From NCBI GenBank assembly GCA_964199315.1, contig OZ116707.1, positions 1,364,001 through 1,428,000 on the forward strand: a stretch of 64,000 nt of DNA, in the 5' to 3' direction. The first letter of the stretch is position 1. Every line of letters starts with the position of its first letter. This document shows positions 1-64,000 of the stretch, one piece after another. Below the pieces are notes generated by a model, which saw only the letters and a list, made by a program, of their open reading frames with translations, was not told the DNA's origin and made no database searches. The translations under genes and the position numbers were made by a program. Source of the stretch: Orbicella franksi (lineage: Eukaryota).

Positions 1-3000
1 AAGAGCACTCCACTTACGAGAATGTCCGTCAAGAGAACTTCCACTGTATCCATTTTCATCTCAATGAACATGAAGCAAAATATTTTCGACCACGCTAGTG
101 TTTTTGTTTTGTTTTCACCTGTCCTTGCTAATCATGTATTTTTTGATGGGGTTTCACCTATCGTCCACACTATAACGACCAAAAATGCTGACAATGTTTT
201 TTCCAAAATCAGCAAACAACTGGAACATGAAGCAAATGGTAAGGAAATCTATAACTTCTAAACTAATTTTCTAGAAAATTACTGTTCCAGTTTACTTTCA
301 ACCTAAATTTTGAGAATGCTTGGCTAAATGAAATTAGAAATGGTAGGAAAATTCCTTTCAATATCACTTTCGGCCATGTGACCATACAGTTGATTGTCAC
401 ACCTCAATGGAGAGCACCAGTTATGTGAAAAACTAGCAATTTGCGATCTTATGTTGTCAATGTTAAGGGTGATAATAAATCTTGTCTTTAAAGGCAGAAG
501 AATAATCCGGATGGATGCCTTGGATTAGAAAAGAGTGAAGAGCAAAACAATTGACGACAACAAATTGGAGGTATAGTAGACCACAAAACCTCCTCCAATA
601 TGCGCAAGGTATGCTGGTCGATAGAGTCTTAAACTGCTTTAAATCCTTTAGGAGCTGTAAAACCTACAGCAACTGTATGGCTCTACGACTAGCATAGAGA
701 GTACAGAATTGATAAATTTGCTCATAATTTGTGAACTAATAAACTCTATGTAGGGTGTAGATCATTAACTCATAAAGTTTTTGTAGAGTGTAGAGTGTAG
801 AGAGAAAACAGTATAGTACAGTTCAGGTAAAACAATCAGCACTAAATTGAAACCAATGTGAGGAGTAGAGACCATAAAATAGTGTCCTCCATAATGAAAA
901 ATGATAACACTAAACATTCCCAGGGCACTTCCATGACCTCTTGCAGTTCTTGAGTTTAATTTAATGATCCAACCTTAAAGAACCCTAAAAACCCAAAAAG
1001 AAGGCCATGCACCTCCTAGAATTATAAAAGAAAAACACAGAATGCTACTAAACTTGGAGAAATCTAGAATAAGAGAAAACACACAGAGAGACCACCCCAT
1101 CATTCTGTACAACGGTAAAGACATATGTTATGAGGAGCCTGCTCATTTAAACTTCAAGGCTTCAGCCAGGTTACCAAGCTCACTGGGTATTATCAATCAG
1201 AAGATAAATGTGTTTGAGGACTTGTATTGACTGTAGGTAGATCTTTGGCTGGGTGGCTTAAGATTTTTCAACAAAGAATTCAGTGCACTCTATTATTGCT
1301 CCTAGATTATTTTATAACCTCTTTTTGAAGCAATTTGGTTTAGACACCCCAATCATTTCCTCTTTAGTTGAGAAGGGTAAAAGTAAACTCGATTCCTTTT
1401 CTAGAAATAAAATCCATGTTATCAATATTTTTCTTCCAGTTCCTGTGGAAATGCCAAATACATCACATAACATTTCCCAAACTTGGATATCTTCTTAGTC
1501 TCACTAAAGTAAAGATAAATTGCTCTTTGGTTGTCAACTTGGCCAGCTCTTGCCTTTTCTGAAAAATAAAAAAACTAGGTTGAATCTCATTATCTTGTTA
1601 TATGATTAGGGGTCTAGTTCTGTTACAATACCAATCAGCGAGCGCAAAAATTACTATTCACTTGCGTCATACTTAAAAACTTAAAATATTTACCAAACTA
1701 TGTGCTGCAGAGACATCCTGCTTGTTTTTTTGTTATTGAAGGGAGCACATACCTTGGCATTTCACAATTTGAATTTATACATTTAGATTGTGCATCCCCG
1801 TTAGGTGTCCCATGCGCTCCTTGCTTGGGACACTTATGAAAGGGGGAAATCGATCGGTTAACTTCTAGTATGGACTTCGAACTCAGTCAGTAGAGTTATT
1901 AATTAATTTCACATTTTTAATACCCCAAGGGGGGATGACGGTATAGTTTTCAGGCGGGGTGTGCTTTTTTACATTTTTTTTCCAAAAGGAGGGGTGCTCG
2001 CTAAAAGGGCTAGTGGCTGCTCCTTCGGAATGTGATAATTGATATGAGTTAGAGGAATGAAGACACTCGAACTACAGCTACAAAAATTTTCATTTATTAT
2101 TATAACATTTTATTTTACATGCATTATTTAATGAGTTCTTGATTTACTAAATTTTCATTATCTTCATTACGTTTATATTGTGTTCAATTTTCTAATTAAT
2201 TTTTATCACAATATCCTCTTTGTGTTCTGTAAAAGAAACAGAAATAGAAGAGTATGGATCAGGTTTCTGTAATTCTATTTTTCCTTGTAATCCTATGATA
2301 TGATATAAAATAGAAAGTCCATTATCCAATATCAAGAAGCATCGCAAACAGTTACTAATTACGTTTCAAACTTGCATTCCGTCACTTACCACGGCTAGGT
2401 GATTGACAGTAGTAGCCAGGTTGGGAGAGGGGTGTTGGCTGTAAAGAGGCCAAACACCAGCCTAAAGGTTCCCCTCCCCCATTGCCTGGCTAGAAAAAGG
2501 TTCAGTCCACGTGGTGTAATTTGGATGATAATGGGCGTTGCTTGGGACTGAATATACTGAGAGGTACCAAAACCACTTGTTTAACCCCTAAAAGGTAGGA
2601 TGAGCACCCCTCATCCTTATTAAAATGGGAGTCCCCTCAGACATACCTGTGGATGATTTCGTAAAACAAAATTAACATAAATCAGCCTTCATATGCTAGA
2701 TATGTCCATAAATCAAGGTACCAAACCATATGTATTCTGTAGAACCACAGAGTGATGTGGTAATACTAGTTTGTGTTGATCACAAGGTCAAAAAAGTTTA
2801 AATTTAATAATTACACTTCTGAAGCCATCGAGTGTTCATGCAATACAAAACATTTCCCCAGAGTATGATGTTTACTATTAGGCAGAAGAGAGCTGTCATT
2901 AAGTTTCATTTTGGTGCTTCACTTTCTCACCAACACTTGATTTTTATGTTATTTTAAGTAGAAGAGATTACATACGACCATTCCTGGTATTAATTATGAA

Positions 3001-3241
3001 AAGTAACAAGTCATGACCCCAAATGACAATTAATGAAAACTTGGTATTAAGAACAAATGAGTAGCCATTCCAATCCATGTTTGACTGAAGCATATTTTTT
3101 GCACAAAGTTAAAACACTTTAAAGCAAGTGTCAATGTTTGAAGCAGCACAGACTTATTTAGCAATTGCCAACCACATGGGTACACTTTATCAATGTCACA
3201 AAATTAATGTGTCTAGTACTTTTCAAGTAGTGAACTTGCAA

Positions 3242-4265
3242 CTAGATCACTGAAGCCTTGTCATACCAAATTAGTTTTACTGGGGTTCTATTAAGGCTTG
3301 TTGCTACAGTAAATGTTTCATCACTCTCAGTTAAAAAACTGTACTCATTAAGACTGTGTGCCATGTCCATTAGTGATGAATCATCTTTGAGGTCTTCCCA
3401 GTCCATGTCAATATCAACATCTTCCATTAAATCTATGTCAAGTGCTGCAACTAGTTCAACATCTCCGAAACACTGACTGATAATGTTAAGAATAGCAATT
3501 GCATGTTCTTTCTGCCACACTTCAACATAACGGAAAACATCCTGTACATCAAAAATTTTGTGGCAATTTTCCAATACTTGTGCAATGAAGAAGTCTCCTA
3601 GCTGAAGAGGCACATTTGGACAGCTAACTATATGTAACTTTTCAAGTTTGTTCACTGATTTTCTCTTTTCTGAAATTTTTGAGTGCATTTTTTAGATAGT
3701 CTTTGTTTTGTGAACTGACAGGTCTTGTTTTGACATTGAAAGGCCCAGGAAGTTCTACCTCTGCTGACATTTCTACAATGAATGCATCCTGACAGTCTTC
3801 TGAACCACAGGAGCAGTGTAAAGCACAGTTGTCACAACAATTGTGCTTAGGGATGACATCTTTTGGCCTCTCACCAAATGGTGCAAACAGGGTATTTCTT
3901 CTACACTGATTTGTTTTGCAATAATCTTTTATATCTTGGTCACAGTGGTTTGACAGTATTCCATTGTAGAGCAGAATACAAACAGCAGGCATACCATCTT
4001 TTCCTCCTCTCCCACTTTCTTGCACATAGCATTCTAGGTTTTTTGCAGGGTCCATGTGGTCAATCTTACATACTTTCTTACAGCTGACACCCATTCCAAA
4101 AGCATCTGTTGTAATTAGACAACAGATGTGGCCATCATCATATGACAGGTTTTCTACAATGTGGTTTTTTACAGCAGTTGGATTGCCTTCATGATACATT
4201 TCAACCATATGGTTTTTAGGTTGTTTGTTGCCAAGGAACAAGTTTTCACTTAAAAACAATGTCAA
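3242..4265 (-). pseudogene. RecQ-like SF2 helicase C-terminal part, fragmented; probably from an AcademH transposon
   Basis: ITTDAFGMGV...YVQESGRGGKDG...CILLY...CRR and CCDNC match degenerate RecQ motifs V/VI and the Zn-binding RQC region. Split over ORFs 3642-4265 and 3242-3688. The AcademH link is established knowledge plus inference. Confidence 0.7.
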
Positions 4266-5111
4266 TGTTCTAAAAATAGGACCGCAATGCGTACTTGGGT
4301 CTTATGCTTAGTTTTACTCCTTTCGCTTGGAATGCTGTTTTCAAATGTCAGTACCTGGGAGTTGAATTGCTACAAGTGAGATGGTTGACATAACAAGTAG
4401 TTACAATTTTAAGTGGGAAAAGTATGGCAGAATACTGTTTATTTACTTACTTTATCCTCTAATAATAATGATCTATTTAGCTCTTAGTCCTAATAGGACA
4501 TAACACAACAACAATCTCTCAGTTTAGCCCTATTTTGTGGAATGTCCCATGTGAGTGAGTGAACTCAGCACTGTTTACACATGTCAAGTGAAGTTGTACA
4601 TGTAGTGTCAAAAGGTTTTGCTGCTGTAATGACTAAGCCTGTTTAAATACATAATAACATTAAAAACTGAGTACCGCAGGGTTGTCATTTGTTTTTTGAG
4701 TAGGGGGTTCCATCCGAAATGTAGGCAGATAAGGTTTACGTGAAAAACATGCCGCAAAGCGGCTGGAAAAATTAAGCGGTCCTTCACCTACCATGTAGCT
4801 AGGCTCTGGAATAACATAAGATCTTCAGACTCTGTCATCGTTTTTAGGAAAATAGTTGTTTACCTACTTTTTTCTGATAAATCTATTAATTTGTAAAAAG
4901 TAAATCCAACCCATTGTATGTCACTAAGTTTTTAATGCATATTTATTACCTTAGGCCCAGTTCAGACGCCAAACTTTTCATGAGCTGAACTTTATTCGAA
5001 TTTAGGCCGACCCAAATTAACAAAAGTACGCCTGTTGATTCAGACGTCGAACTTAATTCAGTTTGAACCAAAACAAATTGAAATGTCAGCGGTTTTCAGG
5101 CCAGTGTAAAC

Positions 5112-6447
5112 ATGGCAGACGACGCTAGAAGACGCGGCAATCGCCCCATATCGAAGGAGTTTCTCTTACGAACAATGATGGAGAGAGCGAAAATTAGGAG
5201 GAAAAGGATGCAGACCCTATTTCATTACATGGTGACAAGAAGACGACAGCTGGTAAATGTCTGTTTAGTCACTGCTCTTGTTATTGTCTCAAGAAAATGT
5301 TTCATCTGAATATAGTCGTTCCTGCCGTCGCTTTGGGAGAAACATGGGATGGTTTAACTGCGTTTGGAATACTTATTCTGAAGAACGTTTCAAGAAAACA
5401 TTTCGAATTTCACGTGGAACTTTTCATTTTATCCTAAATCGGATCAGGCATGTCCTTCAAAGAGTAACAGTGACCGAAGAACTGATATCACCAGAATGTC
5501 GGTTAGCTATTTGTCTTTATCGTCTGGCAAGGGGTGATTATTATTACACAATCGCAGAGATGACTGGACTAGGGGTTTCTACAGTGTCTACAATTGTCAA
5601 CGAGGTGACAAAGGCAATAGTGGAGAACTTGTGGGAAGAGTGTGTGACCAAACATATGCGCAAGTCAGAGGAAGAGTTTAAGAAGAAAATGTTGGACATG
5701 GAGGAACTTTGGCAGTTTCCATGTTGTTGGTCCGCATTAGATGGCTGTCACATCCCCATCAAGTGCCCACCAGGAGGTCTTCAATCATGTAAAGAGTACT
5801 ATAATTTTAAGAACTTTTATTCAATTGTTATGATGGGGATGGTTGATTCGAACTATAGGTTCATGTGGGGAACTTGTGGGTTTCCAGGAAACTCACATGA
5901 TGCTATTATTCTCCAGTCAACTCAACTTTGGGCTGACATAAAAGAACATGAGCTGATTCCTAACATTGGGAAGAAAATTGGCGAAGTGCTTGTGCCACCA
6001 CTAGTGCTTGGAGACTCGGCATTTCCATTTAAAACGTGGCTCATGAAACCCTATAGCAATGCTGTCCTAACCCCAAAACAGAGGTATTACAATTATCGGT
6101 TGAGTAGAGCAAGGATGGTGACCGAAGGTTGTTACGGTCAATTGAAAGGAAGATGGCGAGTCCTTCTAAGGAAATGTGAAAGTAGTAAAGAAGAAGTTAA
6201 AACGGCAACTCTAGCCTGTATGGTTCTTCACAATGTGTGCATTGACAGGGGAGAAACCCTCAGCAAAAAGTTAGACTTAACACTAGATCCAGTTACAAAC
6301 CAGCAACGCGATAGGAATCGGATAAGGGAAATACTTCAAATGCTGCCTTGTGAGAAAGTCAGATATTCATGCCAGCAGGCAGATATCATACAAAATACCC
6401 TTGCTGACAAATTGTTTTTGGAAAAACAAACTGGCATTGTTTGCTAG
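5112..6447 (+). CDS. Harbinger (HARBI1-like, DDE_Tnp_4) transposase; N-terminus 5112-5309 in a different frame from 5278-6447
   Basis: FRISRGTF, LAICLYRLARG, ALDGCHIPI, LGDSAF, YNYRLSRARMVTEGCYGQLKGRW motifs. Confidence 0.9.
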
Positions 6448-7094
6448 ACCACTTTAGATCACTCTTTTAATCCCTGTGATAATCACATGGACATTAATAA
6501 TTATTTGTCCTGGCAAAATCCTTTCTTAAAGCAGGTATGGCTCCTTTGTTGATATTATGCAAGACATTAACTTGGACAATGTTTCAGATGTTTCCAGGGT
6601 GGATTTTGTGATGTTAGAAATGGAAGATGTACATTTCCAAATAACTGTTTATTAGCATAATGTGCCAATGTTGTTTAACATGTTACTATTAAAGTGTTTC
6701 TATGAGAAATGATGTTTGTCTTTGAGAGAAAATGGGCTCGTGTATACATTGCATTCTCCTTAAGAGCTACACTGATTTATAGTACTCACTGTAGAACTCT
6801 TATTGATAACGATGTAATCTCAAGAGACAGTACAGAGTTGTTTCACTTTGTCATAAAGCAGCTTATTAACACAACATATTCATGAACTGTAACATTACTT
6901 CCCCTCCTATAGAGTGTATAAACACAGTGTACAAACAGTGTGGTTAAGTGGTAAGTATTCGGTTGTACACAAAATTTATATATATCAAACAACAACAAAA
7001 AAATAATTTGTTCTTTGCAGTCAATCTGGCAACCAATCAGAGATTAGAAAGTGAAATAATAAGGATACAAATATGAGGATACAATTTCAACTTC

Positions 7095-8810
7095 CTACAT
7101 GTATCCTTGTTTATATAATAGTAAATCACATAGAGTGTAAACAGAACTATCGGCCCTGGTAAGAGTAGATACCTCACCAACAGATTCAGGGCTTGGAGTA
7201 GAATAATTAGAATTAACAGGTGTTGGCAGAGAATTTGCAGGAGAAAGGGGTCCAAACTGGTAATTTGAAGGGCCCTGATACATGGAACCAGCACTTTGAA
7301 TAATTTGGTGAGGAGCTGGTGGATAAGGCAAGTAGAGACCATCACTATTACAGGCACGTGAGGCAAAACCCACATGTCCTGCTGCAGACACAGGGCTCTG
7401 ACCCTGAAGTGGTTGCTGGTTTTGAAATGAAAGCATCATTTGCATCAATCTTAACTCATGCTCCCGTGCTTTCTCTATATCATCTTTCATAAAACGTATA
7501 AGTTCCTTGGTTGGATCTTTTTCTGCTATTGTTTTCATCAATTTCATAGCTTCACAAATTGGGTCATCCCGATTGCTTTTTCATTTTGGTTGCTTTACAG
7601 GAACAAACATATTCTGACTTTGGTCAACTGATGACATTTCACTTTCAGAGCTGTCCAAAGTTGGTGTGCTAGTGACGTTTCAGCAAAACTGAGTTGCTGA
7701 TGGTTCCCTTGCTTGCTCTGGCTGGCAAGAGTCTCTTGTTTTGACTATGTCATAAAGCTTCTGAAACCATGCCCCAAAATTTTTGTCTTCTTGGAATCTT
7801 TTTATGCCAGTTCCAGTCTTAATAGTAAGAGCAGCTTTCTTACATTCAGACACACACTTCTTGAACTTTGATCTCAGTTGCTCAATGGTAAAGCAGAAAC
7901 TCTCATCCCTTGCGACACATCTCTGCTTCAGTTCTTCACGGATTTTCCCATAGATTTCCCCATTCTGTTGAAATTTAGTATTCCTAAATATCAGCTTTGT
8001 CTTGTAGTGATCACTGCTCACAATTATATCAATGAAATCATTCAGCAGCTCTTGTGACCACCTGGGCTTTCTTCCTGCTTTTTTTCGCTTGTTCTTTGAC
8101 TTACTACCATCCTTCTTGTTCTCCTCTTGGTCGTCCTTCTGTTTATCTATATCCAATGGTTCCTCCTCTGAATTTGAGAGACTAAGTTTCTTGTAAGCTA
8201 CTGGAATATGCCAAAACAATTAAAAATTATAATTTGCACATTGTAGTTGCAATATTCTAACTATTTGGCAACAAAAAAACTAAAGCTATTATGAGGAATG
8301 CATATTTCTCTGTCGTTGCATTTTGCTTTTAGAACGGGGAATAGAATATTCACTTTGTTTCCTACAATAGCACGACTTGACAATGGGGCGAGGAAACCTG
8401 TTTCCTTGCAAACTGCCACACACTGCCACATGGATATCTATAGAATGCCTTCAATAAAACATTACTTGGAATAAAACTGTTACCCAAGGTAGTTGTAAAA
8501 GTTAATTCCACACGTACTTTTCTGGGTTGTTGGTCTTGTCTCGCCCATTATTTGCCATTCTTCGTTTTCCGCCATCACAATTCTCTTCCAGCAACTTCTT
8601 AGCCTTGAAGCACGGTTCACAATGCCCAACAGATCTTCCTGCCGTCCAGCCAACAGTATCTTCATTGTTTTCGAAAATAGAACACTTGTTACAGATCGAC
8701 ATGCGACATTCAATACAAACATACTTCATGTTAGCGAAGCAGGAACTACACATGTCTTCGCTGTTATCCGCGAGTGTAGCTCTCCAAGTCGCCATGATGG
8801 TAATAAACAC
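7095..8810 (-). CDS. Harbinger accessory Myb/SANT (trihelix) DNA-binding protein, spliced and/or frameshifted
   Basis: RWSQELLNDFIDII...YGKIREEL...FTIEQLRSKFKKCVSECKK in 7680-8219; Cys-rich segment 8502-8810; C-terminal segment 7095-7547; lies within the Harbinger TIRs. Confidence 0.75.
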
Positions 8811-9102
8811 GCTTTATGACGCATGCTCTCTTTGAGAAACTGCTTTTACAATATGTTATCATAATTTATGCATTAGGTTCGGCACATGAAAAGTTCGGCG
8901 TCTGAATCAAAGCCGTTCCAAAGGCGAAATTCCCGGCTGAGCCAGGTGGGAAGAACAGCTGAGCCGGTCCCAATTCAAATAGCCGTTCTTAACTGATTCA
9001 GACGCCGAACTTTTCATGTACTTAATTCGACGTATTAGGTTCGGCTCATGAAAAGTTCGGCATCTGAACTGGACCTTAGTTATTTGGTTATTTTTTTAGT
9101 TA

Positions 9103-9266
9103 CAGTCGACTCCCAATAACTCAAACCTTCAGGGGAAATAGTAAAAGGTTCGAGTTATTGGGAGTTCGAGTTATCAAGGGTTAAATTATATAGAAAATGG
9201 TCTGAAGGGAAATGAGTCAGCAGGGGGTTTGAGTTAGTGAGGGTTCAAGTTATCAGGAGGCAACTG
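9103..9266. mobile_element. Tc1/pogo-type MITE
   Basis: TA|CAGTCGACTCC ... GGAGGCAACTG|TA: short imperfect TIRs, TA TSD. Confidence 0.65.
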
Positions 9267-9527
9267 TATTTTAGTATGATAGTTATCATCAAGAGCCTAA
9301 AAAAGAAATTACCATTTTACTACAGCAGGAGCTTCCTGAGACTACAGTCTGAAGCCTTGTCTAGCCGATAAATTTGGGAATTGTACACCAAATTCATAAT
9401 GGCAGACGACTCGGGAAAGCCTCGGCCCGAGAACATGAAAGCGAGGTGGATGAGGATAAACAAAATTTAGCTTACAGGAGCGTGTGTTGTGTAATTTAAA
9501 TTGTTGTTCTTAGTGCTTGTTTTTGCT

Positions 9528-11112
9528 ATGAATAGCAATAAATCGCCACAGAATCGGTATTGCTGTGTTCCACTTTGTCGTCAAAAGGGGACCACTGACC
9601 CGAATGGCGAGAAAGTTGGATTTTTCAGCATTCCAACCGAAAAATGCTTCAGGGAACAATTGCTACACGCGATATGATGAGATACAGGTAAGCACTTCTC
9701 TATAACAGATTCTACAAAAGTCTATTCCCTTCACTTCAAGGAAGAACACCTTAAGAAGAGCCTAGGTATTGGACGGTTAACATACGTTGACGGAGCAGTT
9801 CCATCTGTTTTTGCGTGGAAGAAGAGCTTGCCTTGGAAGAGACCACCACGACCTAGAGCACCCAGAGAGGATGTGAAAGCTTGAGCGTTGCTTGACATGA
9901 GCACAGTTTCCATTTCAAGTCCAGAAGCCCAAGCAAGTATGGATCAAAGTGACTCAAACATCGATCTTTGTTTAGAAACTGATTCAGCATCGACTACCAG
10001 TGAAAATGCATCGTGCGTTTCTGAAAACTGCTCGTCCTATGAAGATCTTTGAAAACAGCTGATTGAAATGGAGCGTGCACTCGAAGACAGTAAATCGAAA
10101 AATGAGAAACTAGAAGCCGAGGTGGAGAAAGTAAGGGCCAATGCTTTTAACCTTTCAGAGAAGTGTTCAAAATTGGAGAACAGAGTTTTTTCATTAGATA
10201 AGTTTATTTCCGATGAAGATATTGCCTTTTACACAGGCTTTCCATCGTATGCTGCTTTTATGGCAACATACACATAATTAAATCCAGGGGAAAGCGGAGA
10301 AAACATTCCGTATTGGTGTTCTGTTCAAAATGATGTCGACCCTGAATATTATGAAAGAGAACCTGAACTTGGTGTTGGACCAGGGAGGCCTAGAACATTG
10401 AACTCTAAAGAGGAATTCTTCCTTGTAATGTGCAGATTAAGGCAGGGATTTGCAGAGCGCCATCTGGGGCATTTGTACAATGTATCTCAATCTACTGTCA
10501 GCAGGATTGTTATTTCATGGGTCAACTTCATGAATTTGAGGTTTGGACAGTTGAACATATGGCCATCCCGAGAAGTGGGAGATGATACCATGCCTCAAGA
10601 CTTTCAGAGTAAATACCCAAATACAAGGGCTATTATAGATTGCACTGAAATCGAGTGTGAACAGTGAGTTGTTTAGTTCATACAAAAATCACACAACCCT
10701 GAAATGCTTGATTGCAATTTCCCCTGCTGGACATATCTCTTTTATTAGTCAAATTTATACAGGTAGTATATTTGACAGAGAAATTACAGAGAGAAGTGGA
10801 TTCCTCAACCTTCCTTTTGATGCTAGCGATTCTGTCATGGCTGACACAGGTTTTACCATCCAAGATCTTCCAGTGGGCGTGTCTTTAAACATCCAACCCT
10901 TTTTAGGGAGTTATGTTCAGATGCCTGCTGAGGATGTTGTAAAAACACAAGAAATTGCCTCTCTCAGAATTCATGTGGAGAGGGCAATTAACAAAGTTAA
11001 GAACTTCCATATTTGGGACAGTATAGTTCCACTAAGCCTATTTGACATTGTAAATCAGATGTGGACTGTATGTGCACATTTATGTAATGTTCAAGATCCC
11101 ATTGTATCATAG
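9528..11112 (+). pseudogene. ISL2EU-like transposase (THAP + HTH + DDE_Tnp_4), disrupted
   Basis: THAP-like YCCVPLC...FFSIP...VYSLHFKEEHL...AVPSVF from ATG 9528 (internal stops); EEFFLVMCRLRQG, RAIIDCTEI, VMADTGFTI, LRIHVERAINKVKNF; several stops and frameshifts. Confidence 0.8.
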
Positions 11113-11353
11113 TAATCATCTAATGGGATCCTGAACATTACATACATCCTGTAGTTAGTAGTAGTAGTAGGCCTCTGTTGGTCAGGGTTAAGGGTTAAGG
11201 ATATGCTAATTATAGTGCCCTACCCTTCATAACAAGATGTCTACATTTTTTCATGTACACAAAAGGTATGGGTGAGACTATAGCCAGCAGAAATATAAAC
11301 TATACTTATTTATCTCCTTTGGTAAATTGAGATGAAAACCAGTTATTCACAGA

Positions 11354-12900
11354 TTATGCCCTTGTTGGGCTGGAATCATCTTGCTGTTTGAATTCTGCAA
11401 GAGCAAAAGTATTAAAATGCTGAAAATAATATCCACTGATACTTTGACTAATGTTATCCCAGAATTGCTGATCAAATATTATTCTTTGGATCGACATCCC
11501 CTTGAATGTATATACAACAAAGTCACACCAAGAAGCACCAGTTATTGCCAATTGGCCCTGTACTTGAGCATAGTACTCATGGTTAGTTTTTAATCAACAC
11601 TGGTCTCCTACACATTCACAGAAGAATTTGGGATCAGCACAAGCATCCAGTGGTGTCACAGAAGATTTTGTTGAGGGGCATTTTACTTTTAAAATTCCAA
11701 AAGGCTGGCTACCGCCAAAGTCAATCACTTTTCCATCAGGTGTGGCAGCTAAGACAGGCAATTCTTTTGAAATAACCAGCCCACACTTGAGGAGTGCTAC
11801 TGGTGTTTTCCTTGCAGTCATAAATTTTTGGTACTCGTGAGTGGCAGTTGCCTCATAGTTTCTTCCATGTGCAGTATGTCTGCTTGTAAACTCTTCAGGG
11901 TTGATCAATTGTTTAGCAAACGTGTCATGGTTTCTTTGCCTTCTCGAAATCAAATGAAATCTTGAGGCTGTAAACCTAAACCTCTTCTCTTCCCTCCATC
12001 TCTCACTGCCTACCTGCTCTCTTGTTTCCATTTCAGTTTTGTTCAGCTTATCTTCATCAACCTCAAGAGAAGATAAAAATGTTCTCTGCTCACTAGTAAC
12101 AGTGTCTGGATAAACTCTAGGTTGTGTCTTTAAGGGGAAATTGTGGATAATTATTTATACCAGTATTTATGTCAGGAGACCTTGGAACAGTGCTTATATT
12201 GGCATACACAGGAAAATTAGCCTCAGTATAAGACAACTGGTAGCTATTTGTAGATCCAACAGGGCTACTGCCATATTTGGTTTGCATCATCTCATTTGAT
12301 GCATTTGGGGAAAGGGTTGCAATTCCAATTTTAGGATTAATTCCTGCAATAGCTTTTTTAAACCTTTCTTCTTCTGAAACATCAGGCTTTGTTATTTTGC
12401 GGGCCTCATACAGTTGACACATAACAGCTTTATCAGACTTCTTGTCATCAGGCTTAATTTTTGTCACAACTAAATTCATCACTGGTTGGGGATGGATTGA
12501 ATCACCTCGGGTCCTTTTATGCCAGCTTTGTAACTTTGATGTACAGGCCAAAGCTGGATTTTCATCCAATTCATCCTTTAGATCTTCTGTTGTTTTGCTC
12601 TCATACAGTGAGTATTTGCAAATTTTCAACAGGAGGGCTAACGTGTAGTTACAATAGCCAACTTCACCAGCAGCACATGTGCAAGAGGCAGCCATTACTT
12701 GTCCAGTTATAATGCAAAGAGTAACTTGTATTTTATGAGGGGTTTCATGTTTCTTGTAGCTATGATAGCACTTACATTGAAAATAGAAATAATTTTCATC
12801 ATCACTGACTTCAATACCCTTTAAATATTCCTCTTGGAGAAAAGTTATCTTATAAAAGATATCTTCATGATGATGGTATTAATTCTTATGCTTATGGTCA
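11354..12900 (-). pseudogene. SWIM zinc finger + YqaJ (lambda exonuclease-like) gene of the ISL2EU-like element, fragmented
   Basis: ASCTCAAGEVGYCNYTLALL (SWIM-like); W...KRFRFTASRF, HGRNYE, CGLVI...LAATPDG, LKVKCP, WCDFVVYT (YqaJ). Convergent pairing with a THAP-DDE transposase is typical of ISL2EU. Confidence 0.8.
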
Positions 12901-13110
12901 CGGATTGATTCAATAAGATCAGCAGTAACTTCGGCTGACGTTTTTGGCTCATCAATCAATTCATTCTTCAATTTGAGAAAATCCTTGGTGATATTCAAAT
13001 TTCTTTGGTGTAGTCTAGTGCTAAGGTGTTTGTACTTACCAGTCATCTTAATTTTAACTGTTTAAACAAACAGTATAATACCATGGTGGATTATAATTTA
13101 TCATTATTGG

Positions 13111-13357
13111 AGTAGTATAGGGGGGCGGTTTGAGACCTAGCCAATCAGAGTGCGTTATTTTGGACACGTGACGCGTCTAGACCAATCAGCGTGCAGGATT
13201 TTTGGCTCAGGTCAGCGGTTGCATTAGTTCGCATTAGGAAAGACTGGGGCGAGCTCGGCCAAAAGTGGCCACGTGGGGTTGGACGCAAGGCCGTGAGGGT
13301 CTGGGGAGCGGAAGTGACGACAGACCACGTGATCAGTTTTCAAATTTTATTTACAAT
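13111..13357 (+). repeat. Left TIR (247 bp)
   Basis: Reverse complement of 35666-35900 apart from 5 substitutions and one 18-vs-6-nt block (13271-13288). Confidence 0.97.
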
Positions 13358-14161
13358 CCAGATTGTGTCCAGGTTAATCCGCTGGTGTAGGGTGCGTCTG
13401 GGTAGTATTCGGGTGACCAAAATCGTGTCATACGAATGTTCGTGACGGTGACTTCGTTTCTGTCAAAAGCGTACCTTCGTCCTTCCCGTTCGTAGTCGGC
13501 AATGTGAGTGAAATGTTCTCGGTGCACGACTTCTTGCAGGCAGGGATACACAGCGCCGGGAATGAGTCTGTTGACCAACCGGTAAAATGTTTTTCTGACT
13601 TCTGGGGTGGGTTCGTTGGGGGTGTTGACGGAGGCGTGAATGAACATGGGGTTTCTACCATCGGGTGAAGTGGAGATGAACCAATCCAGTTGGACCCAGA
13701 AGATGTACCAAACAAGAGGATCAATGGGAAAAGGCAGACTGTCCCAGGAGCTGGTCCCTTCTTGGTGAAGGGTGTGAGCCGTGGCGCTGGCTCGTGTATC
13801 ACTGATGGCGTTTCGGGCACGTTCCAAGGGTGTGAGACCTACAAGTTCGTGAGGTGGCACCTAAATCGGGTGATTGTCGGGACTGGCATTCAACTGTTCG
13901 TTGGCTCGGAGATCATCGTCATCATCTACGCTGACGGTGTCGTTACTATCCTCGGGGCAGGGATGTCGACAATGACCACATTGGAAGCTTCATTCGTTGG
14001 CCTTTTTGAAGGAGCGTTTGTAGAAATTTTCCGCAACAGGGCATGACGTGACGTGTGACGGATTGGATGTCTAATTCCAATAAACAGATGAAACAGGCAT
14101 CTTTGAACGGGGAGAGTTCGGGTCCCATACCTTGTAATCGTAGACTTTGCCTGGAAGCCAT
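13351..14161 (-). pseudogene. RING-finger protein with acidic tract, reconstructed across one frameshift, one TGA and one TAG
   Basis: Reconstruction: MASRQ...CFICLLELDIQSVTRHVMPCCGKFL[fs]KRSFKKANE*SFQCGHCRHPCPEDSNDTVSVDDDDD...HPI*VPPHEL...SGL; the last part is in frame with ORF 13351-13860. Confidence 0.7.
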
Positions 14162-14352
14162 GATGGAAAATTACAGCATGTGCTCTGGCTCGCTTCTTTT
14201 AAATAGGAGCGGGTCATGTGATTTTTTTGTGTGCCCGGTAGAGGGGGGATGGGGGGTATCCCCCTCTGGTGATGTCATGAGAAAGAAGGGTGTTGATTGG
14301 TGGAGGTGTGGATTAAAATAGGAGGGCGTGCGATTCTTGGTTTTGTTTCAAA

Positions 14353-14661
14353 ATGCCTATTACGCGAGGTTTCCTGACTATTGTGGCGGAGGTGGATATG
14401 ACGTTGGAGCAGCTGAGTGATGAGTGGGAACGCGTGCAGTCTAAGAGGCGACGCGCTAGGACTGCGGAGGCGCAGGAATTATTGAAGAGAAAGTCGAGGT
14501 TAATCCTGAGGGTGATCCTGAGGTTTCAGAAGTGTCGAGGGGAATTGATCCGTATTGACGAAGAGTATGGGAACAGTGTGGAGAGACAGAGGGTCAAAGA
14601 AAAAATGGAAGTGCGACTGTCGGACATGGAGCAATTATTTGCTTACTTCAGTAAATTTTGA
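14353..14661 (+). CDS. Hypothetical coiled-coil/basic protein (102 aa)
   Basis: ATG-started ORF downstream of a TATA-like sequence; charged helical composition; no family recognised. Confidence 0.65.
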   Translation: MPITRGFLTIVAEVDMTLEQLSDEWERVQSKRRRARTAEAQELLKRKSRLILRVILRFQKCRGELIRIDEEYGNSVERQRVKEKMEVRLSDMEQLFAYFSKF

Positions 14662-14685
14662 AAGAGACAATTTGTAAAAAACTTT

Positions 14686-15255
14686 TTATTGAACAATGTT
14701 TGTCAACCAAAACCAGAAAGCGTGACATTCTGTGACTGGACAATGATGGATACTCTCGTCTTGATGAAAACCGCAGCTAGGTAATAAACGTTCATTTGAA
14801 ATGATGTGTCTGAGTTTGTCGTATTTGGGACAACCCAATGTTTCTAGATCGAGCGAAGGAATGTTCAGTGTCTTTAACAAATCTTTTTCCACGTGTCCTC
14901 CCTTGTACCCCACCACGGTTCTCTGTCCTTGTTTGTACCTGGCGTAGAGGCTCAGGATCAGGTCTTTGAGTTCTTTGGGTTTGTGGTAGTGTTCAGCCTT
15001 GAGGGGTTGATAACTCAATCCGTGAATCTTCTTTGTCACAAAATTCACCGTGCGTTTGTCTTTGTCGCTCAACTCTTTGTAAGGAATGGGGATGCTGAAG
15101 GCGTGTCTTCCATTCTCTCGGTTCCAAGCGTAATAACCCAGTTCTCTGACTTGAAAGGTCTTGTTGATGAAAAAACCTTCTAAATCCAAAATGAAGCAAA
15201 GTTTGTGCTGTAACCCTTCCATGTTTGAAACTGAATGACTGTGTTTTTTATGCAC
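14686..15255 (-). CDS. DnaQ/DEDD-like 3'-5' exonuclease-fold protein (likely start ATG 15222)
   Basis: FILDLEGFF (Exo I D-x-E), HGL, GYKGGHVEKDLL, C-terminal CGFH...HHC; minus-strand AATAAA beside the stop. Confidence 0.55.
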   Translation of the reverse strand: MHKKHSHSVSNMEGLQHKLCFILDLEGFFINKTFQVRELGYYAWNRENGRHAFSIPIPYKELSDKDKRTVNFVTKKIHGLSYQPLKAEHYHKPKELKDLILSLYARYKQGQRTVVGYKGGHVEKDLLKTLNIPSLDLETLGCPKYDKLRHIISNERLLPSCGFHQDESIHHCPVTECHAFWFWLTNIVQ

Positions 15256-15475
15256 TGTCTTTTATGGGTGGAGGCAAACCTCTTCGTTCCAGGTACAAAC
15301 GTTCTTTGGGGGTGAATTCGTCGTAGAGGTACTGGTCGTGAAATTGTTGGGGTGTGTTCTCTCGGAGTAGTCGGTCTAGGTTGAACTTGGTCCGCGGGCT
15401 CAAATCAGGTCGATCCCAGTTCCCTTCGAAGGGACCCAGAGCCTCTGCACTGGGTTGAAGGGAGTGGGGTTCCAC
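15248..15475 (-). CDS. Hypothetical protein (75 aa)
   Basis: ATG ORF packed tightly between neighbouring minus-strand genes. Confidence 0.55.
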   Translation of the reverse strand: MEPHSLQPSAEALGPFEGNWDRPDLSPRTKFNLDRLLRENTPQQFHDQYLYDEFTPKERLYLERRGLPPPIKDSA

Positions 15476-15484
15476 CCAAACTTT

Positions 15485-15889
15485 TCAACCCTCTTCTAAC
15501 CAGAATCTGACCTTGCTTTGGGGGTATTCATCGGCCCATTGAAAGAGGTCGCATTGGTGCTTGGCACACCTGAAGTAAAACTTGCCCGGGTTCTTTTCTG
15601 ATCTAGACATGCTCATGATGAGAGGTCTTTGGCAATAGCATTTCATTTTTTCCACGGGTAATTGGACATAGTAGTCGTTCAGCATACGTTGGCCGGAAGT
15701 CACATAACATTGGATGTTGTCAACGCCTGCACAGGCAAAACATTCGGGCACAGGACATTTGTAATAGGACCAACGCCCGTAGGCCGTGGTCGTCTCATGC
15801 TTCTTTAATTCTTGCTTGGGGTGTCTAGGGCAAGGAAGGGTGTGGGGTGGTGAAGGGTTCCTGTAGGGTGTTTTCCATTCTTGTTTCAT
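15485..15889 (-). CDS. GRF-type zinc-finger protein with an additional N-terminal Cys/His cluster
   Basis: CYCQRPLIMSMSRSEKNPGKFYFRCAKHQCDLFQWAD matches the zf-GRF pattern (C-x-C...S...N-x-G-[RK]-x-FY-x-C...C-x-[FL]F-x-W-x-D). Confidence 0.8.
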   Translation of the reverse strand: MKQEWKTPYRNPSPPHTLPCPRHPKQELKKHETTTAYGRWSYYKCPVPECFACAGVDNIQCYVTSGQRMLNDYYVQLPVEKMKCYCQRPLIMSMSRSEKNPGKFYFRCAKHQCDLFQWADEYPQSKVRFWLEEG

Positions 15890-16419
15890 ACCGTTGAGGA
15901 AAGCATCGGGATCGAATTCGTTTGGCTTGACGTAATCTTTAACTTCCCAGAAGGTGTGGATGGCGGGGAGTTTGTCTGCATCTGAGAAACAGAGGACAAG
16001 TTATTTTCTTTTTCTAACCGTTCGAGTATACGCATACGTCTAGGACCAAAAGGGCGTCGTTGGTGTTGAAGTTTGAGGATGAGTTTTTGTTCTTGACGTT
16101 TTAAAGCGAAGTCACTGTTTCTTAAGGGATAATCGTCTTCACAGGTTAATTCTAGTTCTTGCATGGAGTAGTGACTTTTATCCTGAATGAGTTTGACCGT
16201 GACTTTAGCATGGAAATGAACTCGTTTACCTGGTTCCTGTTTGAGTTTCTTGTTCTTCTTCTTTTTGTCCGTTTTCTTTCTCTTCTTGGTACTAAGGGGA
16301 TAGTTGGCGGGCGAATGAGGATTGAGACTATAATCTACCAAACCTTTACCCTCTTCCTCCTGGTCTGGTAACCTATAGCGCGTGGAGGATTCCTCTGGAC
16401 TGGCTGGCGGTGGCTCCAT
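15886..16419 (-). CDS. Hypothetical Lys-rich protein with NLS-like tract (177 aa)
   Basis: KKRKKTDKKKKNKKLK; minus-strand CTATAAATA and CCAAT-type boxes upstream (about 16445-16500). Confidence 0.6.
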   Translation of the reverse strand: MEPPPASPEESSTRYRLPDQEEEGKGLVDYSLNPHSPANYPLSTKKRKKTDKKKKNKKLKQEPGKRVHFHAKVTVKLIQDKSHYSMQELELTCEDDYPLRNSDFALKRQEQKLILKLQHQRRPFGPRRMRILERLEKENNLSSVSQMQTNSPPSTPSGKLKITSSQTNSIPMLSSTV

Positions 16420-16641
16420 TTGCTTCCGATGCCTAATCGCGACTGATTGGAAATCAAAGGCTGTCCTTGTATTTATAGGGTTCTACTTTCGACCAATCAA
16501 CAGTCAGTACTTTACCATAACGTGGTCCGTACTTTTCCCATCATGTGCGCAGTACGTTTCCATCACGAAAGTGATTTTACTTGATTGACGTGTCTAGGTG
16601 TATAAAAAACGCGCTTTGCTGTTGGGAGTTCACTTGACACG

Positions 16642-17052
16642 ATGGATTGCGGCGAAGAGACTCCCCTGGTTGAGCACAAGACCACCTTGAAGAGAAGGAG
16701 GAAAATGAAGCCACCTACCAAGCAGCAAATCCCTGTTGTCAATATGGAGGTGGAAGACGAAAAAGAAGACCCTGATGCTTTGATTTTGTTGATCAAAAAG
16801 ACCATTGATACCATCATGTTAGAGGAAACTGTTGAAACAGGGAAGAAGATGGATAAGTACCGAGGCGTCTTGTCTGGGGGCATTTTGAAAGTGGCAGAGA
16901 AGATGGATGCCGCGGGAAGTCGCGTGGATTTGCTTAAGTTGGTGGATGCCATGCGAGTAGGTCGGAAAGAGTGGAAGACCAGTGGGGAGGAGAAAGCGAC
17001 CCTTGACACCTTCATGAGAGCCATGGACAATGAACAATGGTTCACCTCGTGA
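16642..17052 (+). CDS. Hypothetical protein (136 aa)
   Basis: ATG ORF 41 nt after TATAAAAAACG (16601). Confidence 0.65.
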   Translation: MDCGEETPLVEHKTTLKRRRKMKPPTKQQIPVVNMEVEDEKEDPDALILLIKKTIDTIMLEETVETGKKMDKYRGVLSGGILKVAEKMDAAGSRVDLLKLVDAMRVGRKEWKTSGEEKATLDTFMRAMDNEQWFTS

Positions 17053-17158
17053 TTCAGTACTTTTACTTTGGGTGGTGTGTTGCGCTATCAACCAATGAAC
17101 GTCTGGCGTTTTTTACTATAAAACATTGCGTTGCGGTTCTTTTCTCATTTGATTCGAG

Positions 17159-17755
17159 ATGTTGACCGTGTTGTACAGTAACAGCAACGAGATCGTTGAA
17201 TTGATCGAGTCGGTGTGCAGCTTTCAGGTGTCGCCTTTGGGTTGCATCGATGAAGAGGAAGGGGTCCATGATATGTTGGTGTTTGACATTTTGTTTTACG
17301 GCAAACCCGAGCACGAGTGGACCATTCCTGAACTCCTCCGTCGACGTCCTGAATGGGGATGGCAGATTCTACCTTTACTGAAATCTCAAGTGTGTCGAAC
17401 CTTTCTATTCACCATCGATTGGTACTCCATGGTCTACATCAAGGAATTGAATGTCATCCGTTTTGTGCCAGCTATCGTTCCGCCAGTCTGAATGAAGAAC
17501 CGATTCTGTCTGATGGCCACGTCTTGTTTGACCTTCATGATGAGACAGAAGATCAAGAAGATGGTGGAGCCCCTGACTTATGCCCGAGATATCTCTGTGA
17601 GACTGAGCGACAAACTGAACCGCCCGATTTCATTGGGGACTCCCGCGTATTTCAGAGAACTGACTGAAAAGATGGAGGACTTGCTAGTGGAACTGATGAC
17701 GGAGAGAGACCTTGTAAATAGTTTGAATCACTGTTTGATGAACGAGGATGACTAA
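17159..17755 (+). CDS. Two abutting small hypothetical ORFs (17159-17491; 17492-17755)
   Basis: Co-oriented ATG ORFs; the stop of the first abuts the start of the second; no family recognised. Confidence 0.5.
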
Positions 17756-17822
17756 ATGGTGTAGTGGTCAGTGCGTTGGGCTCATAACCCAAAGGTCCCA
17801 GGTTCGAATCCTGGCTTAGTCC
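17750..17822 (+). tRNA. tRNA-Met(CAT)-like gene inside the Polinton
   Basis: Cloverleaf: acceptor GACTAAA/CTTAGTC (6 of 7 paired), D stem GTGT/GTGC (mostly G:U), anticodon stem TTGGG/CCCAA with loop CTCATAA, variable AGGTC, T arm CCAGG-TTCGAAT-CCTGG; A and B boxes; T6 terminator 17823-17828. Confidence 0.88.
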
Positions 17823-17873
17823 TTTTTTGTATAAAAAACGGTGATGTGAAAATAAAAAATCATTTTTGTCAGT

Positions 17874-18137
17874 ATGGCTAGTGCGTGGTATAGTCTGTGC
17901 GAGCGCTGCGAGCTTCTATATGCCCAGTATGAAAGGAAAGATCCCATTCCCTCGTTGATGGTGTCTGACCCCGAACGGGTGTTTTTGGAGACGCATGTCG
18001 CAGAGAACGTCTGGCGTTTCGTGGTCTTCATATTGTGGTTGAAACGACAACCCCAGTCAATCGTCTGGTACTCTATCATAAGACGAGAACACCCCGAGCT
18101 GATTAGACAAGCTCTGTGCCGATTGTCGACATTATGA
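17874..18137 (+). CDS. Hypothetical protein (87 aa)
   Basis: ATG ORF 44 nt after TATAAAAAACG (17830); overlaps the integrase start. Confidence 0.6.
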   Translation: MASAWYSLCERCELLYAQYERKDPIPSLMVSDPERVFLETHVAENVWRFVVFILWLKRQPQSIVWYSIIRREHPELIRQALCRLSTL

Positions 18138-19216
18138 GTAAGAAAAAGAAGAAGGTGGATCGGTATGCCAATTTGGTGCAGGCCTACGAGGATCCCAGCG
18201 TCCCGGGAAGTCTGGGTGGTGTGACGCGTTTCGCCAAAGCCCGTGGCTTACCCATTGGAGCGGTACGCCAGCGGTTGGAAGCCAGTTTGGGCTACACGCT
18301 TCACAAACCCACCCGTCGTCGTTTTCGTACGGTACCGGTCATGGTCTACGGTATGGACGAACAATGGGTGGCGGATCTCATCGAAGTGGGGAACATTGCC
18401 AAATCGAATCGAGGGTACAAGTAGCTGTTGACGGTGTTGGACGTGTTGTCCAAGTACGCTTGGGTGGAACCGGTCAAGTCCAAGACTGGCAAGGACGTGA
18501 CGGCAGCCTTCGAGAAAATTTTGAAACACAGTGGTGGTAGGATACCTCGCAAGTTGCAAACCGATGACGGGAAAGAATTTTACAACAGGACCTTTCAAGC
18601 CTTGATGACGCGAAAAGACATTCGTCATTTTTCCACCAGCGGCGATACCAAAGCCAGTGTGATCGAACGATTCAATCGCACTTTGAAGAAACGCATGTAC
18701 CGATATTTTACGATCAAGAACACGTTCAGTTATTTACCCGTCTTGAAGGATTTGGTGTTGGGATACAATCGTTCCTACCACCGCAGTATCAAGATGGCGC
18801 CCGAGAAAGTCGACCTGGGGAACGAAGAGCAGGTGTGGAAGACGCTGTACGCGGATCGACTGCAAGCCAAACGCGTGCCGCCCAAGTTGAAAGTGGGGGA
18901 TCGGGTGCGATTGAATAAGAAATACCGCCTGTTCAAGAAAGGGTATTTACCAGGTTGGACCGAAGAAGTGTTTGTGGTGGCTCGTGTGGTGCCGGGTGTG
19001 ATTCCTACCTATAAGATCAAGGAGTGGGACGGAACACCATTGAGTGGCACGTTTTACGCTCAGGATTTGCAGAAAGTGATGGTGAAGAGCGACGATCTTT
19101 TTCGCGTGGAAAAGATCGTCAAACGCAAAGGGAATAAAGTCTTGGTTCGGTGGAAAGGTTGGCCAAACAAATACAACACGTGGATTGAGAAAGGAGCATT
19201 GGTCAAGGCGAGATGA
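18116..19216 (+). pseudogene. Retroviral-type (rve) DDE integrase with C-terminal chromodomain; one in-frame TAG at 18422-18424
   Basis: QWVADL, NRGYK*LLTVLDVLSKYAW (consensus Tyr at the stop), LQTDDGKEF, SVIERFNRTLK, KVGDRVR, FRVEKIVKRK...VLVRWKGWP...NTWI. Confidence 0.95.
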
Positions 19217-20328
19217 AAGAGTTTTATGTGCAATTGATCAGCAGTTCCAGTACCACGGAATTCCCCTCCAATCAAGCCAACAGTTTCAAGAACCATTTGC
19301 CTTACCAGATCCAATTGAAAGAAGAAGGATGGAAAGTGGGTTTGAGTGCTTTCTCTTACCCACCCCCACCCTTGCGACCTCATCAATCACGACCTCACCG
19401 ACCCCACCTCTTCGAAGATGATGACACCCTGTTAGAATTCGATTGGACCATGGAAACCTTCCGTCTTAGTTCCAATGGTATCTGGTTTCCACTTGTCTAC
19501 CGCAATGAATTTTACATCAAGGGTTCCGACCTGCACAAGGACCAGGTCAAAGTCACGAGTGGGAAATCGCTCATGCGATACTTGGTCAATCGTTTGCAAC
19601 ATCGTCTGACTGAGTACATGGAACGTGGCAATGAAAGTCTACGAGCTCCCGACGGTAAAAAATACTACCCTGTGTTTCGTTGGGAAGGGGATTCTTTGAT
19701 TATCGACAACACCGATACGTTCCTCAATCAAAAACCGAATGAAAATAGATTGCGTCCCAAAGTGTGGTTTGGTCCTGAATTGGTCAAGAAACTGAAGTGG
19801 GTGGAAAAGACTGGACTTGCCGATTACAAATTGACCAATCACGTAGTGAAACTCTTCAAAGACGACAAAGTGCCCAATGATTTCAAACTCGATTGGCAGG
19901 ATCAACACAATGCGCATTCCACGAATTTTTGGAACATCAGAGACGATGGCTCCTTACAGCTCAGTTCTTATTGCAATTGGCGTTTCGACTACCTGGACGA
20001 GCTCTATGAGCAGAGCTATGGTGGCAGCATGACCGTCAGTGAGACGCTTCGTACGCCCATGTATGTCTATTGCAATGTGGCGCAAAGTACCGTCATGGGG
20101 AATCAAGTCACCGATCTCTTGAGAGAAGTGCCGCACGATCAGAACACAATGACCTTTGAACCTGCCCACATACAATATCTACCGGTGCGCAGCGACGTGT
20201 TTAACATTATCGAGACGCAAGTGGCCGAGAACGACGGAGCATTGGTGAAATTTCCTTCGGGAGTGACGACTGTCACCTTGCATTTTAAACATGACGGATT
20301 TTTACGTGAGTCTACCGAGCCACAGTAG
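19213..20328 (+). CDS. Minor capsid protein (penton) 1
   Basis: N-terminal FYVQLISSSSTTEFPSNQANSFKNHL...WKVGL; C-terminal MYVYCNVAQSTVMGNQVTDLLREV...YLPVRSDVFNIIETQV...TTVTLHFK. Confidence 0.85.
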   Translation: MKEFYVQLISSSSTTEFPSNQANSFKNHLPYQIQLKEEGWKVGLSAFSYPPPPLRPHQSRPHRPHLFEDDDTLLEFDWTMETFRLSSNGIWFPLVYRNEFYIKGSDLHKDQVKVTSGKSLMRYLVNRLQHRLTEYMERGNESLRAPDGKKYYPVFRWEGDSLIIDNTDTFLNQKPNENRLRPKVWFGPELVKKLKWVEKTGLADYKLTNHVVKLFKDDKVPNDFKLDWQDQHNAHSTNFWNIRDDGSLQLSSYCNWRFDYLDELYEQSYGGSMTVSETLRTPMYVYCNVAQSTVMGNQVTDLLREVPHDQNTMTFEPAHIQYLPVRSDVFNIIETQVAENDGALVKFPSGVTTVTLHFKHDGFLRESTEPQ

Positions 20329-21311
20329 CAAGACCGAGTATCCCGAGAAAAAATCCAACCATTTCAAGATTCGTCTCCCTCATCCTTTGAAAATGGAAGG
20401 CGCCAATTGGAAAGTGGGACTCAGTAGTATCTCGTTACCAGACCCCAAGAGTCAAGTGCCTCCCTTGTTGCAAGGGGACGATGTGATGTTTGAAGGCTAT
20501 TGGTATGTGAAAGACACCGTGCAATTGAACAACCGGAACAATGCAGATGGTGCGGATTTCAAGCCCGAACACCTTCGTACGGGTGATTTGTCCAATCTGA
20601 CGGGTGTGGAATTCATGAAGACCGTCAAGACTTTTTGACACCAGTGTGATAGAAAAGAGGCTTTGAGCGGGTTACCTCTTGGATGAAACCACCAAGAAAA
20701 GTAATCTCTTGAATTTCCGATTTGAAGACGACGATTTTGTCTTCGACAACACGAATATCAACCTGAGGCTCTTCAATGGTAAACATTACCCCCAATTCTA
20801 TGTCAACCTTGAACTGGGCCTCGACATGGGATGGTTCAAGATGAGTGGTAACAATGTGGAGATTGGTCCTAATTTGTCCATGGAACTGAATAACAAAGAA
20901 CTGAAAGTGCCAGCAGCCATCGACATCAGTCCAACTACAGGTGAACCCTATTGGAAATTGACGCCCGACGGAAAGAGAGTTCACTTGACCTCCACCTTTA
21001 ACTGGCGGTTCATCAACCTCAACACCTCGTTAGAGAACGTGACGGGCTCCACCTCGCGTTCGTTGATGATTTATTCAGATGTGGGGACCAGTGGGGTGGT
21101 GGGGAATCAAGTCACGGATCTGTTACGAGAAGTGAATTACCAACGAGAAGGTAAAGGCTTCCAGTATTTTGAACCCCTTCATGTTCAATATATTCCGGTA
21201 CGCAAAGATTACATCGACATTATCGAGACACAAGTCGCGGAGACCACTGGTGAATTGACGAAATTCGGAGCAGGCAATACCATCGTCACGCTACACTTCA
21301 AACAAGAATGA
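20291..21311 (+). pseudogene. Minor capsid protein (penton) 2; frameshift near 20635 and TGA at 20664
   Basis: Same terminal motifs as penton 1 (FYVSLPSHSS..EYP...NHFKIRL...WKVGLSSI; IYSDVGTSGVVGNQVTDLLREV...YIPVRKDYIDIIETQV...VTLHFK). Confidence 0.85.
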
Positions 21312-21559
21312 GAGGTGGTGCTTTGACGCGTTTCAAACCCGACGGTCAAATGGGGCGAGGTTTCTTGCGAGACTTTTCGGGATCCAGTTTACGAGAAGGA
21401 TGGCAAGGTTTAAAAAAGGGTGGACCCCTGGGATTGCCTAACATTGCAGGTGGTATTCGAGGTGTGAAGGCTGGTGGGAGACGAGCCATTAAACGTAAAG
21501 CCTTGAGCAAAATCAACCGAGCCGCCAAACACAAGTTGGACGACATTTTTGGAAAATGA
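21308..21559 (+). CDS. Small basic Gly-rich putative core protein (83 aa)
   Basis: MRGG, QMGRG, amphipathic basic C-terminus; ATGA overlaps at both ends. Confidence 0.7.
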   Translation: MRGGALTRFKPDGQMGRGFLRDFSGSSLREGWQGLKKGGPLGLPNIAGGIRGVKAGGRRAIKRKALSKINRAAKHKLDDIFGK

Positions 21560-21735
21560 ATATGAATCCGATTTATTCGAGACGTGTTCGACGCATTCCT
21601 CCCATCATCAGTGAGTTGACGCGAGGCAGAAGACTACAAAAGGGAGGCGCATTCTTACCCCACCGCAGACGAGGTCTGGACCCCACTTGGGTACGGAGCG
21701 CTCTCAAGAGAAGACATCGACGAGGACCTAAATGA
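21556..21735 (+). CDS. Arg-rich putative core protein (59 aa, absent from the ORF track)
   Basis: MNMNPIYSRRVRRIPPIISELTRGRRLQKGGAFLPHRRRGLDPTWVRSALKRRHRRGPK*; ATGA overlaps with both neighbours. Confidence 0.7.
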   Translation: MNMNPIYSRRVRRIPPIISELTRGRRLQKGGAFLPHRRRGLDPTWVRSALKRRHRRGPK

Positions 21736-23118
21736 CGACCATGATGGACATTACCCCTCTCCCTGGTTCGGCGGGAGTCAAGAACCCCATGTTGAATTTG
21801 TTTCGGGTACTGCCCACGGATCTGAGTATCTCGAGTTATCGGATGGTACCCGTTCATCCTTTCACCACAGGCATCAACCCCATCGATTTTCAGATCGATC
21901 CTCAAGAAGATTACATTGATTTGTCTCGCAGTTACTTCGAACTGGAATGGAAATTGCAGAAAGCAGCAGGAGGTGATGCCGTGGCCGCCGAAAACACCTT
22001 TTTGGTCAACAACATTGTTCACTCCCTCTTCAAACAGATCAGTGTTAGACTCAATGGTACGCTCATCAGTCCTCAGACGGACACCTACCATTACAAAGCG
22101 TACATCGAAACCTTACTGAATTTTGACAGACGATGGAGACACCATCTTGAGACCTCAAGGCTGGTTCAATTTTATCGATGTGCCCGATACTTTGACAGCC
22201 ACTCAACTGAATCTGGCACACAATGATTTCAAAGCGATGCCACCTGAAAGACAAGCCCTGGTGCGTGAACTCAGAGCCCAAGCTACTGGCACTGATAGTC
22301 AGACACGCATTTACAGCTTCGTACCCCACATCGAAGTTTTTCACCTCAGCAAACTCTTGATACCCAATGTGCAGATTGGTATCCAGTTGTACTTCAATTC
22401 ACCGGATGTGTGGATTTGGCAAATGGACGGTGCTGTGACCTTCCGTATCGATTCCAGAGATATCAAAGTGAAATTGTATCTTTGCCAAGTCAGACTCAAC
22501 CCGTCCGTCTACCGAGAATTGATGAATGACATGGGAAGTGGAAGAAACGTGGTCAATTATCCTACGGTCAGAAGCGAGATACGAACCTACATCACGCAAA
22601 ACGAGTTACACTATGAAATCACCAATCCGTTCCAGAACCGGTTACCCAACATGCTAGTGGTGGGATTGGTGGCTTCTACAGCCTTCAACGGCGCCGTCGA
22701 CAAGTATCCCTTCACCTTCCAGCAATTTAATCTGACCAGCATCAAACAATTGGTGAGAGGAGAAGCCTATCCCTACGAAGTCTTGGAATTGCTCCACACC
22801 AATGGAAGCAGAGACATGAGAGGCTACAGACAATTCCTACAAGCCACAGGAAGTTTGTGCAAGAGCAAAGGAAACATGGTGAGAGCCAAAGATTGGGGAC
22901 GAGGTAAAGGATGCACGTTGTTTGTATTTGAGAACGCTGCCAACGGTTGCCTCAACAGTCCAGTGTTGAACCCCAAGCTGAGCGGTGAGTTGCGGTTGGT
23001 GTTCGACTTTGGAGCCGATCAAGGTGCTAACATCACGGCCATCCTCTACGCTGAATTTGAAAATCTCTTGGAGATTAATAGCAACAAGACTGTGCAATAC
23101 GACGTGTACCAAGTGTAA
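21732..23118 (+). pseudogene. Major capsid protein (double jelly-roll, Polinton PY/hexon-like); frameshift near 22128
   Basis: IDLSRSYFELE, NNIVHSLFKQISVRLNG, YHYKAYIETLLNF, FVPHIEVF, RLPNMLVVGLV, PFTFQQF, LFVFE, AILYAEFENLLEI; gac aga cga tgg suggests a 2-nt loss from LLNFDRDDG. Confidence 0.9.
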
Positions 23119-23684
23119 TGGAAAAAGTCAGTTTGAACAATGTGCAGTTGGACGTGTTGGCCAGGAGTCAACCCAGTTTGAAACCCTATTTTTACGGCAC
23201 GGTGCCTTGCGATCGTTTACCCGAGAAACCCCACAAGAAAGGACCCGTGGGTTACATCGTCAACACGGACCCTCAGGGCCAACCGGGTTGGCATTGGATT
23301 GCGCTATGGACGTGTCAGGACGCTTGCGAGATCATGGACAGTTATGGCCTGCTCTTGGATACCTACCTGACCACGGAACCTTTACAGAGGTGGTTGGATC
23401 AACATTGGAAGTTCAACGTCCACAACGGCAAGAGTCTGCAATCGCTGTACAGTCAGAGTTGCGGCGATTACGCATTGATGTTTTTGATCGATCGATCCAA
23501 AGGACATGACATGAACACGTTTCTACGTTGTTTCAGTCCACACGATTATGTACAAAATGATCATAAAGTGGGACAAATGTTAAAAAAATTGATACACAAA
23601 GAGCTGAATTGGGAGCAAGTCTGTCGATGTGATTACGAGCAAGACACTTGTACCTCTCGTTGCGGTGTAAGACATTTATTGTAA
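23118..23684 (+). CDS. Adenain-like cysteine protease (capsid maturation), intact
   Basis: YIVNTD...GWHWIAL (His), DSYG (Asp), LQS...SQSCGDY (Gln/Cys); AATAAA overlaps the stop. Confidence 0.92.
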   Translation: MEKVSLNNVQLDVLARSQPSLKPYFYGTVPCDRLPEKPHKKGPVGYIVNTDPQGQPGWHWIALWTCQDACEIMDSYGLLLDTYLTTEPLQRWLDQHWKFNVHNGKSLQSLYSQSCGDYALMFLIDRSKGHDMNTFLRCFSPHDYVQNDHKVGQMLKKLIHKELNWEQVCRCDYEQDTCTSRCGVRHLL

Positions 23685-23855
23685 TAAAAGAGTTTGAAAA
23701 AATGTGAAGTCAAGGTGTCAAGACAAGTGCGTGTTAACTCCCGCGCCCAGGAAAGGGAATCCTGTCTATCCGGACCTCACGCTTTTCCATAAGGTACCCC
23801 AGACGGTTTATATATGAAACGCACTCCTTTTGTCTCATCCATATGGGACTAGACC

Positions 23856-24500
23856 ATGGAACGACATCAAGCATTTCGATTCAACACGCCTTCCAGCATG
23901 ATGGTGGTGGGTCCGTCGGGATCGGGTAAAACGGTGTTCACCACCAAATTATTGGTGGACAATCTCGATCTGTTCGAGACCCCACCCAAACGCATTTATT
24001 ACTGTTACGGTTCCTGGCAAGACGGATTCAAACCCATGAAAGTGTATGGAGTGAAATTCCATCACGGCATTCCTGACTCGGATCTCTTACCCATCTGGTT
24101 TCCCAAGGGTGGCTTACTGGTGATGGATGATCTGATGGAAGGAGGGAACGACAAACGCGTCTTGGATCTCTTCACCAAAGATTCCCACCATCGCAACATC
24201 ACGGTGATCTATTTATCGCAAGACATGTTTCCACCCGGTAAATTTTCCAAGAGCATCTCTAGAAATGCCCATTACATCGTGGGATTCAAAAACCCTCGAG
24301 ATCAACTGGGGATGCAAAATTTGTTGTTACAAGCCTTTCCGTCGTGATGGCAAGATGTGCAAGACACCTTTCGAAAGGTCACCGATCGTCCGTTTGGGTA
24401 TCTCTTGTTGGATTTACATCCCAAAAGCCGCGACGATGAGCGGATTCTCAATCATGTGCTAAAAGAAGAGGGTTGCATGTGAATGCATCAGTTGAAGTGA
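23856..24500 (+). pseudogene. A32/FtsK-like packaging ATPase; TGA at 24345 and 24480
   Basis: Walker A GPSGSGKT, Walker B LLVMDDLM, SHHRNITVIYLSQDMF, ISRNAHY; frame continues past 24347 as *WQDVQDTF...PFGYLLLDLHP. Confidence 0.93.
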
Positions 24501-24754
24501 AGATGCTGCACAGTGAAGTCAAGTGGTTCCCGCGATTCCTAGCTATTTGCGAATCGCAATTGAAATACATGCATGAGCGAAATGTCGAGTGTGAACCCAT
24601 GAGACAAATCTTACAGTGCAGTGGTAAACGCGACGTGCAAGCCGTTTTAAACGCATATAACCAAGAGAATTTCACCGATCACATTCAATATAAACTGCTA
24701 TTGGCCCAAAGACTGGTGGCTCGAGAAAAGAAATACACCGACCTTCTACAATGA
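24473..24754 (+). CDS. Hypothetical protein (likely start ATG 24502)
   Basis: Short ORF coupled to neighbours; ATGA overlap at 24751. Confidence 0.55.
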   Translation: MHVNASVEVKMLHSEVKWFPRFLAICESQLKYMHERNVECEPMRQILQCSGKRDVQAVLNAYNQENFTDHIQYKLLLAQRLVAREKKYTDLLQ

Positions 24755-25486
24755 GTACATCTCCAGCTGGCGTGGGCACCTCGCCCAGTCTCATCGCTCA
24801 AGCCTTGCCTTCCCCTCTTTCACCGCTGGAAGACATCGACTTGGCCTACGCTTACAACGACGACTTTTTGAGTCTACATTCAAAGTTTGAGTCCGGGCGT
24901 GGGTACGTCCACTAGACCACCCTTAAGGAACACACCCCCCGCTGGGGCTGGCACCGCAGGACCAGTGGCTACCAGTACACCACGACGCAGTCCACGCCCC
25001 ACAGGGAGTGTAGCAGGCGTCGGGGCGAGTCCTCCCCCAGCCCGAGCGGGTCCTTCGGGTCTGGACACGCGTCGAGACGTACCCGGTCGAGCTCCTACAC
25101 CGCCAGGACGAGGGTATCTGGCTCGTACATCCACCGTGGGATTCAAGAGACCAGCTACCAGGGGTGGTAAGCAACCCAGACGGGGTCGAGGTGGGAAGCA
25201 ACCCAGACGGGGTCGAGGTAGAGGTGGTAGAGCCGGTGCAGGAGGCGGTGGTGGTGGAGACGATGACGATGACGATGATGATGATGAAAGCAGTGCCGTT
25301 TCCACCCCCAGATCACGCATGGATCAAGACAGTTTACAACATCAATTGCAAATGTTGAACGATCAACAACAAACCGCTCGAGGACGACGTATCGCCGGTA
25401 TCACCACCACCAACACCATCACGACCACCTACAAAGACGGAGGAAGACCCCAAGTGACTCGCAATTCGAGCAGTGTTTCGAACTGA
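24751..25486 (+). pseudogene. Disordered Arg/Gly-rich and poly-Asp protein with histone H3-tail-like motifs; probable frameshift near 24886
   Basis: ATG at 24751 (MSTSPAGVGTSP...) is one nucleotide out of frame with 24887-25486; 27-bp tandem repeat 25163-25216 encodes GGKQPRRGR twice. Confidence 0.7.
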
Positions 25487-25492
25487 ATAGTC

Positions 25493-26026
25493 ATGACCAT
25501 CGATGTGAGTTTACTCAACGGGGCTTACAGAAACAGTGTGGAAGAGGAATCCTTGTCGCGATTGGATGGATTGTACAAATATTATCATCGACAATGGTGG
25601 TGTCAGAAACAAATGTTTTACCATTTCAAAACGTGGTTCTGTTTTCTCAATGGACTGGCTTTACTCATGATGGCCTTGAGCATGATCATTGGCGTGCTTT
25701 GGGAACAACATGTCGTCATGGCCATCTTGACTGCTTTAGGCACCTTGGTCAAGGGTTGGAATGATTTCAGGAATTTTTCCATGAAGATGGACATGAGTCG
25801 TTTCACGTTCACCACGCATGAAAAGACCTTGATCGAATTGAGAACCTACGTGTGCGGCTTTCCCTTGGACGAGTTCGAAAGCTTCCTCATCAAATTGCAA
25901 ACCATGGACGATACCATCACGGATCTGACCCAACCCATCAAGGACGTGTACATCAAACGGTACGACCTGAAATTTCGTTACATTCCTTACCAAAAAGAGC
26001 ATAAACTAGACGACCAAAGTCCATGA
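25493..26026 (+). CDS. Two-transmembrane-helix protein (177 aa)
   Basis: FCFLNGLALLMMALSMIIGVLW and VVMAILTALGTLV hydrophobic hairpin flanked by charged helices. Confidence 0.75.
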   Translation: MTIDVSLLNGAYRNSVEEESLSRLDGLYKYYHRQWWCQKQMFYHFKTWFCFLNGLALLMMALSMIIGVLWEQHVVMAILTALGTLVKGWNDFRNFSMKMDMSRFTFTTHEKTLIELRTYVCGFPLDEFESFLIKLQTMDDTITDLTQPIKDVYIKRYDLKFRYIPYQKEHKLDDQSP

Positions 26027-26033
26027 GGGTTCA

Positions 26034-26429
26034 TTGTTCACCATGAAACAGAAGGGAGGTAACCTACCCGTGTCCCTGCTCACCACCGCAGGGCTCGTGC
26101 TCGCGATGAGAAGACGACGTCGAAAGAAGAAACAGAAGGGTGGTGTCCTACCTTTGGCTGCACTCGTGCCGGCCGGCATCGCCCTGGGTAAAGCCGTGGG
26201 TTTGGGGGCGGCTTCCGGAGCAGCCAGTTACGGCGCCAAACGAGCCTTGAAAGCCATCGGAAAGAATAAGCGAAAGAAACGACAAAGTGGAGGGAACGTC
26301 TTTGCCAGTGCGGCCAAAATGGGCTACACCTTGGGAAAATGCAAGGATTACCAACGCATGGGTTTGACAGGAACGGCTCAAAGCACCTATCGCCATCGCA
26401 AACAACCTTGGCTCTATAAAAAGCGATGA
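26034..26429 (+). CDS. Basic putative core/membrane-active protein (likely start ATG 26043)
   Basis: KQKGG twice, RQSGG, RRRRRKKK, amphipathic LAALVPAGIALGKAVGLGAASGAASYGAKRAL. Confidence 0.75.
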   Translation: MFTMKQKGGNLPVSLLTTAGLVLAMRRRRRKKKQKGGVLPLAALVPAGIALGKAVGLGAASGAASYGAKRALKAIGKNKRKKRQSGGNVFASAAKMGYTLGKCKDYQRMGLTGTAQSTYRHRKQPWLYKKR

Positions 26430-26828
26430 GTGAAAAACCTGAAGTCATTCAATACCATGAATGCGGAATTGGAAGCACTCTACCGATCCTTGATCAACAG
26501 CCCTCAGAGACTTCAAGACGAGTACAACAGGAAACACAGTGTACTCAACACCGGTGAGTTACCAGCCACAGTCACAACGCGCAGGAAACGCAAGAGAGCT
26601 CCCGCCATGGCAACCCTTTCAGCGAAAGAAGATAGGAAAAGAAGAATGAAAAAGAGGCATTGGTACGAAGACAAGTTCGGAGATTTGAGCAAATTCGTCA
26701 AGAAACCTCGAAAGAAAGCCAAGAGTCGAGCCAAACCACCTGTCTGTTTCAATCGTAGAACCACCCTCTTGAGTTTATTGAAACGCATCCCAGCCGTCAA
26801 GACACCCTTGGCCAAGATGATGGGATAA
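26430..26828 (+). CDS. Basic hypothetical protein
   Basis: Lys/Arg-rich ORF within the late gene block. Confidence 0.5.
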   Translation: MKNLKSFNTMNAELEALYRSLINSPQRLQDEYNRKHSVLNTGELPATVTTRRKRKRAPAMATLSAKEDRKRRMKKRHWYEDKFGDLSKFVKKPRKKAKSRAKPPVCFNRRTTLLSLLKRIPAVKTPLAKMMG

Positions 26829-26863
26829 AAAAGCTGGGTCTTGACTCCACCCCATTCAAAACG

Positions 26864-27166
26864 ATGGCAAGACGCCGACGTAAGCTCTCCATGCTCTCCC
26901 GGCGCAAGATACGGCAACGAGGTGACGACATCTTCAGAGTAGCTGGCCCTATAGGTGGTATAGCCAAGTTCTTAGACAAGCAGGTTCAAAAGCACTGACC
27001 CAAGTTGGAACGCGCCATTCGGAAAATACCCTTTCAATCTGCCCTCAAACCCGTCAAGAAAAAACGCAAGACCCCGTTCCGTGTTCCAGCGGGTGTCAAA
27101 ATGGTGGAGTCGATTCAGGGCATAAAAGACTTTACCCCTTACTACCGACTCAGAAAGAGGCGATGA
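26864..27166 (+). pseudogene. Basic hypothetical protein of 100 codons with internal TGA at 26996 (absent from the ORF track)
   Basis: MARRRRKLSMLSRRKIRQRGDDIF...QVQKH*PKLERAIRK...YYRLRKRR*; ATGA overlap with 27163. Confidence 0.65.
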
Positions 27167-27486
27167 ATCGATTACGACGACAACGCCCATTCTTGACCAG
27201 TATTCTCCAAGAAGCCAATCGTTTCAAACGTCAAGAGATGTTGGAACGCGCCAACGCCGACCAGATCAACGCGGTCAGTGAAATGGTCTTGAATCTGTTG
27301 AAAAAGAGAATTCCCGTCAGGCCTCAGATGCTTCGCAAACTTCAACGCCATAAGAACGTGTTGCGCAAAGTGGGGAAGCGCAGAAATTCACTGAAGAGGA
27401 GGCGTCAACATCTGTTGGCTCAGACAGGGAGTGGATTCTGGCGAGGTTTGAATGAGTGTTACGAACATGTCGGGTCGAGACGCTGA
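27163..27486 (+). CDS. Conserved small Polinton protein (PW-like)
   Basis: INAVSEMVLNLLKKRIPV...KLQRHKNVLRK...QTGSGF resembles the conserved ~100-aa Polinton protein (pattern recall). Confidence 0.6.
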   Translation: MNRLRRQRPFLTSILQEANRFKRQEMLERANADQINAVSEMVLNLLKKRIPVRPQMLRKLQRHKNVLRKVGKRRNSLKRRRQHLLAQTGSGFWRGLNECYEHVGSRR

Positions 27487-27895
27487 CGGTTACCCCTTGC
27501 AGGGCATCGACGTGGTGCCTGAACGCGTGAGAGAGAACAGAAAACTAGTCGAGATCAAAGACAACATGACCAAGCTCATTGGATTGTTACAAGAAGCCAA
27601 TCACAGAGAAGAACAACTAAAGCTAGTTCAAGAGCGTCAGCATCGAAAATACAGAGCTCTCGAACAGGAATATTTGGCTTTAAAATACGGTAACAGGTGT
27701 GACGATTGCATACGAGTCCAAGACGACGTGGAAGACGTGATCATTCCCTGCCAGACCTGTGCCAAACCCAACGAGACCATCCAGAGTCTGCAATTGAAAT
27801 TGGAAAAAGCTCGTCAAGAAGCAAGTTACTGGCAAGACTGTTTTGAAACCGCGTTGCAGTATGACGGAAGAGGTCATGATGGTGCCGGTCAGTGA
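27452..27895 (+). CDS. Coiled-coil protein with CxxC...CxxC
   Basis: RCDDC...PCQTC between heptad-like segments. Confidence 0.55.
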   Translation: MSVTNMSGRDADGYPLQGIDVVPERVRENRKLVEIKDNMTKLIGLLQEANHREEQLKLVQERQHRKYRALEQEYLALKYGNRCDDCIRVQDDVEDVIIPCQTCAKPNETIQSLQLKLEKARQEASYWQDCFETALQYDGRGHDGAGQ

Positions 27896-28583
27896 ATTCG
27901 AACGTTTGCAAGATTACTACGAAGGACAGATTTCCCAAAGTGCCCTGTTGAACAAAGCAGGACGATTGGCGGCCGAAAAACAATTGATCTTGGGGAACCC
28001 CACCATTCCTGACGGCATGGCCGTCAAGATGGTCAAACCCTTGGCGCGTGAACAGACTTGATTGACCAAACGGATTCGGACAGGAGGTGCCCCACGGGCT
28101 GGTGTAGGTGCCCCTGCGCCGGATGAAGAAGCCCTGGACAGTCCCTTGGAAAACTTGTTGAAACAAGTCATCCAAGGTCAAACACCCGCCAGGATCAAGC
28201 AAGAAGTGTCCACACCCGCGGGTACGTCTGGGATCAAACCCAAACCCCGTCGACTCTTACCCGAAACACCCAAGACCGTGAAAAAGCCTGCCTCCAGTGC
28301 TAAGCCGAGTTGAATACCGCGACCCATATCCAGCGGTAAGAAGCCTAAATCGGGTGGTTTGAAACAAAGCGTGTTGAGCAGAGCCAAGAAAGGCTTTTTA
28401 AGGGGCATTGGTCTGGATCCCCAATCAATTGACGACGACCTCAACGACGAAGAGGGTGGATACAGTCCCAAGAAAGTCACCAAGAAACAAAAGAAGCGTA
28501 AACCCACAGCAGATGAACGCCTGAAGCCTTGGGAAGGGTGGAAAAACCCCAGTCGACGACGTCTCAGCTATGACAAGAACTAG
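27861..28583 (+). pseudogene. Hypothetical protein of about 240 codons split by TGA at 28059 and 28311
   Basis: ORFs 27843-28061, 28062-28313 and 28359-28583 share one frame. Confidence 0.7.
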
Positions 28584-28926
28584 AGCCAACAAGACCAGGA
28601 CTCGCAAAAAGCAACGCGGTTATGGCTTCGACATTCAGAAACTGTTGGGCAAGACGGGCATTGAATTTCATTGGCCGGGCTGTCAGTACATGGGACCGGG
28701 CACCAAACTGAAAAAACGACTGGCCCGAGGAGATCCTGGGATCAATCGTTTGGACCGAATATCCAAACAACACGACATCGATTACAGTCGGGCCAAGAAT
28801 CTGCAGGACAAGTGGAAGGCCGACACCAAGATGATCAAGGCCATTGACAGGTTACCCGGTAGGAAGACCATGACAGAAAGGGTGGTGAAACGAAACATGC
28901 AAGCCAAGAAACGTTTGAAACTGTAA
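28570..28926 (+). CDS. Parvovirus VP1u-type phospholipase A2 (PLA2X-like)
   Basis: Ca-binding loop YMGPG, PGINRLD, catalytic HDIDY. Confidence 0.9.
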   Translation: MTRTRANKTRTRKKQRGYGFDIQKLLGKTGIEFHWPGCQYMGPGTKLKKRLARGDPGINRLDRISKQHDIDYSRAKNLQDKWKADTKMIKAIDRLPGRKTMTERVVKRNMQAKKRLKL

Positions 28927-29018
28927 CTTTATTGAATCATGTTGAATTAAGAGATACATGTGTTTTGACTTATGACTGGGCTTTCTTCTTATCGGCACGA
29001 TTATAAACCATCCTGAAA

Positions 29019-29768
29019 TTATTGTAGATCCCTTTCTCCACGCGCTCGTAAAAATAACTGCGGTTGGGAAGGGCCACTATGTTGGACATACGCTCCTTCC
29101 CAAACAGAAGCAAAGCCTTGACACTCTGGGCACTGGGGGCAGCGGCAGGTCTTGACCACACAAGACTGTCTGACCACTTCCTCATCCTTGACAGCACACT
29201 CCAGCAAGTGATCTAAAAAGTGGTGGAAGGCATCCCTTTTCTGATCCCTCTCCATGCGCAGATTGTAGCGGGAACGCATCTCGGAGAGGTTATTGTAGGT
29301 CAGACCCAGGGACAAGCGAGCAGCCACATCCTCCCACTCACAGAACACGCTTTTCTCCAGAGGCACCCAAAAGGCCAGACCCGTCAAAAAGACGCGATGA
29401 CTGACGTGGCATAGGGCGTTCAACCCGGGTACATTGGCAGCCACGCGTAGCCAATGGATCTCCTTCTGCGTCATAGGAATGCGCGAGACCACCTGATGTT
29501 TCAGGAAACACAGATCGATGAGATCCATGTCCTTCTCAGTGAAGTGATCCTTCTGAACTATGTGATTAAGGGCGCAGGTTTCAATGTGACATTTAGGGCA
29601 CACCAAGTGCGTTCCATTGGGTAGTCTCACTAGACAGGAGTTGTGCACCCCCTCTTTGCAACATTCCAACAGGAAGAGCTTTTCACCGTCTTTCATCTCG
29701 GAACTGGAACACACCACACATTTGATCGAATGATCGACAGGATTAAAGGCAGCCATTTTTTTCTGCAA
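29019..29768 (-). CDS. RING-like zinc finger plus death-domain-like protein (249 aa)
   Basis: CVVC-x14-CC-x3-VHNSC-x11-CPKC; WEDVAARLSLGLTYNNLSEMRSRY...DQKRDAFHHFL. Confidence 0.6.
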   Translation of the reverse strand: MQKKMAAFNPVDHSIKCVVCSSSEMKDGEKLFLLECCKEGVHNSCLVRLPNGTHLVCPKCHIETCALNHIVQKDHFTEKDMDLIDLCFLKHQVVSRIPMTQKEIHWLRVAANVPGLNALCHVSHRVFLTGLAFWVPLEKSVFCEWEDVAARLSLGLTYNNLSEMRSRYNLRMERDQKRDAFHHFLDHLLECAVKDEEVVRQSCVVKTCRCPQCPECQGFASVWEGAYVQHSGPSQPQLFLRARGERDLQ

Positions 29769-29845
29769 AAAACATTTTATTTCACATTATCACCTTTTAC
29801 AAGCGGGACATGTGTCCATTCCCCTCGTGGGAAGACGCCCTACCT

Positions 29846-30259
29846 TCATACAAAAAACTGTGTGCCATCAGGCGTATCAATTCTATAATAAATAAACGAT
29901 TTCACGTGATTACAACGTTGTAAGGCCTGATCCAAATTAAATGCCAAAAAGGCCCTTTTCCGTTGACCCCCTATATCCACATACTTCCCATACCATTTAT
30001 CATCATAATGTTCATTCACACCAGGTTCGCATACAATCAACATAGGCACAGCCACAACAGATCCTTTCTCCCACTTAATTTTCAAGGCGTGAAACTTCTT
30101 AATCTCCTCACACAAATTCTTTCTTTTTTCTTTCTCCACCTCATCCAAATGTTCCTGATTAATCTTCAAATTCAAAATTTTCGAGGCAACGTGCCAGGGT
30201 AATAAATCCCAGTAACTCTCAACGTCTTGACTCAATTTCACTTTAGTCTTCGCATCCAT
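29846..30259 (-). CDS. F-box-like paralog 3
   Basis: SYWDLLPWHVASKIL...QEHLD...RKNLCEEIKKFHALKIKW; paralogous to the next two ORFs. Confidence 0.65.
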   Translation of the reverse strand: MDAKTKVKLSQDVESYWDLLPWHVASKILNLKINQEHLDEVEKEKRKNLCEEIKKFHALKIKWEKGSVVAVPMLIVCEPGVNEHYDDKWYGKYVDIGGQRKRAFLAFNLDQALQRCNHVKSFIYYRIDTPDGTQFFV

Positions 30260-30261
30260 TT

Positions 30262-30636
30262 CTAAGGAAAAAAGAGGGTCAAATTTTGTTTAATTTCATG
30301 TAAGTACACTTGTTGCAAACAATTACCTACCAACACCGATCGACCGTTATAATAGAGAAGCACTTTTTCATGATAGATGACGTCAAATGTGACACGCCCA
30401 TCCTTCCAATTCATTCCGTTACAAATATGACAGCGAAAAGGTTGACATCGCACGTGACCTAGGTCCCATTCACGTTTGACGCGATGATAGATTCGAATCA
30501 TTTCACACAACTCTTTTTGTCGGTCCGACACCATGTCCAATCGTTCCTGTCGCAGCCTTAAATCGAGAATGTACGATTGAATTTCGGGTGGTAGACAATC
30601 CCAATGGCTTGTCATTCTAGAACAAAAACAAAACAT
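30262..30636 (-). CDS. F-box-like paralog 2 (likely start ATG 30615)
   Basis: SHWDCLPPEIQSYILDLRLRQERLD...KELCEMIRIYHRVKREW.LGHVRC. Confidence 0.7.
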   Translation of the reverse strand: MFCFCSRMTSHWDCLPPEIQSYILDLRLRQERLDMVSDRQKELCEMIRIYHRVKREWDLGHVRCQPFRCHICNGMNWKDGRVTFDVIYHEKVLLYYNGRSVLVGNCLQQVYLHEIKQNLTLFFP

Positions 30637-30985
30637 CCTCTCTCAACATATCGCACTTGGCAACCGTCACGTTACTTGCCGCTTGTTTCAAAGAGTAACC
30701 TAACATCACCCTACGATTGCGATAATGACCATACACTCTCGCACGAAAAGCCATACATAAACGACAATGGTGAGGCTCACACCTCAAATGTCCTATACTC
30801 CATTTCTCTTTCAAATAATGGTATAATCTCATTTCTTCGCATAATCTCTTTCGTGGTGCCGTCAAGACATCCAATCGTTCCTGTTTATATTTTAAGTCCA
30901 CAATGTAACATTGGATTTCAACCGGAAGACGATCCCAATGACTGATCATAGCTAAAAAACAAACGTTTATAACCTTTAAAAGCAC
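30617..30985 (-). CDS. F-box-like paralog 1 (likely start ATG 30949)
   Basis: SHWDRLPVEIQCYIVDLKYKQERLD...KRLCEEMRLYHYLKEKW.IGHLRC. Confidence 0.7.
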   Translation of the reverse strand: MLLKVINVCFLAMISHWDRLPVEIQCYIVDLKYKQERLDVLTAPRKRLCEEMRLYHYLKEKWSIGHLRCEPHHCRLCMAFRARVYGHYRNRRVMLGYSLKQAASNVTVAKCDMLREDVLFLF

Positions 30986-31214
30986 GGTTCACATTCATTC
31001 GCAACTCTTTGAAATGCATCTCCCTCAAAAAGCCCAACTGCTCTTCCGCGAACAAACAGTCAATGTCCCGCAGCACCGCATCAATAAAAACTGACAGATT
31101 CCGCAAGTCATTGTATAATAAACTCGCGCCATTTTCTTTCTCACGCTCCTTCCACTCATTCACCCACTGCGTCAAAGTAGTCATCTTTCGATTGCATTGA
31201 TTCAAGGTATCCAT
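30918..31214 (-). CDS. Hypothetical helical protein (98 aa)
   Basis: First ATG ORF of the minus-strand accessory block. Confidence 0.55.
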   Translation of the reverse strand: MDTLNQCNRKMTTLTQWVNEWKEREKENGASLLYNDLRNLSVFIDAVLRDIDCLFAEEQLGFLREMHFKELRMNVNRAFKGYKRLFFSYDQSLGSSSG

Positions 31215-31501
31215 TGTTAACTCACCTCCACTATTTCTTTAAATGGCAAACTTCAATCACAACAATACCAATCACAGTCAGCGCAAATAGGTCCACCTCC
31301 AAAGAAATCTTCACCAACGGTAAACTCACTTCAAGCTTCATCAGTCGAGTCACCACCGTCAAGGCGCACCATTTTTATACAGGTCGAATCGAGACACGTG
31401 ATGTGACGTCACCAGAGGGGGGATGGGGGTATCCCCCACTCCTACGTCATTAAAAAAGGTGGGAACCACCACCCTATAAAACGTAGATCCCTCCCACTCA
31501 T

Positions 31502-31573
31502 GCTTCGATGGTCTAGTGGTTAAGACGTTGCGTTGTGGCCGCGAAGACTCAGGTTCGATTCCTGGTCGGGTCA
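31502..31573 (+). tRNA. tRNA-His(GTG)-like gene inside the Polinton
   Basis: Acceptor GCTTCGA/TCGGGTC (one mismatch, two G:U), D stem GTCT/AGAC, anticodon stem TTGCG/CGCGA with loop TTGTGGC, T arm TCAGG-TTCGATT-CCTGG, A73; A and B boxes; T7 run 31577-31583. Confidence 0.88.
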
Positions 31574-31668
31574 ACATTTTTTTCACGTGTTGAAAAAGTA
31601 CTTTTTTCCCATTGGTTGACTCACACGCTTAAAACCAATGAGACTTTGCTCATCCCCTCAGTCTCACC

Positions 31669-34600
31669 ATGTTTCGCTTCCCGAGAGACGATTTCGACCT
31701 CAACAATGAAGAAGACAACGCCCTTTTAGCCCAACATTTGGATGACATTGAACAAGGCTTTGATTTTCTCTTAACGCCTCACTTGGATCGACGCGTTCGC
31801 CATTTAGGCGTCAGACACTGAAATTATGTGGGACGGTTAATGCAAAGCGGTGGTGCTGCACCTCTCTCCACCAACCGAAGACATCCTACCGCGTCAAATA
31901 GAACGAGCCCTCCAACGTGCCATACGAGACCAAATCATCCAAGATCCCGAAGTCGATCGCAACGATCACTTCCTCATCAACATGAATTCCAACCGATTGA
32001 GACACTCCTATCACTCAGCTCGCATGCGTGTCAGAGAATGGATGAACAATGATCTCAGAGCCCAAGAAATCATGCAGCAAATTTCAAAGATGTTAAACTC
32101 CAACGAACAGTTCCGATTGGATGACACCTTCTCGTTACACATTTCACATATCCGAGATCCCGGCCGAGGTAGCGGTAAACAGCGACTTCGCAAAGCCAGC
32201 TTAGCCCTCGACAAGCTACTCGATCTCAAAAAGTGCGTCATCCAAATCAACAACGAGGACGAACTCTGTTGTGCATGGGCTCTGGTCACCATGCAAGCCT
32301 ACTGCGACGTAGGCAGTCGACATCCTGAGTACGTCAACCTACGATGCGGCAAACCCGCTCAAGGAAGAAAGGCCAAGGCACTCCACCAGGCTGCGGGTGT
32401 CCCTGAAGGACCTTGCGGTCTCACCGAACTCCACACCTTCCAACGTCATCTCACCGATTATCAGATCGTGGTGCTTTCCCTGGATCATAATTATCAAATC
32501 ATTTTCAAAGGCCCGCCATGTGACAAACAACTCATCCTCATCAAAGCGGGTGAACATTATCACGGTTGCAATTCACTCTCCGCCTTCCTAGGAAAATCCA
32601 ATTTTTGCATCGAGTGTGAAAAGAGCTACCAGACCGATGACATCAATCATCATCCCTGCCACGGAAAGAAATGTCCTGCTTGCTGTCAAACCCAGTGTGA
32701 AGATTGTCATCGCGCCAGCGACACCACACACCTGCCCTCAATGTCACCGCGCCTTCTTCGGAGAACAATGCTTGGCCAATCATTACGCTTACTCCAAGAC
32801 GGACGGCACCAAAGCCAACGCCGCCAAAAAAATCAAAAACGTCTGCAGTTCCCTACGCAAGTGTCCTCGGTGCAACAGATTACTCAGACCTCGCGAGATC
32901 GAAACGCGTCACGTGTGCAGCACCGCCGAATGTCCCTCCTGCATGGAGTATCACAATCTCTACCGACACCAATGCTTCATACAGAATCCCACCAAGTTAG
33001 AAGAAAAGCGAACATTACTGAAATCCAGAAAACGCAAAGCTGACGGTTCGCAGAGCGTGCACACCAAAGACCATCTCTTTGTCTACTGGGACAGCGAAAC
33101 CATGCAAGACACAGGTGTTGACGTCCCCAACTTGGTGTGCGCTGCCACTTCCAACTGCCAGGAACTCTTTCATTTTGAAGGTGCCACCTGCATTCGAGAT
33201 TTCTTGGATTGGTTGAGAGCTTTAGCTCAGGATTGTACCCTCACTGTCATAGCCCACAATTCCCAAGGGTTCGATTCTTACTTGATACTGGATGAACTCT
33301 ACCAACAATACGTCGTGCCCGAGCAAGTGGTCAACGGCGCTAAGATCCTGTCTTTGTCCATCAACGGAGGAGACATTGTTTTCAAAGATTCTCTCTGCTT
33401 CTTTCAAATGCCACTGGCCAATTTTCCCAAAGCCTTTGGACTGGTTGAACAAAAGAAAGGTTTCTTCCCCCACTTCTTCAACACCCCCGACCATCAAGAT
33501 TACGTGGGACCTCTACCCGACAAAGAACATTACGACCCCCAAGGCATGTCCACAGAACGCGTGCAAGAGTTCGAACGCTGGTATGCCCAACAACTCGCCG
33601 AGCCCGACTTGATCTTCGATTTCCAAGCAGAACTCGTGGCCTACTGTGAATCCGACGTGCTCCTCCTCAAAGGGGCCTGCGAAGTGTTCTGCCAAGAATT
33701 CGAAGCCATCAGCGGCTTCAATCCTCTCCAACGCTGTCTCACCATCGCCTCCGCCTGCAATCTCTTCTACCGCACCAAACACATGCCAGAACGTACCATC
33801 GCTTCGGAACCCATCAGTGGATGGCATAGACAAGGCAAACTGCATTCCCTCGCGTCCCTGGAATGGTTGACCTACATGAACCAAAAACCCGATCACCACA
33901 TTCGACACGCCCTTAACGGAGGGGAACACGTGATCCTACGCGGAGACAAAACCTTCGTGGATGGGTACGACGACGTCACCCTTACCGTGTACGAATTTCA
34001 CGGTTGCTTCTGGCACGGGTGTCCCAAGTGTTACCCGGACCGCAACTGCACGCGTCACAAAATGTGCGATCAGACCATGCATGATGTTTACGAAGCCACC
34101 CAACTCAAAGAAGAGAGTCTCTTGGGTGCGGGCTACAATGTCGTGGTCATGTGGCAATGTGAATGGGAACAACTCAAGCAAGAGGATGAGCAGCTGCGGA
34201 GCCTGGTCCAATCCTTCGACCTGGTCCCCAGACTCAAACCCAGAGACGCGTTCTACGGCGGACGCACCAACGCCATCAAACTTTACCATCAAGTGGAACA
34301 AGGAGAAACGGTGCAGTACCTGGATTTCACCTCCCTCTACCCCTGGACTAACAAAAACTGTCCCTACCCTGTGGGTCATCCCGCCATCATCAGTCAACCC
34401 GAAGGCACCGACATCTCCAGTTACTTCGGTCTGGTCAAATGCAAGATCCTACCACCCTTTGGGTTGTATCATCCGGTCTTACCCCACTGCAGTGGGGGTA
34501 AACTCACCTTTCCACTGTGCAGAACTTGCGTGGAAACCGAGCAACCCAAACCGCTGACCGAACGTAGTCATCGCTGCGTCCACAACGAGCAGGAGCGATG

Positions 34601-35672
34601 TCTGGTGGGTACGTGGCCCACCCCCGAATTGCAAGAAGCCCTTCATCAAGGGTACGTTATCCAATACGTGTACAAAATTTGGCACTTCCCGCGCAATTCC
34701 AACGACTTGTTCTCTTCCTATGTGAACACCTTTCTCAAGATCAAGCAAGAAGCCAGCGGCTGGCCCAATTGGGTGGGTGACGATGCGGTCAAACGTCAAC
34801 AGTACCTCGAAGACTACCTGTCCAAAGAAGGCATTCAACTCAAAGCGGACAAAATTCAAAAAAATCCCGGTCGGCGGTCTCTGGCCAAAATGATGCTCAA
34901 CAGCTTCTGGGGCAAGTACAGGCAACAAGGGAACAAGAGCCAAGTCAAAGCCATTTCGTCCCCCGCCAGGCTTCACGCCCTCCTGACCGATGACAGTTGA
35001 GAAATTCAAACCCTTCGTGTCATGAACGGCGAGATGATCGAATTGGTCTACAAACACGTCCAAGACGAAGAAGCCGTTCAAGTCAACATCAACATTTTCA
35101 TGGCCTGCTTCACCACCTGTTGGGCCAGACTCAAACTCTACCGAGAAGGACTCAGTCGACTCCAACCCCAACAAGTCCTGTACTTCGACACAGACTCCAT
35201 CATCTGCTCGCACCGAGAAGGTCAGCCCATGCCACCCTTAGGCGATCATCTCGGTCAATTCACCAGCAAATTGAAACCAGGTACTCACATCGTGGAGTTT
35301 GCGGCCGCTGGCCCCAAGAATTACGGTTACCAAACCAACGATGGTAAAGTCGAATGCAAGGTACGCGGTTTCACCCTCAACACACGTGGGCAAGCCCAAT
35401 TGAACTTTGACCTGTTAAAAGAAAACGTCATCAACGAAGTCACCGAACCCCGCGAAGAACCACAGGAAATCAGTGTACACAATCCACACAAGATTAAACG
35501 CAATGTCCAAACCAAAACATTAGAAACGATCGAAGAAACCAAACGATACAAAGTCGTCTTCGACAAACGCGTCGTGGATCCCGACACTTTCCTCTCATAT
35601 CCTTACGGATACACCCGAGCCAACATCGACGACACCGACATGGACAATGTCAATCATTTACTAGAATTGTAA
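31669..35672 (+). pseudogene. Protein-primed family B DNA polymerase (pPolB) with N-terminal extension, Zn fingers and VSR-like nuclease insert; TGA at 31819 and 34998, frameshifts near 31865 and 32720
   Basis: YWDSET (Exo I), AHNSQGFD (Exo II), KDSL, KGFFPH, YCESDV (Exo III), YLDFTSLYP (A), KMMLNSFWGK (B), YFDTDS (C), GPKNYGY, KVRGF; YEFHGCFWHGC (VSR-like). Confidence 0.97.
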
Positions 35673-35900
35673 ATAAAATTTGAAAACTGATCACGTGGTC
35701 TGTCGTCACTTCCGCTCCCCAGACCCTCACGGCCTCGCGCGGCCACTTTTGACCGAGCTCGCCCCAGTCTTTGCTAATGCGAACTAATGCAACCGCTGAC
35801 CTGAGCCGAAAATCCTGCACGCTGATTGGTCTCGACGCGTCACGTGTCCAAAATAACGCGCTCTGATTGGCTAGGTCTCAAACCGCCCCCCTATACTACT
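35666..35900 (-). repeat. Right TIR (235 bp)
   Basis: Inverted match to 13111-13357. Confidence 0.97.
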
Positions 35901-36091
35901 TATTGGTGTAGATAATTTTTCATGACATCGCGAGACATATTGACCTTTTTCATGTTTATTTCCAACATGTTAGAAACACATCATGTATCTGCAGGACTTT
36001 CCCTTGTCTGTTGCATCAGACAGTCATTGACCTTTCATCATATCTCTCAAACTCGACTTTATTTGTTTGATGCTTTATTGTTAGTTTATGC

Positions 36092-38300
36092 TTGACTATA
36101 TACGCTAACAAATATTCACAACAGTATGGTAAAAAACCAATGTATAACTTCCATATATATTACTTGCATAATAATCGCTTAAGTTTCTTCCAAAATGATT
36201 CTTTTTTGAAAACAAAGGAGAACCTCTTATTCAGAAATTTACTTGATACAAATAAGTATACTTCATACTTGTTCATGCAATATTGGTATATAATTTTATT
36301 TATTCTATTAATGAGTCCATCATGGGAAACAAGTCAATCAAGCCAGAGTATAAGCCAATCAAGCCAATTGAGTCAATCAAGCCAAAGTATGAGTCAATCG
36401 AATGAATCATGGGAATCAGGCCAAAGTCTCTCTCAATCAAGTCAAAATCAATCAAGTAAGAGTTCAACCTGGGATTCTCAATCTTCGGGTGAAGAATGGT
36501 TACCATCAGACTATGAAGAAACTGATTCAGACTGAAAATACTTGGAGATAAAACAGTATATATTATTGGTGATGGAATTGAGTGAAACAAATAAGTTTAA
36601 TTGTGGAAATGTTATCAACGAAGAAATGATCAAAATGGATTACATTGATTGTCCAATTTGTGATGAAGGATTACAGCAACCAACAATTAAAATAATTCCT
36701 TGTTGTAAAAAACAAGACATTATCAATAACAAAGGCATGAATGTATGCTGTAATTGTGGTTCAGTTCATGGTTATGGTGCAACATTAGAATTCGTTGATT
36801 TTTATGAAATGAACATAGGTTTAGTAAGATATTAGTTTACCAAAGAAAATATAATTTAGATAATATCTTGAATGATATATGCAGTCAAAATGGTTGGCAA
36901 ATGCCAGTACAAAATCATAATAGAATATGTGATATTCTCCGAAAAATAGACAAGATACTGCCACAAATTAATAATAATAATAATAATAATAATAGACTTG
37001 TATAGCGCTAGAACTATACAAACATACTCAAAAGCGCTTTACATTAAGTTAAAATAAATGAATAAATGGAAATCACTAAACTTTAAAACAATTACAACAA
37101 CTATGCTAAACTTTAAAACTATTTCCACAAGTCAAAAGCTTTCTTAAAAAGAAATGTTTTCAGTTGCTTTTTGAAAATGGCGAGGCTGCTACTTGTTCTT
37201 ATAGTTAATGGCAGCGAGTTCCATAAAACAGGTACAGCATGAGCAAAGGCCCGATCCCCAAGTGTAGAGCAGTTGACTTTTGGAACAACCAGAAGAGATT
37301 TTGCAGACGAACGAAGAGCGTAATTAGTAGCTGGTTTCAGGGATAAAAGATCATTTATGTAGGAAGGACTTTGGTTGTGTAGTACCTTGTAAACAAGAAG
37401 AAGCAATTTAAACTGAACTCTAAACGATACTGGGAGCCAATGTAAGTCGATAAGAGCGGGTGTGATACGATCAAATTTCGCAATCCGAAAAATCACTCTA
37501 ACCGCGGCATTCTGAACTTTCTGTAAACGATCAATCTGGTATTTAGGTAGACCAAATAGAAGTGCATTGCAGTAATCAAGGTGCGAAGATACAAAGGCGT
37601 GGATCAGTGTCTTTGTGGATTGCGCGGTAAGGAATTTTCTGATCTGTCTTATGTTGTATAGTCCGCGAAAAGCCTTGCTACAAATCTTGCCAATGTGAAC
37701 ATTCATTCGCATATGAGCATCGAACCAGGCCCCAAGGTTCCGGACGCTTTCTAACGGTTTAATGACAGTGTCGCCAATGATAATAGAATCAATAGATGTT
37801 TTTTCAAGTTGTTGACGGGAGCCAATAATTAGAAATTCAGTTTTCGCGTCATTGATCATTAGATGATTACCAATAAACCAAGAGCGGACATCAGCGATGC
37901 ACTTTTCAATAACAGAGACAGTGTTAAATTCCGAATGGATAGAACAAGGTCGGAAGGAAAGGTAAATCTGGGTGTCGTCAGCATAACCATGGACGGAAGG
38001 GAGGTGCTGTGAAATAATGTTAAAGAGACAGGAGATGTAGAGAGTAAATAAAATAGGGCCCACACAACTGCCCTGGGGGACTCCACAGTTCAGATTGAAG
38101 TCGTCAGAAGTCTTATCACCGACAAGTATACGTTGTTTGCAACCAGACAGAAATGAGTCAATTAATGGTGATTTTAAACGAATGATCAACATTAATTTTA
38201 TTCTGCAAAAAAATTGTGAAATGCAGCCTACCTTCATTTTCATACATTTTATGAACACAGTGCTCTCGCAAGCTTTAAAAGATATCTATACATCAAATTA
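36092..38300 (+). pseudogene. AT-rich virus-like remnant: SQ-rich ORF (36092-36535) plus Cys-rich Zn-ribbon gene (from 36542) interrupted by L2 and resuming at 38160
   Basis: CPIC...CC...VCCNCGSVHG...EFVDFYE; ...IDKILPQI|NGDFKRMININFILQK rejoins across the L2 insertion. Confidence 0.5.
36973..38159 (-). mobile_element. 5'-truncated CR1/L2-clade non-LTR retrotransposon (RT C-terminal half)
   Basis: GVPQGSCVGPILF, YADDTQ, LGAWFD, HLDYCNALLFGLP, LHWLPV..RVQFK; (ATT)n 3' tail; AATTAAT duplicated at 36966-36972 and 38160-38166. The ORF-track start at 38258 lies outside the element. Confidence 0.9.
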
Positions 38301-38793
38301 AACTGCAAAAAATACTCTATCACACTGGAAATTGAAAAACGGCAATTGTTTAATCCAGAAAGCATACTGCCCCCCATACACCCAGGTCCCTAATTGCACA
38401 ATCACTCATCTTCTGGCAACAGTGCCAAATTTACTTTATTATATAGAGGGCCAATTAAATCTTTTCAAGCAAGAGTAAACGTAACTCTGTGCAACAAACC
38501 TAAGAACTGCATTGCTACCCTAATTTACAGTGATGAAATGACGGGATGAATTATAAGCCCCCAAAATAGCCTAACAATACAACATTGAAAAAGCTAGCAA
38601 CATTTCTGGTTATCAAAAATAAAGACTGTTAAAGGTTCATTGCACAGAAAATTTATCACAGATTCTAAAAATGTATGGTTTATGGGTACTTTTCTTAAAA
38701 CCTTTGCATCTACATTTGCCAAACGGTGTCTAATTTGGCCCGAAACGTGTTTTTGAGAAAATCAAGGAAAACTTTCACTTGCGACAATGTCTC

Positions 38794-40317
38794 TCAAAAT
38801 CCTCCAGGAACATAAGTGTCTCCCTCTCTTTCAATGTTATGTTCCTCCTCATGCCTTCTGTCACTCCTCCTTTGCTGTCTTGCTTCCAAGGCACCGACTT
38901 GTGACTTTTTTCTTGCATGGTATGTGCGTTTACTGTCTTCCTTGTCAGCAGCTTCAGAAACATACTGTCCTGGATCGAGGTCACACTTTCTCATGATGTT
39001 TGCAGTAGTGTGTGGACCATCATTAAAATGTGCCACAGCCAAGGCACATGCTGTCTCCACAGAACTCAGGCCAACGAATGAATCTTTTGGGCATAAGCCC
39101 CAAACAACAGAGTTCAGGGACTCATTTTGGTTTTGATTAGCCCCTTCAAGGCAGCGATCCAGCAAGTCATTTGCAGATAAGGCTTCAAAAGTTGGCTTGA
39201 TCACTTCCACTACAGCTGGGGCCAAGGGAGACTTGTGTTGGTAACTATCAGTTCCTTTTGCCTGATCCTGCTGCCACCCACACCATGAAGTTTCACCCTC
39301 TGGGCAGTAGTCATGTTGAGGGTTTTCATCTGAGGAAGCAGAGTGGTACAATATGGCCCAGATTGCTCTTCTCATTCCCTCTTTGTTTTGCTTGTGGCTC
39401 CGTATGGCCTTGCCATAGTATTTCTGAAACAAGTCAATTTTAGTGTCAGTCAAACAGTCTCTCCCTCCAATAGTCTTTCTGTCTTCAAGCTTCCTCCCCT
39501 TGTACATATTCTTGAGATCACGAAGCCTTCGCCCCATTCTCTTCTGTACATGACCAACACAGTCTTCCTTCGCAATATCAATGTCACCATAAGGTTTCAG
39601 TTCCACAACAGTGGCATGGTTTTTGCAATCTCCATCTGAAATCATGGTGACATATCTCAGCTTGTTTTGCTCAATGGATCGAGAATAAATGTCAACAGTG
39701 CATTGCATTTCCATTGAATTTGTTGATCCTTCATGGGTAATGTCGCAGACATGAGACGATTTCCAACGAAGATAATCCTGCAAGGGTCTCTCGTCCTGCT
39801 TGTTCCAGTAGTTACACTCATAACAAAATTTTGACTTTATTTCATAGTCAATGACTTTGCCAGTTTGCCAGGAAAAGGCAAACACAGCTCCATAAAGGGA
39901 ACTATGCCCCCTTTTCATCCATGTACCATCAATGGTGATGGCAATGTCAGCCAGATCATCTCCACAATTGTTTATCTCCCTTATCTCCTTGACAGCTGCA
40001 CTCATGCTCTCCTTAGCTTCCAAAATAGCCGCATCCTTGATATGTTTTGAATGCTTCTTGTAACTTCTTTTGGCCATGGGCCCAGGGATGTCCAAAGTAC
40101 TGCATATCTTTGACAATGCTACATAACCTCGTCCAATTAACTTGGAAGCAAAAACAGCACTCCTATTTACTGGGAAAAACTGTCCTGTCTTGCAATCAGT
40201 ACTAAAGGAGGTTTCTTCGCCACATTTAACGCATTTGAAGGTCATCTGGGATGCCAATCCCATTCTTCCATCCTCGCGAAGAAGCAGAGAGCCTTCTTTG
40301 CAGTTTTTGCAAACCAC
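38794..40317 (-). CDS. Mutator-like (MULE) transposase, 507 aa, uninterrupted ORF
   Basis: ITIDGTWMKRGHSSLYG, GKVIDY, ISDGD, KEDCVGHVQKRMG, CxxGxxSWC, NQNESLNSVVW..CPK. Confidence 0.8.
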   Translation of the reverse strand: MVCKNCKEGSLLLREDGRMGLASQMTFKCVKCGEETSFSTDCKTGQFFPVNRSAVFASKLIGRGYVALSKICSTLDIPGPMAKRSYKKHSKHIKDAAILEAKESMSAAVKEIREINNCGDDLADIAITIDGTWMKRGHSSLYGAVFAFSWQTGKVIDYEIKSKFCYECNYWNKQDERPLQDYLRWKSSHVCDITHEGSTNSMEMQCTVDIYSRSIEQNKLRYVTMISDGDCKNHATVVELKPYGDIDIAKEDCVGHVQKRMGRRLRDLKNMYKGRKLEDRKTIGGRDCLTDTKIDLFQKYYGKAIRSHKQNKEGMRRAIWAILYHSASSDENPQHDYCPEGETSWCGWQQDQAKGTDSYQHKSPLAPAVVEVIKPTFEALSANDLLDRCLEGANQNQNESLNSVVWGLCPKDSFVGLSSVETACALAVAHFNDGPHTTANIMRKCDLDPGQYVSEAADKEDSKRTYHARKKSQVGALEARQQRRSDRRHEEEHNIEREGDTYVPGGF

Positions 40318-40673
40318 AGCTTGCCCAATCGCCGAAACAAGGCTTTCGACATCAAAAATTCACCGTCCTGAACAATCTTCTTCAAGATCATAAATTTCTT
40401 CTTCCGATTCATCTTCCTTGAGATCAGACTGCCGTCGCTTTCCACTAACAATCTCCTCTGAGGCAGTTTCCGTTGACAACTTCTTGCCGCCATCTTTGTT
40501 TTGACTTGTTTCGCCAAGCAATTCGTTCAAAAAAGAATGACCTGGGGCAGTAAACTGGTTGCCAGCAAACTTCCTCTTTCTTTTCTGAGAACAGAACTTC
40601 GGAGACATTTTTAAAAGCTAAACAATAGAAAAATTCTCTACAATTGAACCCAAGCGACGATTTTGACATGAAC

Positions 40674-41611
40674 TAGACTACGAGTAGTCCCTCTTTCGCT
40701 TAGTCGGTCGTGCGTGACGCGAAAGAAAGGAAGGGACTACCGCATAAGCCCAAGAGTTTGCCCTTTGACAGCCGAGTGATATTTCAGTGTAGGATTTCTC
40801 ATCTTGATGTCCTTTTATTATCGCCCGCTATCAATAGCCCCGGGAGATCGGAATAAAATTGCACTACTCTACTCTTCAAGTAGCCAGGCAAAAACATATG
40901 CCGTGAGAAGTATATCTTCGTTCAGTGTTCGTTCAGCGAAACTGTCAAAGAAGTTTTAAAAAGAAGATGGCGAATGAGGCCTCTTGTAACGATTTTTGCA
41001 GCGTCGAAAAGTTATTGCGAAAATTTCAACAGAGTTTCAACCGAGAATTTACATTGTACATTAGACATAGGAGATCATCCAACTGCGGTGAAATGTTTGC
41101 TGATAGCAGCGGAAAATTTCAGGTGAATGTCCAGCGTCAAGTGAGAGTCCGGTTTAATCTTTCAAATGGACGGCAGAAAGGCCAAGCTCAGTGAATTTAT
41201 ATTCGCTGACTTAGAGGATGCTGTTGAGCGGCAAAATCACTAACACGCTCGCAGTCAGGGTGGAGGCAGAAAGCTTTGCCAAACAAAACACTGGATAAAT
41301 TTAAATTTTTCCAAAGCATTGCAAGAACATCACGGTTTGCGAAGCGCAATTCCAACGCTTTGATTTGCTCTGGTACCGCTTTGATTTGCTCCGATTCCAA
41401 AATGTTGACAACACGTCAACGCTCCTAACATAAGCCAATCATAGTTTTGCGCTGTGAGAGCAAAGCATAATTCAAACTCTTGGGCTTAGGCAGTAGTCCC
41501 TCCTTTCGCGTGCTACTTGCCTCCAGGATTTCGCGTGGCCATTTTTTTCTCACGGTTTTCTTTCGCGTCATGCACGACGGACTAAGTGAAAGAGGGACTA
41601 CTCGTAGTCTA
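40674..41611. mobile_element. Non-autonomous TIR element (938 bp) with TAG...CTA termini and 9-bp TSD; AcademH- or Mutator-type
   Basis: TAGACTACGAGTAGTCCCTCTTTC ... GAAAGAGGGACTACTCGTAGTCTA; GACATGAAC at 40665-40673 and 41612-41620. Confidence 0.88.
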
Positions 41612-41956
41612 GACATGAACACGTTGAGAAAACAAATCGAGTGGCTTGGTACTCTGTAGCACACACAAACTGTATTCACTTGGGCCCAGTCCTTCTAGGA
41701 AGCAAATGCTGTGTTTTCCTTCCAGTTCTGATCCATTTCGCACAATACAGAGCACCTTATTTACTAATAAACAACGTTTGTTGCCATGGCAATGAGATAC
41801 CGCACAAACTCCTCGGAAAAATGATAACCTGGAAAATCGAAAAAATTCTTCCTGCATTAGTTTCTTTAATACCTGAAACACACTAACAGCCCTTAATAAA
41901 ATTTTTCAAAATTTTAAACTTTTTTGACAAAATGAAGTAAGGCAGGCCCCTTAATC

Positions 41957-42447
41957 TTATTCAGTTGTGAACAATTTATTGTATTTATCCTCAAACTTGT
42001 CATATAATGGACACATATCTATTATAATTTCATTGACAACTTTGATGTAGTCTAAAAATCGTTCATCGAATTCTAATCCTCTCAGGAATGACCTTATGTC
42101 AGTCAATATTTTTTCATATGATGTGTATGGGAATATTTACACATCTCAATCTTTCTATTATAATTTTGGCCTCAGTGAATGCAGTCAGAATAAGACCAGC
42201 ACCTGATATTGTCCCAAGAACAGTGGGGTTCAGTGTTGCAGCTCCCACTATTGTCCCTGCTGCTATCAGTCCAACAGATCCAATTTTACATGCCAGGTCC
42301 ATTTTTTTAAAAATATTTGTATGTCGTCTTGAATAGCCAGTATTTTTTCTGGTGATATCTGTATAAAGCTTTCAACTCTGATATCTCAGCCTCGGTTAAA
42401 CTATTGTCAATATGATTGAAATTGAAAATAGTTTTTGATGCTTTCAT
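41957..42447 (-). pseudogene. Frameshifted homolog of the Polinton 2-TM protein (25493-26026)
   Basis: LKALYRYHQKKYWLFKTTYKYF[fs]KKMDL..2TM..[fs]KIEMCKYSHTSYEKILTDIRSFLRG aligns by eye with LYKYYHRQWW...KMDMSRFTFTTHEKTLIELRTYVCG. Confidence 0.7.
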
Positions 42448-42488
42448 ATATATGGTTTAGATTGTTTAATCTAATCCAAAATATGTCT

Positions 42489-42944
42489 CTAACTTTTTTC
42501 TGCTGATACTACAGCATTAAATGCATCTCCACCTATTGCATAAGAGTTAGTTGTAAAACCCAATCTGAGGAGATAAGCAGATTTAATTGAAAAGAAGTGA
42601 ATGTTTTCTGTTTCTTGGCTTTGGGGTTGTGACTCTGTGATTTCTTTTGGATCTATTCCAGCAATATTTGTGCTCAATTTGTTTCCCACTTTGGTACTCC
42701 AAATCATGATCTGCTTGTTGACATCTTTGGCAATATCTCTTGTTAGCATCAGATATTTAAATTTTCCTTTGAAATCTATCTCCAAATATGGAATGGTGTT
42801 ATTCGCCTTTTTGAAACCATAATATATCTTAAATCCCCTCTTTGCTCCAATATAAAAATCCATATATTTTGGACTATTAATATTGAAATCTATTTTAAGC
42901 ACAGCAAAAATTGTAAAATCTTTGGTCAAATCACATTCCTGCAA
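42489..42944 (-). CDS. Hypothetical beta-strand-rich protein upstream of the 2-TM remnant
   Basis: 151-aa ORF co-oriented and adjacent to the 2-TM remnant; no family recognised. Confidence 0.35.
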   Translation of the reverse strand: MQECDLTKDFTIFAVLKIDFNINSPKYMDFYIGAKRGFKIYYGFKKANNTIPYLEIDFKGKFKYLMLTRDIAKDVNKQIMIWSTKVGNKLSTNIAGIDPKEITESQPQSQETENIHFFSIKSAYLLRLGFTTNSYAIGGDAFNAVVSAEKS

Positions 42945-43982
42945 GGTGGGTGAGCCAGTGTATTTTTGTGGAAAAGTGCCAGGGTGGTTGTTTTGAAATT
43001 AGCACAGTTTTCATATGTGTATGTTTCTATTCATCTGAGGAGATCTATTAAAGACGAGATCAATTGTTTGCCTTGTTTTTTTATGTGAAGTAACAATTGA
43101 CTTGTTACCCATTACACAAGCCTGTACATGGGAAGAGGGCACTGTATGGAGCAACACTGTTCCAACTCTTATGTTTTGAGAATGTATCTGGATCAAAATC
43201 ATCCTCTGAATCTGCATCAAATTCTGAATTTCTGTATTTTTATACAAAGACGGATCATCCATCGAGACGGATTATCACAAGAGTATGTGGTTCAAGATGA
43301 ACTATCACGATAATTTCTCTTGACGGATGATCTGTCTGTTTGCCCATATTTATACACAGACGAATTATTGGACAAACTATTGTTCTTTGCCCAAGTTCAT
43401 CCCAGGCAGATGATCCATCTCTAGTATAAATCCGGCCATTTATGACAAATGTCCCAAAAAATGATGGATGAAAAGCTACTCTACTCTACTCTACACCACG
43501 TTACTCTACTATACTCTACTTTACTTTGTTACTAATTCTCTACTGCTATACCGCTCTACTCAACGAAAGCTAGATAAAATAAAATTCAGGAAAACAATTT
43601 GAATTAAAAAAAAACTTAAGGAAAAATAGTGGCCCAGTATCTAGCGAGAGAGAGAAGCAATTGTGGTTTAAAGCATTTAATGTTTTTGTACTTGCTTCAA
43701 TATATCATAATAATTAATTTAACATACCTTGATTTGCTATTACAGCACTCTTTTCTAGCGTACAAGATCAGGACAGACGAACCACATCCTGTTGGTCTAG
43801 TGCAAGTTAGCTTCAAGCACTCTAGTGGACATTAAATGGAGGCCGTACAAGCATTTCAAAACGCTGCTGACAGCTACGTGTCAATTACGTCTACTTTAAA
43901 AGGAGGTGTTTTCCTCGATGAGAATGTTAGAGGCATCTTGCCCTAGGATCATCTATCTGATAAACTTAAAAGCATCAGTTTA

Positions 43983-44330
43983 ATGCCACATGATGTTGGT
44001 GGCAGTGGTGATTGTTTTTTCAAATCAGTTTCTCATCAGCTTTATGGAACTGCTGATTTACACTTTCAAATTCATTTGTCAGGAATAGGCCATTTAAATA
44101 ATCACCCAGAGTTGTGTGTTGAAAGTATTGTTGATGACACTTGGGAAAATTGTGTAAAACAAATGTCAAATGCAGGCACATGGTGTGACAATATAATTAT
44201 TCAGACAGAAGCAAACTCACACAACTGTGTCATTCATATTACTGAGTCTGATTTTAATAAACCTGATGGTACAATTATTTATCCTGCATCAAGTACATAT
44301 CATGAGAAAAAGCAAACAGTGATATTCATT
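43983..44330 (+). pseudogene. OTU cysteine protease domain fragment (Helitron/Helentron-type likely)
   Basis: DVGGSGDCFFKSVSHQLYG...MSNAGTWCDNIIIQ..AN..NCVIHITES. Confidence 0.7.
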
Positions 44331-47084
44331 GGACGCTTTTCTGTGTCACAAAAGGTTTCTCTGCTACCTTTTAAACTAAACCTGACTTGTCAACAAGTCA
44401 ATTTCCACCATACAAATGAACATAGTACATATAATTGTGTTGAAGTTGTTGAGTTATAGTTCAATGTAAACCATACAAATACTTTTGGAATTCACCCTCT
44501 GTGATAACTACTCTACTGTTCATTATTTTGTTCAAGTTGTTCAGGTCAAGTTCCAATTCACAATTAAAAGTACTTGTTAACTGCACTTTTAGACTGTGAT
44601 AATTGTCTTAACTGCTCTTCTACAATTACCATTAATAACCAATTCTGTCCTTATAACAATCTTTCAGGTATGTACAACAATTTACCATATACCCTGACAA
44701 ACTTACCACAAAACAGACTACACGTGCTACCTCACGAATGACGAACCAGAGCTAATCTAATCTAACAGTACCCTTTTCTAAAGTAGATATATGCAAATGT
44801 TCTACACAACGTATTTGTTCCTATGGCCCACCTAAATTCATTAGCTTTGCATGTACCTGTACACCTTTCCAATAGACCAGAATGTCAACCTTGCCTAAAC
44901 ACCTTTACACGAATGCACTCATAATCTATGATTACTTCTAGTACATTAACTTTTAACTAACTTCCTAAACTACAGTTAAAATTAAATTTACAGTTTTTTT
45001 TAATTTTATTAATGCAATAACTTACATTTCATTAGATACAAAAATTACCTACTACTTACAATGTTAACGTAACTTACAATGTAACGATACTAACAAAACT
45101 TACAATACTAACATTTACAATTTACAGTTTCTAACATTATTTACAATACTAACATTTACAATTTATCTTCAGTGCGGTAGCTCATGCCTGCACATTGGAC
45201 AAGTGGCATGTTACAAAGAAAAGAAAGCATCTTTAATCTTAAATACAACTCTCCCCCATATAGATATTGAATTTGCAGCCATCAGAAATTTTACCCTGTC
45301 TAGTCCTTCAACTTTTTTTCCGCTACATTCCATGAAAAAAGGCCTCTATCAGGAGTTTTAACAAAAGGTGCTGCCGCTATATCAGCGAGACAACACTTAC
45401 TGTATTGACAACAAAAGTCCAAAAAGTTTAATCAACCTTTATTTGCCACAAAGTTGAGCCTCCCCCCTTCAGTGTGCCTTATCAACACTACTTTCTTCGT
45501 ACTAATCCTCACACAGTGCCAAGGAACCTCAAACTATGTTCAAATAGTCTGTTGATTATCTGCGAAAGGGTTGTATTTCGCCTCACTTGTTTACACGAGA
45601 ATGCACCAAATCAACTGTAGCTTTCTTTCAAGATAAAAATTTAAGGCTACAAATAAAACTAGCTTAATGGCTCGTGGGTAGTCAGTCAGTCAGTTAGGAA
45701 ATGTTACAATTAAAAACTTAACTGTAACAACTCTTCCGAGTAATAATTATCTTTAAAACTTAGTTCTTTGCAATTGAAGAGATACCATGTTGAAATAAAT
45801 TGCCTGTCTGTTTGTCAATCTGCCTGTTTGTCTATTAATTACGAAAATATTATTGCATTTACCATTTTCAGCCATGTTGTAATGCAGTTCATGCGAAATA
45901 CATGGCTGCAAGGTAGTTCATTGGACAGGTCACCCTCAAAATCACTCAGACAAACTGCACAGGATAACTTAACAGCTGTAGGTAATTTAACCAGAAAATA
46001 TCAGTGAAATAGTCAAATAAAAACATCCTTCTACAGCCTTACTTTTAAAGTACGCAAATTTACCATCAAACGACAGAAAAAAACTGCTAATGTCACTAAC
46101 CGTTAGAAGTGACTACAGAAATATTGTTAGCGCAAACATACAGATCAGTGAAGGTTGATCATACACTTATTTAATGAACACAAAATGACAGGACTGTATT
46201 CACAACTCTTGAAGTTTGGAGCAAATTAGTAATAAGAAGGGGTGAAAAGAGAGAAAAGAATTGCTTCATCATCTCAGCAGACAAAGCCAAGACTCACCCA
46301 CTTTTTCCGGAGTCATTTTAACTGTTACAAGAGAGGCAATCACTTCAGGGAGAGCTGCAGGCGAACCCTTATTGCTGTCCTGGGGATAAGTGGTAAAAAA
46401 CTTAAAATACAACTACATCAGTACAAAAATTAGTCCTTGAGATCTTTCTTCTTTACTTGCCTCACGTTCGGCCAAACCCATCGAACTCATTGCAGTTGGT
46501 GGAGCCCGGGAAGTCAGTTGCTAAAAACAAGATAAAGAACTAAGGAAAGGATTGGATGATTTGTTCTGTTCAAGAGTTCTGTAATGCAGATTGAAACATG
46601 TATCACTGTTCCCCCCCTACAGCTCCTCCCTGCCAAGTCTACTCCCTATCCAGCCTTGAGATTGTCACAACTTTTAAGTTATTTATAATTTTCGCAAGGG
46701 AAATGGAGACCATATGCTGTATATTCCCCAGTTTACATTTCTTTCCCTAGCCTCCTAAAATCCACAATTTACACCCATACAAATTGGTCAGCTCCATAAA
46801 CTTTTACACTCCTAACAAGGTTATCAACTGTCCCTAACACAATGACTACAATTTCATACAGCGCCTCTTTAATCGCTAACATGTCCCCATAGGCAGACCT
46901 AGGTGAAAGTGTAGATAAAATGTAAAGATTCGAAATTAACTATTACCTGCACTCCCCCCTCGCTTTCAAAAGAAGCAATGCCCCAAAGTTAGAGGAAAAT
47001 TTCACTATTTGTGACCTTCCATAGGAAAACACGTCTTATTGAAAACAGCGTTTTTAGGGCGTTTGAAATGCCTCACAAACTGGG

Positions 47085-47347
47085 TTTGACAGCGTTTCAA
47101 ACGCTTCACAAACTCTTTTCAAACGCTTTGCAAACCCTTCGCAAACGCCTTACAAACGCTTGGAAAGCATTTCAAACGCTTTTCAAACTGTTTGCAAACA
47201 CCTGTCAAACGGTTTGCAAAGCGTGTCAAACGCTTCTCAAACCCTTTGCAAATGCTTCTCAAACCCTTTTCAAACGCTTCACAAACCCTTTGCTAACTTT
47301 TCGCAAACCCTTTTCAAATGCTTCGCAAACCCTTGGCAAACGCTTCT
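47085..47347 (+). repeat. Subterminal ~11-bp minisatellite (CAAACGCTTTG/CAAACCCTTTG variants)
   Basis: Visible tandem array just inside the left TIR. Confidence 0.85.
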
Positions 47348-48099
47348 CTTGAGCGTCGGCAGAACCAGTCCGCAAGGAATAAAACGCGCTTAGCAATGAT
47401 TAGTTTTCAATACCTTACGGTCAGTAATTAACTGTTCTTTTAACATAAGTAGCAAGATAAAAAGATTTGTATATAGTTATTCAGTATGATGGGAAAGTGC
47501 AGAAATGTATTTAGAATGCACGAGCGCGCAATGTCAGTTTGTGTTTTGGTCGCCTGTGTTTATGATTTATCAGCTGATTTGACATGAATGAAAACTTCTC
47601 GCCGGTCATACAAGCAAATGTTCACCGTAGTTTTCTCGCAGACACAAAGAGAAAGGTAAAAGATAAATTTTAAATTTTACATCTTAAATATTATTTGAGC
47701 ATTTGTCGAAATTTCGATCCAAACATTGCGCAGCGAACACAAACCGACAAGCCGAAATTTGCATAATAGCTCGACGGTCGTGATTGTTTACGCTTGACAG
47801 ATTTCGCGAATGAACCTTGTCACGAATTCGCTACATCAAACAACTGGGTGTTATTTTTAAAATGTACTACATAAATATGTTTACAAATTCAGAAATAAGC
47901 TTGTGCCTTGCTGAAATTGTCAAAAGTATGGCTGCGGCATTTACCTGGAATGTTTACTAAGCTTATCTATTGTAAACTATCCTGCATGTTCAGTTTCGAT
48001 GTTCATTGATTCGAACAACCTGAAAGGTATGATTGACACTACATGTTGCCATTCATGTAGAGTTGCAATTAATAGCTCCAATTCTTTCACTAAGACGCA

Positions 48100-49722
48100 T
48101 CAAGGTTTTGGTGAATCTGGTTTACAAAATTGTCTAATTTCCTTATACAGATAATTCTTCCTTTCTAAATCCAGGCCTAATGGTTTTATGACAGGAGGAA
48201 ACGTATAAGGTGGAAGTTTTGCTTGATCTTTTAGTAAGTCAAACTCTACTTCTTCAGAGTCGGCATAACGCTTACAGTAAACCCGCCCTGGCACGTCTTT
48301 ACTGAAGCGAAAATGATGATAGCCCTTTACTCCTGGCAATTTCTTGAAGTAGGGATCAAGAAAACTTACCCAGTTGTAAGTAGGAACTATAACTGAACCA
48401 TCATGAAGTCCACAGAGTTGTGTGACATTCACGTCTGTGACAGTCGAGTTGTCAATCATACGGGCCAACTTGAATAGGTCCGAAATAAAAGTTTTTCGGA
48501 CCGCCTGCTTAGCCAAGCCAAAACACCAGTCTGGAGAGAACTTGGTGTGACCAGCAACCAGAAATGAATACAGAATGTTCCAGTGCAAACCAACAATTAT
48601 TCTCCAGGCATAGTACCAAAGAAAATCATTGTTTTTATTTTGACCAGAACAGTTGTCTGCGTGAATGTAGGCATCTGTTTCGCCAAGCCCAAATTTCCCA
48701 AAATAGTAATGAACCAAGCTGATAGTACTGTTGGCTCCCTTACCTGTGAGAACTGACTCGTCAACTAAGAAATTTACTTGATGAGGAATCGCTTCGCAGC
48801 AGATACCAAAAATAGGACATTTCCGTGGTGTTTTGAAATAAATGGTCCCGGCTGCAAGGGATTACTTGGATGGTGGACTTGTGCATAATCGTACGAATAA
48901 TGCATCTTGCCCTTCAAAGAACAAGGAGGGTTGTTCTTTGGAACGATCCCTTTGTTTGCAGTCAGAACCTGGTGTGCAGTAGGCTCTATGGCTTCTACAG
49001 TAGTTCTGTAGAAGCTTCGCTCAATACTTGACCTAAACAAATGTTCTTCCTGAGCATGTACGACTGCTGATTTTGCGTGCTCAGGAAGATTTGCTGATTG
49101 GACAATTTGAGTGTTATTATGCTGACAAGTAAAACATAAATCACTCATTGGCTGCATGATAACTACATGTGGAGTTAGCTGATTCCAAAGTTCCACGAAC
49201 TTTGAGTACCCAGTAGGTGTTTGACTTTGTGCCTCCATTGCAGTTGAATAAACATGCCAAACAGAAGCTTTTGACATGTGAGAAGGCAAGTCCCACATCA
49301 GTACGCTTGAAGCCAGGAACACGGCCGGGCAAAACAAGCGCATGTTCTTCAGCATAGTTGCTGATGAACGTCGAAACTTGTTTAGTAGCCTCAAAAGAGC
49401 AGGTCTTTTTAGGCAGCCTACCTTTGTTTCCGTGAACACGTAAAGTAAGACCATAGGCCCTATAATGTTCACACAGATTTGAATAGCGCTCCCTACCAAC
49501 TGCATGCAAAAATAAGTACGTTTTTTTACAGATTTGGCGGCCCATGAAATAAAAGTTACAAGCAGTCCGCTTTCGCTTTCTGCCTTTAACTTCGTCCCCA
49601 TGCAAGTGGCAATGTAAATGAGAAAGAACAATTAAATCTAATTTTTTCTTACTCAACTGTAAACAGTTTGCATGGCTTTCGAGAACATCGCTGAAAGAGA
49701 ACTCTGAACTGCAATGTTGCAT
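48100..49722 (-). pseudogene. Sola-type transposase, split over three frames
   Basis: ICKKTYLFLHAVG, SDLCFTC, HYSYDYAQ, HADNCSGQNKN, FLVAGHTKFSPDWCFG. Confidence 0.75.
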
Positions 49723-52655
49723 CTTCGGCCCAAACTGACAACCGCATCCATTACTCAGAAAGTTTCTGATTGTCTGTAGCTCATCGCTGTCACTGTCTCT
49801 GAGATCAAGGCAGTTGTGTCCCAGTGAGCAATCATCTTGGCCTACAGAAGAAGTGTCATGCTCTGAGCAAGTGCTATCAGAATCTGACGAATAAGAATCG
49901 GCATCATAGTCAACTTGACCTTGTACTTCAGCTGAACTTGTCCAATGGAAGTACTTGTCAACTACTGTTTGGAGCGGTCAGACGTTAGGTGCAGTGGTTT
50001 GCTCAGTGGCAAGTCTCTTTCTCCTTTCCTCTCCCCAGCCATTCACTCGCGTGTTTTGCTCGTCTAGAAACTGCTGGTACCGTTCACTTTCACCAGTAGT
50101 CTGCGACGCATTGCTTGCAGGCGCGTTCTCTTTGTTGACAATAACATCAGAGTTGGCTGTGAAAAAAAGAGAAAGAAATTACTGAATTATCCTACCCAAC
50201 CATGATCTACGTGCAGTTATCGATCGATTAAATTTGATTATCAAACTGAAATTCAAATACAAAACTTTCTATGAGACAAATTTTTGAATTAACATCAAGA
50301 TTGATTCACAGTGTTTTCGATTGGGAAATTCAGATTTGGATTTTAAGAAAAACACGAAAACCAAAAACGGATTTTGCCGTAAGTGGAATTCACCTTGAGG
50401 AAGAGAAATTAACTTAGTGTCAATAAAAAAATACCTTTTCTCTTCTTGGGACTCCAATCTTCGCAAACAATAATATTGTAGCAGCGGTTGCTCCACTTCA
50501 GCTTTACTTCTTGTCCAGAACGCAACACTCCTCCTTCAGGCTTAATATCCTTTCTTTTGGCATTTTGCTTAACTCCATTCCACTTATCTTTCGTCACCCA
50601 CTGTATCAGAATCTGGTCGTTTTTTCCCATGTTGATCACGAATATTCGTGTTTCGAGTACAAGCATATTCTAACTGTGCACATGCAGGTTACTGGTCTAA
50701 TTTATAGTGATAGCCCACTTAAACGTTTAGCATTGTGGACAAACAGTTATTATTTTCATTCAAAAGTTGTGTGACTGCTTTTAAATTACTTTCCAATATA
50801 ATAGAAGCCAAAAAAAAATTGAATTTTTATAACATACAACAAAGCTACTTCACAAGTATGTTATTCACTCAAAAAGAGTTTGATAGAAGATTGCGTAAAC
50901 AACATCCGTAGCTATTGAAAACGAGGCCATTGTTTAATATACAATTTGTGATTTGTGTGCCATGCGTGTTACTTCATTAGGGATTTTCATAGAAAACGAA
51001 GAATGTGTGAAAGAAAACAAGGTGGGAGTGATTCAACTTCTAAACACAAGTAATCCTTTCACCACTATTTTTAAGGCGTGCGTGTGTGTTATTTAAGGAA
51101 AAAGGAAGGAACGAGTCAACCTCTTAAGAAAATGTCTTATGTTGCTAGTTTTATATTAACGGCGTTTTTTGGTTACGCATTTCCTGCTGTTTCATGTGCC
51201 GCGCGTGTCACTTCATTAGCGTTTTTCTTTTTGTGAAAGAAAACAAGGTGGGAGTGATTCAACTTGCAAACACAAGACATACATGGAGTAATCTTTCCAC
51301 TTTGTATTTTTTTCAAGTCACATGCGCATGTTTTCTTTCTCTTCTTTTTTAAAGGAAAAAGGAAAGTTGGCAACAGAAGTCAAACTAGTTTCTTGTTAGT
51401 GGAATTTTTTTGAAAATGCTTTGACTGCTGTTTTGTGCCATGCGTGTTGCTTCATTAGCGTTTATTTTTTCGTGAAAGAGAACAAAAGACGCTATTTAGC
51501 TTTGAGACACAAGCGGCATTTTCATGTCGTGCTTGTAAGCGCTTTTTGTGTATCGTGCGGTTTGCCTTATTACACATTGAACAAATGCCAACCAATCTTT
51601 TAGCATTTTGTCACGCATTGACTTTTTAAATAAAAATGAAAATTTGAAGTTCAGCATGTAATCGTTGCTTTATAGGCAAATGTTACAAACTCACGGAGAT
51701 TCTGACAAAGTTTGTTGACAGGCGTCCTGTATGGGTCCGCAAATGATCCCGGACCGGAAATGATGCCATATTGGACCGCAAACGATCCCGATCAAAAAAT
51801 AAGGAATGGCATGGATTTATATCAGAGGAAGGTGAGAACATGTACAAAAATAATGAACTAAAAAACACATTTTATCATTTTGCAAAAAACATATTCCACA
51901 GTTGCTGTTTTGTTCTTTGAAGGGTACAGATTGTTTTCACTGTCACGCAATAAAAAAAATAATAAATCCAAAACCAACCAATGGAAAAAGGTAAGAAATT
52001 GTGATGTACGCTGTAGAAGATAACTAAATAAAACACTTCCCCAAGTTTTAGGCCTGTGAGTTTCCCCAAACTTCAGATATTCGTCGCAAATGTTTCCCAG
52101 AAATTTACAGAGTCCAGTAAGAGAACGCCATGTTGGTGTACGTACATCCGTGGTACACCAATATGGCGGCCAGAATATAGTGTAAACATCTAGAACTTAC
52201 TTTGGCTTTCTAGGCGACTGATTATCAGTACTAAACAAACAAGCATTTATGTAAGCAGTTTTCCTAATGCTCTAACTTCTAAAAAGGCTCAAAATCATGA
52301 GATAAGTATATATTTTTCAACAAACTCAATCATAGCCTTGTGTCATGCCAGCTCCATAACCCTAAAATTCAAAATGCTCTGGTTTCCAAATGAAGCACGC
52401 TAATTGTAAACAGATATAAATATACTACCTCTTATGCCTGATGAGGATAAAAACATGTCACATGAAGACGATTTATTGAATTAGAAGTCTTAGAAAAACA
52501 TGTACTTGTAAACATTCTCGAAATGCCGGTGGCGATAGTATCAAACATCTATCAAACAGCTAATTGACAAAACGAAGCGCAAGCCTTGGCCTTGCGTGGT
52601 CAGAAGCTGAGCTTCATAACTATAGCTTGGAATTTTGCCTTCTTAGAATACTCAA

Positions 52656-53439
52656 CTTCACCTTGGGCTGACACCTTGCTGTGGTGGTGAAGCTTGTGTG
52701 TATTCATGACCCGGAGAGCTGTGCCGGCGGGGACTTTGTTCCCTGGCAGGTCTAACCATGCCGGATTGGTCGAAGGGTAGAGGCCAGACGAAGAACAGCC
52801 CCTGGTCCTCCAGGTTGGGGGTTGGGCGGCGGGCTGATAACCCGCTCCCAGAAAATGCTATTTATTACAGAAACCGAAGCTAGAACTACCACTGCACCCT
52901 ATCGGGAAGCAGGGGTAAAAGATGTTAACACCCGGTTGGAACAACGTGCGAAGCAGTGAATGACGCATAAACCGCCGACGAAATTGCTGTCGCCAAAAGC
53001 GTGTGTGAAGATCGGGCAATGGAATGTTAGGACAATGTTTGAGACTGGTAAGTGCGCACAGGTGATCAAGGAGATGCAGAGGTATGGTATTAGTATTCTA
53101 GGAGTAAGTGAAATGAGATGGAACTCTTGTGGGAAGTTGAGGGTAGCTACAGGCGAAACTGTGCTATACTCAGGAATGGATGAAGGTGAAAATCATGAGA
53201 GAGGAGTTGGCTTTATTGACACGTAGTCAAGAGGGCACTAGAGTGGAACCCACAGGGGAAGCGAAAGAGAGGGAGACCCCAAAACAGCTGGAGACGCACG
53301 AGAATGGCAGAGTTGGCGGCGAAACATGTTACGTGGAATGAGGCAAAAGGCACTGCACAAAATAGGGTTAGGTGGCGCGCGTTAGTTGAGGACCTATGTT
53401 CCACTTAGGAACGAAGAGGATTAAGTAAGTAAGTAAGTA
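52656..53439 (+). mobile_element. Internally deleted (bipartite) RTE-clade retroelement
   Basis: RTE-type 5'UTR; APE N-terminus (IGQWNVRTM...ILGVSEMRW...HERGVGF) joined near 53218 to the RTE 3' end (ALEWNPQGKRKRGRPKNSW); (AAGT)n tail; TSD AGAATACTCAA at 52645-52655 and 53440-53450. Confidence 0.88.
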
Positions 53440-54444
53440 AGAATACTCAAGTAGTCATTTCCAAGGAATTAAAGCCAAAATACGACCAAGTAAAAATTAC
53501 AAAATAAATTTGTTCAAATTTCCAGCACTACACACTAGATGTTTTACAGAGTGGTGAAGTGTTGTAGGCTTGTGGGTCTACTCAGGTGACAGCGTCTTCC
53601 ATAACAGTTACTTCATGGTTAGTTTAAAACTTTAGACGAGTGGCATTAATGGTTGATAAAATGTGATTTAACTATGACACCGAAATATCAAAAAGGGTAA
53701 AAACTGTTTGGCCATTTCGTGACAATGCAACTTGAAATCTGATCTTGAAGTCATTTGGGATAATACGAGAGTTCAATTGATTGGTCCACGCTGAATAAAC
53801 ATATCAAGTTCTGCACCTGTTGAAGAACTCGACTGATTCTTTGAAAGCGGAAAAATCTCATCGTGTCTTCTTTTTGTGCTGTGTTTGTGTCGGGAAAACA
53901 TCAACTCATTCTTTGCTGGAGGAAGAAAATCTTCTTCCGTGTCTGTGATTTGGAATGGAATGTGTAATGGCGGTGTGTTTGTGCCGAAAGGGTTTCGATG
54001 TTCTTGAAGAGATAATTTTAAAATGAAGGGATTTCGTGTAATACGCAGCTAGTGTAATTTTACTACCACAAGAAATGGAAGTAGTTAAGGCTTGATCATT
54101 GAGGTGAGCTTGTAACTTTAGCTAGATGATTGTCAAAATTAAGTAGATCAACACACCGAAAGTTTGATTAATATACGAATTGTTGCATGTATGAATGACC
54201 TTATTATTCAATTTTTATCGCTCCTGTCAGCCTGATTATCGTCAGGTTCTGTCTCGCTCATTAGCGAGACATTTTTAGGGCCAGAATCTCGACCGTGTCT
54301 TGCTCAGAAGTTTTGTACGGGATCACTATTAGAAGCAAACGACCGATTATCAAAACCACCGAAGCTGAATAAAAACGCTCCGAATGGTTTAATGTACTGA
54401 GGTTTTATGAAAATTATAACTAAGATGGCTTTTATTAGCATACA

Positions 54445-54800
54445 AACCCTTAGGCAAACGATTTCAAACTCTTTGCAAACCCTTCGCAAAGCCCATGCAC
54501 ACGCTTTGCAAACCCTTTGCAAACTCTTTTCAAACCCTTTGCAAACTCTTTTCAAACGCTTTACAAACTCCTTTCAAAAGGTTTAGAAACTCCTTTCAAA
54601 CGCTTTACAAACTCCCTTAAAGCGCTTTCAAACGCTTTACAAACTCCTTCCAAACTCTTTCAAACGCTTTACAAACCCTTTTAAAAGCGTTTCAAACTTT
54701 TTCCAAACCCTTTGCAAATGCTTTGCAAACCCTTTGCAAACGCCTTGCAAATGCTTTGCAAACCCTTTGCAAACGCCTTGCAAACGCCATTTGAGGGCGT
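54445..54800 (+). repeat. Subterminal ~11-bp minisatellite of the same family
   Basis: Visible tandem array just inside the right TIR, same strand orientation as the left array. Confidence 0.85.
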
Positions 54801-57800
54801 TTGAAACACCGTTTGGCCCAAATTGAAATGTTTGATAAGACATGTTTTCCTATGGAAGGTCACACTTGTTTAAGACAATATGTTGCCTAAAGATCTTAAC
54901 AAAAGCACACATTCTAAGCTCCTCTTTCTAACAGCTCACAACATCACCTTGTAGCATATGATGGAGACAACTGCCTCGTGTACGGAAATATAGTGCAATA
55001 CTGTTTACTAACCTCTTCCACAACAGTTGTCTTCTGCTCCATCCTGAAAAGATATCTTTGTTTTAGTTCTTCAGTGCACTTAGTTAATTATTTAGTTACT
55101 CATCCCCTAATTGTAGATAACTGTTCTTGCCCGTTGCTGGTTGTAATATTGTGCTACACTTAGTACTTCTACAAAACAGTAATCCCTTGCCTTTACTCGA
55201 ATTGCTATTAGAAGATCTTGCACACTATAGGGAATGTTTTTTATTTTAGTGAAACAGTATCGACAAAATGTTTCTCAATAAATTGAAATTAATAAAAGCA
55301 CTTTTTATTTTCTGTTCTATTTTGCCATGTACAGAATCGCATATTTTTGGCCTTTTCTTAGGGTTAGTTTGGGCAGGTTCATCATTGTTAACCGGAATTA
55401 CCACTTACTCCCTCTTCTCCTCCTCTTCTAATGTCAAACCCTCCATTCTGAAAAGAAATGTTTGTTTTAGTTCTTCATTGCACTTAGTTATTAATTTAGT
55501 TACTCATTGCCTAGAGTCAATTTTGGAGTCAATTTTGTAAATGGCTACTGGGACATTACTTTAAGAGCACACTATCGGGTTTAGTATTTCTTTGCTTGTA
55601 GCATAGGTAGAATTATCCCACAGAGCAAAGAGTTTTGTCTGAAGATCTTTTTTCTCTCTCTGCTGTATACACCAAAACTTCTCATGAACAAGATTCTTTC
55701 TTTGTAGGGCCAGCGCAAAAATTCCAACATTGCACATATTGAGGGGTTGTTCAGATAGTTATGTACAACACCTAAACTCAATTGACAATTTTGTAACATT
55801 AGCTTTTAAGTTAACAAACAACAATGACAAATAGAGTTACCGGTCACCAGGTTACTTCAAAGTTATCAGTTACGATTAATCGGGTTACCGAAAAAAAGTG
55901 ATTGGTTGCTATAGTCTGCATTTCGTTGAACTTAAACCGGGATAAAAGGTTACCATGGCACAAACAAGTGTATAATCTTTTACTGGACATTGTGAATTGT
56001 ACCTACAGTTCGATACAGTTGTATTACCAGAGCGTATTTCTACTTTTTCGTAACATGCTTCTGCTATACCACATCAGTGGAGTTTGCAAGGAAGTAATTG
56101 ACGCCTCAACCATGGCCTTAACAGGAAGCGCCCGTTCAGCTTAGAAGGAAAAATTTTTATCAACCTCCGCAAAGCACAGAAGCATATGTCAAAGGGAAGT
56201 GGCAATTGATTAAAGTGACAAGAAATGCAGATCAATGAATGAATCTGTGAACACTGTTAATTACATTTTTCAAACCTAACAGCTGTACACCAAGAGTTTT
56301 TCCCAATCCCTTTATGCCATAATCCACGTTTCTCTTTCTATAAAGATGCCCTGAAGACCTTTTTTTGTGGTCATAAATCAAATAATAGGCAAACTTCTCA
56401 GTATTCCATCATATCACTCACAACACTGCGTGAATTCACTATTTCTTCACATTCTGCCAATGATTAAATAGAGCCCATATTTTCGGGAAGAAAAATAAGG
56501 GGGTCCAGATTGAGGGGTCCACATTTTTTACCAACCTCATCTGCATAGTCTGAAAGAAACAATACTAGGTTGGTGGAGCATCCACCAGGCACATGGGAAG
56601 TTTGTTGGTTTAGTTCCATCAATTGCTTTCACGTGTAGTGAAAAACACGGCCAAGTGTTGATTAGAGTCAAACTGTTGCGATGCTTGGGCTCGCTCTTGG
56701 CTTATCGGAGCACACTCGTGGAGTGGAACACACTCAACTGCTGTACAATCTACTGAATCTCCTTTATCGCTTGAATCAATGTATTTATATACATGATGGT
56801 AGATAACTAATATGTGATAGAAAATACAGAAGATACAAGGAGTTTCCTTTGGGATAAACAACTTAATTACGACATAACCACAATTTCACAGATATGAGTG
56901 ATTACTTACGTAAATCCTGTGGAACTAAGCGTTTAAGCGAGCAGAATCCTACGCTGAAACTTGTTGCTAGAAGGAACTAGCCTTCCTACGTGTTTAAAGA
57001 CGGAAAACACGAACTATATTCTGCGACACGTACTCAAATAGTTTCAAGCTTACTTAAACAAAGGATCATACAAAGATCATATTATCGGTTATTATTGTGT
57101 AATCAATGTTGTTCTAAAATTATATGTCACGCTTTGTCACGCTTTCGTAGACTTTACTACACACATTTTGAATAACAGCATTAACAATACAGCTCTCATA
57201 CACCTTAACACTTACTGTCCGCATACTTGAAAGTTGTATTTTTCTAGGGGTCACGAAGGTCACGTGACCTGAATTTTCCCACCAATTCCTACACTTATGC
57301 AAGGAAATGATAAATGGCATAGAAAGACAGAACAAAGGTTGAGAAATTTATACTTTTGAGTTTTGTTTATTGCATTCCATCCCTTACCCCATACTTTCTT
57401 GGAAATTGCATGTTTCTGAAGATCCATAATTTCCTGGTGTAGCACATTCATGATGTCATATCACAATTTGCTTCTTTGATTCCAGAAAGTTAAGTGCTTT
57501 ATTTCAGGCATGCAATACTGATTTTGCCTGACAAAGCCTACAAATTCTGTTACAAAATGCTCATAAGACCTGCTTGTAATGACAACATGTTTCCCATGAA
57601 GAAATCCCTGTTCAGTGCAGCTTTGATTTATTCAATTATCATCCTCAAACAATTTTGGCGTATCATCTCAACAAATCGAGCGCTCCTTCGCGTTATGTTT
57701 TGTCATTGCACAGTTTAGTGTATCGGAAGTGTTACCCTTTTTAAACTCGTAGATACGCAAAGCGAAGAAACGTTTTTCTTGCGGGGACTCCGATATGCAA

Positions 57801-60369
57801 ATGTGTCACTCACCCACTTAGGTGTAGACACTGTTTGTAATTAGTTGGCCCAAACGAGAGCACCTGAGGCGGACACCATGTTGGAATAGTATCAGAGCCC
57901 AACGCCATATTGGAATAGTAACCGTGCAGTCAGCGTGAGCCTCGCTATCGTGTTTGCGCGGTTACTGCTCAAAGGATGCATTGTGCCAGCCGGAATTGAT
58001 GATTTTGTAACTTTTACACGACCATTAATGTTAGGTGTTTTGCTAAGTTGAAGTGGAGTTGACTTTGAATGTTCGAATTAGTACTATGGCCAACTTGAGC
58101 GCTGAATTTCATGAGCATTTGACTTGTCCAGGCGTTCAAAATAACCAGGAGATGAGCATTTGTTTGCTGGAAAGTGACCTACTAATGTGGTAAGCTTTGA
58201 TGAGAATGTGTCTTATTCGAGGACCTTAATAAACATATATGAGCAAAACGAACACTTCTCAGTCAACGAAACCAGGACAAACATTGGCACCATCATATAA
58301 TATTGTAATTTCATTTTATAATTAGTAACATCTAAACCTGAGGCCAGCTGAAATATTGTTTTGAATATTCCTTGTGTCAGCCTTGCACTAGTCTTTGACT
58401 TATTATCGTTTTACTTTTCAAGTTTGGCTGATTAGATCTCCTGTGAGATCCAAATTTCAATCAATTGAGTAGTCCACGTTCAACCGACATCGAGTTAAGT
58501 TTAGATTAAAGTTGTGTTCTCTATACTTGTCTTGTTTATTGTAGTATATTGATCTGAACTCTGAGTGGGATGTGAAATGCACATAAACTTGGAAAAAAAT
58601 TCCCAAATACTTGATTTTGATAAGCTTAAATGATTTTTACCTTGTCTTGTGTTTACACTTTTGCTTCCTGATTGAAAAGATAACAAAGGGAAAGAAAACC
58701 CTCTGTGAACTCGTAGGAGCACATATTTATGGGTGGACAGATTTTTTGGATCAACACTAAAAATGCTTGCAAATGAGGCTACTTATTTTGATGTACTTTA
58801 CATGCAATATATATAGAGACAAGCGGTTCTACATTGGAGAAGAAGTGCTGTCTCATAAGAAACCTTACCTATACCCTTGAGTGAAATGCAATGAAAAAGG
58901 TCTGTAAGCTCATACAACTTGAATACTTTTAAATTTCCCCAGCAGGTAGACAAACATCAACATCAAGATCTGGGTGTGTGTGTGTAGAGGGGGGGAGGGG
59001 AGAGTACTCTATGATTTCTTTGGGACAAGTGTCCTCTGTGACCCAAGAACCCTTAGCCTTTACCACTCTCTGTTCAGCTGCAATTTTGCCTCCCTAGCTA
59101 TTCTGTAATATGTGTGCAACAAAAGCCAATGAAAAAAGCCTACGCTCTGTGAGATAAGTGCGACCTTGCATGGTACGAACGCGGCTTGTTTTAACAGCCT
59201 TTAAAAATACACCAGTAATTGCAAGTTCACCAACATGTTTCATCTCTAGATTACTTAATCCACAAGTTTGACAATAGGTCTCCTTTGATTGTAAGTCCGC
59301 TCTACTTGTTTGATTTCATTGAAATCTAATTGAAACCGACTAAGAGCGGTTTACCGGTGAGCTCCTCGCAGTGTGATTATCGATCGACTTTCATCTCGAT
59401 CTGAAATAATTGCTGACACTTTCCACACTACTTATACTAGCACATAACAATCAATTCAGCTATTTTCCTTCTTGCAATGACAATTTGTTCAGCCTATCAA
59501 AAACTACACAATATTTTATAAGGTGCAGATTAACTAGCCACTCACCTTTTGACAACAACATCCATGTTTAACACTCTGCACAGAGCTCAGCTATTTTACA
59601 ATTATATTTTTGGATGTTGTTATTGACAGGGATCAATTTCATATCAGATTTTTTGGTTGATGCCTCATTAGAACTTGTCTCCAAAGTCAACTGCCTGCAG
59701 ATATCTCTAGCCAGAGAAATGTTGTTCATTCTTTTAAAATTAAGTTGACAGTTAATGGAACGTTATAAAAGCTAGCTTGCGCAGGAATTGATCTTAAAAA
59801 TAAGTTGAAAACAAGCCCACTAATTCAATTTGAGAAAGTATTAAAAAGCTTTTAGTTTTGGCAACAACCCCTTGAAGTTTAGATGTACTATTCGTTATGC
59901 AAATTATCCAAACAAGAAAATAACCTAAAGTCCCTATTTAATAGCAGCTGTTTAAAAGGATTAAGCCATAATTATCTGCACATAATGACCAAATGATACT
60001 GTGGCGAGCAGGTGTTCCTTTTGGTGATGATGGTTAGATTACGTAAAGAAACACAGAAGTACATAGTTTAAAGGCCCACCGCCGGAGTTTCCCCGCCTTT
60101 CAGTTAGTGTATTTTAACTTACACAGAAGGGGACAAACTTTAACAAAGAATCGTTAGAAATCCATATCTCAACTGTTTGGCCAAAGTTTCATTACAATTT
60201 GTTTTTAAGCCCTGTGAAATCTGTTTAACAATAACTCAGCTAATCAGTGAGGGCTATAACTCTTTGCACAGTTGATATTTCAAGTGTTCTCCGGATTGAA
60301 TCCATTTTCAGTGGCAGCTTCTATGGTATAATAAAACCCTTTCAAAGACTCTGCAACTTAAGTTGAGGT

Positions 60370-61128
60370 TTAAAAGTAGATGAGTAACCAGGATAAGACA
60401 TTTGGAAAAATAGAAAAACGATCTCTGGTTAAGAACTGGTAGGAATGTTCTTTGGATGGGCTGATTCTTCTGACTTACACTTTGGCTTCACAGTTTTACC
60501 TTACACCAAAGGCCTAACTAAACCTCTCCCAAGACTTCTAAGAAACAATGGAATACAAACTACAAGCAGACCCCTTAAGACATTACAACAAGAGTTTGTT
60601 TCTCCGAAATCAAGACCACCTGCGGAACTACAAACAAATGTCGTTTACAAGATCCCATGTGCCGATTGTCCGTGGAGTTATATCGGCAAGACTGGTAGAT
60701 GTTTACAAACAAGGAAGAAAGAACATATTAGAAACACAAAAACCTTTAAAAAAGGTTCCAACATTGCTTCACATGCCTGGGTGAACGACCATTCCATTGA
60801 CTTTCACAATGCACGTGTGATTGACAAGGAAAATTTCCATGTTAGAAAAACTTTGGAATCCTGGCACACAGTAATTACGAACCATGCTGACAATAATGCG
60901 AAACAATTACCAAGACAATATTCAATTTTATTTTGAACTTCACATTAGCATTTTTACTCGCATACAAGCATTTTTATTGTTTTTATTATAATTTTGTTTT
61001 TTCACACTTTTCTTAGTATATATTTTAACATTCGCACTTTCTATTACTCGTTAAAGACTACAGACTGGTAGTCGAAAGCTTGTTTTAAACAAATTTTTAA
61101 CCAGAGATAGTTTTTCTATTTTTCCAAA
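60370..61128 (+). mobile_element. Penelope-like element fragment (GIY-YIG endonuclease ORF 60445-60936)
   Basis: LPYTKG, NVVYKIPC.DC..SYIGKTGR.L..R.KEH; inverted repeats about 60401-60436 / 61094-61129; direct repeat TTAAGTTGAGGT at 60358 and 61129. Confidence 0.85.
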
Positions 61129-61170
61129 TTAAGTTGAGGTGTTGACCTTATCACTTGCGCTGCTCTCTGC

Positions 61171-63863
61171 AATTGAAAGGCCGTGTGCAAGAACGTCCCC
61201 TAGATTTTTTTGGCCATTTTGAAAGTGTTCAAAAATAGCTGAATTTTGGCATGTAGGCTTCGTTGTACCTGAGAAACATTGCTCTGAATTTTTTTTGGCT
61301 GGGGCGTTCTTCATTCTCGAGAAATAACGTATGCATAAAGCTCAGTTTTCCAAGCGGCATCTTTTGGAGATCTTTTGTTGAACAAAAAACAAAAGAAACC
61401 TTATTATTTTGTTGAACAGCAAACAGGCAGACTGTTTATAGTGTATTCCACTGAATCTTAGCTGTCTTAAAGTCAAAGGAAAATAGTATATAGAGCGGAA
61501 ATCTGGGAACAGATTGTTTACATCGGTTATTGTGACGTAAACACAACACGTGAATCGATCGAGCGGCAAACGAAATACCATCGAACGAAAAAGAGATGTG
61601 CCGCATTAGAGCTCTGTCAACTAATATCTTAAGCATAGTGTTAAAGTACTTTGTGTGCCTGCCTGGTGGTTGAGAGGCATCATAAAGCCTCAATAAACCT
61701 GTAAGTCATCAGCACGTTTTAAAGAATCAAAATGTGTTCTGAAACTTCGAAGGTAGCTGATATACCGTAATCGTGTTATCGGCGTTCGAAGTCAGATCGA
61801 GCCAGGCAGCAAAGTCCAAGAGCAGTTCTTGCCCAGGAAAAATACCCTCTCGTGAGTTGTGGCCCATTTGCCAAGCGTTGCTAGTGTCAAAGTTTGGAAA
61901 GCGAGAACTGGTTTTTGACTTATAAAATTTGTCTTGTATCGACTGCCATGTTTTCCCACGCACGAGGTGTAAAGACCCTTCCCGGCATGCATTGCGATCA
62001 CGTTCTGCTCGCGTTTCTCGAACTGGTAACTAGATTGTTTCGGCTTTTTTCATTTAAAGGTAATAATGGCCAACAAGTACCGATCGATTGTAACATAGAT
62101 CTGTGATCCAGGTTGCGTTGATTTTATTTCATATCGGCATGATTTGTAGTGTTTTGAACTTCTGGGATCAGCGGACATGCAGATGTATGGAGACCCGTAC
62201 GTTGCGCAGAAGGGTTAATTTGTTAATCTGTTAGGCGGTGCGTGACATAAAGCTACGATCGTGTTTGTCGAAAAATATGTATTTATCTTGTGATTTTTAG
62301 CCATTTAAGGTGTTGCTGTATTTGGAAAAGTGCTTATTTGATGTTTATTCGTTCAGTGCAGATAATCATTGTCCCAGATAACCAAAGTAAGTTCTAGATG
62401 TTAACACTATTTTCCGGCCGCCATATTTTACCTATTTAAACCTGAAATCAACATTTTTGAGCTTATACGTTGCGTGAAATCAACATTTTACTGTTTTCTA
62501 AGTGAAATCAACATCCCTTCCATCACGCGTTACGTGAAATCAACATTTTTACGTATTTAGACCTGAAATTAACAATTTTTAGCTTATAAGTTGCGTGAAG
62601 TTAACATTTTGCTGTTTTCTAAGTGAAATCAACATCCTTGCCATCACGCATTAACGTGAAATCAGCATTTTTACCTATTTAGACCTGAAATCAACATTTT
62701 TGAGCTTATATGCTGCGTGAAATTAACATTTTGCTGTTTTCTAAGTGAAATCAACATCCTTGCCGTCACGCGTTAATGTGAAATCAGCAGTTTTACCTAT
62801 TTAGACCTGAAATCAACAAATTTGAGCTTATACGCTGCGTGAAATTAACATTTTGCTGTTTTCTAAGTGAAATCAACATCCTTGCCGTCACGCGTTAACA
62901 TAAAATCAGCATTTTTACCTATTTAGACCTGAAATTAACATTTTTGAGCTTATACGTCGCGTGAAATTAACATTTTGCTGTTTTCTAAGAGAAATCAACA
63001 TCCTTGCCGTCACGCGTTAACGTGAAATCAGCATTTTTACCTATTTAGACCTGAAATAAACATTTTTGAGTTTATACGCTGCGTAAAATTAACATTTTGC
63101 TGTTTTCTAAGTGAAATCAACATCCCTACTGTCACGGGTTAACGTGAAATCAACATTTAAACCTTTTGACCTAAAATCGGCATTTTTGAGCTTTTACGTT
63201 GCGTAAAATTGACATTTTGCTGCTTTCTAAGAGAAATCAACATCCTTGCCATTGCGCATTAACATGAGTCAACATTTTAAGCACTTTTGACCTGAAATCA
63301 ACAAATTTGAGCTTATATAAGCTGCGTGCAATTGACATTTTGTTGGTTTCTAAGTGAAATCAAAGTTCTTGTGGTCGTGGCGGGCCGATCCTTTGTTAGA
63401 AGAAACCGAGGCGAGACTTCCACTTATAACAAAGGCGTGGCTTGGCTATTATAACAAAGGATCGGCTCTGTTTATCATAACAAAGGCCTGGCTTCGTTTA
63501 TTTGAAGGACTCGGCAGGAAAAGGGCGTCAGGTATTTTAATCAAAGGTGAACTTTGTCGAAAACGCTCCAAATTTTGCATGCAGTTTCGTTCAGGTATGT
63601 TAAGCAATGTCCCGTAGTTTTCGCGCTAAAGTTTGCTTCGTTCTCGAGATATTATGTATGCAATAAACCACTTGCTTTTTCCAACCTGTGTGCCTTTTTT
63701 GCATACATTATTTCTCGAGAATGAAAAGCAACCCAGCAAAAAAACTTCAGAGCAATGTTTCTCAGGTGAAACGAAGCCCACATGCCAAAATTCAGCTAGT
63801 TTTAAGCACTTTAAAAAATGGCCGAAAAATCTAGGGGACGTTCTTGCACGCGGCCTTTCAATT
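61171..63863. mobile_element. Foldback-like element: ~170-bp inverted repeats (61171-61340 / 63697-63863)
   Basis: AATTGAAAGGCCG..GCAAGAACGTCCCCTAGATTTTT.. mirrored at the right end; outer termini and TSD not found. Confidence 0.65.
62427..63365 (+). repeat. Tandem satellite, ~120-bp unit, about 8 copies, built from four ~30-bp subunits
   Basis: Recurrent TGAAAT(C/T)AACAT core; units start with CCTATTTAGACCTGAAAT. Confidence 0.9.
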
Positions 63864-64000
63864 ATCTTAAATTTCAGTCGGAATTTGTTAAGTTCACACA
63901 GACAGTGCACTTGTCTTATCACCATCACGCTAATTAGAATACTCTGTAAGAAGTGTCTTAACTGCAATCTTTATCTACTATGCCGCTGTTTGCATTCCGT

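Follow-up and report, generated by a model that had tools for sequence, protein, structure and literature searches.

Virus-specific tRNA genes are selected cargo of Polinton elements in a coral genome

Polintons of a coral genome carry tRNA genes and accessory genes that are selected cargo, not passengers. The element described here occupies 22.8 kb (13111–35900) of a 64,000-nt stretch of the Orbicella franksi genome (GCA_964199315.1, contig OZ116707.1, 1,364,001–1,428,000, forward strand; "the window") and contains one tRNA-His and one initiator-derived tRNA-Met. These genes have a virus-specific sequence, bear the marks of selection while the element replicates and of decay once it is inserted, form covarying stems and are mobile in position. 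We give about an even chance to the reading that this Polinton lineage has long carried both genes, that host RNA polymerase III likely transcribes them and that they likely keep viral translation running.

The element is bounded by terminal inverted repeats (13111–13357, + strand; 35666–35900, − strand) and a 6-bp target-site duplication (13105–13110 and 35901–35906). The duplication is present in 11 of 13 other copies, the remaining two lacking one end, and its sequence varies from copy to copy. GC content is 46–53% inside the element and 30–44% in its surroundings. A protein-primed DNA polymerase B (31841–35672, +, in three pieces; DNA_pol_B_2, E 2e-38) and an rve integrase with a chromodomain (18134–19216, +, stop-interrupted; over the Pfam cut-off) complete the features that define Polintons/Mavericks, both genes being interrupted in the window copy. 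The A32-type packaging ATPase (23856–24347, +; Pox_A32, E 1.4e-4), whose frame is shorter than in sister copies, and the adenain-type protease (23118–23684, +; Peptidase_C5, E 0.005) lie in the expected block, both under the Pfam cut-off. The polymerase is of the PF03175 type and is accompanied by a PLA2-like (PLA2X) gene (28570–28926, +; PF08398, E 9.5e-9), a combination that marks Alpha adintoviruses as defined in a passage of PMC8502044; no Pfam OTU match at E 0.05 was found in the polymerase N-terminus (31841–33040), where Alpha adintoviruses have an OTU-like domain. The element is thus a Polinton/adintovirus-type endogenous element of the coral, as the first-pass annotation had proposed. 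The rest of the core, all on the + strand, consists of a small conserved ORF ahead of the integrase (17874–18137), present in every family whose sample includes this part of the element, two paralogous genes for putative minor capsid proteins (19213–21311, the second in pieces; named from position and size only), a putative major capsid protein (21732–23118, in pieces; position and size) and a run of conserved small or basic ORFs that probably encode virion-core proteins (24503–28580). The capsid candidates, which in Polintons would be a double jelly-roll major and a single jelly-roll minor protein, had no Pfam or PHROG match, and a PHROG search of the element proteins gave none at all.

The accessory genes are under purifying selection, as judged from dN/dS and divergence per gene among copies with at least 70% coverage. 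On the left lie a RING-finger gene (13351–14170, −; dN/dS 0.32–0.35) that is broken up in the window copy, encodes ~270 aa in sister copies and matches zf-RING_2 in one of them at E 5.6e-4, under the cut-off; a small coiled ORF of no family (14353–14661, +; 0.19); a predicted DEDD-type nuclease (14686–15222, −; 0.28); a GRF zinc-finger gene in pieces (15251–15889, −; PF06839, E 3.4e-7; 0.25); two small ORFs with no function assigned (15886–16419, −, and 16642–17052, +; 0.58 and 0.30); and a conserved ORF with one internal stop in the window copy and homologues in sister families (17159–17755, +). The predicted nuclease had no Pfam or PDB match and its AF2 model was unusable (pLDDT 40); ESM Atlas offered as leads Maelstrom (0.88) and a 3′–5′ exoribonuclease (0.83). 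On the right lie an ORF with a RING/PHD-like finger and a helical domain without recognised fold (29019–29756, −; 0.21), three small paralogues, each with an F-box-like motif at its N-terminus (29846–30949, −; PRANC, E 2.3e-4 to 0.1, and alignment; 0.32–0.47) and a small ORF that adjoins the tRNA-His in families A and B (30918–31214, −; 0.33). Two of the three F-box-like paralogues in the window match PRANC/F-box-like (E 0.002 and 0.018), under the Pfam cut-off; searches with this family returned three near-identical homologues only and no PDB match. Structure searches with the whole-ORF model of 29019–29756 (pLDDT 87) listed only RING/PHD-like matches, all within the N-terminal 70 residues, with no death fold among them. 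Of the earlier accessory calls, GRF (over cut-off), RING, F-box-like and DEDD-like therefore stand, mostly weakly, while the death domain is without support. Together, the RING, F-box-like, GRF and nuclease-like genes would form a mobile pool of putative host-interaction genes common to coral Polintons. The likeness drawn earlier to adenovirus E1/E4 is an analogy only, because the right block is not at the element end, accessory genes switch sides between families and, among family-A-like ORFs, the Rb-binding LxCxE motif occurs in one ORF and there in 1 of 11 homologues. Adintoviruses are already known to have an "Oncoid" region upstream of PolB (a passage in PMC8502044).

Both tRNA genes lie on the + strand and were recognised by ARAGORN and Rfam alike: tRNA-Met(CAT) at 17750–17822 (RF00005, 56 bits) and tRNA-His(GTG) with A73 at 31502–31573 (52 bits), against a cut-off of 29 bits. 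A TATA element (31475–31481, +) precedes the tRNA-His by 27 nt and recurs at −26 to −34 in all 11 family-A His loci measured. In the window the tRNA-Met is followed directly by a T6 terminator and has one copy-private acceptor-stem mismatch; the tRNA-His has a T-run 3 nt downstream and two copy-private changes. Placement at the border between accessory and core genes, as first described, fits the tRNA-His, which sits in the divergent gap between ORF 30918–31214 and the polymerase. It fits the tRNA-Met less well: its first bases are the last codon and stop of ORF 17159–17755, and both that ORF and the next are common to sister families, so that it lies inside a conserved block.

Eukaryotic tRNA-His has as identity features the GUG anticodon, A73 and a G−1 that is not encoded. 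The viral gene folds into a cloverleaf and has all of these in the states found in host genes, although it differs from the host gene at 12–14 positions (one further host tRNA-His sequence pattern had no match). Its anticodon loop is identical to the host's and so confers no sequence-based resistance to cleavage. The tRNA-Met is a mosaic with an initiator-derived centre and His-like D- and T-arms. Initiator tRNA-Met is marked by an A54/A60 T-loop and C33, and the host genes carry both; family-A Met has neither, whereas family B keeps the T-loop and has U33. The three G-C pairs of the initiator anticodon stem are retained in the virus-type genes, all eight of which in the alignment have G1-C72, U33 and C73, compared with A1-U72, C33 and A73 in the host initiator. 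Searches with three sequence patterns did not find a host elongator tRNA-Met, and part of family-A Met could therefore stem not from His but from that or some other elongator.

Selection is evident from the comparison of copies. The tRNA-Met is kept at 13 of 14 family-A junctions and the tRNA-His at 10 of 12, with an altered anticodon at one more and no tRNA-His at the last. Mean pairwise differences are 0.019 for Met and 0.036 for His, compared with silent-site pS of mostly 0.12–0.26 and intergenic values of 0.06–0.16. Among 11 copies, shared variants occupy 3 of 139 tRNA sites, as against 279 of 1,090 fourfold sites (Fisher p 4e-13) and 97 of 629 intergenic sites (p 2e-6), p-values that overstate independence because the copies are related; A5, which has the same target sequence as A4, and the partial copies A8 and A14 were left out of these counts. 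Copy-private variants affect 17 of the 139 tRNA sites, and this accumulating private damage beside so few shared variants indicates selection during the replicating phase of the element. Between families, fourfold sites differ at 56–64% but His genes at only 2–10 of 72 nt. Stem cells are paired in 97.6% of cases, with pair 30–40 being C-G, A-U or G-C depending on the family, and none of 500 shuffles reached the observed covariation score, which rests on three pairs. Four Polinton lineages with nearly saturated silent sites have this same virus-specific tRNA-His, its stems showing compensatory changes. A sequence unlike the host's, conservation far better than that of the flanks and recurrence at other positions make a function as RNA likely, rather than one as boundary marks.

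Of the three roles suggested in the first-pass annotation (VA RNA/TMER-like decoys, TFIIIC barriers and translational support), the last fits best, albeit not as simple codon compensation. Host RNA polymerase III would transcribe the tRNAs in the replicating phase, as A/B boxes, TATA and T-run suggest, and the transcripts would be trimmed normally to ~72 nt. The tRNA-His would then be charged, given its host-like GUG anticodon and A73, and the extra supply might, more tentatively, refill or shield a pool drained by a host antiviral response, possibly OAS/RNase L. This idea draws on the mammalian enzyme, which depletes tRNA-His more than 10-fold in human cells (a passage in PMC5648034), and on the presence of OAS and ankyrin–kinase–RNase genes in the host: six OAS1_C matches on one contig and a 1287-aa frame with ankyrin, kinase and Ribonuc_2-5A domains, which is RNase L-like by domain order only and whose best PDB kinase/RNase matches are IRE1. 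Ala and Asp-like isotypes, also found on elements, are unexplained by a His-specific defence. Lacking the A1-U72 pair, which eIF2 binding requires (a passage in PMC11231383), the tRNA-Met is predicted to serve not as an initiator but as an elongator or a decoy that is poorly charged. A bolder version, which we think unlikely, would make the tRNA-His a counter-defence to OAS/RNase L-type tRNA destruction and the disarmed initiator (no A1-U72, C73) a decoy of the eIF2 stress pathway; an early-branching animal would then have a counterpart of VA RNA made from tRNAs, with viral tRNA-His genes outnumbering those of the host. One sample, perhaps from another species, gave two and one partial reads in its two poly(A) runs, and poly(A) libraries cannot show tRNAs; metatranscriptome contigs cover the element flatly in all 30 bins including the terminal repeat and may be DNA.

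That the RNAs serve instead as uncharged decoys that bind a sensor, kinase or nuclease is an unlikely account overall and suits the tRNA-Met best, given the uniform G1-C72, U33 and C73, the acceptor-stem mismatch of family-B Met genes and the finding that C73 disfavours CCA addition (a passage in PMC4477674), an argument against a functional Met tRNA. Most family-A Met copies, however, have a fully paired acceptor stem and an elongator-type T-loop, and the tRNA-His retains the host identity elements. TMERs of MHV-68 hold pre-miRNA hairpins between tRNA and terminator, and adenovirus VA RNA is a duplex-rich Pol III RNA of ~160 nt. The coral genes, in contrast, are plain 72–73-nt cloverleaves with 7-nt anticodon loops, no 3′ or miRNA hairpins and no long duplex; a T4 terminator follows within 0–16 nt in all 24 family-A tRNAs measured (0–1 nt in 13 of 13 Met, 1–16 nt in 11 of 11 His), predicted transcripts stay below 90 nt and Rfam returned RF00005 but no VA-type match in the window. 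The immediate terminator thus speaks against the TMER- or VA-like form proposed earlier; what is shared is Pol III type-2 promoters in an animal DNA virus and a possible anti-shut-off role (for MHV-68, a passage in PMC4810235).

Rather unlikely, too, is that the genes act as DNA, with TFIIIC/TFIIIB sites that keep the polymerase or integrase promoter open or block the spread of silencing. The strong A/B boxes and conserved TATA would suit this. So would the placement of the tRNA-His in families A and C, just upstream of the polymerase and with the same orientation; the clades of these two families join in the integrase tree (95/92; pieces below 110 aa excluded). In the same vein, one junction, that before the integrase block, is occupied by Met in family A and by an antisense His in family E. 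But the position is not fixed: in family B, the largest, the tRNA-His lies near a terminal repeat, 11–13 kb beyond the ATPase as seen from the polymerase. Among the matches listed, a Polinton ATPase is present within 20 kb of 68 of the 74 virus-type His genes, and 78 of 150 ATPase loci have neither exact tRNA motif nearby; 10 of 13 such elements sampled are without any element-borne tRNA. The tRNAs are hence dispensable, and with the variable position this weakens the barrier idea. Further against it, anticodon arm and acceptor stem are conserved as strongly as the boxes, with compensatory pairs (shared variants outside the A/B boxes at 3 of 93 sites, p 4e-8), and inserted copies, where a barrier would matter, gather private damage.

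Codon compensation, in which the element needs more His or Met than the host pool supplies, is the usual proposal for Polinton-like viruses (PLVs) and virophages (passages in PMC12220804 and PMC6905037), and the element is indeed GC-richer than the host. We consider it quite improbable and reject its simple form: core-gene content is alike in six His-bearing and eight other elements (His 3.0–3.6% versus 2.6–4.1%; Met 1.8–2.4% versus 2.1–2.4%), a single GUG tRNA decodes the two His codons, and host genes number at least 29 for His and at least 45 of initiator type. Least probable are neutral passengers, integration-site remnants, SINEs or genes that the host keeps for its own tRNA supply: patchy presence across the integrase tree and an excess of virus-type over host-type His genes (70 versus 29 among 100 matches listed) might suggest them, but the tRNAs are internal and far from ends, the 6-bp duplications differ by copy, no SINE tail is present, and selection falls on shared and much less on private variants, with retention across saturated lineages, so that the neutral-passenger, att-site and SINE readings are rejected. 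Random, copy-specific cargo, which the first-pass annotation had named as what would refute its proposal, is not what we find: tRNAs and accessory genes are conserved across copies and under purifying selection, and hence real cargo.

Polintons/Mavericks, Alpha (Mayetiola-class) adintoviruses and stony-coral polintoviruses share with this element, in the passages available of PMC8502044 and PMC11131425, terminal repeats, 6-bp duplication, PF03175-type polymerase, rve integrase, ATPase, adenain protease and PLA2X, as well as an accessory region upstream of PolB with patchy genes. The terms "tRNA", "F-box" and "death domain" are absent from the main text of PMC11131425, and in PMC8502044 tRNA comes up once, where a figure legend deals with MELD viruses that have other replicases. 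In the literature covered we came across no account of animal Polintons with tRNA genes, and Repbase notes or the supplements of both papers may hold annotation. PLVs and virophages are likewise small integrating DNA viruses with one to few tRNA genes, among which His prevails in PLVs of cryptophytes (8 of 10) and Met(CAT) in one clade of virophages (57%); their hosts are protists, whereas here the host is an animal, the tRNA lineage virus-specific and one tRNA an initiator-derived mosaic (passages in PMC12220804 and PMC6905037). Those passages contain no test of tRNA selection, covariation or origin, and supplement file 1 of PMC12220804 no coral or cnidarian term. Chloroviruses and mimiviruses also have tRNAs with A/B boxes, aminoacylated in chloroviruses (a passage in PMC4810235), but in clusters and in genomes at least 10 times larger; the coral tRNA genes stand singly in an integrating element of 23 kb.

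One expects bona fide tRNA genes in a phage or a giant virus but not in a small DNA virus of an animal. Retention of the tRNA-His and its selection in the replicating phase are an indirect sign that these elements pass through a phase of limiting or attacked host translation, as a true infection would bring. The 12–14 differing positions let tRNA-seq separate virus-type from host tRNA-His as a marker for coral Polinton activity, and the same distinction could serve to test cnidarians for antiviral defence directed at tRNAs. Polintons also inflate the number of tRNA genes counted in such genomes. In IMG/VR, the capsid query gave one weak locus and the His motif none. The Met junction in other organisms is indicated by word shares only. 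In metagenomes, 47 contigs from 10 assemblies hold the His motif, of which 32 have Polinton protein matches and 13 of the 15 others Polinton-type flanks.

The stretch at 13111–35900 is a single element, with inverted repeats at both ends and a 6-bp target duplication, and its GC content is 46–53% versus 30–44% in the host background. Pfam matches over the cut-off comprise an integrase with chromodomain, a PF03175-type PolB, a PLA2-like gene and a GRF finger; those under the cut-off are an ATPase, an adenain protease and F-box-like (PRANC) motifs, and the capsid genes were assigned from position and size only. PF03175 PolB and PLA2X are described as marks of Alpha adintoviruses (PMC8502044), and the element likewise has a PF03175-type PolB and a PLA2-like gene. 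Because its integrase, capsid, PolB, RING and GRF genes are interrupted, the window copy is a fossil. ARAGORN and Rfam each report exactly two RNA genes in the 64-kb window, a tRNA-Met(CAT) at 17750–17822 and a tRNA-His(GTG) at 31502–31573, and agree with the first-pass annotation that both lie on the + strand. Some sequencing runs containing the window stretch are labelled coral metagenome.

The element belongs to a multi-copy family (family A), whose copies are separate insertions, since 11 of the 13 other copies are flanked by a 6-bp duplication of their own. Of 14 full-length genome matches to the Met junction, 13 carry the tRNA; among 12 matches to the His junction, ten are called His, one has a changed anticodon and one has no tRNA. 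Pairwise, the copies differ by a mean of 0.019 in Met and 0.036 in His, compared with a pS of mostly 0.12–0.26 and intergenic values of 0.06–0.16. In 11 copies (A5, A8 and A14 omitted), we split variants into shared ones, present in at least two copies and dating from the phase of element replication, and private ones, present in a single copy. Shared variants occupy 3/139 tRNA sites, 279/1090 fourfold sites, 97/629 intergenic sites and 80/2695 second codon positions of core genes, whereas private variants occupy 17/139 tRNA sites. Thus, the tRNAs matched core protein sites in constraint as long as the lineage replicated, and they decay after insertion. This constraint extends beyond the A and B boxes (shared variants at 3/93 sites). 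Given the kinship among copies, p-values from these comparisons serve as guides only.

Weaker matches to the two junctions are other Polintons and not host tRNAs. In family B, with core proteins about 55–74% identical to those of family A, the same His gene sits on the opposite strand close to one terminal repeat, often accompanied by a Met gene, and some copies have a second Met gene in their right block. Family C has His immediately upstream of pPolB, as in family A, and family E (metagenome contigs) has an antisense His at the junction occupied by Met in family A. Between families, 56–64% of fourfold sites differ, while the His genes differ at 2–10 of 72 positions between families and at 12–14 from the host gene, so that by sequence the viral His genes form one virus-specific lineage. 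Across 16 distinct virus rows, 97.6% of His stem cells are paired; pair 30–40 is C-G, A-U or G-C depending on the family, two-sided change occurs at three pairs, and the anticodon and A73 keep the host states.

The Met genes of families A and B have a common 29-nt centre and carry G1-C72, U33 and C73, in contrast to A1-U72, C33 and A73 in the host initiator. eIF2 binding is reported to require A1-U72 (PMC11231383) and CCA addition to be hampered by C73 (PMC4477674). Family-B Met retains the initiator T-loop, and family-A Met looks like a mosaic, its T-arm being identical to that of the His genes over 17 nt and its D-arm His-like. A family-C tRNA-His (L131:2989–3060) has the anticodon stem of family-B tRNA-Met, again hinting at exchange between the viral His and Met genes. 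Three patterns found no intron-less elongator tRNA-Met in the host genome, where this gene may be interrupted by an intron or carry an atypical variable loop.

Among 100 listed of 108 His-motif matches, 70 are virus-type, 29 are host-type in clusters and one is unrelated. The virus-type Met loop has 44 genome matches, one of them inside the host cluster; host initiator-type tRNA genes number 45. Among the 150 ATPase matches listed, 78 have neither motif nearby, and 68 of 74 virus-type His genes lie <20 kb from one of these Polinton ATPases. Thirteen motif-less Polintons were sampled, of which one has a variant His, two a degenerate Asp-like gene and ten no tRNA. The Asp(GTC)-like gene, seen in another family (L196:4247, L202:5310), has a damaged B box and lies between protease and ATPase. 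In metagenomes, the His motif occurs on 47 contigs from 10 assemblies, 32 of them with Polinton protein matches; in 13 of the other 15 the flanks matched Polintons. One family-A-like metagenome contig has an extra tRNA-Ala(TGC) facing tRNA-His, ahead of pPolB (L173:4153–4226). In a 28-row integrase tree, His occurs in both well-supported halves and tRNA-less elements are nested among carriers, a distribution that fits either ancient carriage followed by losses or transfer among families.

Published tRNA genes include 558 in PLVs, with His in 8/10 cryptophyte cases (PMC12220804), and those of virophages (PMC6905037); in the literature searched on Polintons, polintoviruses and adintoviruses we found no report of animal Polintons with tRNA genes. 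To this, the present case adds a virus-specific tRNA-His lineage that can be traced, a remodelled ex-initiator tRNA, and the separation of selection before from selection after insertion.

On function, the analysis shows that RNA-level features were under selection while the element replicated, that the tRNAs change position between families and that they are dispensable. The tRNAs are probably working RNAs that serve the virus, and the chances that their job is translation support are about even. Beyond the barrier and codon-demand readings taken up below, supply of tRNA or a decoy under host shut-off remain as readings. The tRNA genes may also act as a DNA barrier in a side role, as His precedes pPolB in families A and C; a barrier, however, needs only A/B boxes and a fixed place, whereas RNA-level selection and mobile position are observed. 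A specific link to RNase L seems unlikely. About five OAS1-like genes stand in tandem in the host (contig C12, 7.70–7.79 Mb), which also has a single-frame ankyrin-kinase-RNase (RNase L-like) gene of 1287 aa whose paralogue, at a distance of 20 kb, is interrupted (loci L249:4793–8656 and L250:2580–6401); in Nematostella, RNase L and OAS1 homologues are reported to be induced by poly(I:C) (PMC8476169). A T4 run follows within 0–1 nt of Met (13/13) and 1–16 nt of His (11/11), and a TATA element lies 26–34 nt upstream of His in 11/11 loci. In their layout, both genes are ordinary Pol III tRNA units and do not fit the proposed TMER/VA-like RNAs. Codon demand was rejected as an explanation, showing no difference between six His-bearing and eight His-less elements.

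The accessory genes are real genes under looser constraint: dN/dS among copies is 0.19–0.58 for accessory frames and 0.10–0.21 for integrase, major capsid, protease, ATPase and PolB, and shared changes are rarer at second positions than at fourfold sites in 9/11 accessory genes (p <0.05). The left RING and the N-terminal finger of the right ORF (29019–29756, − strand) are RING- or PHD-like, with weak matches throughout, and no death domain was among the matches listed for the helical part of that ORF; the left-block nuclease has ESM Atlas leads only. In sister families the accessory genes reappear on one or the other side of the core, the LxCxE motif is nearly absent, and earlier work already describes an ‘Oncoid’ region ahead of PolB (PMC8502044) as well as accessory genes being gained and lost among coral polintoviruses (PMC11131425); we therefore regard the ‘early region’ as a tentative analogy and not a new system.

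Several further observations concern insertion and rearrangement. Two family-A copies on different contigs (L087/L089 and L090/L092) share the same 210-bp tandem satellite and target hexamer, and the hexamer of a third copy is similar. In two places (L081/L029, host contig C10 3.35–3.40 Mb; L110/L213), no more than about 15–25 kb separates family-A from family-B copies, and another family-A copy lies near a further Polinton (L093/L233); Polinton insertions are possibly clustered. A deleted family-A copy (L100) has an internal inversion with a break near the tRNA-Met block. Several sister Polintons (L207/L209, L230/L232, L076/L077, L137/L139, L204/L206, L199/L200 and L061/L063) have internal inverted repeats of 100–350 bp flanking the core block, of a kind absent from the window's element; in L061/L063 the duplicated tRNA-Met itself makes up the repeat. 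In elements that are close on the integrase tree the core shows the opposite orientation relative to pPolB, and these sister Polintons could be inversion isomers. Finally, other mobile DNA in the window (5344–6447, 37119–38243, 38794–40263, 11594–12031, 43983–44459, 47010–54864 and 62410–63376) comprises a Harbinger-type DDE transposase, a reverse transcriptase, a Mutator-like transposase, YqaJ-like and OTU ORFs, an element with 11-bp subterminal repeats and a 122-bp tandem array.
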